Of a DNA stretch of 64,000 nucleotides, positions 1 through 64,000 are shown piece by piece. Within the stretch, counting starts at the first letter, position 1, and the number at the start of each line of letters is the position of its first letter. A model generated the notes under the pieces. That model saw only the letters and a program-made list of their open reading frames with translations, had not been told where the DNA came from and made no database searches. Origin of the DNA: an uncultured Thermodesulfobacteriota bacterium (lineage in GTDB: Bacteria > Desulfobacterota > WTBG01 > CAIYCZ01); contig CAZQKW010000004.1 of NCBI GenBank assembly GCA_964594075.1, positions 38,171 through 102,170 on the forward strand, read 5' to 3'. The position numbers and the translations under genes are program-made.

Positions 1-270
1 CGGCATGGTAGCAATCTGGGCCAATCCGGCGCTGCTCCAGACCACCTCTGCACGCTGTTTATCTATGCGCGCTGCGAGCGCGGCAGCAGCGGTTTCACTG
101 GCAAGACACACCAGACGCGGCTGAAATTGCCGCACCTGTTCAGCAATCTTTTTTACGTTTTTCCCTGCCGCCAGACCGACGATGCGAAACTTTTCGGGAT
201 GCGCTGCGCAGACCTTTAATGCTGCAGTCCCGATGGATCCGGTAGAGCCGATAATTGCAACTGTTTTCAT
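1..270 (-). CDS. dxr: 1-deoxy-D-xylulose 5-phosphate reductoisomerase, N-terminal fragment (runs off window start)
   Basis: The reverse-complement translation starts MKTVAIIGSTGSIGTAALKV, a Rossmann NADPH motif typical of Dxr. It follows cdsA in the conserved uppS-cdsA-dxr order. Confidence 0.75.
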   Translation of the reverse strand, partial: MKTVAIIGSTGSIGTAALKVCAAHPEKFRIVGLAAGKNVKKIAEQVRQFQPRLVCLASETAAAALAARIDKQRAEVVWSSAGLAQIATMP

Positions 271-1106
271 TGCGGAAATGCCATGGTGACCCAAAAATAA
301 AAGAACGGCGCTGCAAAAAGCAGACTGTCAAGCCGATCAAGAGCGCCCCCATGGCCGGGGAAAACACTGCCTGAATCCTTGATGCCAAATGCCCGTTTCA
401 GCACCGATTCGCCGAGGTCACCGAATTGATTCATAATGTTTATACCCATGCCGGCGCACATGCTGCTTAACGGACTGGCGTTTTGCAGAAGCAGCACACT
501 GCACGCCAGCGCAGTTATTATCCCGCCGACCAGGCCGCCAAGTGCTCCTTCAATGGTTTTCTTCGGACTGATGCCCGGGCACAGCGGGTGTTTGCCTTTC
601 CATGAACCGACAAAAAATGATGCGGCATCGCCCGCCCAGGTTACAAAAAGGAGAAACAGGATGAGCACAGGTCCGCCGGGCTGGACATGGATCAGCAGCA
701 TAAAGGAAAAAAACAGACTGATGTAAAAAACCCCTAACACAGTAAGTGCGAGCCGGTTTATAGTTTGCGCCATATCCCGCGCCATAAAGATATGATACAC
801 GAACAGCGCCAGAATACTGCCGGCACAACCACAAAGTGTTAAAAAATAGGTGCTGCCGCCGGTTGCTGAATAGCCGCGCGATTCAACAAATACGCAGATC
901 ACGATGAATATGCCCAGTGTTATGCCGATAAATCGCTCCCGGTAATGTTCTGGTGGTATTGCTGCCCGAAAAAACTCATAGAGTCCCAGAGCCGTGAACA
1001 CCAGCACCAGGAATAAAAATACCAGCTCTCCGCCCCAGACGATGGCCGCGGTAACCAGTGGAATCGTAATCAGTGCCGTGATGATGCGTTGCAGAAGCAT
1101 GAACAA
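267..1106 (-). CDS. cdsA: phosphatidate cytidylyltransferase (CDP-diglyceride synthase)
   Basis: 279-aa multi-TM protein with a CdsA-like C-terminal signature (SxLKRxxGxKDSG, FPGHGGxLDRxDS) and conserved operon context. Confidence 0.85.
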   Translation of the reverse strand: MFMLLQRIITALITIPLVTAAIVWGGELVFLFLVLVFTALGLYEFFRAAIPPEHYRERFIGITLGIFIVICVFVESRGYSATGGSTYFLTLCGCAGSILALFVYHIFMARDMAQTINRLALTVLGVFYISLFFSFMLLIHVQPGGPVLILFLLFVTWAGDAASFFVGSWKGKHPLCPGISPKKTIEGALGGLVGGIITALACSVLLLQNASPLSSMCAGMGINIMNQFGDLGESVLKRAFGIKDSGSVFPGHGGALDRLDSLLFAAPFFYFWVTMAFPQ

Positions 1107-1121
1107 CTGTAGAGGATTTGT

Positions 1122-1859
1122 TTATCGTTCGCCGATCTGTTCACCGGTGAGGCCAAACCGCCGCTCCCGTTTCTGATAATCAATAAGTGCTTTGTATAGA
1201 TCCTGCTTTCTAAAATCCGGCCACAGCACATCGGTCACATATATCTCAGTATAGGCAAGCTGCCAGAGCAAAAAATTGCTGATGCGCATTTCGCCGCTGG
1301 TTCGTATGAGCAGGTCAGGATCGGGAAGTCCTGCAGTATAAAGTTCTTGCGAAAACACTTCCTCGTCAACATCGGCAGCAGTAAAGTTATTGGTTTGGGC
1401 TTTTTGCACAAGACGCGCGACGGCCCGCAGTATCTCATCCCTGCCGCCGTAGCTTAATGCGATATTCAAAATCATCCCGGTGTTGTTTTTGGTCTGCTCA
1501 ATGGCTTCATGAACAACCGCCTGCACATCTTCGGGAAGGCGTTCAATATGGCCAATAGTCTGCACCTTAATATTATTTTTATGCAGCTCGGCAAGCTCCA
1601 AGCGAATGAAGCGCTTAAGCAGCCTCATAAGCCCCCTGATTTCGGTTTTTGGTCGTTTCCAGTTTTCCTGCGAGAATGCGTAAAGAGTAAGCGCCTGAAT
1701 GCCCAGCTCCCGGCAACACTTCACCACTTCTTTAACCGACTCCATGCCTTTTTGGTGGCCTTTGAGCCGTGCTAAAGCGCGGCGTTTTGCCCATCGGCCA
1801 TTGCCATCCATAATGATTGCTATGTGCCGTGGTAATTTTTCTCTATTAAGTCTATCCAT
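1122..1859 (-). CDS. uppS: undecaprenyl diphosphate synthase (cis-prenyltransferase)
   Basis: HIAIIMDGNGRWA and YAFSxENWxRP motifs; 245 aa. Confidence 0.9.
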   Translation of the reverse strand: MDRLNREKLPRHIAIIMDGNGRWAKRRALARLKGHQKGMESVKEVVKCCRELGIQALTLYAFSQENWKRPKTEIRGLMRLLKRFIRLELAELHKNNIKVQTIGHIERLPEDVQAVVHEAIEQTKNNTGMILNIALSYGGRDEILRAVARLVQKAQTNNFTAADVDEEVFSQELYTAGLPDPDLLIRTSGEMRISNFLLWQLAYTEIYVTDVLWPDFRKQDLYKALIDYQKRERRFGLTGEQIGER

Positions 1860-2430
1860 ATGGGAAACAGCGCACTATCGCTGCCTTTATTACGTAAAAA
1901 TCATTCGACTCAAACCCGTTAATAATTTTAAAAAATATCATATAACCGTATCGGCCTCAAGCACTATAACACACCACAAACGTTACCCAAAATATTACCT
2001 TGTTGCGAGCGGAGGAACACCGAAGCGTTTTTTCTCCGCCGCACCACTATGCTCATGGGCCGGCAGCACACCCGGCGTGGACAGTTGTGTTGAAACAATG
2101 AAACAAACCTCCCGGTGCTCGTGTTTTGCTGTTTCTGTGTGCAACCCTCCCGGTTTCCTATCGTTTACAACATTTATCTGCATATTAGAAAGAATTTTTG
2201 GGGGAACATCCTGCTATGACACGATACGTCCCACCGCGTTATGACGGCCCGTGGAGAGGCAGGAAAACAATTCCCTGCCAATAACAATACCGGCTGACTG
2301 CTAATGATTTCATTGATGTGAGGAAATTAGGACTGAATGGGGCGGATGTATGACAGAATCGAAAAGGATCATTAAAAAATTTGCAAAGCAAGATGCGGGG
2401 CACCAGCGAACCGGTTACCCCGCGATCATG

Positions 2431-2604
2431 TTACTTTTCCTCGATAATTGCTTCTGTCGGGCACACATCTTTACAGGTGCCGCATTCTGTGCATTTTTCC
2501 TGATCGATGACATAGGTATCGGTTCCTTCAGAAATTGCATCAGAAGGACATTCCTCGGCACAGGTACCGCAGGAAACACAATCATTAGTAATCTTAAATG
2601 CCAT
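2431..2604 (-). CDS. small 4Fe-4S ferredoxin (57 aa), not in ORF track
   Basis: I translated the minus strand by hand: MAFKITNDCVSCGTCAEECPSDAISEGTDTYVIDQEKCTECGTCKDVCPTEAIIEEK. It has two CxxCxxCxxxCP clusters and a GGAGGTG Shine-Dalgarno 8 nt upstream. It sits between frr and uppS. Confidence 0.7.
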   Translation of the reverse strand: MAFKITNDCVSCGTCAEECPSDAISEGTDTYVIDQEKCTECGTCKDVCPTEAIIEEK

Positions 2605-2643
2605 GTAGTGTCACCTCCTTATTCTAATATAACAGGGAATGGT

Positions 2644-3201
2644 TTAGAACTCCAGAATTTCTTTTTCTTTTGCCAACGTCAGCTCATCACACTTTTTTAT
2701 ATACTCGTCCGTTATGTCCTGAACTTCTTTCTGTCCCTTAAAAAAATCATCCTCTGAAATTTCTTTGTCCTTTTTCATGCGTTTGAGCTCTTCATTAATA
2801 TCTCGCCGGTGGTTGCGCATGGATACTTTGCAGGTTTCGGCCATTTTTTTTACCACTTTTACCAGTTCCATTCTGCGCTGCTCGGTGAGTGGGGGGATAG
2901 CCACTCTGATTATTTTGCCGTCGTTAACCGGCGTCAGTCCCAGATCTGACTTCTGAATTGCTTTCTCAATCTCCTTGACCGCCGTAGCATCCCACGGCTG
3001 AATGGTTATGAGGCGCGGTTCCGGCACAGACAGTGTGGCCAACTGGTTCAGCGGGGTGAGCGTCCCGTAATAATCAATTTTAATGCCGTCAAGCAGCGCA
3101 ATTGACGCCCTTCCGGTGCGCACTCTGCTGAATTCCCGCTTCAGGGAATCAAGGCTTTTTTCCATCTCCATATTTAGCTTCTGGATATAGTCAGTTCCCA
3201 T
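2644..3201 (-). CDS. frr: ribosome recycling factor
   Basis: 185 aa with a typical Frr sequence and operon context after pyrH. Confidence 0.95.
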
Positions 3202-3204
3202 AAC

Positions 3205-3933
3205 TCAACTCCGAATATGAGTTCCGATCTTTTTTCCCAAAACTGCCTTGCAGATATTTCCCGAAATGGTCATATTAAACACGATGATCGGCAGATTATT
3301 GTCCATGCACAGCGTAATTGCAGTAAGATCCATCACTTTCAAGTTTTTTGCAATAACATCCTGATAGGAAATCACAGCGAATTTTCTGGCGCGCGGATCT
3401 TTAACCGGATCACGGTCATAAACCCCGTCAACCTTGGTTGCTTTTAATATGACGTCGGCATTTATTTCAATAGCGCGCAACGCCGCGGCCGTGTCCGAGG
3501 AAAAAAACGGATTGCCGGTGCCGGCGGCAAAGATAACCACCCGTCTTTTTTCCAGATGCCGTGTAGCCCGACGCCGGATGAACGGCTCTGCAATCTGACG
3601 CATCTCAATTGCCGAAAGCACGCGGGTCGGAACCTCTCGCTTTTCCAAGCAGTCCTGGAGCGCCAGACTATTCATCACCGTAGCCAGCATTCCCATATAA
3701 TCGGCGGCAACCCGATCCATGCCCCGGGCGCTTTCCGAATTCCCCCGAAAAATATTGCCCCCGCCAATAACAATACCGATCTCGGTTCCCAGATCGTAAA
3801 TCTGCTTGACCTCGCCGGCAATGCTGCCCATCACATCAGCACTGATGCCGTATTCCTTGCTGCCGCTCAACACTTCACCGCTCAATTTCAGCAAAATACG
3901 TTTATAGGTGAGGCTGCGGGGATTTTTTGCCAT
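3205..3933 (-). CDS. pyrH: UMP kinase
   Basis: LLKLSGE and GGGNIFRG motifs; 242 aa. Confidence 0.95.
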
Positions 3934-3950
3934 GGAAATATTCCAAACAG

Positions 3951-4556
3951 TCAGTTGGTTTCGCCGAGTTGAAAACGGCTGAAACGGCTCACGCTCACAT
4001 TCTCGCCAAACTTTGCAATGATCCCTTTGATAAGTTCCTGAACGGTGATTTTATCATCTTTTACAAACGGCTGATCCAGAAGACAGACCTCTGAATAAAA
4101 TTTTTCCAGCCGGCCTTCGACAATTTTTTCCATTACGTTTTCGGGCTTATTTAGATTCTGTGCCTGGGTGCGCAGTATCCGCCGCTCCTGTTCCAGAACT
4201 TCCGCGGGCACTTCTTCGCGGCGCACATAGCGGGGGCTTGCCGCGGCAATGTGCATGGCAAGATCTTTGGTGAACACTGCAAATTCAGGGCTCTTGGCAA
4301 CAAAATCCGTTTCGCAGTTCACTTCCAGCAGCACGCCAATTTTATCGCCCGGATGAACATAAGCAACGATCTTGCCTTCATTGGTGGCGCGGCTCATCTT
4401 TTTCTGCGCCGATGCAATCCCCTTCTCCCTGAGATATATGACCGCTTTGTCAATATCATTGCCGCTCGCGCGCAAAGCCTCCCTGCAATCAAGGATCGGG
4501 GCGCCGGTCAGCGATCTCAATTCTTTTACTCGCGACGCATCTATCTCCATTAACAA
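3951..4556 (-). CDS. tsf: translation elongation factor Ts (short form)
   Basis: N-terminal UBA-like LRxxTGAGxxDCKxAL and a TDFVA motif; 201 aa. Confidence 0.9.
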
Positions 4557-4595
4557 CCTCCCTTTCCAACAATCTCGATCACAATGCCTGTTTTG

Positions 4596-5381
4596 CTAAT
4601 CCTCAAACTCTGTATCGTCAAACTCGAGTTCCTCGCCCTTTTCTGCGGGTTCGGGTTCCATGAGATAGCCCTTGTCAGTCTGAATGCGCTCTTCTCTCCT
4701 GCGGTCGCCCTCAATGCACGCATCGGCGATCTTCGCCGTAAACAGCCTTATGGCCCGGATGGCATCATCATTGCCGGGTATTATGTAATCCAGATCATCC
4801 GGATCACAATTAGTGTCCACAAGTCCTATTACCGGGATGCGCAATTTGCGGGCTTCGGCTACTGCAATCTTTTCCTTCTTGGGGTCCACCACAAACAGCG
4901 CGCCGGGAAGCCGGTCCATGTCCCGGATGCCTTCTAAAAGAAAGTTCAATTTGACCAGTTCCCGCTCCAGACCAAGGGCTTCTTTCTTTTTGAAATTTGC
5001 AAAACTGCCGTCGTTTTTCATCGTCTCCAGCTTTTTAAGCCGGTCAATATTCTTTTTAATAGTTTGAAAGTTGGTCAGGGTGCCGCCCAGCCACCGGTTG
5101 GTAACATAGAACATATGACAGCGCTGCGCTTCTTCTCGGATGGCATCCTGGGCCTGCCGTTTAGTGCCAACAAACAGCACGCTGTGCCCCTGGGCAACGG
5201 TCTCAACAATAAAATCATAGGCCTCTTTAAAAAGCACCACGGTTTTTTGTAAATCAATAATATAAATACCGTTGCGGGCGCCATAAATATAGGGTTTCAT
5301 CTTTGGGTTCCAGCGCCGTGTCTGATGCCCAAAGTGAACCCCTGCCTCTAAAAGCTGTTTCATGTTAATCAATTGTGCCAA
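4596..5381 (-). CDS. rpsB: 30S ribosomal protein S2
   Basis: [23 protein letters not shown]-terminus; 261 aa with an acidic C-terminus. Confidence 0.95.
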
Positions 5382-5614
5382 TCATGCCTCCTTAAATGTT
5401 ATGAGTTTATTGTAGGGTTTTAATAAAGGGTTTTGAATAAGGCCCCAAAATTTGCGCACCACATTGCTATCTATTTAAAATTTGTTGTTAATAGCATATT
5501 ACCGGGTACATATCAAGCCATATTTGCGCACAATGGCCACAAAATTACTGTGGCGGGAGTTTACACCTTGAGAGTGCTTTTGTGCGATTTTTTTAAAAAA
5601 TTTTTACGAAGGCT

Positions 5615-6814
5615 TTATGTGGAATAGCTGGCATTGATTTTCACATAGTCATAACTCAGATCGCAGGTAAAAACCTCATAGCTCCGTGTTCCGTTGCATA
5701 AATCAATACTGATGTCAAGCCGCCGGTTTTTGAAGATGTTCTTCAGCTTCGAACGGTTGCGGGCAAACTCCCGTCCCTTGGTTACTGCCGCCAGATTGTT
5801 TATCCTGATACCAACCTTTTCCGGATCAAATGCTGCGCCAGAATTTCCCAAGGCCGCCATGATTCTTCCCCAGTTAAAATCTCCCCCAAAGCATGCGGTC
5901 TTGAATAAGGGCGAATTCGCCACCCGAAAGGCAGCCTTTCGCGCATCGTCAAGCGTCCGCGCATGCTGCACGGCGATGGCAATCAATTTGGTTGCGCCCT
6001 CACCGTCGCGGACAATGAGCAGTGCAAGTTCCTGCATTACTTCGCGCACCAGAAGCGCAAACTGTTTATATTCTGCGGAGTTTTTTTTCTGGATGGGTTT
6101 GCGGGCATCGCCGTTTGCCAGCAGCAGCACGGTATCGTTGGTGCTGGTTTCCCCGTCAACACTAATTCTGTTAAATGTTTCATCAACCGTGTTTTTCAAT
6201 AGCTCGGCGAGCAAACCTTGTTTGAGCGACGCATTGGTGATTATAAAAGCAAGCATCGTGGCCATCTGCGGCATGATCATGCCTGAGCCTTTGGCAATTC
6301 CGCATACCTTGATGATGTTTCCTTGAATGACCGCGCTGCGCGTTACCACCTTGGGGATGGTATCGGTGGTCATGATCGCTTGAGCAAAATCCTCAAACCC
6401 GTTTGCAGATGCGCTGTTAATCAATCGGGGAAGCGCTTTTGTGATGGCAGCAACCGGCAGCGGAACGCCGATAATGCCGGTTGAGCAGGGAACCACCAGA
6501 TGGTCTGCGATGCCAAGGACTCGGGCGGTTTCGCTGCAGGTCAGGCGCGCTGCATGTATGCCCTCCGGCCCGGTGCACGCATTGGCATTCCCGCTGTTTA
6601 CCAGCACTGCCTGTATTGTGCCCTTTTGGAGTCTTTTTTTGCCAATTAGAACCGGCGCAGCCTTTACCCGGTTCTTGGTAAAAACGCCCGCAGCGACGCA
6701 CGGTTTCGTGCTTATCAGAATACCAAGATCCTTGGCGCCGTTCTTCTTTATTCCGGCAGCAATGCCGGCAGCTAAAAACCCGGGAATTCCCTCTTTGATA
6801 TTGAAAGACTTCAT
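5615..6814 (-). CDS. argJ: bifunctional glutamate N-acetyltransferase / amino-acid acetyltransferase ArgJ
   Basis: 399 aa with the autoproteolytic ATML site (QMATMLAFI), characteristic of ArgJ. Confidence 0.9.
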   Translation of the reverse strand: MKSFNIKEGIPGFLAAGIAAGIKKNGAKDLGILISTKPCVAAGVFTKNRVKAAPVLIGKKRLQKGTIQAVLVNSGNANACTGPEGIHAARLTCSETARVLGIADHLVVPCSTGIIGVPLPVAAITKALPRLINSASANGFEDFAQAIMTTDTIPKVVTRSAVIQGNIIKVCGIAKGSGMIMPQMATMLAFIITNASLKQGLLAELLKNTVDETFNRISVDGETSTNDTVLLLANGDARKPIQKKNSAEYKQFALLVREVMQELALLIVRDGEGATKLIAIAVQHARTLDDARKAAFRVANSPLFKTACFGGDFNWGRIMAALGNSGAAFDPEKVGIRINNLAAVTKGREFARNRSKLKNIFKNRRLDISIDLCNGTRSYEVFTCDLSYDYVKINASYST

Positions 6815-6993
6815 AGCGCAGTCCTCGTATCCAGAATGGTCAGCTCTGTGGAATTCTGGTGATTATTAAGGCTCAGGTTACATAGCATACAAAGCAATAA
6901 ATTCCAAGCAATAATGTGCAATAACTGTTGTTAAAAACTTAATTTTATGCTATTTTATCAATGAACTACTTACCTTTTAACCTACCCAGGCAT

Positions 6994-7353
6994 GGGGGCG
7001 AAAAGGGTTCGACGGGGGTTGTTGAAGCTTTAACTGCATACCGAGGTTCCTATCGCGGCTCGTAAAAAAGGTAGGATTAAACATAATCGCAGACGATTAT
7101 AATTACGCTCTGGCTGCCTAATCGCAGCCGGCGTTCCGCGTGTTTTCTCCTGCCGGACACAAAGGGGCGTCACTTCAGACAGGATAGCTCTTTTTCCTCT
7201 CTCAAGGGAATCTGAGCGAAACGTTTTGAGATAGCCTTTAAAGAATCCTGCTTCTGGGAGGCTTAAAAGGCGAACCCTAAAACAGAAGCTATGTATGTAG
7301 ATGTTAAAGTGGAAAGCTCTCGGACGGGGGTTCGATTCCCCCCGCCTCCACCA
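6994..7353 (+). ncRNA. ssrA: tmRNA (SsrA)
   Basis: The 5' end GGGGGCGAAAAGGGTTCGACGGGGGTTG and the 3' tRNA-like end GGACGGGGGTTCGATTCCCCCCGCCTCCACCA are tmRNA-like. An internal tag frame reads gca gac gat tat aat tac gct ctg gct gcc taa, giving ADDYNYALAA-stop. Confidence 0.85.
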
Positions 7354-7696
7354 TACTGTTGAATTAATTTAAGTCCGTAGCAGTTTTTTGCCGTAAAAAA
7401 GTCTTTGAATCAGATTTGAGCTTATAAAAAATAATCCTTGCTATGGGGAAATAGGTATGCTATTTACTATAGCAACATAAACAGTACACCGTTTGTTGAG
7501 CTTTTGAAATCCTGCAACTGGTATTTGTTTCACTAACGTTTTTAAAACATAGCTGTAGACAAAACTGATCGCAACCATGGTATTTCGCTCACCCAGTGGT
7601 TGCGATTTTTGCATATAAGGGCACTGCATACAGGCTGTACAAGATTCAATCCGCTAATGAACGGATTGCTACCCATTTAAGAAAGGATTTTATACA

Positions 7697-7897
7697 ATGA
7701 AAAATGGAACGGTAAAATGGTTTAACGAATCAAAGGGCTTTGGCTTTATTGAACAGGCCGACGGCGAAGATGTGTTTGTGCACTACTCAGGTATCAACGG
7801 TACCGGCCACAAGAGTCTTAGCGAAGGCGACCAAGTTTCTTTTGACGTCCAGAAAGGCCCCAAAGGTCTTCAGGCGATAAATGTCAGTAAGCTTTAA
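7697..7897 (+). CDS. cold-shock protein (CspA family)
   Basis: 66 aa with [12 protein letters not shown] and VFVHYS RNP motifs. Confidence 0.9.
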
Positions 7898-7916
7898 TCT
7901 TACGTAGACTACTTGA

Positions 7917-7956
7917 AAATTCCAGTCTGCAGAGCGACAGATTGGAATTTTTTATT
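7917..7956 (+). terminator. putative intrinsic terminator after csp
   Basis: Hairpin AATTCCAGTCTG..CAGATTGGAATT followed by TTTTTT. Confidence 0.45.
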
Positions 7957-9164
7957 TAATATGGCCTCATGGATTCTAAGGTTGACACATCCGTATAACT
8001 ATGGTTTACTATTAAAACAGAAAAAACTTAATTAGAAGTTCTTGAAATTAGCAGAAAGCTCTCGGACTATCTAACTGTTCGTGAGCTTTTTTTATTTCCC
8101 GCTGCTGCGATTCACGGGTATTGCTGACGAAGATATTTTGGCACGGTCCTTAGGTTTCGCTGTCAGCTTACCGAGGTATCTTTTTTCTCACCATACCGGG
8201 AGGTGGATAAAAATGTAAAAAAATTATTGGCAGTGCACAGTCTATAGGATGAGCAACTTCTTAAACTCTTCATCGGTCCTGTCGCCGCATGATGGGCTTC
8301 CCAGAATTCGCAGTGAACTGCCGAGAAGTTGCTGAATTTGATATGTTGCACAATGGCCATATACGAGCAAGACAAATGGACATCCGAACATTACTGCCAC
8401 AGCGGTCTTGCTTCGCGAATGGCGCTTGTGAGAACCTAAACATTACAGGAAGGAGAAGTGCATAATGATAAAAATTGTCGTTGCCTATTTTGTCAACAAC
8501 ATTTCATTAGAAGATTGTTTGTATGCGCTGGGATTTTTAGCTATTGCCAGCCTATACCTAAAAACCATTTTGCAGCTAAACTGCGGATTCTAACGGCCGC
8601 ACCGTTAATTGAATACCGTTTTGCAAACAATGTTGTCCACAATACGAAATTGCCACGCCCCGCTTTGTAGCGGGGTCAAGCGGCAGGTATCGGAAACGAA
8701 GAATTAAGCTCCGGGAAGCCCCGCCGTGGAGGCGGGGAGCTTGACAACCTCCGGTACAATAATCATAGTATGGTCAGTGCGCGGAATCCCGCAGCGCAGG
8801 ATGACGAGGCACTCCCGTTTTAGAAACTATGCAACAACAAAATGGTAATGCCGTATGTGAGGCAGAAATGTTTTGCAAAATAAAGCTAAAGATTATTGAC
8901 TTGCAATTATTTACTGGAAAGGCTGGGACTGAAAGTGAATAGGGAATTTAAGCCTATTAACGGTGATCGCATAAAAGCGGCGGCAGGAATGCCGCCGCTT
9001 TTATTATTTAAGCCGAAAGGTGTGCGCTACGGTGTTCACACCCAATTATATGCGCTTTTAACAGGGATAAATTATTTTGCGGATAGCAAAAATATCGGGT
9101 AGAATATTTTATTAACGCTCAATCAAAAAGCCCCGACAGCAGCTCGGGATTTGGCTAAAGGAAG

Positions 9165-10085
9165 ATGTGCGGCATGGGATATATTATTGAAGCAGCCGGC
9201 TTAAAAAAAACCTTTGCAGATGTGGTTGCGGTTGACGGAATTTCCTTCGAGGTTACGCCGGGAGAATGTTTTGGCATCCTGGGGCCCAATGGCGCGGGGA
9301 AAACCACTACCGTACGGATGGTCTATGGGTTTTCACCCAAAACTGCAGGGACATTAAAAGTCTTTGGCCTTGATATTGACACCGAATGGCGCCGCATTAA
9401 AGCGCGCATCGGTGTCTGCACGCAGGAAAACAGTCTTGATCCGGACCTCACAGTAGAGCAGAACCTGCATGTGTTTGCGCGCTATTTTAATATTCCGCCT
9501 GCTGCCGCTCGCGAAAAAACCCGCAAACTTCTTGCGTTCATTGCTCTTGACCATCGCCGAACTGCGCGTGTTCCTGAGCTGTCCGGTGGCATGATGCGCC
9601 GGCTGGTGCTTGCGCGCGCGCTGCTTAATGACCCGGAATTGTTAATTCTTGACGAGCCGACCACCGGACTTGACCCGCAAGCGCGCCATCAGATATGGCA
9701 ACGGCTTGAAGAACTCAAAGCCGGCGGCCTCACCATTTTACTCACCACGCATTACATGGATGAAGCATCCCGGCTTTGCGACCGGCTGGTCATAATGGAT
9801 CACGGGCGCATTCTGGTTGCGGGGAAACCGGCGGATTTAATACGCGACCATGTGGGGCACAATGTTATTGAGGTTGATGGCCCGTGCGACGAACTGCGCG
9901 CATTCGTAAAAACGTTGCCCATAGAAAGCGAAGATCTCGGTCATCGCCTCATCATTTATGGCCAGGGCAGAGACGAGCTGTTTCACGAAATCGGCAATAA
10001 ATTCTGCACGGAGGGCTGCCTGCTGCGCATGGCCACGCTTGAAGATGTCTTTTTGCGGCTCACCGGAAGGGATTTGCGGGAATGA
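9165..10085 (+). CDS. ABC transporter ATP-binding protein (ABC-2 / NodI-DrrA-like exporter)
   Basis: Walker A GPNGAGKTT, signature LSGGMMRRL and Walker B LILDEPTTGLD. The true start may be the Met at 9174. Confidence 0.85.
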   Translation: MCGMGYIIEAAGLKKTFADVVAVDGISFEVTPGECFGILGPNGAGKTTTVRMVYGFSPKTAGTLKVFGLDIDTEWRRIKARIGVCTQENSLDPDLTVEQNLHVFARYFNIPPAAAREKTRKLLAFIALDHRRTARVPELSGGMMRRLVLARALLNDPELLILDEPTTGLDPQARHQIWQRLEELKAGGLTILLTTHYMDEASRLCDRLVIMDHGRILVAGKPADLIRDHVGHNVIEVDGPCDELRAFVKTLPIESEDLGHRLIIYGQGRDELFHEIGNKFCTEGCLLRMATLEDVFLRLTGRDLRE

Positions 10086-10873
10086 GCACGCCCTGGTATC
10101 GCAATATATCAAAACGGTTTGTGCGCGTATGGCAGCGCAACCTTACCGTGTATCAGAAAATATGGAAAATAAGTTTTGTGCCTCCGCTGTGTGAACCCCT
10201 GTTTTATCTGCTTGCTTTCGGTATCGGCTTTGGCGCTCTGGTCGGTAAAATCAAGTATCAGGGGTTTGAGCTGTCCTATCTCATATTCTTAGCACCGGCG
10301 CTGCTGGCTATAAACATCATGAATAACGCATTTTTTGAAAACACCTATGCGTCATTTGTCCGCATGTATCACCAAAAAACATTTGACGCCATGCTGACCA
10401 CGCCGCTCTCTATTGATGAAATTATCACCGGCGAAATCATGTGGGGCGCAACCAAATCACTGATTGCCACCGGCATTATGCAGGCGGTGCTGAGCATTTT
10501 TGGCCTGATTTCCTACCCGTCCGGTCTGTTCATATTGCCGCTGGCGTTCGTGGGGGGCATTGCCTTCGGTGCGATCGGCATGTTCTTCACAGCCATTACG
10601 CCGACTATAGATATGTTCAACCTGCCGGTATTTCTATTCATTACGCCTATGTTTCTCTTCAGCGGCACCTTCTTCCCCCTACAAAACCTTCCGGCATGGG
10701 CGCAGACTCTTTCCATTGTGTTTCCGCTTACCCATCTGGTCACCCTCGTGCGGTCACTGAGTTTAGGCATACTGCATGCAGATCTTCTGTGGAATATTGT
10801 TTATCTGGTCGTCTTCTGCGCGGTGTTCTTTCCGCTTGCCATCATCAAAATGCGCAACCGGCTTATAAAATAA
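10082..10873 (+). CDS. ABC-2 family transporter permease
   Basis: 263 aa with six predicted TM helices. The start overlaps the ATPase stop, suggesting translational coupling. Confidence 0.8.
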   Translation: MSTPWYRNISKRFVRVWQRNLTVYQKIWKISFVPPLCEPLFYLLAFGIGFGALVGKIKYQGFELSYLIFLAPALLAINIMNNAFFENTYASFVRMYHQKTFDAMLTTPLSIDEIITGEIMWGATKSLIATGIMQAVLSIFGLISYPSGLFILPLAFVGGIAFGAIGMFFTAITPTIDMFNLPVFLFITPMFLFSGTFFPLQNLPAWAQTLSIVFPLTHLVTLVRSLSLGILHADLLWNIVYLVVFCAVFFPLAIIKMRNRLIK

Positions 10874-11075
10874 CCCGCAACATTGCTGTGCTGTTTTTCT
10901 GCTTTTTCGATGAGCATTTTCAAACCTGAATACTTTCGCAATACCCACAAGGAAAAACTCCCTGCGCACTGCGGTTACAGCAAAGAACTATTTTAGGTAA
11001 TGTTCTGAACTGCTTTTAGATTGACACCATTGCCGGTTTTTTTTATAGTGTAACCTCATGTAACGGAGAGAACCT

Positions 11076-11564
11076 ATGGACGGCAAACGAGTCAAAGACA
11101 GTCGGGTAACCATTTCATATGTCATGATGCCTGAAGACGCAAACCCGGCTGGTAATGTGCACGGCGGGATTATTATGAAACACATTGATATGACCGGTGG
11201 CGTCGTCGCCATGCGCCACGCGCGCTGTAATGTGGTCACGGCATCCATTGACAGCCTGATATTCCACTACCCGGTATTTGTGGGTGACCTGGTTACCCTT
11301 AAGGCCAGTCTCAACATGGTGGCGCGTTCGTCAATGGAGGTGGGCGTGCGCGTGGAGACAGAAAATCTTTTCACCGGAGAGGTGCGGCATACCGCTTCCG
11401 CCTATCTCACCTTCGTAGCTCTGGACCGCAACGGCAGACCCACGCCGGTGCCGCAGCTCATTCTTGAAACTGAAGAAGAACAACGGCGTAACCGCCAGGC
11501 TATTGAACGCCGGGCCGTGCGCCTTGCGGAGAGAAATAAAAAAGCTGCCGAGAGTAAAAAATGA
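11076..11564 (+). CDS. acyl-CoA thioesterase (hotdog fold, YciA-like)
   Basis: MPEDANPAGNVHGGIIMKHID hotdog motif; 162 aa. Confidence 0.75.
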   Translation: MDGKRVKDSRVTISYVMMPEDANPAGNVHGGIIMKHIDMTGGVVAMRHARCNVVTASIDSLIFHYPVFVGDLVTLKASLNMVARSSMEVGVRVETENLFTGEVRHTASAYLTFVALDRNGRPTPVPQLILETEEEQRRNRQAIERRAVRLAERNKKAAESKK

Positions 11565-11712
11565 TTATTTCTGCAAGCCCTCCGGGCAGCGCTCAACACG
11601 AGCGACAACCCCGGGGCGCTCATTAACCACGGTTCATGCTGAATGGTGGCGGAATTAGTAACCCGCTTGCTTTTTTTATCCCCGGCAGCGTTTGAAAGAA
11701 AGTGGAGACAAT

Positions 11713-13752
11713 ATGGCCCAGACCGTAAAGACCTATTGCGGCATCTGTGAAAAATCCTGCGGCATGCAGGTAACCGTAGCAGATAATCGGGTGCTCAATG
11801 TTGAAGGGCTGAAAGAACATGTAAAAAGCCAGGGCGACCTTTGCGTGAAAGGCAGAGCTGCGCGGGACATTCTCTATGCGCCTGACCGGCTCAAATCGCC
11901 GCTGAAAAAGTTAAATGGCACATGGATTGAAACAGGCTGGGATGACGCCCTTTCGTTGATTGCTGATAATCTGCAGAAATTAAAAGCACGGCATGGCGCC
12001 GGCAGCCTTGCGGTATATCACGGGCAGACCTATCTGAAAAACAACGTTGCCATGTTTTCCATGAAGCGGTTTCTCTCATTGTGTGGCACCCCCAATCTGT
12101 GCTCGGCTGCCAGCGAGTGCTTTATCCCGCAGTTGCTCAATGGCATAGCCACCTTTGGCGGCCTTGCCATGCCGGACATTGAACGCAGCCGCTGCACCAT
12201 CATCTGGGGCGCAAACCCCTTTGCCAGCGGCAGTCTGTTAGGCTGCAACACCCGCAGCATGCGCATCGTGCACACCCTCAAACAACAGGGCGTTCAGTTT
12301 ATTGTGATAGACCCGCGCACCCCAGAGGTGGCGCGGCTCGCCGACATACATCTGCAGCCGCGGCCCGGCACCGACGGCGCTCTGGCGCTGGGCATGATGC
12401 GGGTCATGGTGGATGAGAATCTATATGACAAAGCGTATGTGGAGCAGCACACGTCAGGCTTTGACCAGCTCGCGCACCTGCTTACACAATATGACCTGAA
12501 AACCGTAGAACAGATAACCGGCGTGTCGAAAAGCGACATTGAGCGCGCTGCACGCCTGTTTGCTGCAACCAAACCTGCCAGCATTATGAACGGCAACGGC
12601 CTTGAACATCATACCAATACCGTGCAGACGCTGCGCGCCCTCTCGATCCTGCTTGCCATCACTGGAAATATTGATGTTCCGGGCGGAAACACCTTTTTAA
12701 CCCCGCTCTTTTTCAATCCGGAACAACCGGAGGGAATGCCGGCACCTGAGGGAAGTCCCATCGGCACGGAAGAGCACCCGCTGTTTGTCAGCATGATCAA
12801 TCAGGCCCAGGCGCTGGTAGTTATGGAAAAAATCCTTGAAGCCTCAGACAGCCCGGTAAAGGCTCTCATCGTTGCCGGCGGCGCGCCGCTGCCGCAGCTT
12901 GCCAACAGCGCTCAAGTAAAAGCCGCGCTGCAAAAACTTGATTTCATCGTTGTCATAGACCAGTTTATGACGGCCACGGCACAGTATGCAGATATCGTGT
13001 TGCCTGCCGCTTTTTTCCTTGAGCGCGATGAACTCTCAACCATGCCGTTGAACCTGCAAAATAAAGCAGTTGAGGGCGGTCAGTGCTGGCCGGACTGGAA
13101 AATATGGTGGGAACTGGGCACACGCATGGGATATGCGCAATTTTTCCCCTGGAAAACGTTTGCCGAGGCTGCTGATTGCCTTCTGCAATCTGCCGGCTAT
13201 ACCTACGAGGAGCTTAAAAAACATCCCGAGGGTATCATCCAAAAAGAAACGCCCGGAAAATTTCTTGAGCAGGGTTTTTATACATTCTCCGGTAAAATTG
13301 AACTGTATTCTCAATCCCTGAAATCAAACGGATACGACCCGCTCCCGGTTTATCGGGAGCCCGGCGAAAGTATTGCAGCCACGCCCGCCCTTGCCGCAGA
13401 GTATCCCCTCACCCTTACCACGGGCGCACGCGTGCCCATGTTTCTCCACTCGCAACACCGCACTATTGAGAGTCTGCGAAAATTGTGGCCGGAACCCTAT
13501 CTTGAAATACATCCGGAAACTGCCCGTTCCTGCGGCATAGGTGATGGGGAACTGGTCGTCGTGGAGTCCCCCCGGGGCAGCCTGAGTATTAAAGCAAAAC
13601 TCACGTCCGGCATACTCCCCCATGTCGTGCATCTGCCCCATGGTTGGGTGGATGCGGACTGCAATCTGCTCACCGACCACAAACAGCGGGACCCCATTTC
13701 AGGATTCCCGGGGCTGAAATCATCATTGTGCCGGATCAAGAAAGCATATTGA
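11713..13752 (+). CDS. molybdopterin (Mo/W-bisPGD) oxidoreductase catalytic subunit, cytoplasmic (no Tat signal)
   Basis: N-terminal CGICEKSCGM...C 4Fe-4S motif, MopB-like domain order and a C-terminal beta-barrel (LHSQHRT, GDGELVVVESPRG). The Shine-Dalgarno GGAG makes 11713 a better start than 11692. Confidence 0.8.
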   Translation: MAQTVKTYCGICEKSCGMQVTVADNRVLNVEGLKEHVKSQGDLCVKGRAARDILYAPDRLKSPLKKLNGTWIETGWDDALSLIADNLQKLKARHGAGSLAVYHGQTYLKNNVAMFSMKRFLSLCGTPNLCSAASECFIPQLLNGIATFGGLAMPDIERSRCTIIWGANPFASGSLLGCNTRSMRIVHTLKQQGVQFIVIDPRTPEVARLADIHLQPRPGTDGALALGMMRVMVDENLYDKAYVEQHTSGFDQLAHLLTQYDLKTVEQITGVSKSDIERAARLFAATKPASIMNGNGLEHHTNTVQTLRALSILLAITGNIDVPGGNTFLTPLFFNPEQPEGMPAPEGSPIGTEEHPLFVSMINQAQALVVMEKILEASDSPVKALIVAGGAPLPQLANSAQVKAALQKLDFIVVIDQFMTATAQYADIVLPAAFFLERDELSTMPLNLQNKAVEGGQCWPDWKIWWELGTRMGYAQFFPWKTFAEAADCLLQSAGYTYEELKKHPEGIIQKETPGKFLEQGFYTFSGKIELYSQSLKSNGYDPLPVYREPGESIAATPALAAEYPLTLTTGARVPMFLHSQHRTIESLRKLWPEPYLEIHPETARSCGIGDGELVVVESPRGSLSIKAKLTSGILPHVVHLPHGWVDADCNLLTDHKQRDPISGFPGLKSSLCRIKKAY

Positions 13753-13809
13753 TACATAAAATAATTCAGCACCGCCTTGACAAACCATCAATCGCCAAAA
13801 GGAAGCCTT

Positions 13810-15261
13810 ATGCACACAGTTCAGGTATCACCTAAGGCCGGCGTCCGCTATCTGCCGCTGTTAATTTGGGTTTTAAGTTTTTCCTTTGCCACGACTTTTA
13901 ACCGCGCGCCGGCGTATAGCGAGACCCTGAGGTATGCGCCGGCCGATTTTAAAGCGGCAATCGCCTGGGTTGCGGAAAAAAATATCCCCGCAGTGGTGCA
14001 CATTGACGTCATTGAGCGGCGCGAGGTTGTGGTGCCGTTTCAGCCGTTTGCGGACGACCCGTTTTTCCGCTACTTTTTTGACGTGCCGCAGATGCCGCGA
14101 AAATATAAACGCGAAATTCAGGGAATGGGCACCGGGATGATCATGGATGCCAGAGGCTACATTCTCACCAATAACCATGTGGTGGGCGGCGCCAGTAAAA
14201 TTCAGGTGCTGCTGGCAAACGGCCGCCGCTATCCGGCAACACTGGTGGGCGCCGATCCTAAAACCGACCTTGCAGTAATAAAAATATCGGCCAAGGAGCC
14301 GCTGCCCGCGGTAACCTTCGGCGATTCGGACAAAACCAAGGTGGGCGAGTGGGTGGTTGCGATTGGCCATCCGCGCGGCCTTGACCATACGGTCACCCAG
14401 GGCATCATCAGCGCCAAGCATCGCCAGGGCATTATGGATCCCAGTAGTTATCAGGACTTTCTGCAGACCGATGCCGCTATTAATCCCGGCAACAGCGGCG
14501 GACCGTTGCTGAACCTGCAGGGGGAAGTGATCGGCGTGAATGCGGCAATCGTTTCTCAGTCAGGAGGCTATGAAGGCATCGGCTTCGCCATACCGAGCAA
14601 CATGGCACAGTATGTGGCGCAGGCGATCATCGGCAGCGGCAAGGTGGAACGCGGGTGGCTGGGCATCAGCGTTCAGGACCTTACGCCGGAGTTGGCAAAA
14701 TCATTTAACGTGGATACCGCCACAGGCGCATTGATTGCGGATGTGGTAAAAAACAGCCCGGCGGATAAAGCCGGTTTGAAAAAGGGCGATGTGGTTACGG
14801 CGTTCAAGGGCGTTGAGGTTGCCGATGCCCGATCGTTGATCAATCGGGCTGCCAGCACGCCGATTGGCGAAACAGTGCCGTTAACCATCGTCCGCGACGG
14901 CAGAACTTCTGAAATTTCCGTTACCATCGGCAGCATGCAGCAGGCCGCCCGAGCGCTCGCGGCATCCCTCAAGGAACGCCTTGGCGCGGAATTCAGGGCC
15001 GTCGGCACGCGGGAAATAAAAAAATACGGGCTCGATTCATCCGCCGGCGTCGTGGTTGAATGGCTTGATCGTGACGGACCGCTGGCAGCAGCAGGATTTG
15101 AAGTTGGCGACATTATTTTTGAGATAAATGGACAGCCTATTGAAAACATTGAAGGTTTTATTACCCAGATACGCGCGCTGCCGCCGCAACAGCCGGTATC
15201 ACTGCTTGCTCTCGACCATAGAACTGGCAATACCGGTTATGTTAAAGTCATGCTTCGGTAG
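13810..15261 (+). CDS. htrA: periplasmic serine endoprotease HtrA/DegP family with two PDZ domains
   Basis: Signal peptide, TNNHVV (His), GNSGGPLLN (Ser) and two PDZ-like segments. The Shine-Dalgarno AGGAAG supports a start at 13810. Confidence 0.9.
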   Translation: MHTVQVSPKAGVRYLPLLIWVLSFSFATTFNRAPAYSETLRYAPADFKAAIAWVAEKNIPAVVHIDVIERREVVVPFQPFADDPFFRYFFDVPQMPRKYKREIQGMGTGMIMDARGYILTNNHVVGGASKIQVLLANGRRYPATLVGADPKTDLAVIKISAKEPLPAVTFGDSDKTKVGEWVVAIGHPRGLDHTVTQGIISAKHRQGIMDPSSYQDFLQTDAAINPGNSGGPLLNLQGEVIGVNAAIVSQSGGYEGIGFAIPSNMAQYVAQAIIGSGKVERGWLGISVQDLTPELAKSFNVDTATGALIADVVKNSPADKAGLKKGDVVTAFKGVEVADARSLINRAASTPIGETVPLTIVRDGRTSEISVTIGSMQQAARALAASLKERLGAEFRAVGTREIKKYGLDSSAGVVVEWLDRDGPLAAAGFEVGDIIFEINGQPIENIEGFITQIRALPPQQPVSLLALDHRTGNTGYVKVMLR

Positions 15262-15304
15262 TGTGCAAATACTCACGATCTGTTGAAAAAATGTCCAGCC
15301 CTGT

Positions 15305-15379
15305 GTCATTCTGAAGGAGCGTGGCGAGAGAAGAATCTATGGTAGAGGTGTTGAGATTCTTCGCGTTGCTCAGAACGAC
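15305..15379. repeat. REP-like 26-bp element, inverted pair
   Basis: GTCATTCTGAAGGAGCGTGGCGAGAGAAGAATCT ... GAGATTCTTCGCGTTGCTCAGAACGAC. Confidence 0.6.
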
Positions 15380-15507
15380 AGGTGCATATGGCCTTATGTT
15401 CTGCGCTGAAATAATCTTTCCCTGTTTTCCTTAAATGATGCCGCGCATCATACAGACGGTGGTTAATTATTGACAATACCTTGCGGCAGGAAAGGAGCAC
15501 CATAATA

Positions 15508-16647
15508 ATGTTTGGCAATCGTGTAACGCTGTTCAAGCTGTTTGGCTTTGCGGTGCGGGTGGACGCAAGCTGGGTAGTGCTTGCCGTTCTGATTACCTGG
15601 TCTCTTGCCAAAGGATGGTTTCCCTATACCCTGCGCGGCCCCTATTCCGCCAATGTGTACTGGTGGATGGGCATCGCCGGTGCCATTGGCCTGTTTGCAT
15701 CCATCATCTTTCATGAACTGTGTCATTCGCTGGTTGCACGCAGATTCGGTCTGCCCATCAGCGGCATCACCCTGTTTATTTTTGGCGGCGTCGCCGAGAT
15801 GGAGGATCAGCCGCAAAACGCCCGCGTAGAATTTTTCATGGCAGCTGCAGGGCCGGCATCAAGCTTTGTGCTGGGCGGCATCCTGTTCGGCATACATTCG
15901 TTTGGATATGCCCAGGGATGGCCGCTCCCAGTAACCGTTGTTTTAAACTATTTGGTTTATCTCAACCTGCTGCTGGCTGCCTTTAATCTGGTGCCCGCCT
16001 TTCCGCTTGATGGCGGGCGCATCTTGCGGGCCGCGCTGTGGGGCTGGAAGGGCAGCCTACGCTGGGCAACCCGCATTGCGTCACAGACCGGCTCCTTGTT
16101 CAGTATCATGCTGATTCTGTGGGGATTCTGGGCGATCCTGACCGGAAATTTTATCGGCGGCTTGTGGCGGGTCATGATCGGTATGTTCCTCAAACGCGCT
16201 GCGGACATGTCCTATCAGCAGGTTGTCGTGAGCCGGGCATTACAGGGCGAACCGGTGAGCAGATTTATGCGAGAGAATCCGGTCACGGTGCCGCCGCAGA
16301 TTACCATTGCGGAACTGATTGAGGACTTTGTGTATCGCTACCATTACAAGATGTTTCCCGTGGTGGACAACGGCAGACTGCTGGGCTGCATTGCCACGCG
16401 GCAATTTAAAAACCTGCCGCGGGAGGAGTGGCGGAGCGCCACCGTTGCGTCCCTTATGGAACACTGTTCCCCGGAGAACAGCATTGAGCCTGATGCAGAC
16501 GCCATACGGGCGCTGGCAAAGATGAATCAGACCGGGGCCTCGCGGCTGATGGTGGTGCGCGGCGAACGTTTGCTCGGCATCATTTCATTGAAAGACCTGC
16601 TGCAGTTTCTGTCTTTAAAAATGGAACTGGAAGGTGCTGACCGATGA
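15508..16647 (+). CDS. site-2 protease family (M50) zinc metalloprotease with tandem CBS domains
   Basis: HELCHSLVA (HExxH), FNLVPAFPLDGGRIL (LDG motif) and two C-terminal CBS-like repeats. Confidence 0.85.
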   Translation: MFGNRVTLFKLFGFAVRVDASWVVLAVLITWSLAKGWFPYTLRGPYSANVYWWMGIAGAIGLFASIIFHELCHSLVARRFGLPISGITLFIFGGVAEMEDQPQNARVEFFMAAAGPASSFVLGGILFGIHSFGYAQGWPLPVTVVLNYLVYLNLLLAAFNLVPAFPLDGGRILRAALWGWKGSLRWATRIASQTGSLFSIMLILWGFWAILTGNFIGGLWRVMIGMFLKRAADMSYQQVVVSRALQGEPVSRFMRENPVTVPPQITIAELIEDFVYRYHYKMFPVVDNGRLLGCIATRQFKNLPREEWRSATVASLMEHCSPENSIEPDADAIRALAKMNQTGASRLMVVRGERLLGIISLKDLLQFLSLKMELEGADR

Positions 16648-16650
16648 GTG

Positions 16651-17340
16651 TTAGCTGCTTTTTTCCTTGCGGTAGAGCAGCACTGCTTCTTCACCGACAA
16701 TTGTGATGATTAGGGTGAGGAGATAGCGCAGCCCGAGTTCTTTGCCCACCGTCCAGGCAATCTGCCGGCCGTAATACCAGGGATTGGTTACATTATATGC
16801 TCCCCAGGCAAGTTTGCGCGCAGTATTGACAAACCGGTTCCCCAACACCTGGGTAATTTTGCTGTCCTTAATTCGCTTATACCCGCGGTGAAGATACAGA
16901 ATTTCTGCCACCGTGCGGTCGCGCACTATGGTCAGGGGAACGCGGTTCAGATAACCCTCAACGCGCTCAACGACCCGCCGCACCAGATGCAACAAGCCGG
17001 CCACCGTTGCCTGATACAGGGGCTCATCCTTATCCGGAAAGTAAATGGATGCAATTTTTATCACCAGCTCCCGCGAAAGTTCAAACACAGACTCACCTGA
17101 CAGCTCGGTCTGACTGCTAAAATTCATCCAGATTCTGTTCCGCTCTTCCTCAATGATTTTATACGCAGCGTCATCCTCCAGAGTCATTTCTTTAATTCTC
17201 TGAAAGGGCACCTTGTTAAGCGAATCCATCTCTTCCTCAAGGTCCTTGATCTTTTTCTTCTCCCGCCAAATCAGAAACAGCAGCAGACAGGAAATTATTG
17301 CAAACAGCCCAATGATAATAATATACTGATACTCAGCCAT
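16651..17340 (-). CDS. hypothetical membrane-anchored protein
   Basis: N-terminal TM helix followed by a KKKIKDLEEE coiled segment. The Shine-Dalgarno GGAG supports a start at 17340. No family recognised. Confidence 0.45.
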   Translation of the reverse strand: MAEYQYIIIIGLFAIISCLLLFLIWREKKKIKDLEEEMDSLNKVPFQRIKEMTLEDDAAYKIIEEERNRIWMNFSSQTELSGESVFELSRELVIKIASIYFPDKDEPLYQATVAGLLHLVRRVVERVEGYLNRVPLTIVRDRTVAEILYLHRGYKRIKDSKITQVLGNRFVNTARKLAWGAYNVTNPWYYGRQIAWTVGKELGLRYLLTLIITIVGEEAVLLYRKEKSS

Positions 17341-17488
17341 GCCGACTCCGTGTGATTCTTTGTATGATAAACGCAACGAGAAAGATACGGTTTATTTTCG
17401 CGGTGAACAAAATTGCCGCAATTATTTTTTTAAACAATATGGTAAATGAGTTAAGTTTGCAATATAAACTCGGGGCGTAAACCATATC

Positions 17489-18151
17489 ATGCGTTTCATT
17501 ATTGATGCCTATAATGTTATCAGAACTAATCCTGAGGGCAAGCTGATTGAAAGCCGGCAGGGAAATCTCCCGGCACGCGCATGGCTTATAGATTTATGCC
17601 GTGCTGCGGTCAGGAACGGGGAAAAATGGATCGTGGTCTTTGATGGCGACGGCACGGCTACGGCAGAGCAGGTTCACGGCGGCACCCTTGAAGTGCGCTA
17701 CGCCACGCCGCAAACTGCAGACGAGGTTGTTCGCCAACTGGGGGAAGATGCAATAGCCCTGAAGATATCCGCGCGCATTGTTTCATCAGACGGCGAAGTG
17801 CGGGTTTCGGGATGCGAACACGTGGACAGCCAGTCATTTGTGGAATTTCTTAACCGGAGAAAAGTAAAAGGCGACCGGCCCAAGTCCCCCTCAAAGCAAG
17901 CCCTTTGTGAAAACATACTGAAAACCCTTGCAGAAAAAAGGCATATTCCTATGGACGCTATATCATACAAACTGAAAGATGAAGTAACTGAATGTATTTC
18001 CTATCTCTTCGCGCGAAATTTAGCGCCGCAAAAAATGGCGCGGGAAATTGAAAAATATTTAAGAGACCTCCTGCCGTTACAGCCAAACCCTGATCCCCAG
18101 AAAGAGGTCTTCCGGATAATAAAGAGCCGTATTGAATCCCTAAGCCGATAG
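17489..18151 (+). CDS. NYN/YacP-like (PIN-related) predicted RNA-binding protein
   Basis: MRFIIDAYNVI...VVFDGDG resembles the YacP/NYN N-terminus; 220 aa. Confidence 0.45.
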   Translation: MRFIIDAYNVIRTNPEGKLIESRQGNLPARAWLIDLCRAAVRNGEKWIVVFDGDGTATAEQVHGGTLEVRYATPQTADEVVRQLGEDAIALKISARIVSSDGEVRVSGCEHVDSQSFVEFLNRRKVKGDRPKSPSKQALCENILKTLAEKRHIPMDAISYKLKDEVTECISYLFARNLAPQKMAREIEKYLRDLLPLQPNPDPQKEVFRIIKSRIESLSR

Positions 18152-18448
18152 CCCCTTTTTTCACCCTCTTCATAACATCTAACCCCTTTTTTCCCAATTA
18201 ATATCCTCGCGGACATTTACTTTTATCAACAGCTGCAAGATTAAAAACAAAATACTTAAAATTAGTCTCATATAGGTTGCAAACTTCAACATAGCAATAA
18301 TAAACAATTATTTAGCAATAATATAATATTATATAGCATTATGCCTTATTGACTTTTAACGATATTTATTGATATAATTTACTCCAATTAAATAACAAAA
18401 ATTACTTAAATTAATATAAATTAACTCTTACAAGCTCATCCAGCACTT

Positions 18449-21310
18449 ATGCGCAAAAATTTTTATCTTCCATCCAGCTTTTTCCCCGGGCGTTCCTGCC
18501 TGTTTAAAATACTCTGCACAATAATTCACGGTATCTTAATAATCAGTTCTACACCGGTTGGCGCATCCTGGGAATGGCTGAATCCCTTGCCTCAGGGGAA
18601 TAATCTCTATGGTGTCTGGGTTAATACGTCAAGCGATGTTTTTGCGGTGGGCGCAGCAGGAACTATTCTGCATTATAACGGCAGCGAATGGACCAGTATG
18701 GCAAGCGGTACGTCGCTATCGTTATATGCGGTCTGGGGGACTTCGGGAGCCCATGTGATAGCCGTGGGGGACAAGGGAACTATCCTGCGCTATAACGGCA
18801 GCTCTTGGAGCAGCATGACCAGCGGCACAACCGCAGCTCTTAATGCCGTCTGGGGCAGCGCGCCTCATAACGTGCTTGCGGTAGGCGCTAATGGCGCCAT
18901 CCTGCGCTACGACGGCAGCTCCTGGAGCGCCATGAACAGCGGGACCAACAAATCGCTGTATGGCGTATGGTGCAGCTCCGCTACCAGCGCATGTGCCGTG
19001 GGAGATGACGGCACTATTCTATATTACAACGGCAGCAAGTGGAACGGCATGAGCAGCGGCACGACAACCTGGCTCAATGCCGTCTGGGGCAGTTCTGACA
19101 GTAACATATTTGCGGTTGGCGCCTCCGGCACGATCCTGCGTTACAACGGCAGCTCCTGGAGCAGCATGACCAGCGGCACTTTTGAGTGGCTCAGCGGCGT
19201 GTGGGGCAAGTCTGACAGCGATGTGTTTGCAGTGGGCGATAACGGAGATATTTTGCATTACGACGGTCTTTCCTGGAGCACCATGGCCAGCCCCTCAAAC
19301 GCCTGGCTAAATGCGGTCAATGGAAGCGCAGACGGCAATGTGTTTACGGTGGGGTTGTCCGGTGAAATCCTCGCCTTTGACGGCAGCACCTGGAGCAGCA
19401 TGACCAGCGGCACGACAACCTGGCTCAATGCCGTCTGGGGCAGTTCGGGCAACGATGTGTTTGCGGTGGGCGATAGCGGCACCATCCTCCACTACGACGG
19501 CAGCTCTTGGAGCAAAATGATCAGCACTACGCTTAAACCTTTATACGCGGTCTGGGGCAGTGCAAACAACAACGTGTTTGCGGTAGGCGATTCAGGAATT
19601 ATCCTGCGCTATAACGGCAGCACCTGGAGCAAAATGACCAGCGGCACCAGCAAATCGCTGTATGGCGTGTGGGGCAGTTCGGGCAACAACATATTCGCAG
19701 TGGGTAATGGCGGCACGATCCTGCGTTATGACGGCAGCACCTGGGTCAGCATGAGCAGCGGCACAACTATCTGGCTCACTGCCGTCTGGGGCAGTTCGGG
19801 CAGCGACGTGTTTGCGGTGGGCGACAGCGGTACCATCCTCCACTATGACGGCAGTGCCTGGAGCAGCATGATCAGCAACTCATTAGCATTGCTGAGTGGT
19901 ATCTGGGGCAGTTCGGCCAGCGACGTGTTCGCAGTGGGCGATAGCGGCGCCATTCTGCACTATGATGGCAGTATCTGGAGCGCCATGGCAAGCGGCACCA
20001 CCGCATGGCTTAAAGCAGCCTGGGGAGTTTCCGGCACTGATGTCTATGCCGTGGGAACCTCGGGCATTATTCTTCGCTTTGACGGCGGCACCTGGGTCAG
20101 CATGTCCTCACCCACAGCAAAGTCCCTTATGGGTATCTGGGGCATGGCTCAAGCAGATCTGTTTGCTGTGGGTGAAGGAGGCACCATTCTTCACACTATA
20201 GACAGCGGCGGCAGTAATACCACCACAGCCCCGTCAACCACTACCAGTATCGCAGATACCACCACCACAGAGCCAACCACGACGACCAGCATAGAATCCG
20301 GCCCATCAACAACAACGACCGAGCCGTCAACCACCTCCAGCAGCGTCGAACCATCCACTACGACAACAACCGCTATTTCCGGGGTGAGCATTGTCAATAT
20401 TACGCAGGACTGGTCAGGGGCAAGTGATGTAACCCTCACCTGGGAAAGCAGCGTGGGGCAGAGCTATTCCATCTTGCTGAAAGATGAATTCAGCGGCTCA
20501 TTCATCGCCGTGGATACGGTTGCCGGAAATCAGGGCACCACCTCCTGGACTGATAATGGCGTTTGGCCTGGCGGAACGCACCCTTCAACCGTTTCGCAGC
20601 GTTACTACAAAGTTTCCGCAAGCGGCATAGAGTCGCACAACACGGTCGGCATCTACCGCATCACCGTGCAGGAAGGCATGAATCTCATATCCCTACCGCT
20701 CATACCGTTCCGATCAGACCTGGTGAATGTGATAGGAAGCCAATTGACGGGCGCGCCAAATGAAGGGGACGCCGACCGCCTCTGGGTATGGAATGGAAAC
20801 AATTACGAATTTGCCTGGCTGGTGGAAGGCGTGGGACCACCCTATGACGGAACGTGGTACACCGGTAATGCCGAAACCGCGGTTACACTGGGCGCCGACC
20901 GCGGCGCATGGGTGCAGGTGCGGCCAGGACACGGGACGCAAACGGTCTATATCGCAGGTGAAGTTGCCGCAGCAGCACGTATTATTCCGCTGGCAACCGG
21001 CATGAATCTGGTGGGAAGCAGTTACCCAGTTGCGGTGCCGCTGGGCGACCAACAGAGCGATGACAGCAATCTGTGGGAAAGCGGGGCAACCGGTGCAGAT
21101 AATGAAGGAGATGCAGACCGGGTGTGGAGCTGGAACGGATCACATTATCAGTTCCACTGGCTGGTGGACCACGTCAATGCAACGCTTAACGGAACGTGGT
21201 ATTCGGGAAACAGCCCCAGCCCGCTCGCTCTTGAACCGGGGAAAGGATACTGGGTGCAAATCCGCGCCAATCATGCGGGTTTTACCTGGACCTATCCCAA
21301 ACCATATTGA
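18449..21310 (+). CDS. large secreted repeat protein: ~14 x 40-aa Asp-box/BNR-like beta-propeller repeats, Thr/Pro-rich linker, FN3-like segment, duplicated C-terminal ~90-aa domain
   Basis: The repeat unit is L.AVWGSS..DVFAVGD.GTILHYDGS.WS.M.SGT; the DGSxWS part resembles the sialidase Asp-box SxDxGxTW. The linker reads TTTAPSTTTSIADTTTTEPTTTT. The C-terminal duplication is NEGDADRxWxWNGxxYxFxWLV...GTWYxGN...WVQxR. Confidence 0.8.
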   Translation: MRKNFYLPSSFFPGRSCLFKILCTIIHGILIISSTPVGASWEWLNPLPQGNNLYGVWVNTSSDVFAVGAAGTILHYNGSEWTSMASGTSLSLYAVWGTSGAHVIAVGDKGTILRYNGSSWSSMTSGTTAALNAVWGSAPHNVLAVGANGAILRYDGSSWSAMNSGTNKSLYGVWCSSATSACAVGDDGTILYYNGSKWNGMSSGTTTWLNAVWGSSDSNIFAVGASGTILRYNGSSWSSMTSGTFEWLSGVWGKSDSDVFAVGDNGDILHYDGLSWSTMASPSNAWLNAVNGSADGNVFTVGLSGEILAFDGSTWSSMTSGTTTWLNAVWGSSGNDVFAVGDSGTILHYDGSSWSKMISTTLKPLYAVWGSANNNVFAVGDSGIILRYNGSTWSKMTSGTSKSLYGVWGSSGNNIFAVGNGGTILRYDGSTWVSMSSGTTIWLTAVWGSSGSDVFAVGDSGTILHYDGSAWSSMISNSLALLSGIWGSSASDVFAVGDSGAILHYDGSIWSAMASGTTAWLKAAWGVSGTDVYAVGTSGIILRFDGGTWVSMSSPTAKSLMGIWGMAQADLFAVGEGGTILHTIDSGGSNTTTAPSTTTSIADTTTTEPTTTTSIESGPSTTTTEPSTTSSSVEPSTTTTTAISGVSIVNITQDWSGASDVTLTWESSVGQSYSILLKDEFSGSFIAVDTVAGNQGTTSWTDNGVWPGGTHPSTVSQRYYKVSASGIESHNTVGIYRITVQEGMNLISLPLIPFRSDLVNVIGSQLTGAPNEGDADRLWVWNGNNYEFAWLVEGVGPPYDGTWYTGNAETAVTLGADRGAWVQVRPGHGTQTVYIAGEVAAAARIIPLATGMNLVGSSYPVAVPLGDQQSDDSNLWESGATGADNEGDADRVWSWNGSHYQFHWLVDHVNATLNGTWYSGNSPSPLALEPGKGYWVQIRANHAGFTWTYPKPY

Positions 21311-21383
21311 TTGTTAATGGGTGCTCTGTATGAGCCAGCACTGGGGAAATTCTATCCAAACATCACAAACAAGGGGCATTTAA

Positions 21384-23132
21384 ATGCAAAAGAGCAACCA
21401 TGTGTCCTCTCATAGTATTTTTGCAGTCCTGATAGCCCTGCTGATTGGTTTGTTGCAACCTGCAGCCGCTGTCGCAGGTGTCATCGGGGTGCGCTCAAGC
21501 ACTGGCATAAAAAATAGTGACGGCAATTATTTGGTGGGCGATGGATTTCTCAATGCAGGACCAGATTGTCTGGTGCAGTGCATTTATGCGGGCGCAGACG
21601 GGGTCATTAATCCGCCGAATCCACTTGACGGCAGCCCGACCGGTGACGACCAGGCGCTGGAGATGGAAGAAATTGCCGGCCGTTATTATACTGTGATTGG
21701 AGAAGGGTATCCGTTTTCACCTGACACCGGAAAATTCGCCGAGGATTTCAGGCATGCTTTAAATGCCGGCAGTAAAATTTATTGCCGCGCATGGAACAGT
21801 TATGATTTTGCATCAGCAACCTGCTATGGGGATTCGCCATTATATCCAATAGCAAATGTGGTGGGGGAATACCATGATTTCGGCACCTGGCTAACCGATA
21901 CCTGCACGCCGTCTTCCAGCACGACAACCGTTGAGTCAACCACCACATCGGTAGAAAACACCACAACGGTTGAATCAACCACCACTACTACGGAACCTAT
22001 TACCACTTCAATAGTTTCAACTTCGACAACTTCTGAAGCGAGCACTACCTCCATTGAGCCGACCACGTCAACGATAGAATTGACCACTACAACGACTGCC
22101 GAAAGCACCACAACGGTTGACCTCGCAACCACAACCGTGGAAATGACAACCAGTTCCGTAGAATCTACCACGACATCAATAATGCCGACAACCACCACGA
22201 CAGAAGAGAACACCACGACCGTGCAGCCGACCATCACGACCAGCACCCCGGAAATTACCACTACCAGTGATCCATCAACCAGCTCTGTGGAGCCTTCTAC
22301 AACTTCTGTGGCATACACGACCACGTTCTTGCCGGTTACTACGACAATACGGCCGCCCACTACCTCAATCGGCCCGATCATTACCACTTCTCTACCTAAG
22401 ACAACAACCTCTATCGGACCGGTTACAACCACAACGTCGTCCCAAAAAACTTCAACTTCTTCCGCGGTTGCGAGCAGCACCACAACGACCGCAGAACCGT
22501 TTACGGTACGTTTCACAGCCGATGTCCGGACTGCGCGCATATTCCGTCCCGTGCAGTTCAGCAGCACCAGCAATGGCATTGTCCGCGAATATCGGTGGCG
22601 CTTTGGCGATGGCGCAGAAAGCAACGAGGCGCATCCGCAGCATATCTATAAAAAGAAAGGCATTTATGATGTAACGTTAACGGTAACCGGAGATGACGGC
22701 TCCACGGCAACAGAAAAAAAAGAAAAGTATATAACCGTCCACGGATTCTGCCCACTTACCACATCGCTAAACAACGAGAGTCACATAGAGGTGTTATATA
22801 AAGTAAGAGACCGGCTGCTCCCCAGCCTGCCCGGAATGATGCTGATATCGCTTTACTATCGCAATGCCGTTGAGCTGACGCGGCTGCTGGAAAACAATCC
22901 GTATCTGCAGAATCGGCTCAGGGAGATGGTAACAAATAACATCGGGATTGCAGAGCAGTGGGTTGCAGGTAAACCTGCAGTGATCTCGGCAGAACAGGTT
23001 GAAGAGATTGTGCAGTTTCTGGAAGCGGTAAGCGCATCGAGCAGCGTGCGGCTGCGCAACGATATTGATATGTTCATAGCGGGGCTGAACGACGGGTATT
23101 TACTCCAGGAATTTTATATTCAGGTGGAGTAG
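21384..23132 (+). CDS. secreted protein: N-terminal domain, ~190-aa Thr-rich imperfect repeat linker (TTTVESTTTS), PKD domain, conserved C-terminal domain shared with downstream gene
   Basis: Signal peptide MQKSNHVSSHSIFAVLIALLIGLLQPAAA. PKD motif WRFGDGAESNEAHPQHIYKKKGIYDVTLTVTGDDG. C-terminal domain LYYRNAVELTRLLENNPYLQNRLREMV. Confidence 0.8.
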   Translation: MQKSNHVSSHSIFAVLIALLIGLLQPAAAVAGVIGVRSSTGIKNSDGNYLVGDGFLNAGPDCLVQCIYAGADGVINPPNPLDGSPTGDDQALEMEEIAGRYYTVIGEGYPFSPDTGKFAEDFRHALNAGSKIYCRAWNSYDFASATCYGDSPLYPIANVVGEYHDFGTWLTDTCTPSSSTTTVESTTTSVENTTTVESTTTTTEPITTSIVSTSTTSEASTTSIEPTTSTIELTTTTTAESTTTVDLATTTVEMTTSSVESTTTSIMPTTTTTEENTTTVQPTITTSTPEITTTSDPSTSSVEPSTTSVAYTTTFLPVTTTIRPPTTSIGPIITTSLPKTTTSIGPVTTTTSSQKTSTSSAVASSTTTTAEPFTVRFTADVRTARIFRPVQFSSTSNGIVREYRWRFGDGAESNEAHPQHIYKKKGIYDVTLTVTGDDGSTATEKKEKYITVHGFCPLTTSLNNESHIEVLYKVRDRLLPSLPGMMLISLYYRNAVELTRLLENNPYLQNRLREMVTNNIGIAEQWVAGKPAVISAEQVEEIVQFLEAVSASSSVRLRNDIDMFIAGLNDGYLLQEFYIQVE

Positions 23133-23154
23133 ATACCGCTCATGAGCGCGCGTT

Positions 23155-23224
23155 AGATTCCTCTGTCGCCACCGCTCCTCAGAATGACACCATGGTGGGA
23201 ATTCTTCGCTTCGTTCAGAATGAG
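23155..23224. repeat. REP-like element, two tandem copies
   Basis: AGATTCctctgtcgccaccgctcCTCAGAATGAC ... GGAATTCTTCGCTTCGTTCAGAATGAG. Confidence 0.55.
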
Positions 23225-23414
23225 ACTTTTTCACCAGCCGGTTAGAAGCACAAATGCCAGAAAAGAAAGGCAGGGTCAATAATGGCCCTGCCTTTATCAT
23301 TTGAATTTCGTTTACCAGTCCATGCCGATTTAGAACCTCTTGCAGCGGGTTGAATAGGCACGAAATGAAATATCAATCACAACTGCCGAAATGCCCCTTC
23401 GCTGTGCATGGGGA

Positions 23415-26021
23415 TCACTGGTGCACCTTTATTCCGAACGTGCTAAAGATTGTCTTATTCTGCATATCGCGTTTGAGCCTGCTGAGGTCCTCCTTGAGGG
23501 CAGGACTTGCCTGATTCTTCAGAGCGTCTATCAACGCAACAGTTTCTTGTATGGTGCCTTTTGATATTACGGTCTTTCGCTTTGTAAGAAAAGCTTCTGC
23601 AACCGGCATAATTTTCCGGATAAGGCTTTGTGCCCTGTTTTTCATTCCCTGATCAGCAGCAAGAATGGCACTCAGTTCAGAAGCATTTTTATAATACAGC
23701 CCGACATAATAACCCCCCAATCCATTCTTTCCGGCCAGACGGTTTCTCACCCCGCGTAATTTTGTTAAATCTTTGCTGTTTTGCCCAAGAACGGTTTCGG
23801 CAGGGCAAATCGAAGGTATCGTCGTAGTTGTCGTGGGGGTTTTTGATAACTCTACCGATGAGCAAAAAACATAATCCAATACGATTCCAGGATCATTGGT
23901 AGTGAGTTCAATAGCGTATGTTCCTGCTCCTAAATACCTATTCATAGTGGCAATAAATGGATACGAATCATCGCATTTGGAGGCAGTCAGTGCTGCTTCA
24001 GCGGGAGTGTTTCCTTCGTACAGATAAAGACATAGCCCTTCCTGTTCAGACGTGGCGTCTAAAACAATGATCGTCGGATTGATTAAGGTAAAATAGAAAC
24101 GATCAGCATAGTGTGCATCTTCATAATGAACACTTGCCCAGTCAGACTTTCTCAGGCCGCCTTCATAAGCGTAGGAAGAACATTCAGCCTGAGTTAATGG
24201 CACTGATGAAATGATACTGTAATCTGTTGCTACTTTGCGGTCCTCGGTTGTCAGCTCAATAGTATAGGTTCCCGCTCCCAAATACTTGTTAATCTTGGCA
24301 ATGTATGGATATGCGTCTTTGCAGTTTGAGGTTATTAATTCGGCATTAGAGGGGTCACTCCCGTTATAAAGATACAAGCACAAGCCATCCTGCTCAGATG
24401 CAGCATCAACAACAAGAACCGTGGGACTGGTTAATGTAATCGTATAGAGGTCGGTATAGTGCGCCTCAGCATAATGGACGCTGAGACAATCAGGTTCCTG
24501 AAGTGTTCCCGGATAGGTATATACCGTGCTTTCAACCTGACTCAATTCCACCGACGAACGAAACGTATATTCCAATGAGATCTTTGGATCGTCGGTGGTG
24601 AGTTCAATAGAGTAGGTCCCCGCGCCTAAAAATTTGTTCACCTTTGCTACAAAAGGATAGGTGTCGTCACAGCTTGAGGCGATGAGCTCCGCACCGGACG
24701 GCTTGCTCCAGTCATACACATAGAGGCAGACACCCTCCTGTTCGGACGTGGCGTCTAAAACAATGTTGGTGGGGGTAGTGAGAGTAAACGTATAGAGGTC
24801 GGTATAGTGCGCATCATCATAATGGACGCTGGGCCAATCGGACTCTTCAAGATTACCCTGATACGTGTAGGAAGAACAACCAACAGGGCTTAACTCAATT
24901 GATGAGCGAAACACATAATCCAATGAGATTTTGGGATCATCGGTGGTAAGTTCAATGGTGTAGGTCCCGGCGCCCAGAAATTTGTTCGTCTTGGCTATAA
25001 ACGGATACGTATCTTTACAATCAGAACCAATAAGCTCTGCACCGGACGGCTTGCTCCAGTCATACATATACAGGCACACGCCATCCTGTTCAGAGGTTGC
25101 ATCTAAAACGACGTTGGTCGGGCTGGTCAAGGTAAAAGTATACAGATCGGTATAGTGTGCATCGGTGTATTGAATACTCAAACAATCAGCATCTTGAAGT
25201 TTTCCCGGGTAGGTGTAGGATGCACATTCAACCTGGCTAAGCGGCACTGACGAGACAAATACATAATCTGGGGAAACCTTTGGATCATCAGTGGTGAGTT
25301 CTATGGAATACGTGCCTGCCCCTAAAAACTTGTTTATCTTGGCAATAAAGGGATAGTTGTCATTACAGTTTGAGGCAATTAATTCTGATCCTGACGGCTT
25401 GCTCCAGTCATACACATACAGGCACAGGCCTTCCTGTTCTGATGCAGCGTCTAAAACAACAACCGTGGGAGTCGTCAAGGTGAAAGTGTAGAGATCGGTA
25501 TAGTGTGCATCGGAGTAGCGGATACCCAGACAATCAGACTCTTCAAGTTTTCCCGGATAAGAATAGGAAGTGCACGCAACCTGAGTCAGTTCTACCGGGG
25601 CGTCAAGAATATACGACAATGACACCTTGCGGTCATTGGTGGTGAGTTCAACAGAATAGGTTCCCGCGCCTAAGGGTATGGTATCTCTCAGTGGTATCCG
25701 TGGCGCAAAAGGATATACATCATCACAGGTATTGTAAATTAACTCAGCACCCGACGGGTTGCTCAGGTCATACAAATACAGGCACATGCCCTCCTGTTCA
25801 GACGTAGCGCTTAAATAAATATTCGCAGGAGCAGTCAGGGTGAATGTAAAAAGATCTGTATAATGCGCGTCAGCGTAGCGGATACTGAGGCAATCAGGCT
25901 CTTCAAGGGTGCCATTTATAGTGTTACTCTGGGCAGGGATAATGAATAAAGATAGGCTCAGAATAATAAATAGAACGGAAAACTGAATGAGTTGTAATAT
26001 TTTTTTCAATGCTTTTTTCAT
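23415..26021 (-). CDS. secreted protein with 7 tandem ~123-aa PPC-like (pre-peptidase C-terminal) domains, Thr-rich linker, shared C-terminal domain
   Basis: Repeat unit DCLSIRYxDAHYTDLYTFTLTxP...DATSEQEGxCLYxYDWSKPSGAELIAS.C.D.YPFIAK.NKFLGAGTYSIELTTDDPK. Linker TPTTTTTIPS. C-terminal domain LYYKNASELSAILAADQGMKNRAQSLI. Has a signal peptide. Confidence 0.8.
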   Translation of the reverse strand: MKKALKKILQLIQFSVLFIILSLSLFIIPAQSNTINGTLEEPDCLSIRYADAHYTDLFTFTLTAPANIYLSATSEQEGMCLYLYDLSNPSGAELIYNTCDDVYPFAPRIPLRDTIPLGAGTYSVELTTNDRKVSLSYILDAPVELTQVACTSYSYPGKLEESDCLGIRYSDAHYTDLYTFTLTTPTVVVLDAASEQEGLCLYVYDWSKPSGSELIASNCNDNYPFIAKINKFLGAGTYSIELTTDDPKVSPDYVFVSSVPLSQVECASYTYPGKLQDADCLSIQYTDAHYTDLYTFTLTSPTNVVLDATSEQDGVCLYMYDWSKPSGAELIGSDCKDTYPFIAKTNKFLGAGTYTIELTTDDPKISLDYVFRSSIELSPVGCSSYTYQGNLEESDWPSVHYDDAHYTDLYTFTLTTPTNIVLDATSEQEGVCLYVYDWSKPSGAELIASSCDDTYPFVAKVNKFLGAGTYSIELTTDDPKISLEYTFRSSVELSQVESTVYTYPGTLQEPDCLSVHYAEAHYTDLYTITLTSPTVLVVDAASEQDGLCLYLYNGSDPSNAELITSNCKDAYPYIAKINKYLGAGTYTIELTTEDRKVATDYSIISSVPLTQAECSSYAYEGGLRKSDWASVHYEDAHYADRFYFTLINPTIIVLDATSEQEGLCLYLYEGNTPAEAALTASKCDDSYPFIATMNRYLGAGTYAIELTTNDPGIVLDYVFCSSVELSKTPTTTTTIPSICPAETVLGQNSKDLTKLRGVRNRLAGKNGLGGYYVGLYYKNASELSAILAADQGMKNRAQSLIRKIMPVAEAFLTKRKTVISKGTIQETVALIDALKNQASPALKEDLSRLKRDMQNKTIFSTFGIKVHQ

Positions 26022-26219
26022 GGTTTCCTCCTCGGTAGTTTAAAATTTTTTCTTCGTTTATTAAATAAAACTTAAAATTATATAATCTAATTGTTAAACA
26101 GAAGTCAATTGAAATGTTGGCAACAATAGATGAAAATAGTATAAAATTTAATAAGGATAATGAGTAACAATTCGCTACTCCACAGGGATTCACATTTTCA
26201 AACACTTTAAGGTGTGATT

Positions 26220-26858
26220 TTATTGATCACTTTGTTTTAACTCTTTCTCAATATCTTCCACCAGGTGCGCGCCAAGCCGGAACGCTTCCTCAAGACGTTC
26301 AGCAAACCGTTCTTCGGTTATATTTTCTATGCCGCCCACATACATTTCGTGCGAGGTATCAACCTGCTCAAGCATCAGGCTTGATTCAATCGCCTCGAAG
26401 CAGGGATCAGCCATAACTTCCTTGTATTCATCTGCTGCAGCGCCGGTAACAATAAACGCCGCCTTCCGCTTGAAGTTTGCCGGGCAGCGCGACTCCGGCA
26501 GCTTGCCATAGGCATCGGGGGCTTTGTAGGTGAGCATGATTTTTCGCTCAAGAAACGTTTTCATAAGCGCGGTAACCGTTCCATCATATACCGGCGATGC
26601 GAAGATGTAGCCATCAGCCTTCACATAGTCTTCCAGTATGGAGGCAACATCATCTTTAATGGGGCATTTGCCTATGGTCAGTTCCGGGTTGTTTCGATAA
26701 CAGGTATTGCAGCCCAGGCAGTATTTGATATTCAGTTTGATTAAATCAAAGCGTTTGGTGGCGGCACCTTTGCTTTCAGCCCCTTCCAGAGCTCTCTTTA
26801 ACAGTTTTGCGCAGTGCCCGTTAACCTTCGGACTTCCCAAAAACCCAAGTATCAGCAT
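26220..26858 (-). CDS. iron-sulfur flavoprotein / NADPH-dependent FMN reductase-like (flavodoxin fold)
   Basis: Flavodoxin-like MLILGFLGSP N-terminus and a compact Cys motif CLGCNTC...C as in Isf. The Shine-Dalgarno AGGAGC supports a start at 26858. Confidence 0.65.
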   Translation of the reverse strand: MLILGFLGSPKVNGHCAKLLKRALEGAESKGAATKRFDLIKLNIKYCLGCNTCYRNNPELTIGKCPIKDDVASILEDYVKADGYIFASPVYDGTVTALMKTFLERKIMLTYKAPDAYGKLPESRCPANFKRKAAFIVTGAAADEYKEVMADPCFEAIESSLMLEQVDTSHEMYVGGIENITEERFAERLEEAFRLGAHLVEDIEKELKQSDQ

Positions 26859-27072
26859 ATCGCAGCTCCTCTTATAAGCAATTCTAACCTCCGTAAAAAA
26901 ATAAACAACGCTGTGCACAGTCCGCTGCGTGTGCAATCCGTTTATTTCCGGCTATTTCCTTAAACAATTGTATACAAAAAAGGGCTCGTTGTCACTCTCC
27001 GAGCCCTGATTTTTACACCATATTGCATTGTTGTGATAAATTCCCCTGTTTCTTACCCCATCGACTCAAAAA

Positions 27073-27663
27073 TTAAAATATACAGAAAATGGGATATAGG
27101 ACCACCGCAATAAGCGCAATGATAAAGTTTATATTCGCCAGGACTAAACTTATCAGCACAAGGTTGGGCGCCAGCCCGATGACATTCAGCGCCCCAACCG
27201 CAAATAGAAAATACAGGCCCAAGGCAAGGCATGCCGTCGCCACGCTTACCAGATCGCTGCAGATGCTGTCCGATGCCAGCAATTCCAGTTTCTCATCCGT
27301 GCTGATGTCAAGTTTTGCAATGTCAACAATGTTTTTTACGGTTTCCGAAACACGCTGCGGCAGCAAGCCTGAATTGTTTAGAAGATAGTTAAGGTAAAAT
27401 TCATTTTCCGGTTTTTTTATCTCCTCAAAAGCTGCATCAAGATATGAGAGATACTGCTCCTTGATCGCGGCACGCTGGTCTTGTGTCAGAGCCGTTTCGC
27501 CGTTATTAAACGCCTTTAAAGTTTCGTTGGTCTTCTGCACTTCAAGAATTTTGGCGATAGCGTTGCCGACGGGTGTTTGCGGTGTTTTGGCTAATGCCGT
27601 TGTTCCCACTGCCGCAAGCAAAAACATGACTGCTAATAGCAATGAAAAATATTTCTTATTCAT
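27073..27663 (-). CDS. hypothetical exported/membrane protein
   Basis: Signal peptide, strong Shine-Dalgarno GAGGAGG, and a C-terminal pair of TM helices. No family recognised. Confidence 0.45.
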   Translation of the reverse strand: MNKKYFSLLLAVMFLLAAVGTTALAKTPQTPVGNAIAKILEVQKTNETLKAFNNGETALTQDQRAAIKEQYLSYLDAAFEEIKKPENEFYLNYLLNNSGLLPQRVSETVKNIVDIAKLDISTDEKLELLASDSICSDLVSVATACLALGLYFLFAVGALNVIGLAPNLVLISLVLANINFIIALIAVVLYPIFCIF

Positions 27664-27740
27664 TTAAACGCCTCCTCTCGTATGGTTTTAATGCCGTTAA
27701 TAATCTGCCTGTTTAATTAATGTTGGCCGGATGTCGCGTT

Positions 27741-28226
27741 TTACTGGGTTGCAGAACACCCCAGCACATCGGTAACAAATGCGATAAGATTTTCAAATAC
27801 GCATATCGTATCGCCTTGCTCACATCCCTGAATTGCCTGAATCAAATCAAGAATTGCCTGAAAAATGCAGAGGAAGCCCGAAGGATCGCCCTCCTGTTGC
27901 GCCTTAAGTATCAATGTTCCGTTTTTTGAAATCGTTGCCAGTGTATCTTCACCATTGACTGAAAACAACAGGGTGTTTTTCTCGGCTGCTGTCTCATTGA
28001 TTGCCACAATGAGCGGCGCCCGTCCGGGTACTGAAATGACCATGCCCTTGTAAATGCCATCTGCGCGCTCAAAGACAACCACATCAAAATCTATATGCGC
28101 TCTCTTTAAAACATACTTTATCAGCGCATAATTGTTGATACTCTTGCCTGCAGCCGCTGCATCAGCAAGCGAAATGCCGCAGATGATACACACCATGAGT
28201 CCTATTACTGCAATTCGTTTTTTCAT
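27741..28226 (-). CDS. hypothetical exported protein
   Basis: Signal peptide MKKRIAVIGLMVCIICGISLADA and a strong Shine-Dalgarno AAGGAGGG. Confidence 0.45.
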   Translation of the reverse strand: MKKRIAVIGLMVCIICGISLADAAAAGKSINNYALIKYVLKRAHIDFDVVVFERADGIYKGMVISVPGRAPLIVAINETAAEKNTLLFSVNGEDTLATISKNGTLILKAQQEGDPSGFLCIFQAILDLIQAIQGCEQGDTICVFENLIAFVTDVLGCSATQ

Positions 28227-28327
28227 ACGTGCCCTCCTTAAAAACAGTTTTTAAAAATAGATAAATGCCTAACCTATTGAATGACCTGTCGGTTGCAGCA
28301 TTACGCGTGTTAACCGGGTGTCCCCTT

Positions 28328-28393
28328 GTCATTCTGAACGTCGCGAAGAATCTCAACACCTTTGCCATAGATTCTTCAGCCGCTACCGCTCAC
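28328..28393. repeat. REP-like element, inverted pair
   Basis: GTCATTCTGAACGTCGCGAAGAATCT ... AGATTCTTCAGCCGCTACCGCTCAC. Confidence 0.55.
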
Positions 28394-28430
28394 ACTGTGT
28401 TACACGGCGAACTGTGCGGCTTCGTCTCGT

Positions 28431-31121
28431 TTAATGTATCCGTATCTTTGAGCCAACTTTCAGGACTGATTCCTCATATAAGCCGTTCAGTTTTCTCAAG
28501 GTATTAACATCAACATTATATTTTCTGGATAGCGACATCAGGGTATCGCCCTGCGCAACACTATGATATTGAGGCGCCCGCGCCTTCGGCGCTGCTGCTT
28601 TAGCAATTTGTTTAATGTTCTCTTTTTTTGCCGGCGCGGGTTTTCTTACTATCTTGGGGGCCGGCGGCTTTACCGTCTTCTTCGTATCCGGCTCTACTGC
28701 CACGGGCTTTTCACCTTCCTGTTTCTCAGTCGGTTTAACCTCTTGAGCCGGTGTTTTTTCCGCTGTAACATTTTTTTCTGGCGCAGATGGGGCGATTTCC
28801 GTTGCTGCTGTCTCTTTTTTCTCTGTTTCAGATTCTGTTCCGGTTGCTTCTTTTTTCTGCTCAGTTTCTGGCTGGGGGGGAGTGTCCATCACCGGCGCTA
28901 TCTGCGCAGTCGGTTCCGGCGCACCTTCTGCCTTTGTTTCCGGCGCTGGCGCAGAAAGTATATTTGACGAAGAGCCGGTTTCGGCAACGGGCTCGCTGCC
29001 TGCGGGCGCATCAGCCTGAAGCGTATTTGCAGCAGCCTTTAATTCCTCTCCAGATGGCGCGTTCGCACCTGCCTGCCCAGCCTCTGGCAACGGCGCCGGT
29101 TTCTGCATTGCCGCAGGTCCCTCAGACACTTGGTTTGTAACTTCCGGCGCACCTGTTTCGCTCTTCGCTGTTTCCTGCTTCTCTTCTGGTTTGGCTGCAG
29201 CAGCACCAGGTTCGGTCAGCGTTTCTGCTGCGGGCTGCACAGCAGGAACAGCATCCTGAGGTGCAGGAGCTGCCTTTGCTGCCGTCGCCTGTTCTCCTGG
29301 TTGAGCCGGTTCAGCGGGTTTATCAGCGGGAGAGCTTTTGGATTCTTGCTGCACAGAACCCTGCGCCGGCTGCGCCTGTTCGGTTATAGGCGCCGGTTGC
29401 GGCGCGTCACTATGAGCCGGTGCTGCTTCACCGGCTGCACTGGGCGTATTAGCGTCTGCCGCCTGCACGGCAGGGGAAGCAGTTTCCGGAGGCTTTTCTG
29501 CTGTTTCTTGCTTTATCACAGCCTCGCCGGGAACTTCCTGCGCTGGTGCGGGCGCTGCCGCGTGCGTATTCTCCGGTGCGGGTGCTTCGGTTTTAACTGC
29601 GGCGACCAATTCGCTGCCGGTTGCGATTTTATCCGCTGCCGGGGAAGGTGCCGGCGGCCCTTCTGCTGCTGGTTGAACTGGAGGCGGTGAAACCGGAATC
29701 GGCGGCTCTTGTACCGCTTGCGCCGGAGTAGCGTCCGCTGCAGATGGTTTGGTCTCCGCCTTTTCTGCCGCCGGGGCGGCAGTTGCAATCCGGGCAGGTT
29801 GCTGGTTCTTTTCCGTACTGACGGCCACCGGTGCATGAGCGCGCGGTTGCACATCAGACTTTGATTTCAGAACAGGTTTTTTTAGGGGTTCAGTCTTTTT
29901 AGCGGTTACGGCGGACGCAACTTTTTTTACTGGAGGAGAAACTTCAGGTTTAAGAGTTACCCGCGTTTTTTCCTGCATCGCTGGTTTCTCTGTCTTATCC
30001 TCAGCAATACTTTGCACTTTAACCTTGGGCGGTTCCTTGATAACCGTCACCGGCTCCGGTGTCTGCTGTTTTGGCGGCGGCAATTCCTCAAGGTTAAAAT
30101 CTTCGGCTTTGACGATCTCAGCCTGCGGCTTATCGGTCAAAAAGTCTAATTTTGAAGACCCGCTGGCACCGGTTCTGGATTTTTTTAAGTTTTCGTTTGC
30201 TATAGTGTAAAAAGAGGGCTTCAGTTTTATTGCTTTTTCAAACGCCTGGTTCGCCCTCTCATAATCGCCTTTCATCAACAGCACACATCCCAGGTTATTA
30301 TAGGCAGTTGCCTCGTCGCTCACTTTCTTAAAAGTCTCCAGCGCTTCCTGATACCTGCCGGACAGTCCCAACGCAAGTCCCATGTTATTGTAAACCTTGT
30401 TCGGCACCGATCGGAAACCCATCGCCGTGTCAAACGCTTTTATGGCGCTGTCATAATTGCCGGAAAATAAATATGACAGCCCGAGATTGTTATACAGCAG
30501 CGCATTGTCCTGCTTGAGTGCGATTGCCTTCTGATAGGCGGCTATTGCCCGCGGGTAGTCCTTGCGCTTATCGTAAATAATCCCCAGACAGTTATGGCTC
30601 TTCCACAGGTTCTGATTCAGCTCCAGGGCTTTAATGAAATACCGCTCTGCCTCAGCAATCTTTTGCTGCTGAAAGAGCGCCAGCCCCATGCCTTCGTGTG
30701 CCAGGGCGTTTTGCGGCTCTTTTCTCATGACCTCCTGAAACTCCAGCATCGCATCGCTGAACATTTTGTTTAACAAAAACAGCAGGCCAATTTTATATCT
30801 GATTCGCAGGTTTTCCGGTTCAAGCCGCACTGATTTATCATACTGGAGAAACGCCTGTTGCAGGTTGCCGCTGTTGAAATAGTCGTCCCCTGACCGCTCA
30901 TACTCGGCAGCCGTCATTTCAGGGGGTTCTTTGAGGGGAACATCTCGTTGTGCGGGATTGGTGGCTTGGCGGGGCAAATTTTTTACCGGATATTTGTTGG
31001 CAAAGGGGTCTTTCAGGGTGTCCTTCCCGGCAATGGTGCTATTCTGCGAACAGCCGGATAAAAAAAAGATGCTAACCGCAAGAGCTAAGAAAGTTAGCAA
31101 GACCCCCTTTGATAGCACCAT
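28431..31121 (-). CDS. TPR-repeat lipoprotein with ~550-aa Pro/Ala/Glu-rich low-complexity region and C-terminal LysM domain (TadD-like / FimV-like)
   Basis: Lipobox FLSGC. N-terminal TPR repeats (AxxYYxxG, LGxxYxxxxxYxxA). C-terminal LysM YHSVAQGDTLMSLSRKYNVDVNTLRKLNG. Last gene of the tad locus. Confidence 0.8.
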   Translation of the reverse strand: MVLSKGVLLTFLALAVSIFFLSGCSQNSTIAGKDTLKDPFANKYPVKNLPRQATNPAQRDVPLKEPPEMTAAEYERSGDDYFNSGNLQQAFLQYDKSVRLEPENLRIRYKIGLLFLLNKMFSDAMLEFQEVMRKEPQNALAHEGMGLALFQQQKIAEAERYFIKALELNQNLWKSHNCLGIIYDKRKDYPRAIAAYQKAIALKQDNALLYNNLGLSYLFSGNYDSAIKAFDTAMGFRSVPNKVYNNMGLALGLSGRYQEALETFKKVSDEATAYNNLGCVLLMKGDYERANQAFEKAIKLKPSFYTIANENLKKSRTGASGSSKLDFLTDKPQAEIVKAEDFNLEELPPPKQQTPEPVTVIKEPPKVKVQSIAEDKTEKPAMQEKTRVTLKPEVSPPVKKVASAVTAKKTEPLKKPVLKSKSDVQPRAHAPVAVSTEKNQQPARIATAAPAAEKAETKPSAADATPAQAVQEPPIPVSPPPVQPAAEGPPAPSPAADKIATGSELVAAVKTEAPAPENTHAAAPAPAQEVPGEAVIKQETAEKPPETASPAVQAADANTPSAAGEAAPAHSDAPQPAPITEQAQPAQGSVQQESKSSPADKPAEPAQPGEQATAAKAAPAPQDAVPAVQPAAETLTEPGAAAAKPEEKQETAKSETGAPEVTNQVSEGPAAMQKPAPLPEAGQAGANAPSGEELKAAANTLQADAPAGSEPVAETGSSSNILSAPAPETKAEGAPEPTAQIAPVMDTPPQPETEQKKEATGTESETEKKETAATEIAPSAPEKNVTAEKTPAQEVKPTEKQEGEKPVAVEPDTKKTVKPPAPKIVRKPAPAKKENIKQIAKAAAPKARAPQYHSVAQGDTLMSLSRKYNVDVNTLRKLNGLYEESVLKVGSKIRIH

Positions 31122-31158
31122 ATAATGTTCCTGAAGTTGTCAAGCGTTTTGCGAAAAA

Positions 31159-32106
31159 TTATGGTTTTATAAGTGTATGAAATATGCGAATGGCTGCCGG
31201 CCCCATTAATATAACAAAGAGCGCAGGGAAAATGCAAAAAATAAGCGGCACCATTAACTTGACCGGCAGTTTTGCAGCAATTTCTTCAGCTTTCATATAC
31301 CTCTTAGTCCTGAAGGTGTCAGAATAAGTGCGCAACGCCTGCGCTATGCTGGTGCCGAATTTATCAGTCTGTATGAGCAAGGTGGCAAAATTTTTAATGT
31401 CCTCTATGTCAATACGCAGACCTAAATTGCGTAGCGCATCCGGCCGCGATTTTCCCGCTCGCAATTCTAAATTATACAGTTTAAGCTCATCGCTCAACGG
31501 CGGACTCGTCAATTTTATTTCATCCGCTACCCGGTTCATCGCCGCATCCAGCCCCATGCCCGCTTCAACGCAGACCACCAAAATATCCAGCGCATCAGGT
31601 ATTCCCCGTGATATTTTTTCTTTTCGGATGTTGGTTTTTATCTGCAACAAAAGATCAGGCAAATAAAATCCGGCAACCGCAAGAACGACGCAGATTATCA
31701 TCGTAATATTTGGTTGAACAATTTTAAAAACAGTTACCCGAAGAAGAAAAAATACTACCGGCAATAATAAGGAAAGGAAAAACTTTGCCCCCCAATAAAC
31801 GGAAATCAAATCTTCATTATTTAATCCTGCCCGTAAAAAATTAAGTTTTATTCGCGAATAATCTTCAGACCTTTCATTAACAAATAATTTACCCAGCGGT
31901 TTCAGCCAGGCCGCAAATGAAAGGAAGGACATATCCTTTCTGCTTCGCACACTCTCTTTTAAATCTTCAAACGTTCCTACATATTCCTCAAATTGTACTT
32001 TTTTAATTAACTTTTTCTTAGCCTGAACAAAATTTAAATACTGCAGGGTGCCAAAAATAATTAAAAAGATGAAAATAAATGTTATGGCTGAAATAATAAG
32101 CAGCAT
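31159..32106 (-). CDS. tadC: Flp pilus assembly inner-membrane protein TadC (T2SS F-domain)
   Basis: GspF-like domain with GMGLDAAMNRVADE. Confidence 0.85.
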   Translation of the reverse strand: MLLIISAITFIFIFLIIFGTLQYLNFVQAKKKLIKKVQFEEYVGTFEDLKESVRSRKDMSFLSFAAWLKPLGKLFVNERSEDYSRIKLNFLRAGLNNEDLISVYWGAKFFLSLLLPVVFFLLRVTVFKIVQPNITMIICVVLAVAGFYLPDLLLQIKTNIRKEKISRGIPDALDILVVCVEAGMGLDAAMNRVADEIKLTSPPLSDELKLYNLELRAGKSRPDALRNLGLRIDIEDIKNFATLLIQTDKFGTSIAQALRTYSDTFRTKRYMKAEEIAAKLPVKLMVPLIFCIFPALFVILMGPAAIRIFHTLIKP

Positions 32107-32127
32107 GACCGTATTGTTTTAACTTGT

Positions 32128-33105
32128 TTAAATTCTTATTGAAACCATGCGGTTCATTATATAAATACCCACCGCTATTAACACCAGTGCCCCGACGATC
32201 ATTTTTTTGCCGATGGGATCTTGTATGAGAGAATTTACATAATCAGGGTTTAAGATCCGAATGACGAAAAAGATCAAAAATGGAAGAACCGTTAGTATAA
32301 TAGCAGATATTTTTCCTTCCGCAGATAAAACCCGCAGTTTGTCATTAAATTTAAATCTTTCGCGAATAATATGCGCTATATTGTCAATAATCTCGGCAAG
32401 ATTCCCGCCGGTCTCACGCTGAAGAATGACCGAAACTACAAAAAATTTAACTTCAGCGCAGTCAACACGATAAGCAAGATTTCTCAATGCATCAGCAACC
32501 GGGACGCCAAAATTGATTTCATCCAGCACTTGGGCAAATTCGGGGCCAAGCGGTTCGCCAAAATTATCAACCACCACCTTCATGCCGCTGGTGAACGCAT
32601 GCCCCGCACGCAGCGATCGGGCAATCAGCTCAAGCGCCTCCGGCAATTGTTTTTCAAACTCCTGCAATCGGTTTCTTTTTTTAAGGGAAAGATACAAAAA
32701 AGGAATTATGGCAAACAAAAAAGCTGTAATATAGGATATTCCCAATACTCTGACCGGCAAAATGACACTGCCCATTAAAAAGCCAACCTGCATTAACAAC
32801 AACGAGAGCAAGATAAACACACCGACTGGATACTGCGCATTCGCTTGCTGGATTAATCTATCAAGCCGTTCAATACCGGGAATTTTAAAAAAAATTTTAT
32901 TTAAGAACGGAACATTGCTAAGAAGTCTTTTGCGTAAGATATCCGGCGTATCAATGGAATACTGGGAGAAAGAGAATTTTTTCAGGCGATTCTGAATTTG
33001 TCTGCTCTTAAGCCCACTAATAGACCTGATGCCATATAACACCAGCTCAATAAAAATGATGGTTATTATTGCAAAGAAAATAATTAATCTAAACGGAAGA
33101 TCCAT
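32128..33105 (-). CDS. tadB: Flp pilus assembly inner-membrane protein TadB (T2SS F-domain)
   Basis: GspF-like domain with LRAGHAFTSGMKVV...GVPVADALRNL. Confidence 0.85.
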   Translation of the reverse strand: MDLPFRLIIFFAIITIIFIELVLYGIRSISGLKSRQIQNRLKKFSFSQYSIDTPDILRKRLLSNVPFLNKIFFKIPGIERLDRLIQQANAQYPVGVFILLSLLLMQVGFLMGSVILPVRVLGISYITAFLFAIIPFLYLSLKKRNRLQEFEKQLPEALELIARSLRAGHAFTSGMKVVVDNFGEPLGPEFAQVLDEINFGVPVADALRNLAYRVDCAEVKFFVVSVILQRETGGNLAEIIDNIAHIIRERFKFNDKLRVLSAEGKISAIILTVLPFLIFFVIRILNPDYVNSLIQDPIGKKMIVGALVLIAVGIYIMNRMVSIRI

Positions 33106-33131
33106 AAATTTCCTTAATATGAGACGACACC

Positions 33132-34472
33132 CTATACTTCCAGCACCGTAGTCGGCTCAAACATTTCCCTGGGCAGCGTTATGCCGAATGCCTTGAATTT
33201 CTCTATGAATTTTGGCCGCACCCCGTGAAATACGAATTTTCCGCGCACCCTGCCTTCCGAATCAATGGTCGTCCGCTGGAATGAATAAATTTCCTGCATG
33301 GTTATAATGTCGCCCTCCATGCCGGTGATTTCCTGAAAGCTAATCAGTTTTCGGGTCCCGTCCTGCAAACGGGCAATGTGGATAATAACATTGAGCGCTG
33401 AACTGATGTAGCGGCGCAGGTGGTCAATGGGAATGTCAACATTCGCCATGGCAACCATGGATTCAATGCGCATTAAGGCGTCCCGCGGCGAATTGGCGTG
33501 AATGGTGGTCAACGAGCCTTCGTGGCCGGTGTTCATTGCCTGCAGCATATCAAATGCTTCCCTGCCTCTGACCTCGCCGACAATAATGCGATCGGGCCGC
33601 ATGCGCAGGCTGTTGCGCACCAGATCCCGCTGAGTCACTTCACCCTTGCCTTCAATATTAGGCGGCCTGGTTTCCAGCCGCACCACGTGTTCCTGTTTTA
33701 ATTGCAGTTCTGATGCATCTTCTATGGTGATAATCCGCTCGTCATGGGGAATAAAACGCGATAGAACATTCAGCGTGGTGGTCTTGCCACTGCCGGTGCC
33801 ACCGGAAATCACAATATTCAATTTTGCTTTGACAATGGCCTTAAGTATCTCGCCAATTTCCGGCGTCAAAGTCTGAAGATTAATAAGGTCTTCAAGTTCC
33901 AGCGGGTCCCGGGCAAAGCGCCTGATGGACAAAATGGGACCGTCAATCGCCAGCGGCGGTATGATGGCATTAACGCGTGAACCGTCCGGCAAGCGCGCGT
34001 CAACCATCGGCGATGATTCATCAATACGGCGCCCCACCTGAGAGACAATTTTATCAATAATCCTCATTAAATGTGCGTCGTCTTTAAACCGTGCGTCGGT
34101 GCTTTCCAGCTTGCCAAACCGCTCCACATAGATGTTTTTGTAGGTATTGACCAGAATGTCTGATACCGTCGGGTCCTGCATGAACGGCTCCAGAGGACCA
34201 TACCCCATCACTTCGTCCTGAATTTCAGTAACCAGCAATTCACGCTCAAGTGAATTGAGGGGATAGCTGCTGCGGTCTTCATTAAGGATGCGTTCTACCA
34301 GCGCCCGAATTTGAGATTTGAGCATATCCGCTTCAAGAGTCTCGATTACCGTGAGGTCTATGATATCCAACAGACGGTCATGTATCTGAGTCTTAAGCTC
34401 AAAATACTCCTCAGGTATTTCTCGGCGCGCTGCACGCTTGTCTCTCGCTGCTACCTGTGCGTATGGTTGCAT
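33132..34472 (-). CDS. cpaF: Tad pilus ATPase CpaF/TadA (T2SS/T4SS E-family)
   Basis: Walker [10 protein letters not shown] and [16 protein letters not shown]. Start set at 34472 (MQPYAQ) on the strength of an AGGAG Shine-Dalgarno. Confidence 0.9.
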
Positions 34473-34504
34473 AAAAACTCCTATGCTATTATGTATGTAT
34501 AATG

Positions 34505-35677
34505 TTATGTTGCCGCTTCCCTGCTGTTGAACCACCTGAACAGCTTACTCCGCGATTCTTTCTCAGTTTCCTTTTTTCCTATGATGTTTTCAGCAAGGTC
34601 TTTAAGGTTTTTGGCAATGGGCGAATTAGAGGCAACGCTTGACAGCGGAAGCCCTTGGTTAATAGCGTTCATGGTTGCCCGGTAGTCATTGGGTATCGTC
34701 CAGTAGATATCTTTCTTTATGCCTTCTGCTGCATCTTTCAAAGTAAGATCAGACTGTTTGATATACCGATTGATGATAACCCGAATCCGTTCCGGTTGTG
34801 GATAGCCTATCTCTTTTAAGGAGGAGAGAAGTTTTGAGGTGTTTGACAGGCACGGCAGGCTTAACACCGAAATAATAAAAATCAGATCAGACATTTCAAA
34901 TGCCTTTACCGTGGTGTCGTCTATGGAGGTGCCGGCGTCAATCACTATGAAGTCAAACATTCTCTTTAACAGCGAAAGAATGCGTTCCATTATCTTGGGC
35001 GTGGTTTTTTCCCCTTCCTTCCAATAACTTTCGGAAGGCAACACATAGACCCCGGTGTGATGTTTGGACAGGATGTCCATCAAAAAGGTGGGGTCAAGGC
35101 GGTTTATATGTTTGGTAATTTCGCTCAGGTTATATTTAGGCTTGATTTCCAGAAACAGCGGAATTTCGCCATATAGCCGGTTCATGTCCACCAGCACCAC
35201 CGAGTTTCTGCGTTTCTCCTCGGCAAGTTCCACTGCCAGATTTACCGCAAGCGTGGTGGTTCCCACGCCCCCTTTGCTGCCCAGCAAGGTCAGTATTCTG
35301 CCGAATTTGACCACATCCTTGGGTTTGGCATCTTCCGCCTTCTTTTTAAATGCATCAAATGCCTGTTTTATCTGGCTGGGGTCAATCGGCTGCGCCAGAA
35401 ATTCCTTTGCGCCGATTTTTATGGCGCGCATGAGAATTTCCGGGGCAGGGTTCTTTGCTGTTAGGAATACATCCCCCACCAGGTTCACGTTTTTCAGGGA
35501 TTCTATAAGCTGAAAATCGTTCTCCACCTGGTCACCCAGTTCATAAATCAGCAGGTCCGCTCTTCGCGTGTCATCAGGTCTGAGAATGGCAACGCCCTGA
35601 AATGAGGTAATAACTGCCTCCAGCTCGTTTCTGACCGACGAATTCTTGATTTCAAATTTGACTAAAATATCATTCAT
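34505..35677 (-). CDS. cpaE: CpaE/TadZ: receiver-like N-domain + ParA/MinD-type ATPase
   Basis: Deviant Walker [17 protein letters not shown]. Confidence 0.85.
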
Positions 35678-35696
35678 GGTATCTCTGCTTAATGAA

Positions 35697-36950
35697 TTAA
35701 TTTACCAGAACGGGAATTTTTGCCAGAACGCCAAAGTTATCTCCTCCCGTATTTCCGGTCGGCTCATGCGGCGTGCAATCAGGCAAAAAGTAAATGGTCT
35801 TTTTTTCGCATTCTACCGGACAGCCGGGGGCCGCATTCTGAATGTGAAAATGCGAAAAAAAACTTGCCCAGCTTGCTGCAGCATCCTCGGGGTTTGGCGA
35901 TGTCCATGCGCCATAGTTACCGACTCCGGCCATAGTTACGGGATAATTGGGATCCCTGGGATTATTATTGGGCCGTGTGCAATCATTCTTATTATCTCGG
36001 TGCACCCACAGAACGTTAACTTCAACGACACCAATAATCGGTGCACAATGATCAACGGGGCCTGGATAAGCGTCGCAGCGGATAACGGGCAATTTAATTG
36101 GCCATGGTCTAGTGCCAAACTCGCTATGCTGCAGCCAGCATTCGCGAAAATCTTGGAAAACGTTATCCGTCATGCCATTGATACCACCCATATCCTTACC
36201 CAAAAATAGTGTTTGGGGGTTCCCGTCTCCGCAAACAAGTGGCCTAACAGTTGGTGGGGTCGCCGTTTCGCACGGCTGGGTAAAATTGGTCCACGCGCCG
36301 GTATTGCTGTCGCATGCATTATTGTTACTGTTTATCATTCTGCCCATATTACAGGTATATTTATCATCCTGCGTAATTGCCTCTTTGCAAAGCGAAATGG
36401 GCTGATCCACCCCAAACGGTTCTATGGTGCCGGCAAAACCAATATAGGCGATTGCCTTTGCCTGCATCTGCTGGCTTTCCTTGCCAAATATTCTGGCAAA
36501 ATATAACGTTGCCGGTATACTCGCCCTCTGGGTGTAAACCCTTACCGCGTTAATAAATGCTGGGTTTGCGTCAAGCTCAGCAAAACTGACATCCCACAGT
36601 GCCGTCTGCTCGAGCGCATTGTTTGGCGTGAATGTTTTTGTTGCAAAGCTCCAGTGGCCCCGCTCAACTGATGCTACTTCAACATCTTCTTTTTCACTTT
36701 TGTTATCTATTGCCGCATTCCGCGCTATTTCATTTGCACCGGGGTTTATGCTTCCGTCCTCATTAAAAAGTTTTAAAGCGCCTGCCAATGCCCCCGCATC
36801 AGCTGCGTTCTGCAACTCATTACGCACCACATAAAGATGACCTATATCCACCGCAAGAGCGGTAAACCCGACAAAAATCACCAGGCACAATGCAACCAAT
36901 GCAGCAACCGCTCCCCTCTCATCAGTTACGATGTGCTTAAATTGTTTCAT
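35697..36950 (-). CDS. TadG-like pseudopilin/pilus assembly protein
   Basis: N-terminus RGAVAALVALCLVIFVGFTALAVDIGHLYVVRNELQNAADAGALAG is typical of TadG. Confidence 0.7.
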   Translation of the reverse strand: MKQFKHIVTDERGAVAALVALCLVIFVGFTALAVDIGHLYVVRNELQNAADAGALAGALKLFNEDGSINPGANEIARNAAIDNKSEKEDVEVASVERGHWSFATKTFTPNNALEQTALWDVSFAELDANPAFINAVRVYTQRASIPATLYFARIFGKESQQMQAKAIAYIGFAGTIEPFGVDQPISLCKEAITQDDKYTCNMGRMINSNNNACDSNTGAWTNFTQPCETATPPTVRPLVCGDGNPQTLFLGKDMGGINGMTDNVFQDFRECWLQHSEFGTRPWPIKLPVIRCDAYPGPVDHCAPIIGVVEVNVLWVHRDNKNDCTRPNNNPRDPNYPVTMAGVGNYGAWTSPNPEDAAASWASFFSHFHIQNAAPGCPVECEKKTIYFLPDCTPHEPTGNTGGDNFGVLAKIPVLVN

Positions 36951-36986
36951 TTACATCACCTCGTTTCTAAACTTGAACGGTTTTTA

Positions 36987-37529
36987 TTATTCTTCCGGCT
37001 GACATTCTGTTCTCATTTGTGTTACCGCAGAAAGTGTTATGGGCCCTGACAAAGAACCGCCAAAGAATGCTCCCAGAATATTTGGCAGCAGAAGAAAATT
37101 ATAATCAAATGTCACGGTCACTCTTCTATAATACTGACCATCTGCAGTTGGCACCATACCCGTAGTGGTAACCGACGGAGTTTTGGAGCCGGAAAAGTTA
37201 ATTAAATAATTTGCGCAGTAGCTGCGCACTACTGTTTCGACATCCGATGGGGAAATCATACGACAAGTACCCACTCCCGCTACACCATTAGGGGGATGGG
37301 TATATAGTATCGCTGTTCTGGCGCCTTCACGGCTGGCATTGGTAATGACCGCTTTGTTATAAAACAGTATCCCAAACTCAATAATGCCGAAAATAAAAAG
37401 CAACAACAGCGGCAGCACAATCGCAAACTCAACCGCTGATGCGCCCTTCTGGCATTTTAAACCTGTCTTATCTTTCACGTCATACCTCACGTATTCAAAA
37501 TTATTGTTATTGCTGGCCATAGATGCCAA
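36987..37529 (-). CDS. TadE/TadF-like pseudopilin
   Basis: QKGASAVEFAIVLPLLLLFIFGIIEFG TadE motif. Confidence 0.75.
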   Translation of the reverse strand: MASMASNNNNFEYVRYDVKDKTGLKCQKGASAVEFAIVLPLLLLFIFGIIEFGILFYNKAVITNASREGARTAILYTHPPNGVAGVGTCRMISPSDVETVVRSYCANYLINFSGSKTPSVTTTGMVPTADGQYYRRVTVTFDYNFLLLPNILGAFFGGSLSGPITLSAVTQMRTECQPEE

Positions 37530-37806
37530 ATCCCAATGTCCCCATGCGTTGAGCGCCGCTCGTCTGGCCTGCTTTTCCCGTAAAGCTTTTCACATATTGC
37601 CCCAACGCCGCTTCTGCAGCCTGACCGTGAAGCCCTTTGACCGGCTCAAGATTTTTGGAAGCATCGGGGTTGAATGTCTGCCCCTGTTTTTGTGCATAGT
37701 ATGCAGTGCCCCAGTTATCCGCCACCTTTGACGGGGTTGCACACGCGCCGCACACCAATGCTGCTATGGTTAACAAAATCACCGACAAAACAATGCGTGA
37801 TGTATT
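37507..37806 (-). CDS. small exported protein in tad locus
   Basis: Signal peptide MNTSRIVLSVILLTIAALVCGACA. No recognisable family. Confidence 0.4.
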   Translation of the reverse strand, partial: NTSRIVLSVILLTIAALVCGACATPSKVADNWGTAYYAQKQGQTFNPDASKNLEPVKGLHGQAAEAALGQYVKSFTGKAGQTSGAQRMGTLGFGIYGQQ

Positions 37807-37890
37807 CATGGCTGCCACTCCTTATATTTTTATTATTATATTTATTATTGAGGTAATTGCAAAAGTATTCAAAAATGGGATTACAGAGTT

Positions 37891-37956
37891 TCGCTCGCAA
37901 TGACAAATGGCGTCTGTGCGGTCATTGCGAGGAGAATAGCGACGAAGCAATCTCAA
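37891..37956. repeat. REP-like element, degenerate inverted pair (within tad locus intergenic)
   Basis: TCGCTCGCAATGAC ... GTCATTGCGAGGAGAATAGCGACGAAGCAATCTCAA. Confidence 0.45.
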
Positions 37957-38058
37957 TAAATGAAACTTTTGCAATTGGCTCTCATTGTATAAGTATTATC
38001 GTTTAATTCAAGCGTTTCTTTACCTGTCTCTCTTGCCGCTGTCTCGTGACTCATCCTT

Positions 38059-39486
38059 TTAGTTCATCGGCACAGCGTGCCCGAACTCACCGTCAAGCCT
38101 GCCTTTGGTATTTGAAGAAGGCGGGCAGGCTCTTCCTTCCAGCATCCCCAGCACATAGAATTCAAAATCATCCGGCTCCACAAAAAAATCTGTCGGCAAC
38201 GGCTGTTTGGCAGTGTCAAGTGGCTTTACCAGGCGCGGGGTAACAATAATTACCAACTCAGTTTCATTGCGTCTGAAATTTTGGCTGCGGAACAGTTGCC
38301 CGAGAATCGGTATGTCTCCCAACGCAGGGTATTTTGCAGCGTTTTCCCGCATATTTTCAGACAAAAGTCCGGCTATCGCAAAGCTCTGACCGTCGGCAAG
38401 TTCAACATTTGTTGAAGCGCTGCGGGTAGTTAGCCCTGGAACCACAAACCCCTGAATTGCCACTGCAGTTGAGTAATCCAGCTCAGACACCGACGGGGTT
38501 ACTTTAATATTTATTTTATTTTCGCTTAATACCGTCGGCGTGAACGCAAGCTCTACACCGTATTTCTTATATTCAATACCCACGGTTCCCAGTCCCTGTG
38601 GAATCGGCACCGGGTATTCGCCGCCGGCTAAAAACTGGGCATTTTGCCCGCTCAAAGCGATGAGCGTCGGCTCTGCCAGAACCTTTATCATTCCGTCGTC
38701 CCGCAAGGCATCAATGAGGGTAGTCCAAGAGGAACTGCCCCGGTTGAAACGGAATAACAGATTCGATGCAGGGGACGCAAAAAAACTGAGTAAACCGCTT
38801 CTCGCATCTGGCAGATTCCCTTCGCCTTCCTGAGCTAAGGTGCCGATCTGATTAAGCAATCCGATACCAAACTCTTCCTTATTGCGGTAGATGATATTGA
38901 AACCAAGTTCACGGGTGAGCCGTTTTGACATTTCCGCGACCCGCACCTCAAGCATAACCTCCTGCACACCCGAAACTTCCACCTGATTTCTGATCTTTCC
39001 TTTTGGGGCATACGCCTCGGCAACCGATAAAATCTGCGCAAGATTTGCCGCGCTGGAAACTCTGCCGGCAAGTATGATGGAATCATCGCCGGAGATGATC
39101 CGCAGCTCCTGTTCCTCGGGAAGTACCTGATTGAGCTTTTGTTTTAGCTTGGTGATGTCATAGCCCACGTGCAGGTCATAAATTTCGGTAATTTTGTTCC
39201 CTTCCCAGATGGTGAGATTACTGGTGCCGGGCGATTTGCCAGTGAGGTAAATCTCGCGCGGCGAAATCATCAAAAAGTCGGCGATTTTAGGTTCTGCAAT
39301 GGAAATACGGCTTATCGCCCGCGTGCTGCGAATGGTTACCGAACTGCCCACTGCCACTTCCAGCGTTTTATGCTGACGCGTGTCAACGGTGATTGCAGCG
39401 TCTAACAGCGCGGGCATACACAAGGCAAGTATAATCAAAACACAAAGCGTCCATTTCTTTATGGCAGATACAGGTATTGTGCTCAT
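38059..39486 (-). CDS. cpaC: Tad secretin CpaC/RcpA (BON + secretin domains)
   Basis: Signal peptide and C-terminal secretin signature GQSFAIAGLL...PILGQLFRS...ELVIIVTPRLV. Confidence 0.9.
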   Translation of the reverse strand: MSTIPVSAIKKWTLCVLIILALCMPALLDAAITVDTRQHKTLEVAVGSSVTIRSTRAISRISIAEPKIADFLMISPREIYLTGKSPGTSNLTIWEGNKITEIYDLHVGYDITKLKQKLNQVLPEEQELRIISGDDSIILAGRVSSAANLAQILSVAEAYAPKGKIRNQVEVSGVQEVMLEVRVAEMSKRLTRELGFNIIYRNKEEFGIGLLNQIGTLAQEGEGNLPDARSGLLSFFASPASNLLFRFNRGSSSWTTLIDALRDDGMIKVLAEPTLIALSGQNAQFLAGGEYPVPIPQGLGTVGIEYKKYGVELAFTPTVLSENKINIKVTPSVSELDYSTAVAIQGFVVPGLTTRSASTNVELADGQSFAIAGLLSENMRENAAKYPALGDIPILGQLFRSQNFRRNETELVIIVTPRLVKPLDTAKQPLPTDFFVEPDDFEFYVLGMLEGRACPPSSNTKGRLDGEFGHAVPMN

Positions 39487-39503
39487 GCAAACCCCTCCTT
39501 ATT

Positions 39504-40346
39504 TTAGAATCCCTGAGTGGTTACTTTGGTGCCTCTTATTTCTTTGACGGTTATTGGCTCGCGGCGGCTGAGTACCTGAGCCTGTTTTTCCTGACCTTTT
39601 ATTTTTACGGTTTTACCGGTATATGATTCAAGAGTTTCCGGAACCGTAGCTCCGTCGGTCAAGACAATCTCCGTATCCATGGCATTGCGCAACGCCAACT
39701 GCAGTTTGCCCTCGGTGGCGGCAAGGGCAAGTTTCTCGCCTTCTTCCGGGGTTACCTCAAGGGTAAAGACATCCACCGGTGAGGGCTCGCCTTTTTCATT
39801 CTTTTGAATTTCAGCACCGGTTGCCAGCACCAGGATATTTTCAAGAATTACTTTGGTAACCTGCTTCTTGTCGCGCGGATCTTCTATGCTGACCAGCACA
39901 TCAACGATATTTCCGGGCCTGATGAGACCAGCAAGCCCGATAACTTTATCACCCTTGACCGCGATTGCCCGTTTGCCGGTTTTTACCACCGCCGCCATGC
40001 CGCCGGCAGTAACGGTGGCAGGGGCAAGCTTGGTCTCCAGCACCGGTTCGTTGGCTTTTAACGGCTGAATGGTAACTCTGCCTTCAAGTTGATTGAGGTC
40101 GCTGAAATAACCGGGAGGAAGCGTTTCCTTGAGGTAGGGCACAAGGCGCAACTGCTCTTTAGTTATCTTGGTGCCCCAGGGCAAATCAATTGCTGCCGAA
40201 GCGATCATGACCGTTTCTTTCTCCGGGGCAACCTTGGGAGGCCCGATTTGCCGTTTTACCCAGTTGTAGGTAAAAACGCCTCCGATGAAGGCTATAAACA
40301 CAGCGAGAATGATTGGTAAAATTGCTTTCCAGATTCCCATAATCAA
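39504..40346 (-). CDS. cpaB: Flp pilus assembly protein CpaB/RcpC (SAF domain)
   Basis: N-terminal TM helix, SAF-like domain, 280 aa. Confidence 0.85.
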   Translation of the reverse strand: MIMGIWKAILPIILAVFIAFIGGVFTYNWVKRQIGPPKVAPEKETVMIASAAIDLPWGTKITKEQLRLVPYLKETLPPGYFSDLNQLEGRVTIQPLKANEPVLETKLAPATVTAGGMAAVVKTGKRAIAVKGDKVIGLAGLIRPGNIVDVLVSIEDPRDKKQVTKVILENILVLATGAEIQKNEKGEPSPVDVFTLEVTPEEGEKLALAATEGKLQLALRNAMDTEIVLTDGATVPETLESYTGKTVKIKGQEKQAQVLSRREPITVKEIRGTKVTTQGF

Positions 40347-40448
40347 CCCCCTTTGCTAAAGTTGATAATGTTACAAAACGCAACTCTACAAAACGCAACC
40401 CTAATTTATGTTATGTTAAAAACATATCTGTTAAACGCTTCGCCCCCT

Positions 40449-40474
40449 AGATTCTTCGCTGCGCTCAGAATGAC
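40449..40474. repeat. REP-like 26-bp element
   Basis: AGATTCTTCGCTGCGCTCAGAATGAC. Confidence 0.65.
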
Positions 40475-40495
40475 AGCGAGAGGCATGCTTCACCA

Positions 40496-41053
40496 TTAAA
40501 TGGGCAACTTATACTGTGCCGCTTTAAGCCCCATCGTTAGCAACGCGCCCAGCGCAATGGCAACCCCGTAACACAGCTTGGGCGGCTTTTCGTCTTCCGC
40601 TGCCGGTATCGGAATGAAGTTGCCGGTCCATACCAGTGTTTTTACGGTTGCGGTAATCCGTTTAAGCACCTTTTTACTTGCTTGAAAACGCACCAGTATA
40701 ATGAAGACGGCATAGATGCCACCGATAATTCCAGTAAACAAGAAGGCGTTGAGGACATTTTTGGGTCCGAGCACCGCGCCTACTGCTCCCATGAGCTTGA
40801 CATCTCCAGCACCCATAGCTCCAAACACATAAAAAATACCCAAGGTTATCAAACCCGTTAGCAAACCGACGACGCTAAAAAACAAACCATGTATTCCGTT
40901 ATAAAAAAAATTGTAGGTGAATGCAATAATAATGGTAGGATATGTAATAAGGTTGGGTATTTTTCTAATAAAGAGATCTATGATTGCGGCAACTATTAAG
41001 ATACCGGCCAAAGCATACATTAAATAACAATCCATTGCAGACTGTTCAGCCAT
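40496..41053 (-). CDS. tadV: prepilin peptidase TadV/CpaA (A24 family)
   Basis: IIDLFIRKIPN Asp motif, GAMGAGDVKLMG motif, multi-TM. Confidence 0.8.
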   Translation of the reverse strand: MAEQSAMDCYLMYALAGILIVAAIIDLFIRKIPNLITYPTIIIAFTYNFFYNGIHGLFFSVVGLLTGLITLGIFYVFGAMGAGDVKLMGAVGAVLGPKNVLNAFLFTGIIGGIYAVFIILVRFQASKKVLKRITATVKTLVWTGNFIPIPAAEDEKPPKLCYGVAIALGALLTMGLKAAQYKLPI

Positions 41054-41239
41054 TTTACCCCCGCTTTTGCCTTTTGTGCTAATCGGCCGGATTTGATATT
41101 TTGTTGATTATCTTGGATATTATGTTAATTAAATTAAAACTCTGCTTGAACAATTGAAAAGTATTAAAACTTAACCTGTCTTCGAGTATCATAATTTTTT
41201 AAAAAATACAGGAAAAGTTTTCGCAGAATTTTTTTGTGC

Positions 41240-41413
41240 TTAACTCCCGGCGTTCATTACCTCTGTTGCCGTAGAATCAAATAAGGTGCTCAAGTTTTGT
41301 CCAAGGAGAGTAACAGCTGCAAGAATAATGACCGCAATAAGCGCTAACATAAGACCATACTCTACTGCAGTCGCTCCATCTTCGGCACGATAGAATTTTT
41401 TGAGGCTATCCAT
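41240..41413 (-). CDS. flp: Flp-family type IVb pilin (57 aa), not in ORF track
   Basis: Hand translation: MDSLKKFYRAEDGATAVEYGLMLALIAVIILAAVTLLGQNLSTLFDSTATEVMNAGS. It carries the Flp motif G/ATAVEYGLM. Confidence 0.85.
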   Translation of the reverse strand: MDSLKKFYRAEDGATAVEYGLMLALIAVIILAAVTLLGQNLSTLFDSTATEVMNAGS

Positions 41414-41427
41414 ATGGATTCCTTTTT

Positions 41428-41458
41428 ATATAAACTTCCCCTATCACTTTTAATGATA
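41428..41458 (-). terminator. inter-pilin hairpin (putative attenuator/terminator after flp2)
   Basis: CTTCCCCTATCA-CTTTTA-TGATAGGGGAAG perfect 12-bp stem, followed on the minus strand by a U-rich run. Confidence 0.4.
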
Positions 41459-41488
41459 GGGGAAGTTTTGTGTATGGGTTAATTGCTA

Positions 41489-41662
41489 TTACTGACCTGC
41501 CTGTCCTACCTCGGTTGCAACTGAATCAAATTTTGTGCTTAAGTTCTGACCGAGCAAGGTGACAGCTGCGATGATCACGATCGCAATTAAGGCTACCATA
41601 AGCCCATATTCAACTGCGGTAGCTCCTTCTTCATCACGAAAGAATTTTTTTAAGCGTTCCAT
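41489..41662 (-). CDS. flp: Flp-family type IVb pilin (57 aa), not in ORF track
   Basis: Hand translation: MERLKKFFRDEEGATAVEYGLMVALIAIVIIAAVTLLGQNLSTKFDSVATEVGQAGQ. Shine-Dalgarno GGGAGAA. First gene of the tad operon. Confidence 0.85.
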   Translation of the reverse strand: MERLKKFFRDEEGATAVEYGLMVALIAIVIIAAVTLLGQNLSTKFDSVATEVGQAGQ

Positions 41663-42058
41663 AATTTTCTCCCTTTTAAAAATTGTTTGTGTTTAAATAA
41701 TAGAAAACCAAAAAACCATTTGTCAACTAATTTTTTCACCTCCTTTCTAAAATTATTTCCAATAAATCATTAAAAAATGTTTCTTGCCATATATTATCGT
41801 AAAAAAAATTTTTAATGTCAATTGAAATCTTTGCAGGCATTTTTTACATTTTTTAAAAAAATAAACTTATTTACCAGGTAAAAAATGGCTTTGTATTGAC
41901 CCAAAACCATTTAATCATACCTTTGTAACCTGACTCTCTAAAGCTACTATCTCATTCAACAATGAACTGCAGTGATTATTAAAACATAAAGTGCTGTAGA
42001 TCTGGTGGCGCAATGGCAATCTTTTAAAACTTAAATGCGCACAGGCTGTTGAAAAGGT

Positions 42059-42084
42059 GTCATTCTGAACGAAGTGAAGAATCT
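42059..42084. repeat. REP-like 26-bp element (reverse orientation)
   Basis: GTCATTCTGAACGAAGTGAAGAATCT. Confidence 0.6.
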
Positions 42085-42364
42085 CAACTTTAGCACGGCT
42101 TGGCAATTCAAAAAGGTAAGACTGAATCCCGCATCACACCCTTAGTCCTATCACGTTTTTCAACAAGCCGATAAACGGTAACAGGTTTAATATGGTCGCA
42201 TAAAAAAATTCAATGTTTTTAATTATAGGTTTAACTTTATTAAATGCAAGGGCAAAATTTTTATTTTGTTTGTAATAAGAAGAAGAAAAATGGCCATAGA
42301 AAAAAATATATGTATTAAATCATCTTTTAGGAATTTTCCTGATTTCATCAATTCAAGGAAAGTG

Positions 42365-43855
42365 TTAATCAAAGGAACGGCTAAAAAGGGCGGCACCAGA
42401 ATCACTATATATTTGTTTCCAGCCAAATTCTTTATTCAAGGCGCCGGACAGTTTAGACCCATTTTTTATAAGTATCAAGTTGGGCGGATACCTGGTTAGA
42501 AAGTCCTTCCAGCCTCGCCGGCAAAAAATGAAATCAAAGTATTCTCTGGTTATGCGTTCCGGGTAAACCTGTTCATATCGACCATCAAGAGAAACACGAC
42601 AAAGGGGGTGCAGTTCCCAAATTAGATATTCTCCCCAATGAAACTCAGTTAATATGTTTCCGGACAACTCCTGTTCTTTGATATAATTAACTGCACCTGA
42701 TGGATAAAAAACGCTAAATTTTTTATCTTTATTTGGCTGCGAAGGAAGTGTCAGGCTCATGGGGTTCTGATTTATAATTTTTACCGTCAAAATGAGCGCC
42801 AACACTACAGCGCAAGCTGTGGGGGTTTTCCAGCCGATGCGATCCTGAATCCCTCTAATTAACACATCCGATTTCATTGCATTTAAAAAGTCTGACAGCC
42901 AGACCGGCATATAGGCACCGGCAAGCAACAGAAAAAAACAAATATGCCGTTGCTGTTTCAGCCCTAAAAAGAGGGTTAAACCTAAAACCAGATAGACTGT
43001 CAGTTCGCGCGGTTTACGCCATAATAATAGCAGGACTAAAAAAATAATTATGAACAGTATATAAATAATCGCGAAATTGTTTAATACGCCGTATTTGTAT
43101 CCCGCGTAAACAGAGAACCATTCGATTAGCTCTGGACGGGGCATTGGCAAAGATCGAGCAAAAAAACGCCAGTACTCAATGCCGTATGGATTTATAAGCG
43201 TTGCAAGAGATGAAAAGACGAGAACCATGACATACGGGACAAACGGTTTGCGGGCTATTGCTTCCCCTGCTGCATATAAAGCAAGCAGTCCAAGCCCAAC
43301 CAAGAAGCCGCCGTGCAGGTTACACCACAATATCTGAGTGGGAATTATCCACCATAAAATCTGCCATCGTCTTGTTGTTCGGGTAGTTTCCAACAAATAA
43401 AGCGTCACGGCAAAGAAAAAAAAAGTAAAAATCTGTGCTCTGACTGGACTGTACCCAAAATCAAGTATGCCGCCGATTGCAATTAAAATAAGTACGGCTG
43501 AATAGTAGTTGGCACCGCGTCTTACCGCAGTTAAAAATATAAACCCCATGGTTGCCAGCCCAATGCTGTATTTAAGCAACTGCAAGGCGGCAGCCCCAAA
43601 TTTCTGATACAGCGGGAAAAAAAGCACCCCGGTAAGCCACTCATGAAAAACCCACGTATCATGCGTCGGAAGGTAGGCAAAAATATCTTTATATGGGAAC
43701 TTGCCGGTTTCCCAGAACAGCCTTCCAAACGTCAGGTAGCCCCACAAGTCTACATCTGCGACTGTGTAAGTCAGAACATAGGCAGCAAACACCAGATACA
43801 ATAACGAGAGAACGGTTTTTTTAACTAAATCTATGAAGTTATTTCCAACCTGCAT
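42365..43855 (-). CDS. polytopic membrane protein, putative GT-C-type glycosyltransferase (family uncertain)
   Basis: About 12 TM helices, then a roughly 150-aa C-terminal soluble domain. Confidence 0.45.
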   Translation of the reverse strand: MQVGNNFIDLVKKTVLSLLYLVFAAYVLTYTVADVDLWGYLTFGRLFWETGKFPYKDIFAYLPTHDTWVFHEWLTGVLFFPLYQKFGAAALQLLKYSIGLATMGFIFLTAVRRGANYYSAVLILIAIGGILDFGYSPVRAQIFTFFFFAVTLYLLETTRTTRRWQILWWIIPTQILWCNLHGGFLVGLGLLALYAAGEAIARKPFVPYVMVLVFSSLATLINPYGIEYWRFFARSLPMPRPELIEWFSVYAGYKYGVLNNFAIIYILFIIIFLVLLLLWRKPRELTVYLVLGLTLFLGLKQQRHICFFLLLAGAYMPVWLSDFLNAMKSDVLIRGIQDRIGWKTPTACAVVLALILTVKIINQNPMSLTLPSQPNKDKKFSVFYPSGAVNYIKEQELSGNILTEFHWGEYLIWELHPLCRVSLDGRYEQVYPERITREYFDFIFCRRGWKDFLTRYPPNLILIKNGSKLSGALNKEFGWKQIYSDSGAALFSRSFD

Positions 43856-43903
43856 TTTCCTAAATTACCGGAAGAGTTTTACTGCGCATCAAAACAGACC
43901 GTG

Positions 43904-45559
43904 TTATGTCTCTATCTTATAAAGGAAGACTGCCATATACCAAATTCCCTGGCCAAACCTGTTACTACTCCCCCGAAAGGTGAAAGGCCAGCTCTTTTCT
44001 AGTCGCAGATAATTGGCAGTGCCACTGCCAAATAGCTTGTCCGCAAGCTGTTTCAGTTCTTTGTCCTCGCCATTCTCAATAAGGCCATGATTTACCAAAT
44101 AGGCAATACCCTGCTTTTTCAGCAGCTCTCCGGCGGTTCCATGTTTTAGGGCATTCGCATAAACTATGGAGTTTACCACCCCATCAATATTGATTATTTT
44201 CTGGGAGGTAAAATAGCCAATGACGCCTGCATCCCAGGATCCAAGAATGGCATTTGGGGACAGATTTTTTGAAATCCACTCGCCGGCTTTTTGATTAGTA
44301 ATGCACATGGAAAGGAATCGTGGATCAACCACACTCGAATTCATTGCAATCACACACAGAGCTAATGGCGCTGAGATGACCAATTTAACTTTTATCAGCG
44401 AAGATTTATGTGGTTGATACCGCAAATCATCCTTTCTGGCAGTGTTAAAGATATCAATGACAGCACATAAAAAGATGAGAAAAACATAGAGCACAAGGGG
44501 GCCAAAATACCAAAGCTGCGGAAAGACTTGCATAATGGTGTAATACACAATAATCAGACAGCAAAACACTGCAAACCACCACGTGCGATTGATAAATTGT
44601 CTTAGACAGGGGAAGTTCGTTTTATTCTTCTTTGCCGGCAGATTAAACCTTGAAGCATGTTGTGTAGGCAATTTGCCCCAGTTTTTAAAAAGCCTTCCGA
44701 TTATGCCGGAAAGGAGCAGGCCGACTGCAAGAACACCTGTCCTGCTGAGCGTTAAAGGAATGCGTTTTATTTCACCGCTAACCTGCCACGGACTTCCAAA
44801 GGTATTATAATTAAACAGAATAAATAGAACAACAGCAGCCACAGGCAGGATAAAAAGCTCTGCAAGGCGACCCAATGATTTGAACCCTAATGAGACTGCC
44901 TCAAGCAGACAACAGATTCCTAAACAAATTAATAATAATACGGCATCGGTCCGCGATAGAAAGCAAAGCATCCCTATTCCGCCCACTAGTATCCGCCAGC
45001 GTGGAGAAGTATCAGACAAAAACCTACTCTGTCTTATTATTGATTGGAATAGCAGAAAAGTATAACAGAGGGCATAAGCCGCTGATTCCAACCCATTTAC
45101 AAATGTTCTTAAAAATAAAGGGCTGGCAGCTAACATTGCAAACAAAACCCAGATTGTTCTAAATGCATTTTTTGAGCGCGATGCATATGCTGACGGATCT
45201 ATTTCAGGTTGGCTCTGTGAAATTATGATATTAATGATATGCCCCATTATCAAACAGACGCATAGCCACAGAATAATTTGGCCGGACAACAAAATGCGTA
45301 CTGCGGTCAGCCCATCGAAACCGAACCAGTAAACAGGAATACATATAAGCAACCAGAGAGGATGAAATCCATTGGTCGGATTTATTCTATCAAAAGTAAA
45401 GCCATATCCCTGCGCTACATTGCGGGCAATTTCAAAATAATAAAAAGCATCATCAAAACAGAGAACATACGGTGTATATTCCCAGAGCCAGATCGCCAAT
45501 AGCCATCCACAATAAAGTGAAAGTAAAATTAAATAAAATTTCTTAGTAAAGACTGTCAT
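43904..45559 (-). CDS. polytopic membrane protein, putative GT-C-type glycosyltransferase (paralogous architecture to upstream gene)
   Basis: N-terminal DDAFYYFEIARNVAQGYGFTFD-like first-loop motif as in the ArnT/PMT/PglL class, many TM helices, and a C-terminal soluble domain. Confidence 0.5.
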   Translation of the reverse strand: MTVFTKKFYLILLSLYCGWLLAIWLWEYTPYVLCFDDAFYYFEIARNVAQGYGFTFDRINPTNGFHPLWLLICIPVYWFGFDGLTAVRILLSGQIILWLCVCLIMGHIINIIISQSQPEIDPSAYASRSKNAFRTIWVLFAMLAASPLFLRTFVNGLESAAYALCYTFLLFQSIIRQSRFLSDTSPRWRILVGGIGMLCFLSRTDAVLLLICLGICCLLEAVSLGFKSLGRLAELFILPVAAVVLFILFNYNTFGSPWQVSGEIKRIPLTLSRTGVLAVGLLLSGIIGRLFKNWGKLPTQHASRFNLPAKKNKTNFPCLRQFINRTWWFAVFCCLIIVYYTIMQVFPQLWYFGPLVLYVFLIFLCAVIDIFNTARKDDLRYQPHKSSLIKVKLVISAPLALCVIAMNSSVVDPRFLSMCITNQKAGEWISKNLSPNAILGSWDAGVIGYFTSQKIINIDGVVNSIVYANALKHGTAGELLKKQGIAYLVNHGLIENGEDKELKQLADKLFGSGTANYLRLEKSWPFTFRGSSNRFGQGIWYMAVFLYKIET

Positions 45560-45713
45560 AAATTATAGTGAACTATTTATTTAATCATCCAGAAATAAAA
45601 GGCAGAACCATTGCTGACTCTGCCTCGTTCTTTTTTTGTCCTACCTCTTTACCTTTTAATCAATCCACATTTTTCGACCTACCTTACCAAAGCACGCATA
45701 ACGATTACCCTGT

Positions 45714-47105
45714 TTAACACTCCGGTTCACACTGGGGCTGGCCGCAGCCGCCGCAACCGGGGTCAACGTCGCACACATCGCCAACGCCGTCGTTATCCGC
45801 ATCCATTTGTTGCGCATTGCAGTTATCCGGGCAATTGTCGCAGCTATCGGGCACGCCGTCACCGTCCCGGTCTGGAAACACACAGTCACCCAGAGCAAAC
45901 GGGGTGGCAGGAGGAATAATAACATCCACCGGAAGGGAACTGTCAATTATTGTATTATTGCCAAGCTGCCCTTCAGAATTATCGCCCCAGGTTTTCATGG
46001 TGCAGCCCGCAGGAATCGCCGCAGTATGAAAATTTCCGGCGCCAATGCTGATGGCAGCGCCGATGTTCAAAACCGCTACCGGCACTTTTCTCAAGGTCTG
46101 GGTGCCGTCGCCAAGCTGGCCATCGGAATTCAGACCCCAGGCCCATACCGTGCAGTCGCTCCTGAGCGCTGCTGAATGATACTTTCCCGCAGCGACCGCC
46201 TCGACATTACTTAACGTGCTGACTTTTACTGGCATGGTTTTATTGGTGAGGGAATTGATGCCAAGCTGCCCGCTTTCATTGAGCCCCCATGCCCAGACGG
46301 TTTTGTCAGCCTTGATAGCCAGATTATGCCACCCGCCGGCTGCAAGCGCCACAACGCCGGTAAAGCCACCGCCGCCGGCATCAAGGACCTGCACCGGAGC
46401 TAATCGGGTAGTGGTGGTATTGTCTCCAAGCTGTCCGTATTTATTAACACCCCATGCCCAGACCGTGCCGTCGCTTTTAAGCGCAATGCTGTGAAATGTG
46501 CCGGCACCTATTGCTACGACCCCGCTCAGCCCGCTCACCTGAGTTGCTTTGGTTTTGTCTCGGGTTGACCCGATGCCAAGCTGCCCATAATTATTGCGTC
46601 CCCACGCCCAAACCGTGCCGTCACTCTTTAATGCCAGCGAGTGATATTCGCCGCCTGCGATCGCAACCACCCCGCTCAAACTGCTTACGACCACCGGTGT
46701 TGTTTTGTCTTTTGTGGTGCCGTCGCCAAGCTGCCCATAAAGATTTGATCCCCATGCGCGGACGGTGCCATCGCTTTTAAGCGCCAGCGTGTGAAATGAA
46801 CCGGCAGCAACTGCGACAACACTGGTCAAACCGCTCACCTGCACGGGTGTCAGTTTGTCTATGACTGTCCCGTCGCCAAGCTGGCCGGAGGCATTTGCAC
46901 CCCACGCCCAGACCGTGCCGTCGCTTTTAATGCTTACTGTGTGCCATTCCCCGCCTTCCATCATGGGCTCTGACTGCGCCCATGCCGGGCCGGCTGCAAA
47001 AATGCCCAGCACGAAATAAAAGGACATGATTATGCAGCACATTGTTTTTAGTTGAATGGACCTGCTATGTTTCATAAACGGTGCCCTCCTTTGAAAGGGG
47101 TACAT
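45714..47105 (-). CDS. secreted RCC1-repeat beta-propeller protein with C-terminal thrombospondin type-3 Ca-binding repeats
   Basis: Seven units of AWGxNxYGQLGDGT (RCC1). C-terminus DRDGDGVPDSCDNCPDNCNAQQMDADNDGVGDVCD (TSP3-like). Has a signal peptide. Confidence 0.8.
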   Translation of the reverse strand: MYPFQRRAPFMKHSRSIQLKTMCCIIMSFYFVLGIFAAGPAWAQSEPMMEGGEWHTVSIKSDGTVWAWGANASGQLGDGTVIDKLTPVQVSGLTSVVAVAAGSFHTLALKSDGTVRAWGSNLYGQLGDGTTKDKTTPVVVSSLSGVVAIAGGEYHSLALKSDGTVWAWGRNNYGQLGIGSTRDKTKATQVSGLSGVVAIGAGTFHSIALKSDGTVWAWGVNKYGQLGDNTTTTRLAPVQVLDAGGGGFTGVVALAAGGWHNLAIKADKTVWAWGLNESGQLGINSLTNKTMPVKVSTLSNVEAVAAGKYHSAALRSDCTVWAWGLNSDGQLGDGTQTLRKVPVAVLNIGAAISIGAGNFHTAAIPAGCTMKTWGDNSEGQLGNNTIIDSSLPVDVIIPPATPFALGDCVFPDRDGDGVPDSCDNCPDNCNAQQMDADNDGVGDVCDVDPGCGGCGQPQCEPEC

Positions 47106-47156
47106 AAAGATTGCGGTATTGTTGAGGTGTTGAGTTCTCCATTGGTTGCTAACTCA

Positions 47157-47222
47157 AGATTCTTCGCTGCGCTCAGAATGATAAGTATTATCCCGGAGAT
47201 TCTTCGCTGCGCTCAGAATGAC
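47157..47222. repeat. REP-like element, two direct copies 15 bp apart
   Basis: AGATTCTTCGCTGCGCTCAGAATGA occurs twice. Confidence 0.7.
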
Positions 47223-47361
47223 CAAAAGGCAATGAAGGGAAAGCAATTTTGGGTTTTGTTCATTATACGCCTGTTGCTTTACTATGGTCAAATGTAATCT
47301 TGGCAGGTCTTTGCCACTATCAGCATCAAATAACAGGTTTTGAGAGGCTCATGCGGGCACT

Positions 47362-49422
47362 CTATCCCGCCGACCCCAGGGAAAACATGCTCTGCTTTTG
47401 CTCCATGATTTTTTTAACTTCCTGCAGGAGCGAATTCAAACTGAACGGTTTGAAGAGAATGCCGTCAGCAGTTGCCTTTAACATATCCGTTCCATCAGTA
47501 TGGCCCGTGGTAATGAGAATGCGCACACACGGATCAATGCCGCGCAGACACTTCATACATGATTTACCGTCCATGACCGGCATGGACATGTCAAGCATCA
47601 CCAGATCAATCCCGTTGCCGTTTTCCCGAAGTTTTTTATACAGCTCTATCGCTTCCTGACCATTGGCAGCCTCGCTCACCTGATACCCTGCTGTGGACAG
47701 CAATTCCTTTGCTATTTCGCGCAATTGCGGCTCGTCATCAACCACCAGTATGTGTTCGCCGGCCCCGACCGCGTTAAAACTTTCAATTTCCGGGGCGACT
47801 TCTTCTTCATACACTTCTTCCTCAACCGGCAGATATATTTTAAAACAGGTTCCCCTGTGGAGTTCGCTTTCGACCGCAATATGCCCGCCATAATTCTTGA
47901 TTATGGAATATACAATGGCCAGTCCCAGGCCGGTTCCTTTTCCCGGTTCTTTAGTGGTGAAAAACGGATCAAAGATATGTTCCATGACATACTCCGACAT
48001 GCCTTTCCCCGTATCCACGACTTCGATGAGGACATAGTGCCCGGGGTGCTGCAGGGAGTTGGCCATGCAGTAGGATTCATCAAGCTCTGTGCGCCTGGTT
48101 CTAATGGTCAGTGCGCCGCCGTCAGGCATGGCATCGCGGGCATTGACCGCAAGATTGAGCAGCACCTGTTCAAGCTGATTGCTTTCCGCCCGGATAAACG
48201 GCAGATGGGGCTGGAGGTCTATGTTCAGTTCAATCTGCGGAGGAAGCGTCTGCCGGAGGAGGCGATGCATGCCGTCCACCAAATGTTTTATTTTCACCAG
48301 CTTCATTTCCCCGGTTTCGGAGCGGGAGAAGGCAAGCATTTTGCGGGTCAGACCGGCTGCCCGTTGACAGCTTACGTCAATGTCATCAATATAGACCGAG
48401 AGCGGATTATCCGTTTCAATCTTCATTTTCATAAGCTGCACATAACCCTGAATGGCTGCCAGGATGTTGTTAAACTCATGCGCCATGCCGGCTGCCAGCG
48501 TTCCGACTGCTTCCAGCTTCTGGGAGCGTTGCAGTTGGATCTGCAGTTGCTCTTTTTCGGTTATGTCCTGCAGGGTTTCAATGGCGCCGATGACGTTGCC
48601 CTTTTCATCACGCAGCCGCGCAGCCAGAAAGTAGATATTTTTCTTGACTACCCCGCCGATGGTCAACTGGTCTGCGGCTTCATACGCCTCTGCTATGGCA
48701 TGGCTGCGAAACAGCTTTTTTTCGCGGTAAAATTGCTGCAGGGCATTTTCGTCCATATCAAGAACCAGATCGGCAAGCGCCGGCATGTTTTCATTCTGAT
48801 AAAATATCTGACGGTTCAGGGGCCTGCCCAGTGCCACCTGTTTGATGATACCGGTCAGGTTTTCGCAGGCGCGATTCCAGACCACGACATTATGGTCCAA
48901 GTCAATAACAAAGGTAGGAATCGGGCTTCCATCAAGAATAATTTCCAGTCGCTGCCGCTCCTTGATAACCGCTGCCTCGGCGCTACGGCGCTCGGCGATT
49001 TCCTGCTGCAGTTTATCCGTTAACTCCAGCAGTTCCATGGTGCGCTCCTGAACCCGGCTCTCCAATACCTGATTCACGCGTTTAATTTCCTGATCTTTCT
49101 GCCAGGTGGCGCCAATGGTAGAAGCAAACTCATGGGCAAGAATGCCCAGTTCGTCACGCCGTTTGACCGAGATAATGGCGTCAATGGCTTCCCGTTTGCC
49201 TAAGCGTGATTGGATGGAAAATTTAGTGATGAGATTGGTCAGGGTGATAATGGGACTGATGATAACATGATAAAATATTAAAAAAAGCGCTGCCGAGAGA
49301 AACAGCCCGACGCCCAAAACCGGACCAGCGAGATATAATTTTTTATATAAGAAGCCAATACCAGCTAAATATAATATAAAATTAATGCAAATTATTATGA
49401 TAAGTTTTTGTCTCAGTTTCAA
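47362..49422 (-). CDS. hybrid sensor histidine kinase (TM/HAMP, PAS, HisKA, HATPase_c, C-terminal receiver)
   Basis: H-box [14 protein letters not shown]-box GTGLGLAIV and a C-terminal REC domain (VVDDEP...[11 protein letters not shown]). Confidence 0.85.
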
Positions 49423-49514
49423 AACATTAAACCTTTTAAAATGGCCATAATTTGTTAAGATAATTTGAATAAATTTCTTGTCTAACTTTCGGTTTTTATT
49501 TAGAATTCTTTAGA

Positions 49515-51056
49515 ATGAAGGCTTTTGCTCACTTCACCATCAGACAAAAACTTGCCGCCGGCTATGCGGTGATGTTTCTGTCGGTGCTTACCATAAGTGT
49601 TTATGCGGTCATTCAGCTCAACCGTTTTGATCGTTTGATAAACACTGCCCTGAGCGTTGATTCGGAAATACTAAAGAATGCAGAGTATCTCATGAACTCG
49701 CTGCTCACGCAGGCGAGCAATAATCAAAAATACATGATAACCGGCGACGCTGCCTTCAAGCGGCTGTTTGGCGAAAATGCTGAAGAATTCCTGAAGCGGC
49801 TGGATGCACTGGAGGGGCGGGCGCAGACTGATCAGCAAAGAGAGGCGATCGCTGCCATACGGACATCATACCAGCGGTATGCCGCGCTGGTAAACAAGGA
49901 GTTCCAGACCGAGGGCTTTCTCAACAGAACACCCGACAGCACCAAGCAGGAATTAATTGCCGAGATCAGCACTGCCATTGGGAAGCTGAATGAAATCACC
50001 CAGCGCGTGCTTGACCGCAAAATGCTCTACTCGCAGCAGGTGACCAAGACCGGCACCAGAATCGCCCTGCTGTTCACTATTATTGCGGTTGCCGCCGGCA
50101 TCGGGTTCGGCATCATTATCATTCAGTCGCTGTATAATCCGCTGCGCAGATTAAAAGAAGGCACACAGGACATATCTCGCGGAAATTTCAATGCCAGGAT
50201 TCCGATTGAAAGCCGCGATGAACTGGGAGAACTGTCTGCGGCATTTAATCAGATGTGCGACCGTCTGCGCGAGCTTGATCAATTGAAGTCGGATTTCATT
50301 GCCAATATTACCCATGATCTGAAAACCCCGCTTGCCTCAATCACCGAGGCTACCCAACTGCTGCGTGAGGGCGTGGGGGGCGCAGTTTCTCCTGAGCAGC
50401 AGCACCTGCTGCAGATCATACAGGAAGATGCTGCTCGGCTGATACGGCTGATTGAAGGCATGATAGATTTAACCAAAATGGAATCAGGGCTGGTGCAGTA
50501 TAATTTCATACGTGCCGACATAGCGCCGGTTATTGCTGAGGCAGTTGAAGCCATGCAGCTTCTTGCGGAAAGCAAACGCATTACACTTACTGCAACGGTT
50601 GCGCCGGGCGTACCAAAGTTGCTGATTGACCGGGAGAAGCTGGGCCAAGCCTTGATTAACCTGTTGAGTAATGCTATAAAATTCACGCCCGCGGGAGGCA
50701 CAGTCTGCATAAAAGCACAGAGAGTGAACGGTGAAGAAAAATCAGTGAACAGTGAGCAGTATGCAGTGAATAGTAACGGTGCTGATGCTCAGGACGAGGA
50801 TTTTGTGGAAATTTCTGTGGCGGATACCGGCATGGGCATCGCGGCCGAGGATTTGCCGAAAATTTTTGACAAATTTTTTCAGGGACGCGGCGGCACACAG
50901 CAGAAAGGCTCCGGCTTGGGACTGGCAATCGCCCAGCATATCATTCAGGCGCATGGGGGCAGCATCCGCGCCGCAAGTGAACACGCCCAGGGCGCCACAT
51001 TCTATATTTTACTGCCGGTTCCCAAACCGCCGGCAGACATGAGCGCCGCTGCCTGA
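49515..51056 (+). CDS. sensor histidine kinase (TM, HAMP, HisKA, HATPase_c)
   Basis: H-box FIANITHDLKTPL and G-box GSGLGLAIAQHII. Confidence 0.85.
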   Translation: MKAFAHFTIRQKLAAGYAVMFLSVLTISVYAVIQLNRFDRLINTALSVDSEILKNAEYLMNSLLTQASNNQKYMITGDAAFKRLFGENAEEFLKRLDALEGRAQTDQQREAIAAIRTSYQRYAALVNKEFQTEGFLNRTPDSTKQELIAEISTAIGKLNEITQRVLDRKMLYSQQVTKTGTRIALLFTIIAVAAGIGFGIIIIQSLYNPLRRLKEGTQDISRGNFNARIPIESRDELGELSAAFNQMCDRLRELDQLKSDFIANITHDLKTPLASITEATQLLREGVGGAVSPEQQHLLQIIQEDAARLIRLIEGMIDLTKMESGLVQYNFIRADIAPVIAEAVEAMQLLAESKRITLTATVAPGVPKLLIDREKLGQALINLLSNAIKFTPAGGTVCIKAQRVNGEEKSVNSEQYAVNSNGADAQDEDFVEISVADTGMGIAAEDLPKIFDKFFQGRGGTQQKGSGLGLAIAQHIIQAHGGSIRAASEHAQGATFYILLPVPKPPADMSAAA

Positions 51057-51086
51057 GCACGGCGGCGGATAAGAGGAATCACATTA

Positions 51087-51668
51087 ATGACCAGATTCAC
51101 CGGGCGATGCGTTTACCGTCTGTGCCGGGTGGTTATACCCGGGCTTTTTATCTGCCTCATGAGCGGCTGCAGTTCTGTTGCCTATCTTGCTGCGCCCCGC
51201 GATCAGCAGCTTTCCGCAGATATTGAGCACACCTACCGTCAGGGAGCGTATCAGCAGTCCCTTGCGCACTGTGAAGCGCTCATCCACGATTTTCCGGGCA
51301 GCCCCTTTTATGCCCAGGCGCTGCTGTATGCAGGCCTTAACAGCCTGCAACTGCATTACCTTGACGACGACTACCGCAGCGCGCTGCGCTATTTTGAACA
51401 GGTTAAAGAGAAGGTTCCCGACAGCCCGCAGGCTGACCAGGCACAAGCGTGGATTGCAGTGCTGTCGCGCGCGCTTCAGGTTAAGCAGGACCTGCTGAAC
51501 GCAGAGGCGTTGAATGCCCGCTTCCGGCAGTCGCTCGATGAGAAAGACCGGCGCCTGGTGAAACTGAAAACCGAAAGCGAAAAGCTTAAAAAAGAAATCG
51601 AGCTGCTGAAAAAAGTTGACCTGCAAATGCACCAGCAAAAAAGGGACATGAGCAATGCCGGAAGATAG
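51087..51668 (+). CDS. TPR-like lipoprotein between the kinase and the regulator
   Basis: Lipobox LMSGC, TPR-like helices and a C-terminal coiled coil. The stop overlaps the response regulator start by 14 nt. Confidence 0.55.
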   Translation: MTRFTGRCVYRLCRVVIPGLFICLMSGCSSVAYLAAPRDQQLSADIEHTYRQGAYQQSLAHCEALIHDFPGSPFYAQALLYAGLNSLQLHYLDDDYRSALRYFEQVKEKVPDSPQADQAQAWIAVLSRALQVKQDLLNAEALNARFRQSLDEKDRRLVKLKTESEKLKKEIELLKKVDLQMHQQKRDMSNAGR

Positions 51669-53046
51669 TAACGACAATCGGGCAAAAATTCTGGTGGTGG
51701 ATGATGAGCCCAATATCCGGGACCTGATAAAAATACGGCTGACGTCCCTGGGCTATGATGTCATTGAGGCAGCGACCGGTGCGGAAGCCCGTGCCGCAGC
51801 CGCACAGGCGGTTCTGGATTTGGCAATCATAGATTTGAAGCTGGGAGAGACAGAAGACGGGCTGCAGGTCATGGAACAGCTTTTCCTGATAAATCCGCAG
51901 ATCCCGGTTATCATACTTACCGCGCACGGCAGCATTGAAAATGCTGTGGCGGCGATTAAAAAAGGGGCCTACAGCTACCTCACCAAGCCTTACAAGCCGG
52001 AGGAATTGACGCTGCAGGTAAAAAACGCCCTGGAAAAGCAGCGCCTGACCAAAGAAATCACCATTCTGAAAGGCATGCTGCAGGAGCGCTTTGCGGTAAA
52101 AAATATCATCGGCAAAAGCCCCCAGATGCAGGAAATTTTAAGCCAGGTGGAGCGCGCCGCCCAAACCGATGCAACCATCATGCTGTATGGGGAGAGCGGC
52201 ACCGGCAAAGAACTGATTGCCCAGATTATTCATCTTCAGAGCCGCCGCTCGCGCGGCCCGTTTGTTGCCATCAATTGCGGCGCAATTCCCGAAGGCCTGT
52301 TGGAAAATGAGCTGTTTGGGCATACCCGGGGAGCCTATACCGATGCCCGCGAAACCAAGATAGGCCTCTTCACGCAGGCTGACAAGGGCACCCTGCTGCT
52401 GGATGAAATCGGTGACACCAGCCCGGCGCTGCAGATAAAACTGCTCCGGGTGCTGCAGGAAAAGGAATTTAAACCATTGGGCGGGGAACGGCCGGTTAAG
52501 GTTGATGTGCGCATCATTGCCGCATCAAATAAAAATCTGCAGGAGGCGGTGGCGCGGGGAACATTCCGCGAAGATCTTTTCTACCGAATTCACGTTGTGC
52601 CGATCTACCTGCCCCCTCTGCGCGACCGTAAGGAGGACATCCCGCCGCTGGTAGAACATTTTATTAAACAATACAGCAAGGAACTGGGCAAAGAAGTCAA
52701 GGGACTGACCCCTGCCGCCATGCAGAAACTGATGCTTTATCACTGGCCGGGCAATATTCGCGAGCTTAAAAATGTGCTCGAACGGGCGGTCATTCTGACC
52801 AGCCACAACCTTATTGATGAACAAGATTTGCAGCATATGACACACCCTGCAGGCGGAACGGCTGACCGGGCGATATATCGGTCGTTTAAACAGGCAAAAG
52901 AGGAATTTGAGAAGGGTTATGTGATTCAGCTCTTAACCCAGACGCGGGGTAATGTGGTGCAGGCGGCGAAACTGGCGCAGCGCTATCGGGGAGATTTATA
53001 CCGGCTCATGAAAAAATACGGTTTGAAAGCAGAGGATTTTAAATAA
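51655..53046 (+). CDS. sigma-54-dependent response regulator (NtrC family: REC + AAA+ + Fis-type HTH)
   Basis: REC domain VVDDEP...D, Walker A GESGTGKE, GAFTGA-region ELFGHTRGAYTDA and a C-terminal HTH. Confidence 0.9.
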   Translation: MPEDSNDNRAKILVVDDEPNIRDLIKIRLTSLGYDVIEAATGAEARAAAAQAVLDLAIIDLKLGETEDGLQVMEQLFLINPQIPVIILTAHGSIENAVAAIKKGAYSYLTKPYKPEELTLQVKNALEKQRLTKEITILKGMLQERFAVKNIIGKSPQMQEILSQVERAAQTDATIMLYGESGTGKELIAQIIHLQSRRSRGPFVAINCGAIPEGLLENELFGHTRGAYTDARETKIGLFTQADKGTLLLDEIGDTSPALQIKLLRVLQEKEFKPLGGERPVKVDVRIIAASNKNLQEAVARGTFREDLFYRIHVVPIYLPPLRDRKEDIPPLVEHFIKQYSKELGKEVKGLTPAAMQKLMLYHWPGNIRELKNVLERAVILTSHNLIDEQDLQHMTHPAGGTADRAIYRSFKQAKEEFEKGYVIQLLTQTRGNVVQAAKLAQRYRGDLYRLMKKYGLKAEDFK

Positions 53047-53247
53047 GTGCGTCTCCGGGCCGGGGACCGATTGTATCGCCCCCGAGCCTTGACAAATGGT
53101 TTAACCGGACAATGGCGCTCTACCAAACGCCGCCATTGACCTGAATTGAGCTTTGGTCGTGCCGTGCGCCGCAATCAGTCATGACCCCGGGCGGAGTTTG
53201 ATGAGAAATAGCCGCCGTTTGCCGACGGCCGGCAACTGAGCGCGACA

Positions 53248-53619
53248 CTATTTTATGCGGACAATGCGAACCTTGAGCGTTGAGCAGCCCACCAGATCTA
53301 TAGAATATACCTTGTATAACGCATAGAGCGCAGCGGTACCGATCAGCCCCATCCCCACAAAGGTCTCAATGATGACCAACCCGACCGCAAGCGAGGTGAG
53401 GGCTGCGGCCAACAATGCCGGAACCTCCCCGAAAAAAAATGACAGGACGATGCCCAACACTGCAAGAACTGCAACCACCACTAAGCCGCGTTTGGTTATG
53501 ATTTTCATGCGCTTGAACTGCAACAGCCTGCGAGCCAGTTGTTCATCATCAATTAATATTTCATTCTCGTTGTGTTCAATGGCCTTTCTGAGCTCTTCCG
53601 TGGTTTTTACCGCGATCAT
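53248..53619 (-). CDS. small hypothetical membrane protein
   Basis: 123 aa with two TM helices. No family recognised. Confidence 0.45.
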   Translation of the reverse strand: MIAVKTTEELRKAIEHNENEILIDDEQLARRLLQFKRMKIITKRGLVVVAVLAVLGIVLSFFFGEVPALLAAALTSLAVGLVIIETFVGMGLIGTAALYALYKVYSIDLVGCSTLKVRIVRIK

Positions 53620-53738
53620 GAAAATCCTCTCCGCACCGGTTCAAAAATACGCTACCCTGATTTAGAAGAAAAATGTTTAACTATTTTCTCTGATAGTCCG
53701 ATACCTGATGTCGGCTGGCAGTTATCAAACCCCATTAC

Positions 53739-53773
53739 CCCCCTGAAGGCTTGGTCTTTCAGGGGGCTTTTTT
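53739..53773 (+). terminator. intrinsic terminator
   Basis: CCCCCTGAA-(loop)-TTCAGGGGG followed by CTTTTTT. Confidence 0.5.
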
Positions 53774-53788
53774 ATATGTGGTGATGAT

Positions 53789-53816
53789 TTGACAAATTAA
53801 AAAAATATGTTATAAA
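53789..53816 (+). promoter_or_regulatory. near-consensus sigma70 promoter (TTGACA-N16-TATAAA)
   Basis: TTGACAaattaaaaaaatatgtTATAAAat. Confidence 0.45.
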
Positions 53817-53822
53817 ATAGTT

Positions 53823-53896
53823 GAGGGTGTGAAACCCCTCATGTTCCCCTCTTTTTTTACCCCTGGAACGAGTAACATCGTCCAGGGGTTTTTTTA
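53823..53896 (+). ncRNA. candidate small RNA (~75 nt) bounded by promoter and terminator
   Basis: After the promoter: 5' hairpin GAGGGTGTGAAACCCCTC, a U-run, then a terminator hairpin CCCCTGGAACGAGTAACATCGTCCAGGGG followed by TTTTTTT. No ORF. Confidence 0.35.
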
Positions 53897-54002
53897 TGAC
53901 CCACAACCATGGGCACCGTGATATTCTCCACACCCGCAAAGGTTATACACCCGACCTCCCCTAACCTGTCCTCAGAGGGCCTGTGTCGTAATGGCATTAG
54001 AT

Positions 54003-54028
54003 GTCATTCTGCACAAGGTGAAGAATCT
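54003..54028. repeat. REP-like 26-bp element (reverse orientation)
   Basis: GTCATTCTGCACAAGGTGAAGAATCT. Confidence 0.55.
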
Positions 54029-54247
54029 TAATTGCGACTCAGCCTCCTATCAAGGAGGGGAAAAGTTATCACGTCGGCGCATGGTGCCCCGGGCAGACAG
54101 TGCACCATGCAACGGAACCTGCCGCTGCGCAGGTGCTGAGCGGTGGGGTTATGGCTCAGGAAAACCACCGTGCGCTGATAGTTCACGATGCTTTTTTAAT
54201 TAAAAACGCACGGGGAACATAGATGAAGTCGTCTTGCCGCAAAATTT

Positions 54248-54388
54248 TCAATTGTTTTTTTGCTCAGAGAGTCTGGAAAGGACCTCAATATTTTCACGCA
54301 TGCGCTTTTGTGTCGCTTTAAAGTTAGCCTTGTTTTTGCTCCGTTTTCGTTTGCGGATAGATTCAGTCTTTGCAGTATTTGATGCCAC
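54248..54388 (-). CDS. possible small basic protein (46 aa, GTG start)
   Basis: GGAGG Shine-Dalgarno 9 nt upstream of a GTG start. Translation VASNTAKTESIRKRKRSKNKANFKATQKRMRENIEVLSRLSEQKNN is Lys/Arg-rich and ribosomal-protein-like. Not validated. Confidence 0.2.
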   Translation of the reverse strand: MASNTAKTESIRKRKRSKNKANFKATQKRMRENIEVLSRLSEQKNN

Positions 54389-54470
54389 TACCTATTTCCT
54401 CCTTTTTCCCTTCAGTATTCTCAATAATTAATCAAGATGCAGAAAAAATTGTTATTTCAAAAGTAATGTT

Positions 54471-54497
54471 GCGATTCTTCGCTGCGTTCAGAATGAC
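54471..54497. repeat. REP-like 26-bp element
   Basis: GCGATTCTTCGCTGCGTTCAGAATGAC. Confidence 0.6.
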
Positions 54498-54952
54498 GCA
54501 TTTTTTTACCGCAGACGGTCAATATTTCCATTGTATCTGTTGATAAATTTTAGCAGCTTACCGCTCTTATGTCACGATAAATTTTAGCTCTGCAGCATGA
54601 GACTGCGCGGTAGCAGGGCAGACTCGGCAGCGGCGTTTTTTACCGTCATTGCGATCAAAAACCCGAAATGTTTTTCAGTAAAAAATTTATTTACATTTAT
54701 TATATAAAAGGCTATGGTTACCAGCAACAGGGTATGGTGCTGCATTCTCAGGTTTTAAACGTCGCCTGAGTTGCAGCAAAAATCTGGTGAAAAACAGTCT
54801 GTGTTTAGTATTTTTTCACTACGCGAGTTGGGTTCGGTATTTTGGAGCCCATGCCATTTCGGCCTTGCGCCTGAGCTGTGCAGCTCCACGGCAGCTCTCA
54901 AAGTAATGTCCCGACGAGCGGTATTTTATGAGGAAAGGAGGGATTTGAGAGT

Positions 54953-55156
54953 ATGGCAAAAGGCCGGGTGAAATGGTTTGACAAAAAAAAGGGCTACGGC
55001 TTTATTGAGGCCGACGGCCAGGGCGATGTATTTGTCCACTACAGCAACATTGAAGGCGACGGGTTCCGTTTGCTGAAAGACGGAGAGCAGGTGAGTTTCG
55101 AAGTGGAGAACAGCCCGAAAGGACCGCACGCAATAAAGGTCAAAAAAGTGGAATAG
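54953..55156 (+). CDS. cold-shock protein (CspA family), second copy
   Basis: KWFDKKKGYGFI and VFVHYS motifs; 67 aa. Confidence 0.9.
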   Translation: MAKGRVKWFDKKKGYGFIEADGQGDVFVHYSNIEGDGFRLLKDGEQVSFEVENSPKGPHAIKVKKVE

Positions 55157-55184
55157 CCGCACCATTTATGAAAGCACGACACAT

Positions 55185-55217
55185 GCGCCCGAATGCACGT
55201 TTGGGCGCTTTTTTATT
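55185..55217 (+). terminator. intrinsic terminator after csp
   Basis: GCGCCCGAATGCACGTTTGGGCGC followed by TTTTTTATT. Confidence 0.6.
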
Positions 55218-55352
55218 CTTCGCACGTCCCCCCACAACCTGGTGCCACCGCTATTGTGTTGTTAATAATCCACCGCATAGAATTAAGGCCCGTTAAACCT
55301 TGCCAAAAAAACCGGACTTTCCCCATAATATTTTATCGCTGGCGATGAAGAA

Positions 55353-55559
55353 GCGCCTGGGGGTTTTTCTCTGCCGCACCAATCTGCTCATCCGCCGGCA
55401 TCACGACCCCGGCACCGTGCGTATTCTGCCCCGGGCAGGCAGCCGGTAGAGCCTTCGTCACCGGCAATGCAGAGGGTCTGGGGACTGCATAATATACCAG
55501 CACCTGCCGTGTTCCTGGCACAGACGGTTGTGTTGTGGCAATGAAAAACCCCCAGACGC
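55353..55559. mobile_element. ~205-bp MITE-like element with 17-bp terminal inverted repeats (copy 1, complete)
   Basis: Ends GCGCCTGGGGGTTTTTC ... GAAAAACCCCCAGACGC. The interior is about 90 percent identical to the reverse complement of 62956..63124. Confidence 0.6.
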
Positions 55560-55803
55560 TTCTGTTTTGATCTTCCCCATTATTCCCCGTGCGTTTCGGT
55601 GTTTTCGTGCAGGTTACCCGAATTGCAGGGCTAATTTTTGCGGAACGTCCCGCCCAAAAAAATTCCTTGACAGAATTATTTAAAAAAATTAATATTCCGT
55701 TATCGGAATTTCCGTAATTGAAAATATTGCGTTCCAGGACGTTTCGGCAAACAGTATTTTTGTTTAGCATCACTCCCAAAATTTTTCCTTAACGGGCTGT
55801 GCC

Positions 55804-56256
55804 ATGACCAAAAAAGTTGACGCGCTTGACACCAAGCTGTTGATTGTCAGAGATTTCATTGATGAGTTTTACAATAAAACCATATTTCAAAAAGGGAGCA
55901 GCAATGCCGCATCGGATTTGACGCCTTCTGTCATAAAAGCCCTGTTTGCCTTTTCTGATGAAAACCAAGCCTATCCCATCGGCGAGCTGGGAAGATATGC
56001 GCGGGTCAAAAGTTCTACCATTACCGATATGGTTGACCGTCTGGAACGTGACGGGATTGCGGAACGGTTTAAGGAAGACGGCGACCGGCGCGTGATCAAG
56101 GTGCGGCTCACTGCAAAAGGCAAAAAGCTGCGCCGAGAATTCAGCCAGAAACGGCGGCAGGAGTTCGCAGCGCTCTTTGCAAAATTGGACCCAAGCGAAC
56201 AGGAGCAGCTTCTCCATCATCTGGAAGGCGCGTATCAGATATTAAAAAAGATTTAA
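55804..56256 (+). CDS. MarR-family transcriptional regulator
   Basis: Winged-helix segment ITDMVDRLERDGIAERFKEDGDRRVIKVRLTAKGKKL. Confidence 0.8.
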   Translation: MTKKVDALDTKLLIVRDFIDEFYNKTIFQKGSSNAASDLTPSVIKALFAFSDENQAYPIGELGRYARVKSSTITDMVDRLERDGIAERFKEDGDRRVIKVRLTAKGKKLRREFSQKRRQEFAALFAKLDPSEQEQLLHHLEGAYQILKKI

Positions 56257-56289
56257 CGTGATACTGCTGGATAAAAGGAAAGGTAAACA

Positions 56290-57312
56290 ATGGACATAGA
56301 TTTGACACAGACCGGATTCTGGGCGCTCATGGTGGCGACCTTTACCCTTGCCGCAACGCATACCGTTTCTCCCGATCACTGGTTCCCCTTCATTATGGTC
56401 GGCAGGGCAAACAAATGGAAACTGTCCTGGGTGCTGCTGCTGGCACTTCTGGCCGGAATAGGGCATGTGGGAACCTCGGTTGCTATTGGCTTGATAGGCG
56501 TATTTGCTGAAAAGGGCATGTCAAAAAGTGTCGCGGAATTTCTTGAAAATGCCACCCCGCTGCTGCTGATAATTTTTGGGTTTGGGTATGCCGGATACGC
56601 GTTTTACAAGCAACGGGTTGGTGCCCACGGCCATGCGCACGGCATACCGATTCTAAACAAATGGCTGGGCATTGATCCCCATGCCTATGCTCTGCCGCAT
56701 CATGAACACGGCACCCACGATCACAGCCAGGATCAAGTGGCGGGCATTCACATCGGCAGGGTCAATTTATATATCCACAATATGGAGTTGCACATAACGG
56801 TAGCCCATGATGATCATATCCATGGCTATGATGCGACTACTGAAGAAGACCACAACCATAAGCATTATCACGCAGATATTTTGCATGAACATAAGCATGT
56901 GCATACCCTCAAGGGACTGGTTCATGACCATGGCGCTGAGCACGCTCATCCGCAAGGGGAGCATCAGCCTCACGTCCATACGCAAGACCTGCACCATACC
57001 CGCCATGAAACTGCAGAACAACAGCTTAAGCATAAACGGGCGGGCTGGGGGCTGGTGGCGATCCTGGGATTAACACCCTGCATTGCATTGCTTCCCCTCA
57101 CGTTTGCCGCGGTGAAATACGGGTCTCTGGCTGTCATTCTGGTAAACATATCGTTTGCCGTGGGCACGTTGGGCACTATCCTGCTGTTTACCTGGCTCGG
57201 GTATCTGGGATTGTCCTGGATTAAACTTGAATTTTTTGAAGAATACGGCGATGTGATTGCCGGCGTCATTATCGGCCTGCTGGGAGTTGCAACAAAAGTT
57301 TTTGAGTTGTGA
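56290..57312 (+). CDS. nickel/cobalt transporter, NicO/NiCoT-RcnA family with His-rich loop
   Basis: N-terminal HTVSPDH (HX4DH signature), a central loop with more than 30 His, and 6-8 TM helices. Confidence 0.7.
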   Translation: MDIDLTQTGFWALMVATFTLAATHTVSPDHWFPFIMVGRANKWKLSWVLLLALLAGIGHVGTSVAIGLIGVFAEKGMSKSVAEFLENATPLLLIIFGFGYAGYAFYKQRVGAHGHAHGIPILNKWLGIDPHAYALPHHEHGTHDHSQDQVAGIHIGRVNLYIHNMELHITVAHDDHIHGYDATTEEDHNHKHYHADILHEHKHVHTLKGLVHDHGAEHAHPQGEHQPHVHTQDLHHTRHETAEQQLKHKRAGWGLVAILGLTPCIALLPLTFAAVKYGSLAVILVNISFAVGTLGTILLFTWLGYLGLSWIKLEFFEEYGDVIAGVIIGLLGVATKVFEL

Positions 57313-57355
57313 ACTGACAGGCGTATCACCCTATTAAAACAGAGAGGAAGATGGT

Positions 57356-58111
57356 ATGAGCGACATAGTTACCGATCTTGGCTTTGACTCCAAAAGCCTG
57401 TGGCAGCCAAAGGGATTTGATCCCCATCCCTTTCCTGAACGCACCTGGCCGCTGCTCAAGGAATTAAACCTGAAACGGCTGACCGAGGTGGAGGGCGAGG
57501 ATTTAACCCCCATCCAGGGAATGATCAAGCAGCCCATGGCAGAGGGCACCTTTAGAAATTTTTGCAACGAGAAGATTGAAAAGCTTGCCCTCATGTGGCT
57601 CCTGATCTCAAAGAGCATTGCCGGCGGGAGCTGGGTGGGCTGGCCCAATGATGGGTATGACTTCCCGGCGCTAATTATTGCCTGGGAAGAATCAAAAAAA
57701 CGGCTGCACATTATTATTGACGTCATGCCGATTGTGGACTGCGTGGAATATGAGTGGTACCGGGAGAAATACCTTGACGGCATTGAACCGGTCTATAACG
57801 AATATAAGGATTTAATCGGCCCCAATTCCACCTATCGCTGGTTCCGCGCCATGCAGGGTCCCTATCATATTTTTGACAGCCCGAATGAAAAGCGGGAGCG
57901 CGCCCTGCAGTGCGAAATAGAGTATATTAAATACTGGGTTGATGTGGTAAAAAAAGCCGAATCCGTCGCCGATGCCGCCTATCGAGAATACGCGATAAGG
58001 CGCAAGCGGATTTTAATGACGCAGTTGCGGCAGCGCGACCCGCTGGGTTCGGTTCTGATGCGAACTCTGGGACCGGAACTGGGCAAGAAGAGCGTGGTGG
58101 GATATACATAA
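57356..58111 (+). CDS. ferredoxin-dependent bilin reductase (FDBR)-like protein, divergent paralog A
   Basis: EKIEKLALMW (compare the FDBR FRKxHLE motif) and GWPNDGYDFPALII (compare PcyA FPEPLYGLPLFGCD). About 250 aa. The canonical catalytic His/Glu/Asp are not conserved. Confidence 0.5.
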   Translation: MSDIVTDLGFDSKSLWQPKGFDPHPFPERTWPLLKELNLKRLTEVEGEDLTPIQGMIKQPMAEGTFRNFCNEKIEKLALMWLLISKSIAGGSWVGWPNDGYDFPALIIAWEESKKRLHIIIDVMPIVDCVEYEWYREKYLDGIEPVYNEYKDLIGPNSTYRWFRAMQGPYHIFDSPNEKRERALQCEIEYIKYWVDVVKKAESVADAAYREYAIRRKRILMTQLRQRDPLGSVLMRTLGPELGKKSVVGYT

Positions 58112-58165
58112 AAAGAGGAAAAAGTTAAAGGAAAAAAGGTTAAAAGGAAAAAAGGAGTTATAGCA

Positions 58166-58582
58166 ATGCCATCCATGATAGAGATTATGCGAAAAGGGGC
58201 TGATCTGGTCAACAATGACGAAGAGTTCAAAGCCCAGATGGTTGAATTAGACGGCGACATCATTTTCTGGCGGTTTGAAGACGATCAGCCGGCGGTAACC
58301 ACCCGGCTTGACAAAGGCGTCCTGGTAGTGGAAGAGGGAGAACATCCTGGTTCACAGGTCGGCATGAAGCTCAAGGCCAAAGTGCTTCTGGATGTGATAG
58401 ATAATTCTCTTGAGGCAAAAATGATGTACACCTTTACCGAACTGGTTAAGGGCGACGTTGAACGTGCCCGCCATCATGTGTTTGCCCTCGTGCCATACAT
58501 CTACGGGATGCAGGATTACTACGACAGCGATGAAGGATTCAGAAGCATGGTGGTGGATAAAAAGCGGCAGCTCGGAGGATAA
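58166..58582 (+). CDS. hypothetical protein (138 aa), possibly small-ligand-binding (SCP2-like?)
   Basis: No clear motif. It sits inside the FDBR-like/ferredoxin cluster and its stop overlaps the ferredoxin start. Confidence 0.4.
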   Translation: MPSMIEIMRKGADLVNNDEEFKAQMVELDGDIIFWRFEDDQPAVTTRLDKGVLVVEEGEHPGSQVGMKLKAKVLLDVIDNSLEAKMMYTFTELVKGDVERARHHVFALVPYIYGMQDYYDSDEGFRSMVVDKKRQLGG

Positions 58583-58815
58583 TGGCTGTGGATGTTCATG
58601 AGCACAGCATTGTTATTGATGAAGATAAATGCGTCGGCTGCGGAATCTGTATCGAGTATTGTCATGTAGATGCGATCCGCATCAATGAAGAACGCAACGT
58701 GGTAGAAGTGGTTGACCTTGAGAGCTGCATTGAATGCCATAGCTGTCAGCAGCGGTGCCCGCAAAAAGCCATTATGGTCTACCCGCAGATTGAAGAAGTC
58801 CTGCCGGAACTTTAA
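58582..58815 (+). CDS. 2[4Fe-4S] ferredoxin
   Basis: CVGCGICIEYC and CIECHSCQQRCP. Confidence 0.8.
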   Translation: MAVDVHEHSIVIDEDKCVGCGICIEYCHVDAIRINEERNVVEVVDLESCIECHSCQQRCPQKAIMVYPQIEEVLPEL

Positions 58816-58827
58816 GGACAGGGGCGC

Positions 58828-59067
58828 GTGCACATGGAGATTAAATTCATCGTAGATACAGAGCGCTGTCTGGGAGCAGATGCCTGCGGCAACCTTTGCG
58901 CCCGCATCTGTCCGCCGGATATTATTGACTATGCTGATGAAAACGGAAAGAAAGTCCCCCGGGTAAATGATATGGAGCTGTGCATGAAAGATCACGGATG
59001 CCAGAACAACTGTCCGGTGAAAGCGATTACCATTCTTCCGCCGCAGGAAGAAGGACGGAATTTTTAA
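58828..59067 (+). CDS. ferredoxin-like Fe-S protein with atypical Cys spacing
   Basis: CLGADACGNLCARICPP and CMKDHGCQNNCP. Confidence 0.6.
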   Translation: MHMEIKFIVDTERCLGADACGNLCARICPPDIIDYADENGKKVPRVNDMELCMKDHGCQNNCPVKAITILPPQEEGRNF

Positions 59068-59099
59068 CAACTTATCCCATTTAAAACAGGAGGCACACC

Positions 59100-59879
59100 A
59101 TGAAGGAATATCATCTGGAGAAAGAGGTGGGGTTCAGGTGCGACACCTGGCCTGCCAAGAATGTTCCCGAGATTAGGCCGTTTCCCGAGGAATGCTGGGA
59201 AATCCTGCGCACTCTTGAGGTAAAGCCGTTGCGCGGTATGTATCAGGGCTATAATATGGATTTGCTGCTGGAGAATCTTGATTCGCCGATGGCAAAAGGC
59301 GCGGTGCGGGTGTTTGAGTCGGAAAAAATAGAAAAAGTCTGCCTCTGGTGGCAGGTGCTTTCAGGGCGTTCTATCTCCGGCGCGGTCATTGGATTCCCCC
59401 GCGATGATTACGACTTTCCGGTAATGCTTATTGACTGGGATGAAGGACGCGGCCCGGGCCACGGCATGGTTGACCATATGCCCCTGTGCGATCTGGTGCT
59501 CCATGAGGACTACCGCATCAAGTACCTTGATAAACTGGATAATACGTTCCGGGAATATTATGATATAATCGGTCCGCCGTCGCTGCACGTCTGGTTTAGA
59601 ACGCTCACCGGACCGTATTACAGTTTTTTCAGAACTCAGGCGGGCGGCACGCCGGAGTATCGCCAGCGCATTTTGAATCTGCCGCTCCGCTACCTTCAGA
59701 TGTGGGCGGATACGGTTAAGGAAGCGCAGCCGGTCACCGATCCGGCGCACCGTGAATACTGCATCAAGCGCAAACGCGTGCTTCAGGAATGGCTGTTTGT
59801 CCGTGACCCGGTAACCTCGGTGATGCTGCGCTGTTATGGAAAGGAAATCGGCTCGCTGGTAATGAAGGGTCTGTCATAG
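59100..59879 (+). CDS. ferredoxin-dependent bilin reductase (FDBR)-like protein, divergent paralog B
   Basis: VRVFESEKIEKVCLWW and GFPRDDYDFPVMLIDWDEG. Co-linear with paralog A (EYxDxIGP, WFR, GPY, REY.IxRKR). Confidence 0.5.
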   Translation: MKEYHLEKEVGFRCDTWPAKNVPEIRPFPEECWEILRTLEVKPLRGMYQGYNMDLLLENLDSPMAKGAVRVFESEKIEKVCLWWQVLSGRSISGAVIGFPRDDYDFPVMLIDWDEGRGPGHGMVDHMPLCDLVLHEDYRIKYLDKLDNTFREYYDIIGPPSLHVWFRTLTGPYYSFFRTQAGGTPEYRQRILNLPLRYLQMWADTVKEAQPVTDPAHREYCIKRKRVLQEWLFVRDPVTSVMLRCYGKEIGSLVMKGLS

Positions 59880-59938
59880 AAAACGCGCTTACAGGTGAAC
59901 ACTATGAGCGCGCAGCGTGCCTTTTCCAGGAGAACCCC

Positions 59939-60217
59939 ATGCCCAAAATAACCGAAGACCAAATTGTTCAGATTGAAATTAAAATTGATGAAGAAAAATG
60001 TGTCGGCTGCGGAACCTGCATCTCGGTGTGCCCGGTTAATCTGCTTGAATTAAAGGTGGTGGGCACCAAGAAAAAAAGTTGTGCGCCGGATCAGAGTTTC
60101 TGCCTGAAATGCCATATGTGCGAATTCCACTGTGGATATGAAGCCATTAAAGTGTTTCCGCCGTTTGAAGGGCAGCAGCCCACCGATCAGGCAAAAGTGC
60201 CGATGCGCCATCGCTAA
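59939..60217 (+). CDS. 2[4Fe-4S] ferredoxin
   Basis: CVGCGTCISVCP and CLKCHMCEFHC. Confidence 0.8.
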   Translation: MPKITEDQIVQIEIKIDEEKCVGCGTCISVCPVNLLELKVVGTKKKSCAPDQSFCLKCHMCEFHCGYEAIKVFPPFEGQQPTDQAKVPMRHR

Positions 60218-60295
60218 CCGAACCCGTGACCTCCTTGACCGCTGATTACAACCCGCCATGTTTCCGCAGCGTGCGCCGAGGATAAAAGGATAGCG

Positions 60296-61729
60296 ATGCG
60301 CGTTCTGCTCATTCAGCCGCCGATGTTTCATCAGCAGGTGCAGCTTTCCCCCAATCTGGGGCTTGCCTCCATTGCTGCGGTGCTTGAACAGGACGGTGTG
60401 CAGGTAAGGGTAGTGGATGCGGCGGCAGAAGGGCTATCGTATGACCGTATTCTGGAAAAGATTCGCGCGTTCCAACCGCACATCATTGGCGCCGGCGGGC
60501 AGACGCCGGTCAGCCACCGCGCGCGCATCATTTTTCAGCGAACCAAACGGGAAATCAGCCGCGACATCATAACAATTGCCGGCGGGCCGCACTTCAGCTT
60601 CACCGACCGGGAATCGTTACAGGAATGCCAAGACCTTGATATTGTGGTGCGCGGCGAAGGCGAAGCGACCATCAGCCATCTCTGTAAAACGCTTGAGTCC
60701 GGCGCCCCCCTTGCCACGGTTCAGGGCATAACCTTTCGGGACGAAACCGGCTCAATAGTGCGCAATCCCGACCGCGAGCCAATTGCCGATATTGACTCCC
60801 TGCCCTTCCCTGCCTGGCATCTGTTCCCCGTAGAAAAATACCACTGGGTGGGAAACCGGCTGCTGGCAACCTCTTCCTCGCGGGGTTGCCCGTTCAACTG
60901 CCCCTACTGCATCACTTGGAAAGTGCATAAGGGCGTGCGGCAGAGGAAACCGGCGCGGATTGTTGAAGAAATGGTCTGGGTAAAAAAGAACTTTCAACAC
61001 GACACGTTTTTCTTTCAGGACGATGCCTCATTTCTGTCCCGCGAGCAGATGGAAGGATTTCTGGACGAGCTGGAAAAATGCGGAGAGAAGCTCTATTGGT
61101 ATTATGAGACCAGGGAAGATGTTTTTCTGGGCTATCGCGATCTGTGGCAACGCATGAAGCGCAACGGCCTGTTCAAAATTGTTTTCGGCCTGGAGACGCC
61201 AGACCCGGAGATGCGGAAAAAATTCGGCAAACAGCCGTTTGACAGCCGGGCCGTCGTGCAGATGCTTGATATTCTGGAACATGAGCTTGATATTATGGTT
61301 TCCGTGTATCTGCTCTTTGGTCTTCCGGAGGATACCGCGGAGTCCTTGAACGCAATTCTTGAATATGGCAAATATCTGTATCCGGACCATTGTTCTTTTA
61401 TCGTCGGGTCCATGGCTACGCCGTTTCCGGGAACCGATATGTATGAAGAACTCAAAGCCCGGGATATGCTGACCAGCTATAACTGGAAAGACTACGGGTT
61501 TGGCAGGTCGGTCATCAAAACGGCGGTTTCGCCGGAAAAGCTCCAGGCGGTTTTTAAGGGTTTCTGGATAAAAACCTATGTGCGGCCGAAAGCATTTTTA
61601 AAACAGTTCCAGTTTTTCATCTCCGGCAACCGCTTCCGCAGGGCGATGGCCAAGCAGTATATTAAAATGGCGATAGAGATGGCTTCCGATGTCAAGAAAA
61701 TGAGCGGCGAAGCCGATGAGGAATTTTAA
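60296..61729 (+). CDS. B12-binding domain radical SAM enzyme (class B; BchE/methyltransferase-like)
   Basis: N-terminal cobalamin-binding Rossmann segment (RVLLIQPP...VVDAA) and radical SAM motif SSRGCPFNCPYC (CxxxCxxC). Confidence 0.85.
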   Translation: MRVLLIQPPMFHQQVQLSPNLGLASIAAVLEQDGVQVRVVDAAAEGLSYDRILEKIRAFQPHIIGAGGQTPVSHRARIIFQRTKREISRDIITIAGGPHFSFTDRESLQECQDLDIVVRGEGEATISHLCKTLESGAPLATVQGITFRDETGSIVRNPDREPIADIDSLPFPAWHLFPVEKYHWVGNRLLATSSSRGCPFNCPYCITWKVHKGVRQRKPARIVEEMVWVKKNFQHDTFFFQDDASFLSREQMEGFLDELEKCGEKLYWYYETREDVFLGYRDLWQRMKRNGLFKIVFGLETPDPEMRKKFGKQPFDSRAVVQMLDILEHELDIMVSVYLLFGLPEDTAESLNAILEYGKYLYPDHCSFIVGSMATPFPGTDMYEELKARDMLTSYNWKDYGFGRSVIKTAVSPEKLQAVFKGFWIKTYVRPKAFLKQFQFFISGNRFRRAMAKQYIKMAIEMASDVKKMSGEADEEF

Positions 61730-61817
61730 AAAAATCATACCTCATGATTCAGAATCAGAATAATCAGATCAGACGGAAAAAAATCTTCGCCGCTGAACAC
61801 GCGGCAGAAAGGATTCC

Positions 61818-62828
61818 ATGCCATTAGATGTTTATGCCTTTGGCAGCGCGCTGGTGGACATTCAGCTTGCTGTTGATGACACCCTGCTGGCAGAACTTGA
61901 GCTGCAGCGCGGGAATATGTATCTGACCGATCGGGTTCGCCAGGAACAGGTCTTGGAAAAAATTCTTGGCGGCCGCATAACCGACCTCGGCGCTCTGGGT
62001 GATCGGGTGAACCTTGCAGCCGGCGGCAGTGCCGCAAATACGGTTTACGGCATTGCCCAGCTTGGCGGGACAGCGGCGCTCTGCGGCAAGGTAGCGTCTG
62101 ATCCCTTTGGCCATTTCTACATTAGAGATATTCAGCAGGGCGGCGTGCTGTTCAATCAAAAAATGGTGGACGGCATGACCGGCACCTGTATCGTTCTCAT
62201 TTCCGACGACGCGCAGCGCACCATGCTTACCTGTCTTGCGGTATCCAGCGAGATAACGTACGAGGATCTCAATGAGGATTATTTAAAAAACAGCACCTAC
62301 CTGTATATTGAAGGCTATCTTTTTGACAGCGCGGTTGCAACCGAGACGCTGCTGCGCGCGATTGCCACGGCTAAAAAACACCAGGTAAACGTTGCGCTCT
62401 CAGCTTCAGATTCATTTTGTATAGAGCGGCACAAGGACCAGTTTCTGCACCTGGTAAAAAATGATGTTGACCTTTTATTTGCCAACGCCCAGGAAGCGCA
62501 GGCGCTTACCGACACCGACAGCCTTGAGGAAGCATGCCGCGTGCTGCCCCGCTGGTGCCGGCAGTGCGCCATCACTGATGGAGCCCGCGGCTCAACCCTC
62601 CTGTTTAACGGCGTGCGCCTTAAAATCAATCCCTACCCGGTCATCGCCATAGATACCACCGGCGCCGGAGACGCCTATGCTGCCGGACTGCTCTTTGGCC
62701 TTACCAATGGCTATTCACTGGAACAGAGCGGCAAAATCGCCAGCTTCTTTTCCTCGCGGGTGGTATTCCAGTTGGGCCCGCGGTTTGCCGGCGATATAAG
62801 ACAAGAAATAAAAGAACTGGAGCTCTAA
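61818..62828 (+). CDS. PfkB-family carbohydrate/nucleoside kinase
   Basis: GGSAANT and C-terminal DTTGAGDAYAAG anion-hole motif. Confidence 0.8.
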   Translation: MPLDVYAFGSALVDIQLAVDDTLLAELELQRGNMYLTDRVRQEQVLEKILGGRITDLGALGDRVNLAAGGSAANTVYGIAQLGGTAALCGKVASDPFGHFYIRDIQQGGVLFNQKMVDGMTGTCIVLISDDAQRTMLTCLAVSSEITYEDLNEDYLKNSTYLYIEGYLFDSAVATETLLRAIATAKKHQVNVALSASDSFCIERHKDQFLHLVKNDVDLLFANAQEAQALTDTDSLEEACRVLPRWCRQCAITDGARGSTLLFNGVRLKINPYPVIAIDTTGAGDAYAAGLLFGLTNGYSLEQSGKIASFFSSRVVFQLGPRFAGDIRQEIKELEL

Positions 62829-62955
62829 TCAAAGATATTTGAAATGTATTTACCGGCCAGGTTTCATGACCTTCTCCCCATATAGCCCTGATTTCAGAAA
62901 ACCCGCATGAGAACAGCAATACGGAATGGGTAACAACGGGGAATTGAAAACTCCA

Positions 62956-63124
62956 GCGCCTGGGGGTTTTTCGTCGCCAGCAACACACCCGTCCGTGCCG
63001 CGAACACAGCAGCTGCCGTTATAGACTGCAGTCCCGAGCCCCCGGCATCAACAGTGGCGAAGGCTCTACCGGCTGCCTGCCCGGGGCAGAACAGGCACGG
63101 TGCCGGGGTCGTGATGCCACCGGG
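62956..63124. mobile_element. MITE-like element copy 2 (opposite orientation, truncated at one end)
   Basis: Starts with the same 17-mer GCGCCTGGGGGTTTTTC and is homologous to the reverse complement of copy 1. The distal TIR is missing. Confidence 0.55.
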
Positions 63125-63168
63125 AGGTGCAAGCTCTCTTGGGTAATAATGAATCAAGACCCGATGTG

Positions 63169-64000
63169 CTATTCATGCCCACTGCTCATAAGGCACAGCT
63201 TCATATCCTCCGCCGCATCGTCAAGCCCCAGTTCTTTCAGGGTTTCCGGATTCGGAATGCCGGTCTCCTTATCCCAGCCGCGCACTGCATAGTAATCTTC
63301 AAGCATGGTTTTAAATTTTTGCTTGTCCAGCACCGCCCCATTAAATGCTCCGCCGCGTGTCGCCTCCTCTGCCCATTTGCCCTGCAGAAAGTCATCGTGC
63401 GTGCGTATGCCCTCGCGCACCAGAAAACATCGCTCAAGGGTATAAATTCTGTTTGCTATGGTGCGCAGCATCGGTTCATCAGCTTCCACCCCGGTTACCG
63501 CGGTATAGAGATCAGCCATGTCCTGAATGTTTATGCCGTGCCCATTATGGGACGTGTTGAACTTGCAGATTTGCAAAGCATCTGCCAGCGTATAGATGTC
63601 CTGAAAATAAACGGTTGAGGCAGCTTTGTCATAGGAATCATGCTGGAGAACAGCGGCGGTGCCGAAGCGCCGCCGCGCTTCTTCTTCTGAAAGCAGTGCT
63701 TTCCCGCCCAACGGGATTTCTATCATATTACTGCCGCGCAGATGGTCGCATCCCCGCGTCGCCGTAGCGAACGTCAAGGCAGTTCCCTTAAGCCCTCTGA
63801 TATCAACCCCGCCCAGCACCATGCCTTTGCAGTAATTGAGCGATTGTTCCGCGCCTCTGCCGATGCGCTGCGCCGCCGTTACGGCTCCATCAGCCAGCAC
63901 GGCGCCAAAGCCCTCGCGCCGCGCGATCAGCGGCACCATCGCAATCATGGACTCATAGTTTCCCCATTCAAAGGATCTGCCGCCGGTATCTTCCAAGGAG
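63169..64000 (-). CDS. aldehyde:ferredoxin oxidoreductase (tungsten AOR family), C-terminal part; N-terminus beyond window
   Basis: AOR C-terminal domain with ...YYAVRGWDKETGIPNPETLKELGLD; the ORF is open at the window edge. Confidence 0.8.
   Translation of the reverse strand, partial: SLEDTGGRSFEWGNYESMIAMVPLIARREGFGAVLADGAVTAAQRIGRGAEQSLNYCKGMVLGGVDIRGLKGTALTFATATRGCDHLRGSNMIEIPLGGKALLSEEEARRRFGTAAVLQHDSYDKAASTVYFQDIYTLADALQICKFNTSHNGHGINIQDMADLYTAVTGVEADEPMLRTIANRIYTLERCFLVREGIRTHDDFLQGKWAEEATRGGAFNGAVLDKQKFKTMLEDYYAVRGWDKETGIPNPETLKELGLDDAAEDMKLCLMSSGHE

Follow-up and report, generated by a model that had tools for sequence, protein, structure and literature searches.

Dispersed intergenic GA-type hairpins are probable members of the Ssn-related motif family

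The dispersed intergenic repeats of the 64-kb window (the whole stretch of DNA that was analysed) are best read as Ssn-related hairpin motifs (SRM), DNA-level elements like NTS/dRS3 and the CGTC/TGTC-tagged REPs, and putative targets of the nuclease Ssn; we give this reading a probability of about 0.72. It is directly supported by membership of a hairpin family, by covariation, by indel polymorphism and by the gene that accompanies the hairpin in other genomes. What is new is that the GA-type hairpin, a variant form, falls outside the published SRM search pattern; both the NTS/SRM-Ssn system, described by Chenal (2025), and the REP superfamily with CGTC/TGTC tags (Di Nocera 2013) are already known and are reproduced here.

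The initial annotation had described a dispersed 26-bp repeat, and the family is real, with 13-14 copies at 9 intergenic loci against a chance expectation of none (Table 1). With at most 3 mismatches tolerated, the 26-mer is found 6 times in the window versus 0.00 expected from 100 shuffles, and a covariance model (CM R1), trained on 90 distinct units that all come from other genomes, gives 11 matches with E <= about 0.03. The direct doublets at 47.2k and 23.2k and the inverted pairs at 15.3k, 28.3k and 37.9k are arranged as had been claimed, the pairs lying tail-to-tail at 15.3k and 28.3k and head-to-head at 37.9k. The 37.9k pair (37891-37956 in the initial annotation) is real but divergent (CM R1 E about 2), and its stem change from ATTCT/AGAAT to ATTGC/GCAAT is compensatory. 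The intergenic location of every copy, also claimed, agrees with the ORF map and with the genes that JGI calls on the source contig; ORFs lying over copies, e.g. 15306-15611(-) and 47052-47297(+), are not among these genes. The 5' tag of 13 window copies is TGTC in 8, GGTC in 2, CGTC in 1 and mutated in 2 (ATC at 47182, CTC at 23224). Three copies match the cross-phylum consensus exactly and hold a GCGNAGC core; most of the other window copies have variants, e.g. ACGNAGY.

Table 1 Repeat units and associated inserts in the window, with E-values of the covariance model CM R1.
Feature	Position	Strand	Context	CM R1 E
Long-variant hairpin unit GTCATTCTGAAGGAGCGTGGCGAGAGAAGAATC	15303..15339	+	left arm, tail-to-tail pair; preceded by CTGTTGAAAAAA	0.0017
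Short GA-type unit GTCGTTCTGAGCAACGCGAAGAATC	15353..15381	-	right arm of 15.3k pair	6.6e-5
Long-variant unit	23154..23190	-	direct-doublet member	0.032
Short unit, mutated tag CTCATTCTGAACGAAGCGAAGAATT	23196..23224	-	preceded by GGCTGGTGAAAAAG	0.0064 over 23201-23221
Short GA-type unit	28326..28354	+		4e-6
5'-truncated long-variant unit	28368..28393	-	decayed partner of 28326-28354, from alignment with intact L123 copy	
Palindromic composite insert, 157 nt	37827..37983	.	12-nt terminal inverted repeat AATTGCAAAAGT	
ATTGC-stem unit, partial	37877..37906	-	inside 157-nt composite, head-to-head	
ATTGC-stem unit	37919..37954	+	inside 157-nt composite, head-to-head	
Consensus GA-type unit	40448..40476	-	between prepilin peptidase and rcpC genes	4e-8
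50-nt insert around unit 40448..40476	40445..40494		imperfect 9-nt direct repeat GGTGAAGCA/GGCGAAGCG at flanks	
GA-type unit	42057..42085	+	preceded by CAGGCTGTTGAAAAGG	4.8e-8
GA-type unit, ATC tag	47156..47184	-	first of direct doublet	2e-6
Consensus GA-type unit	47196..47224	-	second of 47.2k doublet	1.2e-7
Diverged unit GTCATTCTGCACAAGGTGAAGAATC	54001..54029	+		0.0003
GA-type unit, CGTC tag	54471..54499	-	upstream of cold-shock gene	2.6e-5

Read on one of its strands (TGTCATTCTGAGCGNAGCGAAGAATCTC), the GA-type unit consists of an unpaired TGTC tag, an ATTCT/AGAAT stem of 5 Watson-Crick pairs, 2 tandem G.A, 2 G-C pairs and a GNA triloop, with a C directly 3' of the stem (consensus TGTC-AYNCY-GA-RC-GNA-GY-GA-RGNRT-C). 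Of the 152 matches listed from species-representative genomes, 142 have complementary bases at the free stem positions, with three pair types. At pattern-independent loci all four free pairs are complementary in 103/113 matches, which comprise 8 stem types, and GCGNAGC forms the central seven bases in 83/113 independently sampled copies. In the 90 distinct units 96.3% of cells are paired and 6 of 7 pairs covary, as compared to 16–52% paired in a slid-partner control. Invariant in these units are the GTC that leads into the stem, the A-T pair that opens it and the C that follows it; the tail reads CTC, CTG or CCC, and the stem has 9 positions if the G.A pairs are counted.

Nearest-neighbour DNA folding gives the unit −1.9 kcal/mol, no more stable than shuffles (NTS, −8.9 kcal/mol). 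As this fold is weak, support for the hairpin comes from covariation and from the literature on G.A/GNA motifs, in which GCGNAGC is a very stable DNA mini-hairpin (review PMC13037366). The consensus unit has the same core heptamer as the d(GCGNAGC) of that work, although the latter is the physical chemistry of synthetic oligonucleotides and a genomic repeat family is not its subject.

An identical 25-mer pattern occurs in at least 120 stretches of species-representative genomes from dozens of phyla, which contradicts the proposal that the repeat is a signature of this lineage; clearly, the copies are not restricted to the window. The same hairpin pattern is present in at least 120 viral contigs. 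Tandem arrays of 5' half-sites are also seen in many phyla.

In other genomes, the gene associated with the hairpin encodes a single-domain GIY-YIG nuclease of roughly 95 aa (Pfam GIY-YIG). Among 120 listed loci selected by the hairpin there are 3 small GIY-YIG genes, all within 40 bp of a copy. In 80 metagenome loci chosen by the GIY-YIG gene alone, ignoring the hairpin in the selection, a strict hairpin lies within 300 bp of the gene in 48, and strict hairpins reach a density of 2.16 per kb around the gene as compared to 0.106 per kb in the rest of these loci (20-fold), with inverted flanking preferred. N. gonorrhoeae has a single homologue of this gene (94 aa, 46% identical), sitting within a dense NTS array with repeats CGTCATTCCCGCG...GGGAATC. 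This NTS-ssnA-NTS architecture (PMC11893778) links the family to Ssn.

The NTS/SRM repeats of Neisseria are the single-stranded-DNA target of Ssn, a GIY-YIG nuclease of family cd10448 (Chenal et al., Nat Commun 2025, PMC11893778), and mutagenesis in that system has demonstrated that the GTC is needed for cutting and the C after the stem for binding (PMC11893778). An SRM is characterized by an unpaired YGTC 5' of the palindrome and a C 3' of it; the GTC and this C are invariant across the 90 units, and 11/13 window copies retain the GTC. Both are required in Neisseria, suggesting shared determinants. We found no ssn gene in the window or the 9 kb past its end (~73 kb of contig), in the fragments of relatives examined, or in the listed viral-contig stretches (at least 120) with the motif. 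We infer that Ssn would be encoded elsewhere in this genome and would cut these sites.

The published degenerate SRM search sequence, HGTCWYN(0-2)YYVSBRHN(0-5)WNVSBRGN(0-2)RNCYNB, matches 0/13 window copies and 0/90 distinct GA-type units, and has 2 matches across the 80 ssn loci. It does match NTS and the ssn-flanking repeats of Neisseria, Photobacterium, Azospirillum, Sinorhizobium and Rhizobium; the GA-type escapes it because of the G.A positions.

The GA-type unit shares with NTS/SRM (PMC11893778) its 28-nt length, the unpaired YGTC tag, the ATTC...GAAT stem start, the C after the stem, a dispersed and nearly always intergenic occurrence as single, paired or clustered copies, and dense arrays on either flank of a single-domain GIY-YIG gene of roughly 94 aa. 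It has two conserved tandem G.A and a GNA triloop, as opposed to the 8–10 bp fully paired stem and 4-nt loop of NTS/SRM, and mostly a TGTC tag and CTC tail in place of CGTC and CCA/YRG. The type that flanks ssn is GA in Cyanobacteria, Bacteroidota and many uncultured phyla and canonical in the Proteobacteria examined.

A second relation is with the CGTC-tagged REP superfamily, which comprises CGTC-1 to -4, with Neisseria dRS3 and Rickettsia RPE-4/-6 among its members (Di Nocera et al. 2013, PMC3733652). Those repeats have an unpaired terminal CGTC tag (TGTC in many, CCTC also allowed), a stem of 8–9 positions opening A-T, T-A (ATT...AAT here) and a short unpaired tail, and are extragenic, often dimeric and without an associated transposase; by tag, stem, tail and extragenic location the GA-type unit belongs with them. 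Their loops of 4–5 nt and CCA tail are not shared by the GA-type, which has a 3-nt loop, internal G.A and a CTC tail, and the five phyla of that survey (PMC3733652) compare with far more for the GA-type. The comparison of the GA-type with these families is by their text descriptions.

The initial annotation had called the repeats REP-like, and in the sense of a dispersed intergenic palindromic family whose presence differs among close relatives this holds. A syntenic 43 kb of an 88–90% relative has 0 CM matches versus 11 in the window, which together with the three consensus-identical copies suggests recent gain. Clean indels separate the window from relatives at 15.3k, 37.9k and 40.4k. The spacer 15262-15507 as a whole is missing in an 88% relative (L339) and present in a 98% relative (L340), and the 28.3k pair is common to a 95% relative (L123/L124) and absent in L125; alignment with L123 identifies 28368-28393 as a truncated long variant. 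The 40448-40476 site is empty in L123, and L125 has a different, ATTGC-type insert in the same spacer. Unit 23154-23190 lies at the left edge of a window-specific 3.1-kb block (23133-26242), and unit 42057-42085 near the edge of another (41885-45715; 3.8 kb, two genes of unknown function), at a synteny break; the independent assembly contig L002 begins exactly at this copy. The copy at 54001-54029 has an orthologous, diverged counterpart in L330, and seven relatives keep that at 54471-54499 in the orthologous place, with substitutions and a drift that differs per relative.

Such drift is also what would be expected if the repeats were decaying relics of a past burst or of imported copies, with no current partner enzyme or function in this genome, a reading that we regard as unlikely. 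The absence of ssn from about 73 kb of source contig and from the relatives' fragments agrees with it, as do the degenerate copies (the truncated arm 28368-28393, the mutated tags at 23224 and 47182) and the different drift, in each relative, of the cold-shock copy 54471-54499. Against decay stand the three consensus-identical copies, the 11 versus 0 matches in the syntenic 43 kb, and the published survey in which Ssn is encoded in 81% of genomes having >200 SRMs (PMC11893778).

Some units are part of larger MITE-like composites, and the 26-mer could be only an internal module of MITEs moved by a classical DDE transposase via terminal inverted repeats; we consider this improbable. The 157-nt composite 37827-37983, with its 12-nt terminal inverted repeats, is cleanly inserted when compared with L123, L125 and L127. 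Acidobacteria and three window copies have, beyond the hairpin, a second module, CAGGCTGYNGAAAA, which makes up the outer ends of REPIN-like pairs. However, cross-phylum conservation ends at the 27–28-nt unit, the flanks having an information content of about 0, and the single unit 40448-40476 brought in only about 20 nt besides itself. No clear target-site duplication was seen at the inserts examined, the 157-nt composite included, and no transposase was found in the gene calls and neighbour clusters inspected; the flanks of the 40445-40494 insert hold an imperfect 9-nt repeat (7/9 bases, a single example).

The claim that the copies act in the transcript, as intrinsic terminators or 3' mRNA stabilisers, fares no better, and we hold such a role to be similarly improbable. 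The copies are intergenic, convergent gene pairs outnumber divergent ones by 39 to 24 in the genome loci listed, and the copy at 54471-54499 overlaps a terminator-like hairpin that has a T-run after it. Yet this is the sole such overlap among 13 copies, it is made by a different stem, and a T-run is missing at the other 12. The RNA fold of the unit is weak (−4.6 kcal/mol, no more stable than shuffles), several copies are located upstream of genes or within operons, and the RNA form is not bound by Neisseria SsnA (PMC11893778). Relative to co-directional flanking genes, orientation is random over the 240 listed loci (32 sense/38 antisense and 49/52 in the two sets), and both orientations occur within the tad operon of the window; this lack of transcription-strand bias, and the location of most copies at the listed loci (about 80–85%) outside crudely called ORFs of >=120 aa, are consistent with DNA-level elements. 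Indirectly, the lack of bias also agrees with the behaviour expected of an SRM, which Ssn would bind and cut on one strand only, in single-stranded form rather than as duplex DNA or RNA.

Least probable are REP/REPIN elements moved by a cognate RAYT, as the initial annotation proposed, a reading already close to refuted by the tag and by the absence of a transposase in the data examined. The resemblance is considerable: both systems have short extragenic hairpins, single-stranded DNA recognised by a small nuclease, a gene flanked by inverted copies, and single copies as well as doublets or inverted pairs (REPIN-like pairs are common in other phyla), and both show vertical inheritance, slow decay and lineage-specific expansion, with presence varying among relatives. 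But RAYTs, HUH tyrosine transposases without the GIY-YIG fold or chemistry, cleave at GTAG, whereas the tag here is TGTC/CGTC; REP sequences vary between species, and the GA-type unit is nearly identical across phyla. According to PMC3733652, CGTC-tagged REPs never flank genes for tyrosine transposases. For the window, neither the recorded Pfam matches of its called genes nor a Pfam scan covering ten ORFs shows a tyrosine transposase, and no transposase family is among the recorded matches of called genes of the window and its relatives. Sequence inspection of recurrent neighbour clusters at the 240 listed loci likewise gave no transposase; the neighbour that recurs is the Ssn-family GIY-YIG gene.

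If the repeats are Ssn-related hairpin motifs, the tagged strand, once single-stranded, would by analogy with Neisseria be bound by the small single-domain GIY-YIG nuclease Ssn, which would cleave a few bases 5' of the motif. Cleavage would shorten or break incoming or exposed single-stranded DNA and so modulate recombination around the flanked genes. Candidates for the spread of copies are Ssn-dependent copying, by analogy with REP/RAYT, or recombination. The literature consulted describes no biochemically tested enzyme for the GA-type, a predicted Ssn target.

More tentatively, and with somewhat less than even odds, the GA-type could be a distinct, very widespread class of partner site served by a separate Ssn clade, its recent expansion here marking the borders of exchangeable surface-protein and pilus cassettes. 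A new specificity may then reside in the putative non-Watson-Crick core (tandem sheared G.A plus GNA mini-hairpin), the range may take in most phyla of Bacteria as well as candidate phyla and many viral contigs, and the tandem 5' half-site arrays could be footprints of repeated cleavage and repair. If this is true, single-strand DNA restriction reaches well past the naturally competent Neisseria. Copies in this genome flank the Tad pilus operon and a number of cassettes that are strain-specific, and GA-type hairpins cluster around ssn also on Planktothrix and Spirosoma plasmids.

The window contains the 26-mer and its reverse complement where the initial annotation placed both, and the ORF map together with the gene calls of the source contig (JGI metagenome contig Ga0394875_0000172, 124 kb, which contains the window) confirms that all copies are intergenic. 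The best matches of the proteins bear names from Thermodesulfobacteriota/Deltaproteobacteria. With up to three mismatches allowed, the 26-mer gives six matches in the window against 0.00 expected from 100 shuffles, and the remaining copies were found with looser patterns and repeat finding. We also searched the window with R1, a covariance model of the hairpin built from 90 distinct units of other genomes, which returned 11 matches with E-values from 4e-8 to 0.03. The observation of the repeat family is thus confirmed, while the interpretation given to it is supported in part only. Rfam scanning of the window at gathering thresholds reported tmRNA only, and no Rfam family for this unit was found by E-value scans of one repeat locus or by gathering scans of 11 hairpin loci.

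Features of the hairpin family, its parts and two accompanying features (positions in the window; L-handles are DNA stretches fetched from other sources)
Feature	Location	Description
R1-matched sites	15.3k (two), 23.2k (two), 28.3k, 40.4k, 42.06k, 47.2k (two), 54.0k, 54.5k	matched by R1
Divergent pair	37891-37956	ATTGC/GCAAT stem in place of ATTCT/AGAAT
Second arm	28368-28393	shortened copy of longer variant
TGTC tag	5' end of GA-type unit	unpaired
ATTCT/AGAAT	GA-type stem	five Watson-Crick pairs
G.A mismatches	GA-type stem	two, in tandem
RC/GY	GA-type stem	two pairs
GNA	GA-type loop	triloop
C	directly 3' of GA-type stem	
Half-site arrays	L028, L029, L054, L097, L107, L116, L129, L144, L147, L149, L158	
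Second module in window	42040-42057, 15278-15290, 23225-23240	
Second module elsewhere	L012, L023, L060, L073, L105, L120, L250, L264	

We refer to the unit, with site sequence TGTCATTCTGAGCGAAGCGAAGAATCTC, as GA-type; its anatomy is given for the orientation TGTCATTCTGAGCGNAGCGAAGAATCTC. RNA folding, which the initial annotation proposed for the inverted pairs, was applied to units and pairs and predicts the expected shape of the unit, but single units reach -4.6 kcal/mol as RNA, no better than shuffles, and DNA nearest-neighbour folding of the unit gives -1.9 kcal/mol, likewise with no gain over shuffles. With folding that does not exceed that of shuffles, the case for a hairpin rests on covariation. 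A scan of species-representative genomes with GTCATTNNGARCGNAGYGANNAATC returned at least 120 stretches; the free NN..NN positions are complementary in 142 of the 152 matches listed (CT/AG 90, CC/GG 42, TC/GA 10), and among these matches the R and Y positions also covary. The looser pattern GTCA-N4-GA-N7-GA-N4-TC was matched 113 times in loci chosen without reference to the motif: all four free pairs are complementary in 103 of these, with eight stem types, and the loop core GCGNAGC, a known DNA mini-hairpin of unusual stability (PMC13037366), is present in 83. In an alignment of 90 distinct units, whose stem columns, apart from the two inner pairs, had in part been chosen for pairing beforehand, 96.3% of cells are paired and six of the seven pairs show changes on both sides, as opposed to 16-52% paired in slid controls. 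Three elements never vary in the family: GTC, the first pair of the stem, and the C that follows the stem. The information content of the flanks is about zero beyond the unit, except for a T before GTC and a T/C after the C.

The initial annotation regarded the repeat as a genomic signature of this lineage. The GA-type unit is found in MAGs as well as in cultured isolates, and occurs in Nitrospirota, Chloroflexota, Acidobacteriota, Planctomycetota, Verrucomicrobiota, Omnitrophota, Bacillota, Spirochaetota, Desulfobacterota, Proteobacteria, candidate phyla and Bacteroidota (Hymenobacter, Pedobacter and Mucilaginibacter), while at least 120 IMG/VR viral contigs (L208-L327) carry the exact pattern. 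With such a wide occurrence in phyla and viruses, the unit does not qualify as a lineage signature. One viral contig, L285, has 10 copies within 3717-9746, all on the same strand. A Nanoarchaeota-binned MAG (JAHIPG010000372.1:2730-2754) contains one unit with an upstream half-site, which represents either a genuine archaeal occurrence or a binning error.

A role as terminator or mRNA stabiliser, also suggested at the outset, finds no support in the position of the copies relative to genes. About 80-85% of copies fall outside ORFs, which were called crudely with a minimum length of 120 aa, and their orientation with respect to co-directional neighbour genes is random, with 32 sense and 38 antisense copies in genomes and 49 sense and 52 antisense copies in viral contigs (among the matches listed). 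A terminator-like site is overlapped by one window copy only. Since orientation is random and this overlap is confined to one copy in the window, the data point to a DNA-level element and not to a transcript signal.

The proposed association with a REP-associated transposase likewise found no support in the loci surveyed: clustering of the proteins neighbouring the listed genome and viral loci yielded no recognisable transposase and no dominant protein family near the hairpins. The only common clusters consist of phage structural proteins and are confined to one phage group. About 20 of the listed viral contigs form one phage group with common structural proteins, and none of the viral stretches among the matches listed encodes an Ssn-type GIY-YIG protein.

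The 120 genome loci listed contain three small GIY-YIG genes, each of which lies within 40 bp of a copy and is embedded in a cluster of copies. We then reversed the approach and collected 80 metagenome loci chosen only for encoding a relative of this small protein. In 48 of these 80 loci a strict hairpin lies within 300 bp of the GIY-YIG gene, and hairpin density over the 80 loci is 2.16 per kb beside the gene as compared to 0.106 per kb elsewhere. Copies upstream of the gene are mostly forward and those downstream mostly reverse; the stem variants ATTCT, ATCCT, ACCCT, ATGCT and ACTCT are arrayed around these genes, and some loci have the gene's stop codon within the AATGAC of a reverse copy. 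The protein consists of one GIY-YIG domain of about 95 aa, for which no NCBIfam model was found. The sole homologue on an N. gonorrhoeae chromosome (94 aa, 46% identical) is situated within an array of about 20 copies of the NTS, a Neisseria repeat motif, and on this ground the GIY-YIG set is assigned to the Ssn family. A UPF0213/YhbQ/Slx1 label, derived from a weak PDB match (1zg2, E=3e-6), was dropped for Ssn (cd10448) after the Neisseria comparison.

Genes of this type are also found on plasmids. A Spirosoma plasmid carries ssn flanked by GA-type units. In a defence island of Planktothrix agardhii plasmid p1 (NZ_LR882964.1:17350-20616), six GA-type units flank an ssn-type gene, whose neighbours on either side are an MmeI-type restriction-modification gene and the DISARM helicase gene drmA. 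Ssn proteins encoded at GA-type loci include WP_083616022.1 (Planktothrix agardhii) and WP_232563592.1 (Spirosoma oryzicola). On Azospirillum lipoferum plasmid AZO_p3, an ssn homologue with four canonical copies of the Ssn-related motif (SRM) is inserted in the operon for Fe-S cluster assembly, where it separates sufB from sufC.

Two papers describe related elements. Di Nocera et al. 2013 report a REP superfamily with an unpaired CGTC tag, often TGTC, whose stems begin with A-T and T-A pairs; it includes Neisseria dRS3 and Rickettsia RPEs and is apparently without a dedicated transposase (PMC3733652). Chenal et al. 2025 showed that about half of the dRS3 copies represent a longer oriented motif, the NTS, CGTCATTCCCGCGMAVGCGGGAATCYRG. 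SsnA (cd10448), a 94-aa single-domain GIY-YIG protein, binds the NTS solely as single-stranded DNA, on one strand only, and its cleavage site lies a few bases upstream. The three bases that precede the palindrome are important for cleavage, and the C that follows the palindrome is important for binding. In the presence of SsnA, DNA that contains the NTS transforms less efficiently, and Ssn homologues across bacteria are flanked by SRMs (PMC11893778). The invariant positions of the GA-type unit are those singled out by the NTS mutagenesis (PMC11893778). Both the architecture of the unit and its association with the gene place it in this family.

The degenerate search sequence published for SRMs recognises the NTS as well as the repeats that surround ssn homologues in Photobacterium, Azospirillum, Sinorhizobium and Rhizobium; the latter, canonical repeats have the form CGTCATCCCCGCGAAGGCGGGGATCCA, which is fully paired and has the tail CCA. 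The same search sequence matched 0 of 13 window copies and 0 of 90 distinct GA-type units; it gave only two matches in the 80 ssn loci, probably by chance. The mismatch is located at the G.A positions, and the GA-type units flank ssn; as judged against the published search sequence, the window elements are therefore a structural variant of an element type already described. PMC3733652 and PMC11893778 establish the general system; the variant present here is missed by the published definition. As the published pattern misses the GA-type altogether, surveys based on it probably undercount Ssn/hairpin pairs outside Proteobacteria.

In the best-supported reading, drawn by analogy with Neisseria, the hairpins would be recognised by an Ssn-type nuclease whose substrate is single-stranded DNA, and its action there would affect recombination of the segments that they flank. 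No ssn gene was found in about 73 kb of the source contig or in the relatives' fragments, and the 9-kb extension of the source contig at its right end adds neither a hairpin copy nor an ssn gene. We infer that this genome encodes an Ssn, which would cut the GA-type sites. The appropriate annotation for these repeats is Ssn-type single-strand DNA hairpin site, in place of lineage-specific REP or terminator. For enzyme work, any Ssn/hairpin pair could serve as a site-specific cutter of single-stranded DNA, and a pair dependent on the G.A mismatches and the GNA loop would constitute a new specificity.

Comparison with syntenic DNA fetched from relatives (marker proteins 86-98% identical) reveals turnover of the copies. 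R1 gives no match in 43 kb of syntenic DNA of an 88-90% relative (FWPV01000202.1) against eleven in the window; the tadV-rcpC spacer of this relative holds another, distinct pair of the ATTGC type. Three clean indels were seen. The DegP-M50 spacer is 27 bp long in this relative, as compared to 220 bp in the window and in the 98% relative, where it includes a hairpin pair. A 157-nt palindromic composite (37827-37983) is missing from three relatives, and a 50-nt insert with one unit (40445-40494), flanked by an imperfect 9-nt repeat, is missing from the 95% relative. Other copies are old: the one upstream of the cold-shock gene is found at the corresponding position in seven relatives, each of which has substitutions of its own. 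Copies also lie at or near an edge of two window-specific blocks, 23133-26242 (868-aa PPC-domain gene) and 41885-45715 (3.8 kb, boundaries approximate; two unknown genes). The Tad pilus operon is bracketed by copies at 28.3k, 37.9k, 40.4k and 42.06k, and large repeat-rich secreted proteins in the window are bracketed likewise, which recalls, in a small sample, the published clustering of the NTS at surface-protein genes. The positions of the copies suggest exchange between strains for three gene blocks, namely the Tad pilus operon, the genes of these large secreted proteins, and the insert of two genes at 42-45.7 kb. GA-type repeats also break assemblies, one independent contig of the same organism beginning exactly at the copy at 42059, and they generate spurious short ORFs.

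Two further features accompany some of the units. Directly upstream of complete units, many phyla have tandem arrays of the 5' half-site (TGTCATTCYGA plus about 10 pyrimidine-rich bases, period 20-26 nt). Repeated cleavage followed by repair may have left these arrays as footprints, or they may consist of multiple binding sites. The second module, CAGGCTGYNGAAAA (CAGGCTG(Y)NGAAAA), is found 2-14 nt upstream of GTCATT in some units, among them three window copies; in Acidobacteria and in some viral contigs, inverted pairs have this module at their outer ends.

Several other features of the window were observed. Three large genes are made up of long tandem repeats within the coding sequence: a 117-nt repeat in about 12 copies at 18449-21310, a 348-nt repeat in 6 copies in the PPC-domain gene at 23415-26021, and a 150-nt repeat in 7 copies in the RCC1-like gene at 45714-47105. 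The region 6994-9172 begins with a tmRNA gene, whose tag peptide is ADDYNYALAA. The stretch of about 1.8 kb behind this gene is missing from the 88% relative (L339) and looks like an insertion beside the tmRNA gene; it contains a second cold-shock gene (7697-7897) with 70% DNA identity over 108 nt to that at 54953-55156. An 85-nt inverted repeat (55392-55476 and 63039-63123, 87% complementary) surrounds a 7.5-kb block encoding MarR, two Fe_bilin_red proteins, ferredoxins, a B12-binding radical SAM protein and a PfkB kinase. This block may be an invertible or transposed segment; in a further relative (L330), a related stretch directly follows the cold-shock gene. Finally, 41240-41662 contains two flp pilin genes (75% DNA identity) and a 34-aa ORF, as opposed to one flp in the 90% relative (L125).

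Follow-up and report, generated by a model that had tools for sequence, protein, structure and literature searches.

A predicted secreted 14-blade double beta-propeller with short DNA tracts shared between blades, a reusable C-terminal cassette and a co-encoded partner

Closest Described Systems

Exchange of DNA between tandem propeller blades and changes in their number are already well documented, and the gene presented here is an ordinary example of such repeat-driven evolution. Highly repetitive, that is, recently amplified, beta-propellers are those with a median pairwise blade identity above 60% (Pereira and Lupas 2022, PMC9218822), and the WRAP domain of Nostoc punctiforme Npun_R6612 (PDB 2ymu) belongs to them (PMC9218822; Afanasieva et al. 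2019, PMC6805158). The protein under study is encoded in the window, that is, the whole stretch of 64,000 nucleotides analyzed. It differs from WRAP in having neither a WD motif nor a WD40 HMM match, in its identity of only 8–17%, and in its predicted secretion within an extracellular domain architecture.

Similarly to this protein, Ycf48/HCF136 (PSII_BNR, PF14870) forms a 7-bladed, four-stranded propeller with blades of ~40 aa. The protein of the window, however, is a double propeller without the Asp-box, is not matched by the PSII_BNR, BNR, BNR_2 or Sortilin-Vps10 models, and is placed in a predicted secreted multidomain setting that has nothing to do with the assembly of photosystem II, the role given for PSII_BNR in Pfam. 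Another double propeller of 14 repeats, Aip1/WDR1 (PDB 1nr0), is a eukaryotic cytosolic WD40 protein for which no sequence relationship was detected. As for the C-terminal part, the T9SS C-terminal domain and cohesin–dockerin can be likened to it by function only, that is, a constant C-terminal beta-sandwich tail, many heads and a dedicated co-encoded partner; there is no sequence or specific fold match, the partner is often without an anchor, and the interaction is putative.

Anatomy of the Gene

The ORF called in the original prediction is real, and it comprises in order a signal peptide, a 14-blade double propeller, a Thr-rich linker, an Fn3-like domain and a twin module, the last two composing a C-terminal cassette of 311 aa. 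The features are the following:

18349–18378, + strand: promoter-like site TTGACT-18 nt-TATAAT (consensus match only, 11 of 12 positions, TG before the -10)
18449–21310, + strand: protein-coding ORF, 953 aa
18449–18565, + strand: predicted Sec signal peptide, aa 1–39
18566–18604, + strand: N-terminal strand SWEWLNPLPQGNN, aa 40–52 (beta-strand in the model, E3-6)
18605–19423, + strand: repeat units 1–7, predicted first 7-bladed propeller (7 x 117 nt)
19424–20242, + strand: repeat units 8–14, predicted second 7-bladed propeller (units and structure model)
20198–20374, + strand: Thr/Ser/Pro-rich linker, aa 584–642 (25 T, 12 S and 5 P in 59 residues)
20375–20638, + strand: Fn3-like beta-sandwich, aa 643–730, first cassette domain (structure model)
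20639–20965, + strand: twin module copy 1, aa 731–839 (GMNLISLPL...NEGDADRLWVWNG...DGTWYTGN...WVQVRPGH)
20966–21307, + strand: twin module copy 2, aa 840–953 (conserved end ...FTWTYPKPY-COOH)
21384–23132, + strand: downstream partner gene, 582 aa

The promoter-like site is located ~70 nt 5' of the ATG, within an AT-rich spacer. The signal peptide has a hydrophobic core and, as read from the sequence with the -3/-1 rule, would be cleaved between PVGA and SWEW. The strand that follows is similar to strand four of the units (W..M.SGT...L), and its W.W.NP.PQGN is conserved among homologues. In unit 14, the structured part ends at about aa 583 and the W..M strand is absent; the missing strand is probably supplied by the N-terminal one, with unit 14 as the presumed partner blade. 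The linker shows pLDDT <50 where the propeller model covers it.

Compared with a syntenic orthologue (L001), the gene is under purifying selection, with dN/dS of 0.29 in units 1–7 and 0.16 in the cassette. The 953-aa protein showed neither a membrane anchor nor a sorting signal or cell-wall-binding domain. A cell-surface location is plausible in view of the signal peptide, the Thr-rich linker and the Fn3 domain.

The product is on balance best regarded as a secreted binding protein, probably associated with the cell surface or a matrix, which combines a double propeller head, a linker, a reusable cassette, a co-encoded partner and recombining blades. In detail, the Sec signal peptide would export the protein to an extracellular location, and the 14 blades of 39 residues would fold as two 7-bladed propellers that may act as a ligand-binding head. 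The Thr/Ser-rich linker, probably extended, would connect this head to the compact cassette, in which a single Fn3-like domain is followed by the twin modules, two related beta-sandwiches of Ig-like type. In other bacteria, the cassette would serve as a reusable tail behind quite different heads, always encoded just upstream of the partner. Short tracts would be copied between blades by gene conversion, and whole blades may be lost (9 vs. 14).

The Repeat Array at the DNA Level

The 14 units are arranged head-to-tail in perfect register (aa 53–598, nt 18605–20242), each being exactly 39 aa or 117 nt, and TRF returned periods of 117, 234 and 351 nt in the array. The 14 tandem repeats initially proposed are thus present back-to-back, with a period of 39 aa and not 40. 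Their proposed folding into two 7-bladed propellers is supported by the structure model as 7 + 7 units, and this predicted 7-bladed, four-stranded fold is shared with WD40 propellers.

Pairwise unit identity at the DNA level has a mean of 0.63 and a maximum of 0.81 (units 8 and 11), for which the expression "near-identical DNA copies" was too strong. In protein, the 14 units average 0.55, with a median of 0.56 (0.58 for units 1–13) that is just below the 60% cut-off of the highly repetitive propellers. This is an indication that the amplification is old and that only short tracts are still exchanged. From the two long stretches said to recur, the 28-mer CCTGGCTCAATGCCGTCTGGGGCAGTTC does so exactly, at 19068 and 19419 (two mismatches at 19770), and falls inside a 42-nt exact repeat (19054–19095 = 19405–19446), whereas the 32-mer GGCAGCTCC...GGCAC is exact only once, at 19148, with one mismatch at 18797 and 19382 and three at 19616. 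Exact repeats of 21–42 nt are spaced 2, 3, 5 or 7 units apart.

Strong protein conservation of the blades, together with the high G+C content and biased codon usage of the region, speaks in favor of an account in which the repeat signal is produced by protein constraint and codon bias only, and the 9-unit orthologue described below by assembly collapse. In a codon-resampling test, synonymous codons were reshuffled on the same protein 300 times, using the codon usage of either the window or the repeat region. Codon identity at identical residues was 0.50, against 0.31 (window usage) and 0.40 (repeat-region usage) in the simulations. The longest exact repeat was 42 nt, against a simulated mean of 16–18 nt (maximum 29), and 36 repeated 20-mers were observed against less than one simulated. 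The observed values were reached by none of the 300 simulations for every statistic, even with the usage of the repeat region itself. The similarity of the units at the nucleotide level is therefore greater than expected by chance.

The longest shared tract is the following:

19054–19095, + strand: 42-nt tract at the unit 4/5 boundary, identical to 19405–19446 at the unit 7/8 boundary

The L001 orthologue differs from the window at five positions of this tract at the 4/5 boundary and at one position at the 7/8 boundary. Judging from these differences, it is probably a gene-conversion tract specific to the lineage of the window, and this specificity also argues against an origin without exchange. 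Against the same orthologue, dS is elevated in units 1, 4 and 5.

Orthologous units 1–7 are 0.78–0.95 alike between the species, whereas paralogous units within the gene are alike at ~0.6–0.7, which shows that there was no wholesale homogenization of the array. Most synonymous sites differ between units despite the codon sharing and the exact tracts above expectation, and the DNA-level excess similarity stems from short tracts. Recent duplication or concerted evolution, as it had been suggested, is thus supported only in part, by these short shared tracts and the one probable conversion tract, and not for the array as a whole.

Variation in Blade Number

With DNA tracts as long as 42 nt in common, the tandem blades would be able to recombine in register. 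The syntenic L001 orthologue (~90% nt identity) has 9 units, and the more distant L013 orthologue has 14, in roughly positional orthology with those of the window. As both the window and the distant L013 have 14 units, five blades have been deleted in register in L001, and the recombinational length variation expected from the array is thus encountered between lineages, whereas none was observed within a population. The affected region is:

19466–20087, + strand: region with 585 nt (5 units) absent from the L001 orthologue (alignment)

The best alignment shows two in-register gaps, at 19466–19933 (4 units) and 19971–20087 (1 unit), and retains a 37-nt piece of unit 12 in L001; the single-breakpoint alternative is a deletion of 19516–20100. 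The 9-unit gene is identical on one ENA assembly and two independent Logan assemblies (three samples). Assembly collapse of this allele was rejected, because the three assemblies agree and the units differ at 19–50% of their positions, too divergent for k-mer collapse. With the resampling result and the lineage-specific tract, an explanation without any exchange between blades is hardly credible.

Nine blades are incompatible with a 7+7 architecture, and in the L001 lineage the partner gene is also truncated. The 9-unit variant may therefore be decaying rather than adaptive.

A further explanation is that the array is a contingency locus, in which frequent changes of blade number within populations yield functional surface variants. 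The loss of five blades in register between lineages about 90% identical, the exact tracts of 21–42 nt usable for recombination, and a 1.18-kb indel by which the neighboring gene also differs are in line with it. On the contrary, unit DNA identity of ~63% is a poor substrate for frequent RecA-dependent slippage, and the recurrence of a single 9-unit allele in three samples, with 14 units kept in the window and the distant L013, gives the copy number a long-term stable appearance. In addition, 14 units are the strong mode of the whole family (59 of 121 members, with further members at 20–21 and 28), suggesting a structural constraint to multiples of seven. A contingency function is accordingly improbable, and the array is better seen as part of a binding head whose blades exchange short tracts.

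The Propeller Family

Homologues of the propeller form >6,651 clusters, with Desulfobacterales, Desulfonema and Magnetomoraceae among the named best matches. The propeller is fused to TIG, PKD, Big, cadherin, beta-helix, CarboxypepD_reg, peptidase and other extracellular domains. No meaningful family emerged from Pfam and NCBIfam scans with the whole protein, units 1–7, the cassette or a 7x consensus; matches to NAGLU_N, DUF6087, Cyt-b5 and CBM_5_12 were rejected as sub-threshold or produced by the repetition. PDB sequence searches with the protein, a 32-sequence propeller alignment and a module profile gave nothing significant, the best non-significant matches being TLAP2 (E 1.2e-3), FhuE (E 0.63) and low-complexity matches. 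A literature search for the family by name found nothing specific.

The repeats had been called Asp-box-like. According to Quistgaard and Thirup (2009), as quoted in PMC9218822, the Asp-box motif S-x-D-x-G-x-T-W sits in the loop between strands 3 and 4. This designation does not apply to the protein: neither S.D.G.[TS]W nor the relaxed [ST].D.G..[WF] is present in any of the 14 units, and [YF][DN]GxxW, found in 13 of them, has a D-to-W spacing one residue shorter than that of the Asp-box. BNR, BNR_2, PSII_BNR and Sortilin-Vps10 showed no match to the whole protein (E<=1), to aa 40–312 (E<=10) or to the 7x consensus, and a list of the 25 commonest families in 32 homologues has no BNR-clan model at E<=0.01. 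The sole link to the Asp-box/BNR group is provided by two distant homologues, P0062 (33.8 bits) and P0119 (29.1 bits), which pass the PSII_BNR cut-off of 27 within the propeller.

As for the other classes, the WD dipeptide of the WD40 signature (GH...WD) occurs nowhere in the protein, which also has no Pfam WD40 match, the only WD40-related match being the COPA/B second propeller (17.8–18.8 bits vs. a cut-off of 57). The Tectonin model (PF19193) does not match the protein of the window; homologue P0053 reaches 22.6 bits with it (cut-off 30), and the weak PDB match mentioned above, TLAP2, is from Toxoplasma.

The Pfam clan of PSII_BNR also includes sialidases, and the two homologues reaching the Ycf48/PSII_BNR threshold could point to catalytic propellers, for instance ones comparable to the two-propeller GH74 glycoside hydrolases or to virginiamycin B lyase. 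No enzyme family model matches the protein, however, and conservation in each blade falls on the structural residues G, W, V and Y, without a set of invariant polar residues particular to certain blades. Fusions of this propeller to many unrelated enzymes and to domains of the adhesin type also occur, which is what a recognition module would show. An enzymatic role is thus quite unlikely, and ligand binding by the double propeller would be the preferred reading.

The C-Terminal Cassette

The two copies of the twin module (aa 731–839 and 840–953) are 45% identical (E 5e-28). The C-terminal duplication was therefore correctly recognized, but with modules of ~110 aa instead of ~90. The module also proved uncharacterized, as proposed, without Pfam, NCBIfam or PDB sequence matches in HMM and sequence searches.

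The cassette is modelled with pLDDT 94.6 and pTM 0.89, and its first domain is predicted to have an Fn3 beta-sandwich fold; Pfam fn3 (PF00041) did not match the 311-aa cassette at E<=10. In the fold comparison, the whole cassette aligns weakly with triple Fn3/Ig tandems and the single modules with Asf1-type Ig-like sandwiches, and no close solved structure was found for the cassette.

The close family of the cassette has 32 clusters, all C-terminal and ending in (K/R)PY, behind propeller, TSP3, Cys-rich and DUF11-like heads. A single-module profile retrieved 651 representatives among 1.84 billion proteins, nearly all with two copies and mostly at the C-terminus, in proteins of up to 4,782 aa; the heads also include beta-helix/NosD, TSP3, PKD and Big_5. 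In a few distant relatives (P0260, P0264 and P0277, proteins of 1,500 aa), the module is located near the N-terminus.

The position of the close family at the extreme C-terminus, its conserved terminal motif and its very different passengers could also be explained if the twin module with ...YPKPY-COOH were a T9SS-like C-terminal secretion or sorting domain, which its own export or attachment machinery would recognize and perhaps cleave off, and not a docking module. Its Ig-like beta-sandwich fold resembles T9SS C-terminal domains, and such a domain is carried by the partner in at least two loci, L008 and L011. Yet this T9SS domain is on the partner and not on the cassette protein, and the 582-aa partner of the window has no match to it. 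Neither Por_Secre_tail/TIGR04183 nor another sorting-domain model of Pfam or NCBIfam matches the twin module. Known C-terminal signals are far smaller than its two copies (~220 aa) and the accompanying Fn3-like domain. The near-N-terminal modules of the three distant relatives also disagree with sorting, which is an unlikely function here. The cassette is thus further considered as a reusable tail.

The Partner Gene

The partner of the window consists of a signal peptide, a conserved ~130-aa domain (about aa 30–170, nt ~21470–21890), a Thr-rich linker, a PKD domain (match 1e-15) and a C-terminal helical domain. In 12 of the 12 loci examined, a homologue with a conserved motif set is located directly 3' of the cassette gene, starting 6–73 nt past the cassette stop codon or overlapping it, and one MAG has two separate pairs (L005 and L006). 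No terminator-like site was found on the + strand between the two genes. For the partner domain there is neither a Pfam or NCBIfam model nor a solved relative, and a word-indexed search with it retrieved only four clusters, too few for sizing the family.

Several loci encode a minimal partner of ~155 aa without anchoring domain, which weakens the idea that it anchors the cassette protein. In L008 and L011 (KSB1), from unrelated MAGs, the pairs are flanked by a sigma-54 two-component system on one side and by XrtA/PEP-CTERM-like genes for exopolysaccharide export on the other.

Gene adjacency and the patterns of domain swapping make it conceivable, as a tentative suggestion, that the cassette docks to the partner or assembles with it. 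It is somewhat more doubtful that the two represent an extracellular system for docking or assembly, made up of two proteins and not described before, in which the cassette would be the universal tail for interchangeable heads (propellers, beta-helices, TSP3 arrays and proteins of up to 4,782 aa). Depending on the lineage, the partner would then carry a T9SS anchor, a PKD and helical domain, Cys-rich repeats, or nothing.

Significance

The loss of five blades in L001 is a clean natural in-register case that breaks the 7+7 arrangement and could interest researchers of propeller folding. With regard to annotation, an extracellular family of 39-residue-blade propellers, with >6,600 clusters in many phyla, has no Pfam or NCBIfam model, and the same applies to the rarer cassette and its obligately adjacent partner domain, which also have no solved relative. 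The cassette–partner pair, uncharacterized and co-encoded, is of moderate interest. Its setting at L008 and L011 next to sigma-54 and exopolysaccharide-export genes would link it to the architecture of the matrix or biofilm. If docking is true, the pair would be a new way for bacteria of many phyla to mount diverse extracellular proteins.

Organization of the Focal Gene

The tmRNA gene carried by the window marks it as bacterial chromosome. The features of the focal gene and of its surroundings are as follows.

Features in the window (amino acid positions refer to the focal protein)
6994-7353, +, tmRNA gene with tag peptide ADDYNYALAA
18349-18378, sigma-70 promoter-like site, near-consensus TTGACT-18-TATAAT, in an AT-rich spacer
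18449..21310, +, intact focal ORF, 953 aa
aa 1-39, Sec signal peptide-like segment (...PVGA/SWEW), as read from the sequence
aa 40-52, N-terminal strand SWEWLNPLPQGNN, conserved in homologues and like the fourth strand of a unit
aa 53-598, 14 repeat units in perfect register, unit 14 with three strands only
aa 584-642, linker of 59 residues, among them 25 Thr, 12 Ser, and 5 Pro
aa 643-953, C-terminal cassette (the last 311 aa)
21384-23132, +, partner gene, with homologues in the loci L001 (12290-12829) and L004-L013

Each unit of the array measures exactly 39 aa (117 nt) and not the 40 aa proposed originally, and TRF detected longer, higher-order periods (234 and 351 nt) as well. Because unit 14 lacks a fourth strand, the last blade is probably completed by the N-terminal strand. 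No terminator-like site is present on the + strand between the focal gene and the next gene, 73 nt downstream. In the AT-rich upstream spacer (18291-18424), short tandem repeats (period 9-21 nt; e.g., ATAGCAATAATAAAAAATTAT x2.3) overlap and flank the promoter-like site.

Similarity of the Repeat Units in DNA

The similarity of the units in DNA exceeds what protein conservation accounts for. When synonymous codons were redrawn 300 times with the focal protein unchanged, none of the 300 simulations reached the observed value of any of three measures, that is, codon identity at identical residues (0.50 vs. 0.31 with the codon usage of the window or 0.40 with that of the repeat region), the longest exact repeat (42 nt vs. 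16-18 nt, maximum 29), and the number of repeated 20-mers (36 vs. <1). The original prediction was largely right in substance but too strong in degree: its "near-identical DNA copies" show a mean pairwise identity of 0.63 with a highest value of 0.81 (units 8 and 11), that is, a moderate identity with short exact tracts. In protein, the pairwise identity of the units has a mean of 0.55 and a median of 0.56. The 28-mer quoted as recurrent is indeed found in exact copies at 19068 and 19419, inside a 42-nt exact repeat (19054-19095 = 19405-19446). The quoted 32-mer has its only exact copy at 19148; the copies at 18797 and 19382 each carry one mismatch, and that at 19616 carries three.

Length Variation and Short-Tract Exchange

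The expected recombinational length variation was recovered in L001, a locus syntenic to the window with flanks of 87-94% DNA identity. Its protein P0001 (760 aa), the best homologue and identical on three independent assemblies, has 9 units versus 14 in the window. Units 1-7 of L001 correspond to units 1-7 of the window (0.78-0.95) and its unit 9 corresponds to unit 14 (0.85). Unit 8 is a mosaic: it opens with the 42 nt that start window unit 8, continues with 37 nt of unit 12, and closes with the tail of unit 13, an arrangement that indicates in-register gaps of four units (19466-19933) and one unit (19971-20087). A single deletion of 585 nt (19516-20100) fits slightly worse than the two gaps. 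In L013, a syntenic relative at a greater distance, the count is again 14, and the units (8, 9, 11, and 13 among them) are orthologous to those of the window roughly by position; therefore, 14 units are ancestral and the array of nine is a derived loss. Frameshifts inside units 8 and 9-10 and at unit 14 break the 14-unit gene of L013 (6236-9167) into three ORFs, which reflects either long-read assembly errors or a pseudogene.

Recent duplication or concerted evolution had also been proposed. Orthologous units are far closer than paralogous ones, so no wholesale concerted evolution has occurred since the split of window and L001, but short tracts do move. For instance, the 42-nt tract is shared by the 4/5 and 7/8 unit boundaries of the window; within it, L001 differs from the window at five positions at its 4/5 boundary and at only one at its 7/8 boundary. 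L001 has a private 21-nt tract common to two units 351 nt apart, and dS is elevated in units 1, 4, and 5. Both the propeller and the cassette are under purifying selection (dN/dS of 0.29 in units 1-7 and 0.16 in the cassette, compared with 0.26 in the neighboring NYN gene).

The same behavior is known from the >10,000 repetitive propellers with median blade identity >60%, deleted and disrupted ones included, of Pereira and Lupas (2022; PMC9218822). The median here is 56-58%, which indicates an older array. The repeat behavior of the focal gene is another example of a well-known kind.

Predicted Propeller Fold and Family

Structure prediction gives good support to the two 7-bladed propellers proposed for the 14 units. 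Aip1, which has two 7-bladed propellers, is among the structures matched, but sequence identity to the matched structures is only 8-17%, and the matches therefore denote likeness of fold and not a shared family. The designation "Asp-box-like" finds no support, as the motif SxDxGxTW (defined in PMC9218822) occurs in 0 of the 14 units and Y[DN]GxxW is present instead; no WD or DxDxDG motif was found.

The whole focal protein matches no Pfam or NCBIfam model. Among the families listed, no Pfam propeller model was found in 32 homologues, nor does any match units 1-7 or an idealized 7x consensus. In two distant homologues the threshold of Ycf48/PSII_BNR is exceeded within the propeller and one homologue approaches Tectonin; judged from sequence, these scores are the sole bridge to a named family.

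The family is very large (>6,651 clusters at E<=1e-3 in a search limited to 8,000 candidates), and the source names of the best matches include Desulfobacterales, Chloroflexi, Gemmatimonadetes, Acidobacteria, Planctomycetota, Thioploca, and others. Homologous propellers are fused to TIG, PKD, Big, cadherin-like, beta-helix, CarboxypepD_reg, peptidase, and esterase domains, a repertoire typical of extracellular proteins. The 120 best matches and the query, a set whose ranking favors query-shaped proteins, have a mode of 14 units (59/121), and others lie at 20-21 and 28, a distribution in keeping with a restriction to multiples of seven. The propeller family is thus very common, yet without a curated Pfam or NCBIfam model.

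The C-Terminal Cassette

The cassette is compact in the AF2 model (pLDDT 94.6, pTM 0.89). The duplication of its module, predicted originally, is real (aa 731-839 vs. 840-953, 45% identity, E 5e-28), and the description "uncharacterised" holds: neither the cassette nor its module has a Pfam or NCBIfam match, eight distant relatives likewise lack a Pfam model, and a profile search of PDB sequences with the module gave nothing. Foldseek returned only weak matches to triple-Fn3 or Ig tandems and Asf1-type matches for the cassette and modules; the two modules are predicted to be Ig-like beta-sandwiches without a close solved relative.

Close relatives of the cassette are rare, with 32 clusters among 5.8 billion sequences. 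In the 32 clusters the cassette is always C-terminal, ending in (K/R)PY, and is preceded by propellers, thrombospondin type-3 repeats, Cys-rich repeats, or a DUF11-like domain. A single-module profile retrieved 651 representatives among 1.84 billion proteins (260 at E<=1e-10), nearly all with two copies; the module is mostly C-terminal, the proteins reaching 4,782 aa, and in a few lies near the N-terminus. The 185,579 species-representative genomes yielded only eight loci.

The Partner Gene and Its Neighborhood

Directly 3' of the cassette gene, a gene encoding a signal peptide and a conserved domain of ~130 aa is located in 12 of 12 loci, that is, the window, L001, L004-L011 (Myxococcota, Cytophagia, KSB1, and unclassified MAGs), L012, and L013. 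It starts 6-73 nt past the cassette stop or overlaps it, and one MAG carries two separate pairs (L005 and L006). The domain has the motif set DLVQ.I.AG..G...PD..G.PT.DD ... IG.G.PF.PD.GKF ... Y.RAWN ... YG.S.L ... DF.TW and no match in Pfam or NCBIfam.

The C-terminal extensions of the partners differ: those of L008 and L011 are a T9SS sorting domain, that of L004 consists of MopE-like Cys repeats, the window partner has a Thr-rich linker, PKD domain, and helical domain, and the partner of L012 has none. The partners of L001 and L013 are short and truncated inside the conserved domain. At the syntenic position of L001, ~1.18 kb of the window partner gene (21820-22995; most of the Thr-rich linker and PKD) is missing, so deletions have affected both genes of the pair in the L001 lineage.

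The window partner (22749-23129, +) and a convergent 868-aa protein (23415-23810, -) share a C-terminal domain of ~128 aa, apparently helical and beginning with Cys (CP..T.L...L..(V)R.RL...G....LYY.NA.EL), with 27% identity (E 1e-13) and no Pfam match. The 868-aa protein (23415-26021, -) matches the NCBIfam DVUA0089 family and has six repeats of ~115 aa with PPC (pre-peptidase C-terminal) domain matches, which cross-match at 64-70% in DNA. It gives the focal gene a neighbor that is likewise internally repetitive and extracellular. At 28431-33105 (-), synteny with the Pfam annotation of L001 places genes for a TPR/LysM protein and two membrane proteins of the T2SSF family; situated a few kb away from the focal gene, they may belong to a Tad/type II-like secretion or pilus cluster.

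In L011 (KSB1 MAG, 248-12663) and L008 (unclassified MAG, 9-12423), a PAS histidine kinase, a second kinase, and a sigma-54 response regulator lie upstream of the pair, and the best matches downstream are XrtA/PEP-CTERM-type EPS export families. These comprise an exporter, chain-length determinant, ATPase, and Tyr kinase in L011, all below family cut-offs; in L008, a gene of 1,212 aa precedes a Wza-like Poly_export/SLBB gene. The two neighborhoods hint at a link of the pair to exopolysaccharide or matrix loci.

We infer that the cassette and its partner act together, most simply by mutual binding. The pair is strictly co-encoded across phyla, with neither part having a curated Pfam or NCBIfam model, and together with the common but unmodelled propeller family it is less ordinary than the behavior of the repeats.

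Follow-up and report, generated by a model that had tools for sequence, protein, structure and literature searches.

C-terminal tags are a bacterial means of addressing proteins to the cell surface and, to our knowledge, every tag that came to be understood led to a sorting enzyme or anchor that was new. The T9SS C-terminal domain is a β-sandwich, while SLH domains are repeats of about 55 residues with a TRAE motif. Every experimentally supported sortase-type signal that we know of has a transmembrane (TM) helix and an Arg-rich tail. MYXO-CTERM requires an invariant cysteine both for its cleavage and for display at the surface, which depends on the T2SS (PMC11980579; bioRxiv 10.1101/2023.06.07.544157). 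NCBIfam also contains NF041770 (CFI-box-CTERM), a curated C-terminal domain model of 69 positions with a cutoff of 40 bits, for which no publication or function was found in our literature searches. Here, we analyze a C-terminal domain (CTD) that is a long, divergent subfamily of CFI-box-CTERM.

Two convergent genes and their common C-terminal domain

The window is a 64,000-nucleotide stretch of DNA from an uncultured Thermodesulfobacteriota bacterium. It contains a secretin gene, which shows that the source organism has an outer membrane. Searching its six-frame translation with phmmer identified copies of the CTD in only two open reading frames, ORF A and ORF B (E ∼3e-11), with no third copy in any frame (next match E > 0.1).

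ORF A (21384..23132, plus strand; 582 residues in the ORF list) consists of a signal peptide, an unannotated N-terminal domain, a Thr/Ser-rich region, a PKD domain and the CTD. The Thr/Ser-rich, low-complexity region (residues 163–378; 21870..22517, plus strand) spans ∼215 residues with a computed composition of ∼40% Thr and ∼16% Ser, and is presumed to be an extended stalk or linker. Antisense ORF artefacts overlap this region, and the JGI gene call of ORF A is shortened to 193 residues. The PKD domain (residues 388–452; 22545..22739, plus strand; Pfam PF18911 and PF00801) is clearly recognized, with PKD_4 matching residues 390–452 at E = 1.3e-15 and 57.6 bits (gathering threshold 27). It directly adjoins the CTD (residues 453–582; 22740..23129, plus strand), in which a cysteine at the domain boundary, residue 456, is encoded at 22749..22751 (plus strand).

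ORF B (23415..26021, minus strand; 868 residues in the ORF list) consists of a signal peptide, PPC-like repeats, a short Thr linker and the CTD. Its passenger comprises six tandem repeats of ∼116 residues each (23847..25919, minus strand), assigned by Pfam PPC (E = 1.2e-21, 77.7 bits over 5 scored stretches; threshold 25.9) and by motif spacing. Six copies of each of two motifs, AHY[TA]D and LGAGTY, recur at a spacing of 116 residues, which makes one repeat fewer than the seven proposed in the earlier note. The linker, KTPTTTTTIPS by translation (23814..23846, minus strand), immediately precedes the CTD (residues 737–868; 23418..23813, minus strand), whose boundary cysteine is residue 739 (codon 23805..23807, minus strand). 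A poly-Thr linker had been described in front of both domains; this is correct for B, where TPTTTTT lies directly before the CTD, but in A the PKD domain is interposed. In the 282-bp gap between the two convergent ORFs, an inverted repeat with 13-nt arms and a 4-nt loop (23266..23295, not assigned to a strand) has an A-run on one side and a T-run on the other; it was identified by repeat search and in the sequence itself. It is plausibly a bidirectional terminator, although a scan for consensus terminators gave no call there.

The last 130 residues of A and the last 132 of B align end to end over 129 residues in BLASTP, with 27% identity, 50% positives, 2 gaps and E = 2e-16. The Smith-Waterman score of 130 compares with 26.8 ± 4.6 in 2000 shuffles (z = 22). 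Both ORFs exist and their similarity is significant, confirming that these convergent genes have a common C-terminal domain. Its length, previously put at ∼100 residues, is ∼127–130 residues in the alignment. Based on subfamily clustering, A and B are representatives of the two main subfamilies of the CTD, A-like and B-like respectively.

Predicted fold and relation to CFI-box-CTERM

In two models made independently, AlphaFold2 predicts the CTD with high confidence for both A (pLDDT 90.7, pTM 0.83) and B (pLDDT 93.4, pTM 0.85), with helices and strands in the same order. The predicted fold is almost wholly α, consisting of eight helices and a two-stranded mini-sheet, in agreement with the helical character previously suspected for both copies. 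No TM segment is present, also as expected, since the Kyte-Doolittle mean over 19 residues peaks at 0.92 in A and at 0.61 in B. An intein- or Hint-like autoprocessing domain acting at the cysteine was rejected because the predicted fold is all-α. Sequence-profile matches in the PDB were restricted to helical bundles designed de novo, namely 4D2 and THR2, and were judged compositional.

The first half of the CTD is homologous to NF041770. This model is matched by 44 of 45 family members at E ≤ 0.1 (best E 2e-12) over profile positions ∼11–67 of 69, so that homology is detectable across its core. The scores are low in the long form: 20.9 bits for full-length A (23.9 bits for its domain alone, residues 11–66), 14.0 bits for B and 20–30 bits for other long-form members, so that A and B both fall below the 40-bit cutoff. 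Shorter C-terminal tails encoded at two other loci pass it, at 46.8 bits (L001) and 42.0 bits (L005), and the long-form HMM also detects these short tails (∼1e-14). On the predicted structure, helices 1–5 correspond to the CFI-box core of ∼70 residues, and the ∼60 residues that follow (three helices and the strand pair) are specific to the long form.

Like CFI-box-CTERM, the CTD terminates exported proteins of several domains and starts with a conserved cysteine, and the motifs LRxFRD...G...YY...E align to the profile. In contrast, profile positions 1–10, the “CFI box” itself, are unaligned in A and B, and both domains run ∼60 residues beyond the model. Instead of the Cys-Phe-Ile opening of a ∼69-residue domain, an opening that we take from the name of the model, the motif is Cys-Pro-hydrophobic (CPL in A, CPA in B) at the start of 127–130 residues. 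There is no Pfam model for the CTD. As it is absent from Pfam and scores below the NF041770 cutoff, its members are annotated either as “hypothetical” or after their passenger domain.

The earlier note envisaged an uncharacterised system, and regarded assignment to a known sorting signal family as evidence against it. The homology of the N-terminal half to NF041770 is such an assignment in part; with A and B scoring below the cutoff and a C-terminal half of ∼60 residues that is modelled in no library, the idea of an uncharacterised system is only partly correct. As judged from these profile comparisons, the domain is not wholly new, its CFI-box core being catalogued already.

Family, genomic setting and boundary cysteine

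Word-indexed protein searches with a single A or B domain returned near-identical sequences or nothing, and the same type of search with a 45-sequence profile returned 8 proteins only; an exhaustive profile search was needed. In this search, 1147 cluster representatives passed E ≤ 1e-3, and 331 passed the stricter limit of E ≤ 1e-10. With clusters defined by 50% identity, the family thus has no fewer than 1147 of them. The carriers are uncultured, Deltaproteobacteria/Desulfobacterota-type diderm bacteria from sediment. In 148 of 152 analyzed sequences, no more than 10 residues separate the CTD from the C-terminus, consistent with the C-terminal placement anticipated for the family. It does not always follow a Thr-rich linker, as had also been considered: TTT occurs within 30 residues upstream in only 49 of 131 representatives, and in most of the others a PKD domain directly precedes the CTD.

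The passengers vary widely and are of kinds typically found in exported proteins. Among 94 full-length members, they include PKD (39), CarboxypepD_reg (6), NHL (5), PPC (5), SGL (5), other propellers, Lcl_C (3), LamG (3), BACON (2), Peptidase_C25 (1) and FG-GAP (1). A clear signal-peptide-like N-terminus is present in 62 of the 94, and the remainder are mostly visibly truncated gene calls. The CTD is, therefore, a portable C-terminal module on many unrelated Sec-exported passengers. The suggestion of a shared sorting, docking or anchoring module fits this combination of C-terminal position, varied passengers, signal peptides and lack of a TM segment. One representative (P0006) has a CTD without the cysteine, fused to a chemoreceptor-like coiled coil; if this protein is not a chimera, the CTD is not strictly an exported tag.

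Genomic context was compared across 21 loci, the window region and 20 others. Only the B-like alignment yielded loci, the other alignments being too degenerate for DNA patterns or without genome loci, and the sample is consequently biased towards the B-like subfamily and short contigs. CTD genes tend to cluster: the arrangement is convergent in the window as well as L006 and tandem in L009, and L001 combines a long with a short form. L001 also encodes a 557-residue orthologue of A with the same layout, and L006 an orthologue of the CTD of B (93% identical), again with a convergent CTD-bearing neighbor. The earlier note had proposed looking for a conserved partner gene. All-against-all BLAST of the ORFs of the 21 loci identified none common to non-syntenic loci other than the CTD proteins themselves, and none adjoins family members in the 20 other loci; the sole exception is a flavodoxin-like gene located upstream in three related lineages (L003, L004 and L018). 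An FMN reductase, proteins of 196 and 161 residues and the Tad genes were rejected as partners, as their synteny is confined to close relatives (L001, L006). PADLOC found nothing.

The most prominent feature of the family is the boundary cysteine, present in 133 of 133 members. It is followed by proline in 78% and then by a hydrophobic residue (A, F, L, I, V or M) in ∼97%. No second cysteine is present in the CTD of 86 of the 133 members, and cysteines of the mature passenger are even in number in 46 of 66 members and absent in 8. Thus, the boundary cysteine does not participate in a conserved internal disulfide and is usually unpaired within the molecule. Positions −3 to −1 are not conserved, and a lipobox-type reading of the preceding residues was rejected for this reason. 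The conserved polar residues of the CTD are LRxxRD, YY and E.

Possible roles and comparison with known systems

We infer that the CTD is a putative Cys-dependent module for envelope anchoring or sorting, with a probability of roughly 0.5. Once exported by Sec, a passenger such as PKD or PPC repeats would be kept at a distance from the cell by a Thr-rich or PKD stalk. The folded helical CTD would serve as its foot, either fastening the protein to the envelope or directing it to the surface. The tether would involve no TM helix and would act through the invariant, intramolecularly unpaired junction cysteine by covalent linkage or modification, possibly an intermolecular disulfide, a thioether or a lipid. 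The polar cluster (LRxxRD, YY, E) would be a probable binding or recognition site. The machinery or ligand would be encoded elsewhere in the genome and serve many client proteins; since no partner gene is conserved at non-syntenic loci, dedicated machinery is only hypothetical. The lack of both a TM helix and an Arg-rich tail, in which the CTD departs from the experimentally supported sortase-type signals, also speaks against this reading, as would the P0006 fusion if genuine. Proteins of the A and B type could also be simply periplasmic or released.

An alternative is a non-covalent anchor. The TIPE/TNFAIP8-like lipid-binding helical fold (PDB 8gyn) and Gip1 (5z39) are listed among the closest known systems of the CTD, and a barrel of this type with a hydrophobic cavity could park the protein on the outer membrane by binding a membrane lipid, an LPS acyl chain or a lipid on its own boundary cysteine. 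We consider this unlikely. A removed secretion or sorting signal is likewise improbable: outer-membrane export or processing machinery would recognize the CTD and cut at or near the cysteine, in a manner resembling myxosortase-type cleavage of Cys-containing CTERM signals or removal of the T9SS CTD. The strict C-terminal position, the many passengers and the invariant junction cysteine are as expected for such a signal, and the MYXO-CTERM cysteine provides a precedent (PMC11980579; bioRxiv 10.1101/2023.06.07.544157). However, the Cys-type signals known so far are short and built of three parts, among them a TM helix and an Arg cluster, and neither of these two is found in the C-termini of A and B, which end in ...FYIQVE and ...GIKVHQ, respectively. 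Moreover, the family alignment contains no conserved cleavage site upstream of the cysteine, and the neighboring genes scanned in the 64-kb window and the short loci include none for a CPBP/Rce1-type intramembrane protease, an exosortase or a rhombosortase.

Even less probable is an oligomerization foot, in which the CTDs associate and the junction cysteine forms an inter-chain disulfide, giving covalent dimers or multimers of the stalked proteins or a part of a surface layer or matrix. AlphaFold2 predicts a confident, closed monomeric fold, and simple bundling leaves the invariance of the R/D/YY/E residues unexplained. Finally, the Cys-Pro-hydrophobic motif resembles the Cys-Pro heme-regulatory motif, but a cofactor- or ligand-binding domain with a cysteine thiolate ligand, acting as a sensor or redox element instead of an anchor, is very unlikely, as core CFI-box relatives often lack the proline (for example, CAASY in L001), the CTD contains no second conserved His or Cys ligand, and the PDB matches to 4D2 are compositional.

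In a more far-reaching reading, which we consider rather unlikely, the long CFI-box-like CTD would constitute an undescribed, TM-free display route of diderm bacteria. A soluble barrel of helices, perhaps similar to TIPE and able to bind lipid, would attach dozens of different passengers via the junction cysteine, either to the outer membrane or to a surface layer. The machinery or ligand involved would have no relation to sortases, exosortases, rhombosortases, myxosortases or the T9SS. In any case, defining the long form should improve the annotation of the surface proteomes of sediment Desulfobacterota, and it provides a concrete and inexpensive experimental target for learning what CFI-box-type domains do.

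Compared with known systems, the CTD resembles SLH domains and the T9SS CTD in being a portable terminal module that would place varied passengers at the cell surface, but differs from them, as neither its sequence nor its fold has a match in Pfam, NCBIfam or the PDB. Neither A, B nor the 45 family members matched PEP-CTERM, LPXTG or T9SS CTD models in Pfam and NCBIfam, consistent with the earlier observation that such features are lacking, and an NCBIfam scan of A and B gave no match to the tripartite CTERM models. With those tripartite Cys-type signals (MYXO-, JDVT-, Synerg- and CGP-CTERM), the CTD nevertheless shares an invariant cysteine at the start of the tag and an occurrence on unrelated surface proteins of diderm bacteria (PMC11980579; 10.1101/2023.06.07.544157). 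The tripartite signals are short and consist of a motif, a TM helix and an Arg-rich tail, whereas the CTD is a soluble helical fold of 130 residues. As a folded, soluble domain with one invariant and unpaired cysteine, it breaks with this usual design.

A common C-terminal domain in ORF A and ORF B

ORF A (21384..23132, plus strand, 582 aa) and ORF B (23415..26021, minus strand, 868 aa) are convergent, with 282 bp between them. The C-terminal 130 residues of A align end to end with the C-terminal 132 of B at 27% identity and 50% positives (BLASTP, E=2e-16), interrupted by two gaps of one residue each. The Smith-Waterman score of the tails is 130, compared to 26.8 ± 4.6 (maximum 56) for 2000 shuffles (z=22), and a phmmer search of every stop-to-stop frame of the window identified only these two copies (∼3e-11; next match E>0.1). 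The similarity is therefore real and specific, and the earlier note, which had proposed two convergent surface-protein genes with a common C-terminal domain, was essentially right. The domain is longer than the ∼100 aa first estimated, at about 127–130 aa. In ORF A, a Thr/Ser-rich region (aa 163–378) precedes a PKD domain (aa 388–452) that abuts the shared domain. ORF B carries six PPC-like repeats of ∼116 aa each, where seven had been counted, and a Thr run (KTPTTTTTIPS) directly before the domain. Thus, the Thr linker ascribed to both proteins is present in B, whereas in A the PKD domain intervenes. As the note had stated, the tails lack a transmembrane segment (maximum 19-residue hydropathy of 0.92 in A and 0.61 in B), and neither Pfam nor NCBIfam yields an LPXTG, PEP-CTERM or T9SS signal for either protein. 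Between the two genes lies an inverted repeat of 13 nt around a 4-nt loop (23266..23295), bordered by a run of A and a run of T; it is a plausible bidirectional terminator, although a consensus terminator scan made no call there.

AlphaFold2 models of both copies, built on shallow alignments of 8–9 sequences, are confident (pLDDT 90.7 and pTM 0.83 for A; 93.4 and 0.85 for B). They share an identical order of elements: a short helix past the boundary cysteine, four helices, a short strand, three helices and, at the end, a second strand paired with the earlier one. The domain, described earlier as helical-looking, is all-alpha apart from this strand pair, and the post-cysteine helix with the four that follow corresponds to the CFI-box core (see below). 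A sequence-profile search of the PDB matched only de novo designed helical bundles. The fold match behind a TIPE-like lipid-binding anchor is reproducible but weak; we treat it as a lead rather than evidence, and such an anchor seems unlikely.

A large family related to CFI-box-CTERM

A HMMER profile from A, B and one close homologue, searched against 1.84 billion cluster representatives, retrieved 1147 proteins at E≤1e-3, of which 331 reached E≤1e-10. Source databases name members "hypothetical" or after the passenger. Conservation runs over the entire ∼127-residue span of the 152 sequences analysed (long-form consensus C-P-x4-L-x8-LRxxRDxxL-x4-G-x5-LYYxxAxE-x3-IL-xxNPxL ... ASPxLxxD ... IxxGxLLxxxGIxV), and in 148 of these no more than 10 residues separate the end of the domain from the C-terminus. 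Only 49 of 131 cases show a Thr run in the 30 aa upstream of the domain, so that of the expected arrangement, always C-terminal and always after a Thr-rich linker, the position holds and the linker is common but not obligatory. Clustering gave two main subfamilies, A-like (50/124), mostly right behind a PKD domain, and B-like (28/124), mostly behind a poly-Thr run and Gly-Gly; A and B fall into the respective groups, and the window thus contains one member of each. The exceptions to the C-terminal position include P0115 (689 aa), which, like P0151 (242 aa), bears two copies, one of them internal; both P0151 copies are of the short form, each behind an acidic Asp-rich linker instead of a Thr linker. 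P0006 (283 aa) joins a chemoreceptor-like coiled-coil N-terminus to an A-like copy beginning past the Cys position, which points either to a chimera from assembly or gene calling or to a domain used in the cytoplasm.

The domain is joined to diverse Sec-exported passengers. Among 94 full-length members, the commonest are PKD (39), CarboxypepD_reg-like (6), NHL, PPC and SGL (5 each), followed by other β-propellers, Lcl_C and Laminin_G_3 (3 each) and BACON (2), with Peptidase_C25, FG-GAP and PQQ propellers as one-offs. These assignments make up a varied set of the kind usual in exported or surface proteins. The h-region of a signal peptide is obvious in at least 62 of the 94, and many of the others are visibly truncated gene calls. 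In JGI metagenome contig Ga0394875_0000172, which corresponds to the window, the gene caller shortened ORF A to a 193-aa "PKD repeat protein", and the annotation includes an antisense ORF of 238 aa within its Thr-rich DNA. This Thr-rich coding DNA yields long Val-rich antisense ORFs (window 21824..22624, minus strand; 9274..9990 in locus L002), and many database members look truncated in the same manner.

No Pfam model was found for the domain. Its first half matches NCBIfam NF041770 ("CFI-box-CTERM domain", 69 positions, cutoff 40 bits) at profile positions 11–67, with sub-cutoff scores of 20.9–23.9 bits for A and 14.0 bits for B. This profile matches 44 of 45 diverse family members (best E 2e-12), the long forms typically at 20–30 bits, under the cutoff. 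Two short tails (∼70 aa) at other loci, L001 (GCA_900175145.1) and L005, clear it at 46.8 and 42.0 bits, respectively, and are recovered by the long-form HMM at ∼1e-14. Since the core matches and the short tails bridge both profiles, the window domain is a divergent, extended relative of CFI-box-CTERM. The L001 tail ends a 552-aa NHL-PKD protein (...CAASYLLGKENPRLAVLRNFRDTVL...ELYYKNGEQIIQIL...; L001 3499..5157, minus strand) that occupies the place of ORF B in a syntenic locus; both forms, short and long, are therefore found in one lineage and seem able to replace each other at a locus. We found no paper on CFI-box, CFIATAA or NF041770. "Uncharacterised", the earlier note's word for a possible surface-display system, thus fits the function of the whole family and the unannotated long variant, but not the core, which is curated. 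The domain is a long variant, new and so far unannotated, of a C-terminal domain family that is curated but uncharacterised.

Genomic neighbourhood

Orthologues of A are retained in L001 and L006, and of B in L006. An all-against-all comparison of ORFs from 21 loci (20 others and the window region) revealed no gene family recurrently beside domain-bearing genes outside close relatives, and hence no conserved partner gene of the kind envisaged earlier. Domain-bearing genes themselves cluster together, as convergent pairs and as a tandem pair in L009. About 2–5 kb upstream of the cluster of surface-protein genes, the window encodes a DegP/HtrA-type protease that has two PDZ domains and an M50 intramembrane metalloprotease of the site-2 type that has CBS domains (13777..16647, plus strand). 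Because their conservation is limited to an identical contig, they do not count as evidence for a processing partner.

A complete Tad/Flp pilus operon (28431..41053, minus strand) adjoins the cluster, an adjacency kept only in close relatives (L001, L006). It encodes a TPR-LysM protein, two TadB/C-like proteins, CpaF ATPase and ParA-like TadZ, together with TadG/TadE, secretin RcpA/CpaC, RcpC/CpaB and a prepilin peptidase; the secretin implies a diderm organism. Two hypothetical exported proteins, of 196 aa with a hydrophobic C-terminal region (27073..27663, minus strand) and of 161 aa (27741..28226, minus strand), lie between an FMN reductase gene and the operon, are syntenic in L001 and L006, and have no Pfam, NCBIfam or PADLOC match. 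An exported protein of 953 aa (18449..21310, plus strand) contains more than 12 repeats (WGSSxxDVFAVGxxGTILxYxGSxW), a Thr-rich linker and a different C-terminal region, ∼300 aa long, that matches nothing in Pfam or NCBIfam; in other organisms (P0014, P0023, L011 and L016), this repeat type is joined directly to the long CFI-box-like domain. The G+C content falls to 0.40–0.43 at about 40000..46000, compared to about 0.50 elsewhere. This region, which may be acquired DNA, includes two large ORFs without Pfam matches (42365..43855 and 43904..45559) and an RCC1-repeat protein (45714..47105).

Boundary cysteine, possible role and known C-terminal tags

The domain is real, widespread, strictly C-terminal, modular, all-alpha and related to CFI-box-CTERM, and its junction cysteine is invariant and unpaired. 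All 133 members whose match extends to the domain start have this residue; Pro comes next in 78%, and the position after that is hydrophobic (A, F, L, I, V or M) in about 97%. No conserved position was found upstream of the cysteine in these members. It is the sole cysteine of the domain in 86 of the 133. The mature passengers of 66 complete proteins have an even number of cysteines in 46 cases and none in 8; in P0030, P0055 and P0116 the boundary cysteine is the only one. In an exported protein, an invariant cysteine for which no conserved internal disulfide is possible suggests a functional thiol. It could form an intermolecular disulfide, be a site of covalent attachment or modification, act as a processing determinant, or serve as a ligand. 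A cleaved export signal appears improbable. A disulfide-linked oligomerisation foot would draw on the first of these roles and is quite improbable; a cofactor-binding module of the Cys-Pro type is highly improbable.

We favor, with a probability of about 0.5, a domain that would form the envelope-proximal foot of stalked surface proteins and would tether or address its passengers through the cysteine and a conserved polar cluster, its ligand or machinery being encoded elsewhere. The shared sorting, docking or anchoring module proposed in the earlier note is a reasonable interpretation. The evidence so far gives no support for a new mechanism. The family is large and lends itself readily to testing, and the long variant bears on the function of the whole CFI-box class.

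The design of the domain is unlike that of known sorting tags. The Cys-containing C-terminal signals that are well studied, MYXO-, JDVT-, Synerg- and CGP-CTERM, combine a Cys motif with a TM helix and an Arg cluster in a short tripartite tag, which CPBP-type intramembrane proteases process (bioRxiv 10.1101/2023.06.07.544157; PMC11980579). The likeness to these tags is limited to the invariant cysteine and the logic of a C-terminal element on many passengers, and, in contrast to sortase-type signals, the domain has neither a TM helix nor an Arg tail. It shares its core with CFI-box-CTERM, but C-P-hydrophobic replaces the box that gives that family its name, and ∼60 aa form an additional module.
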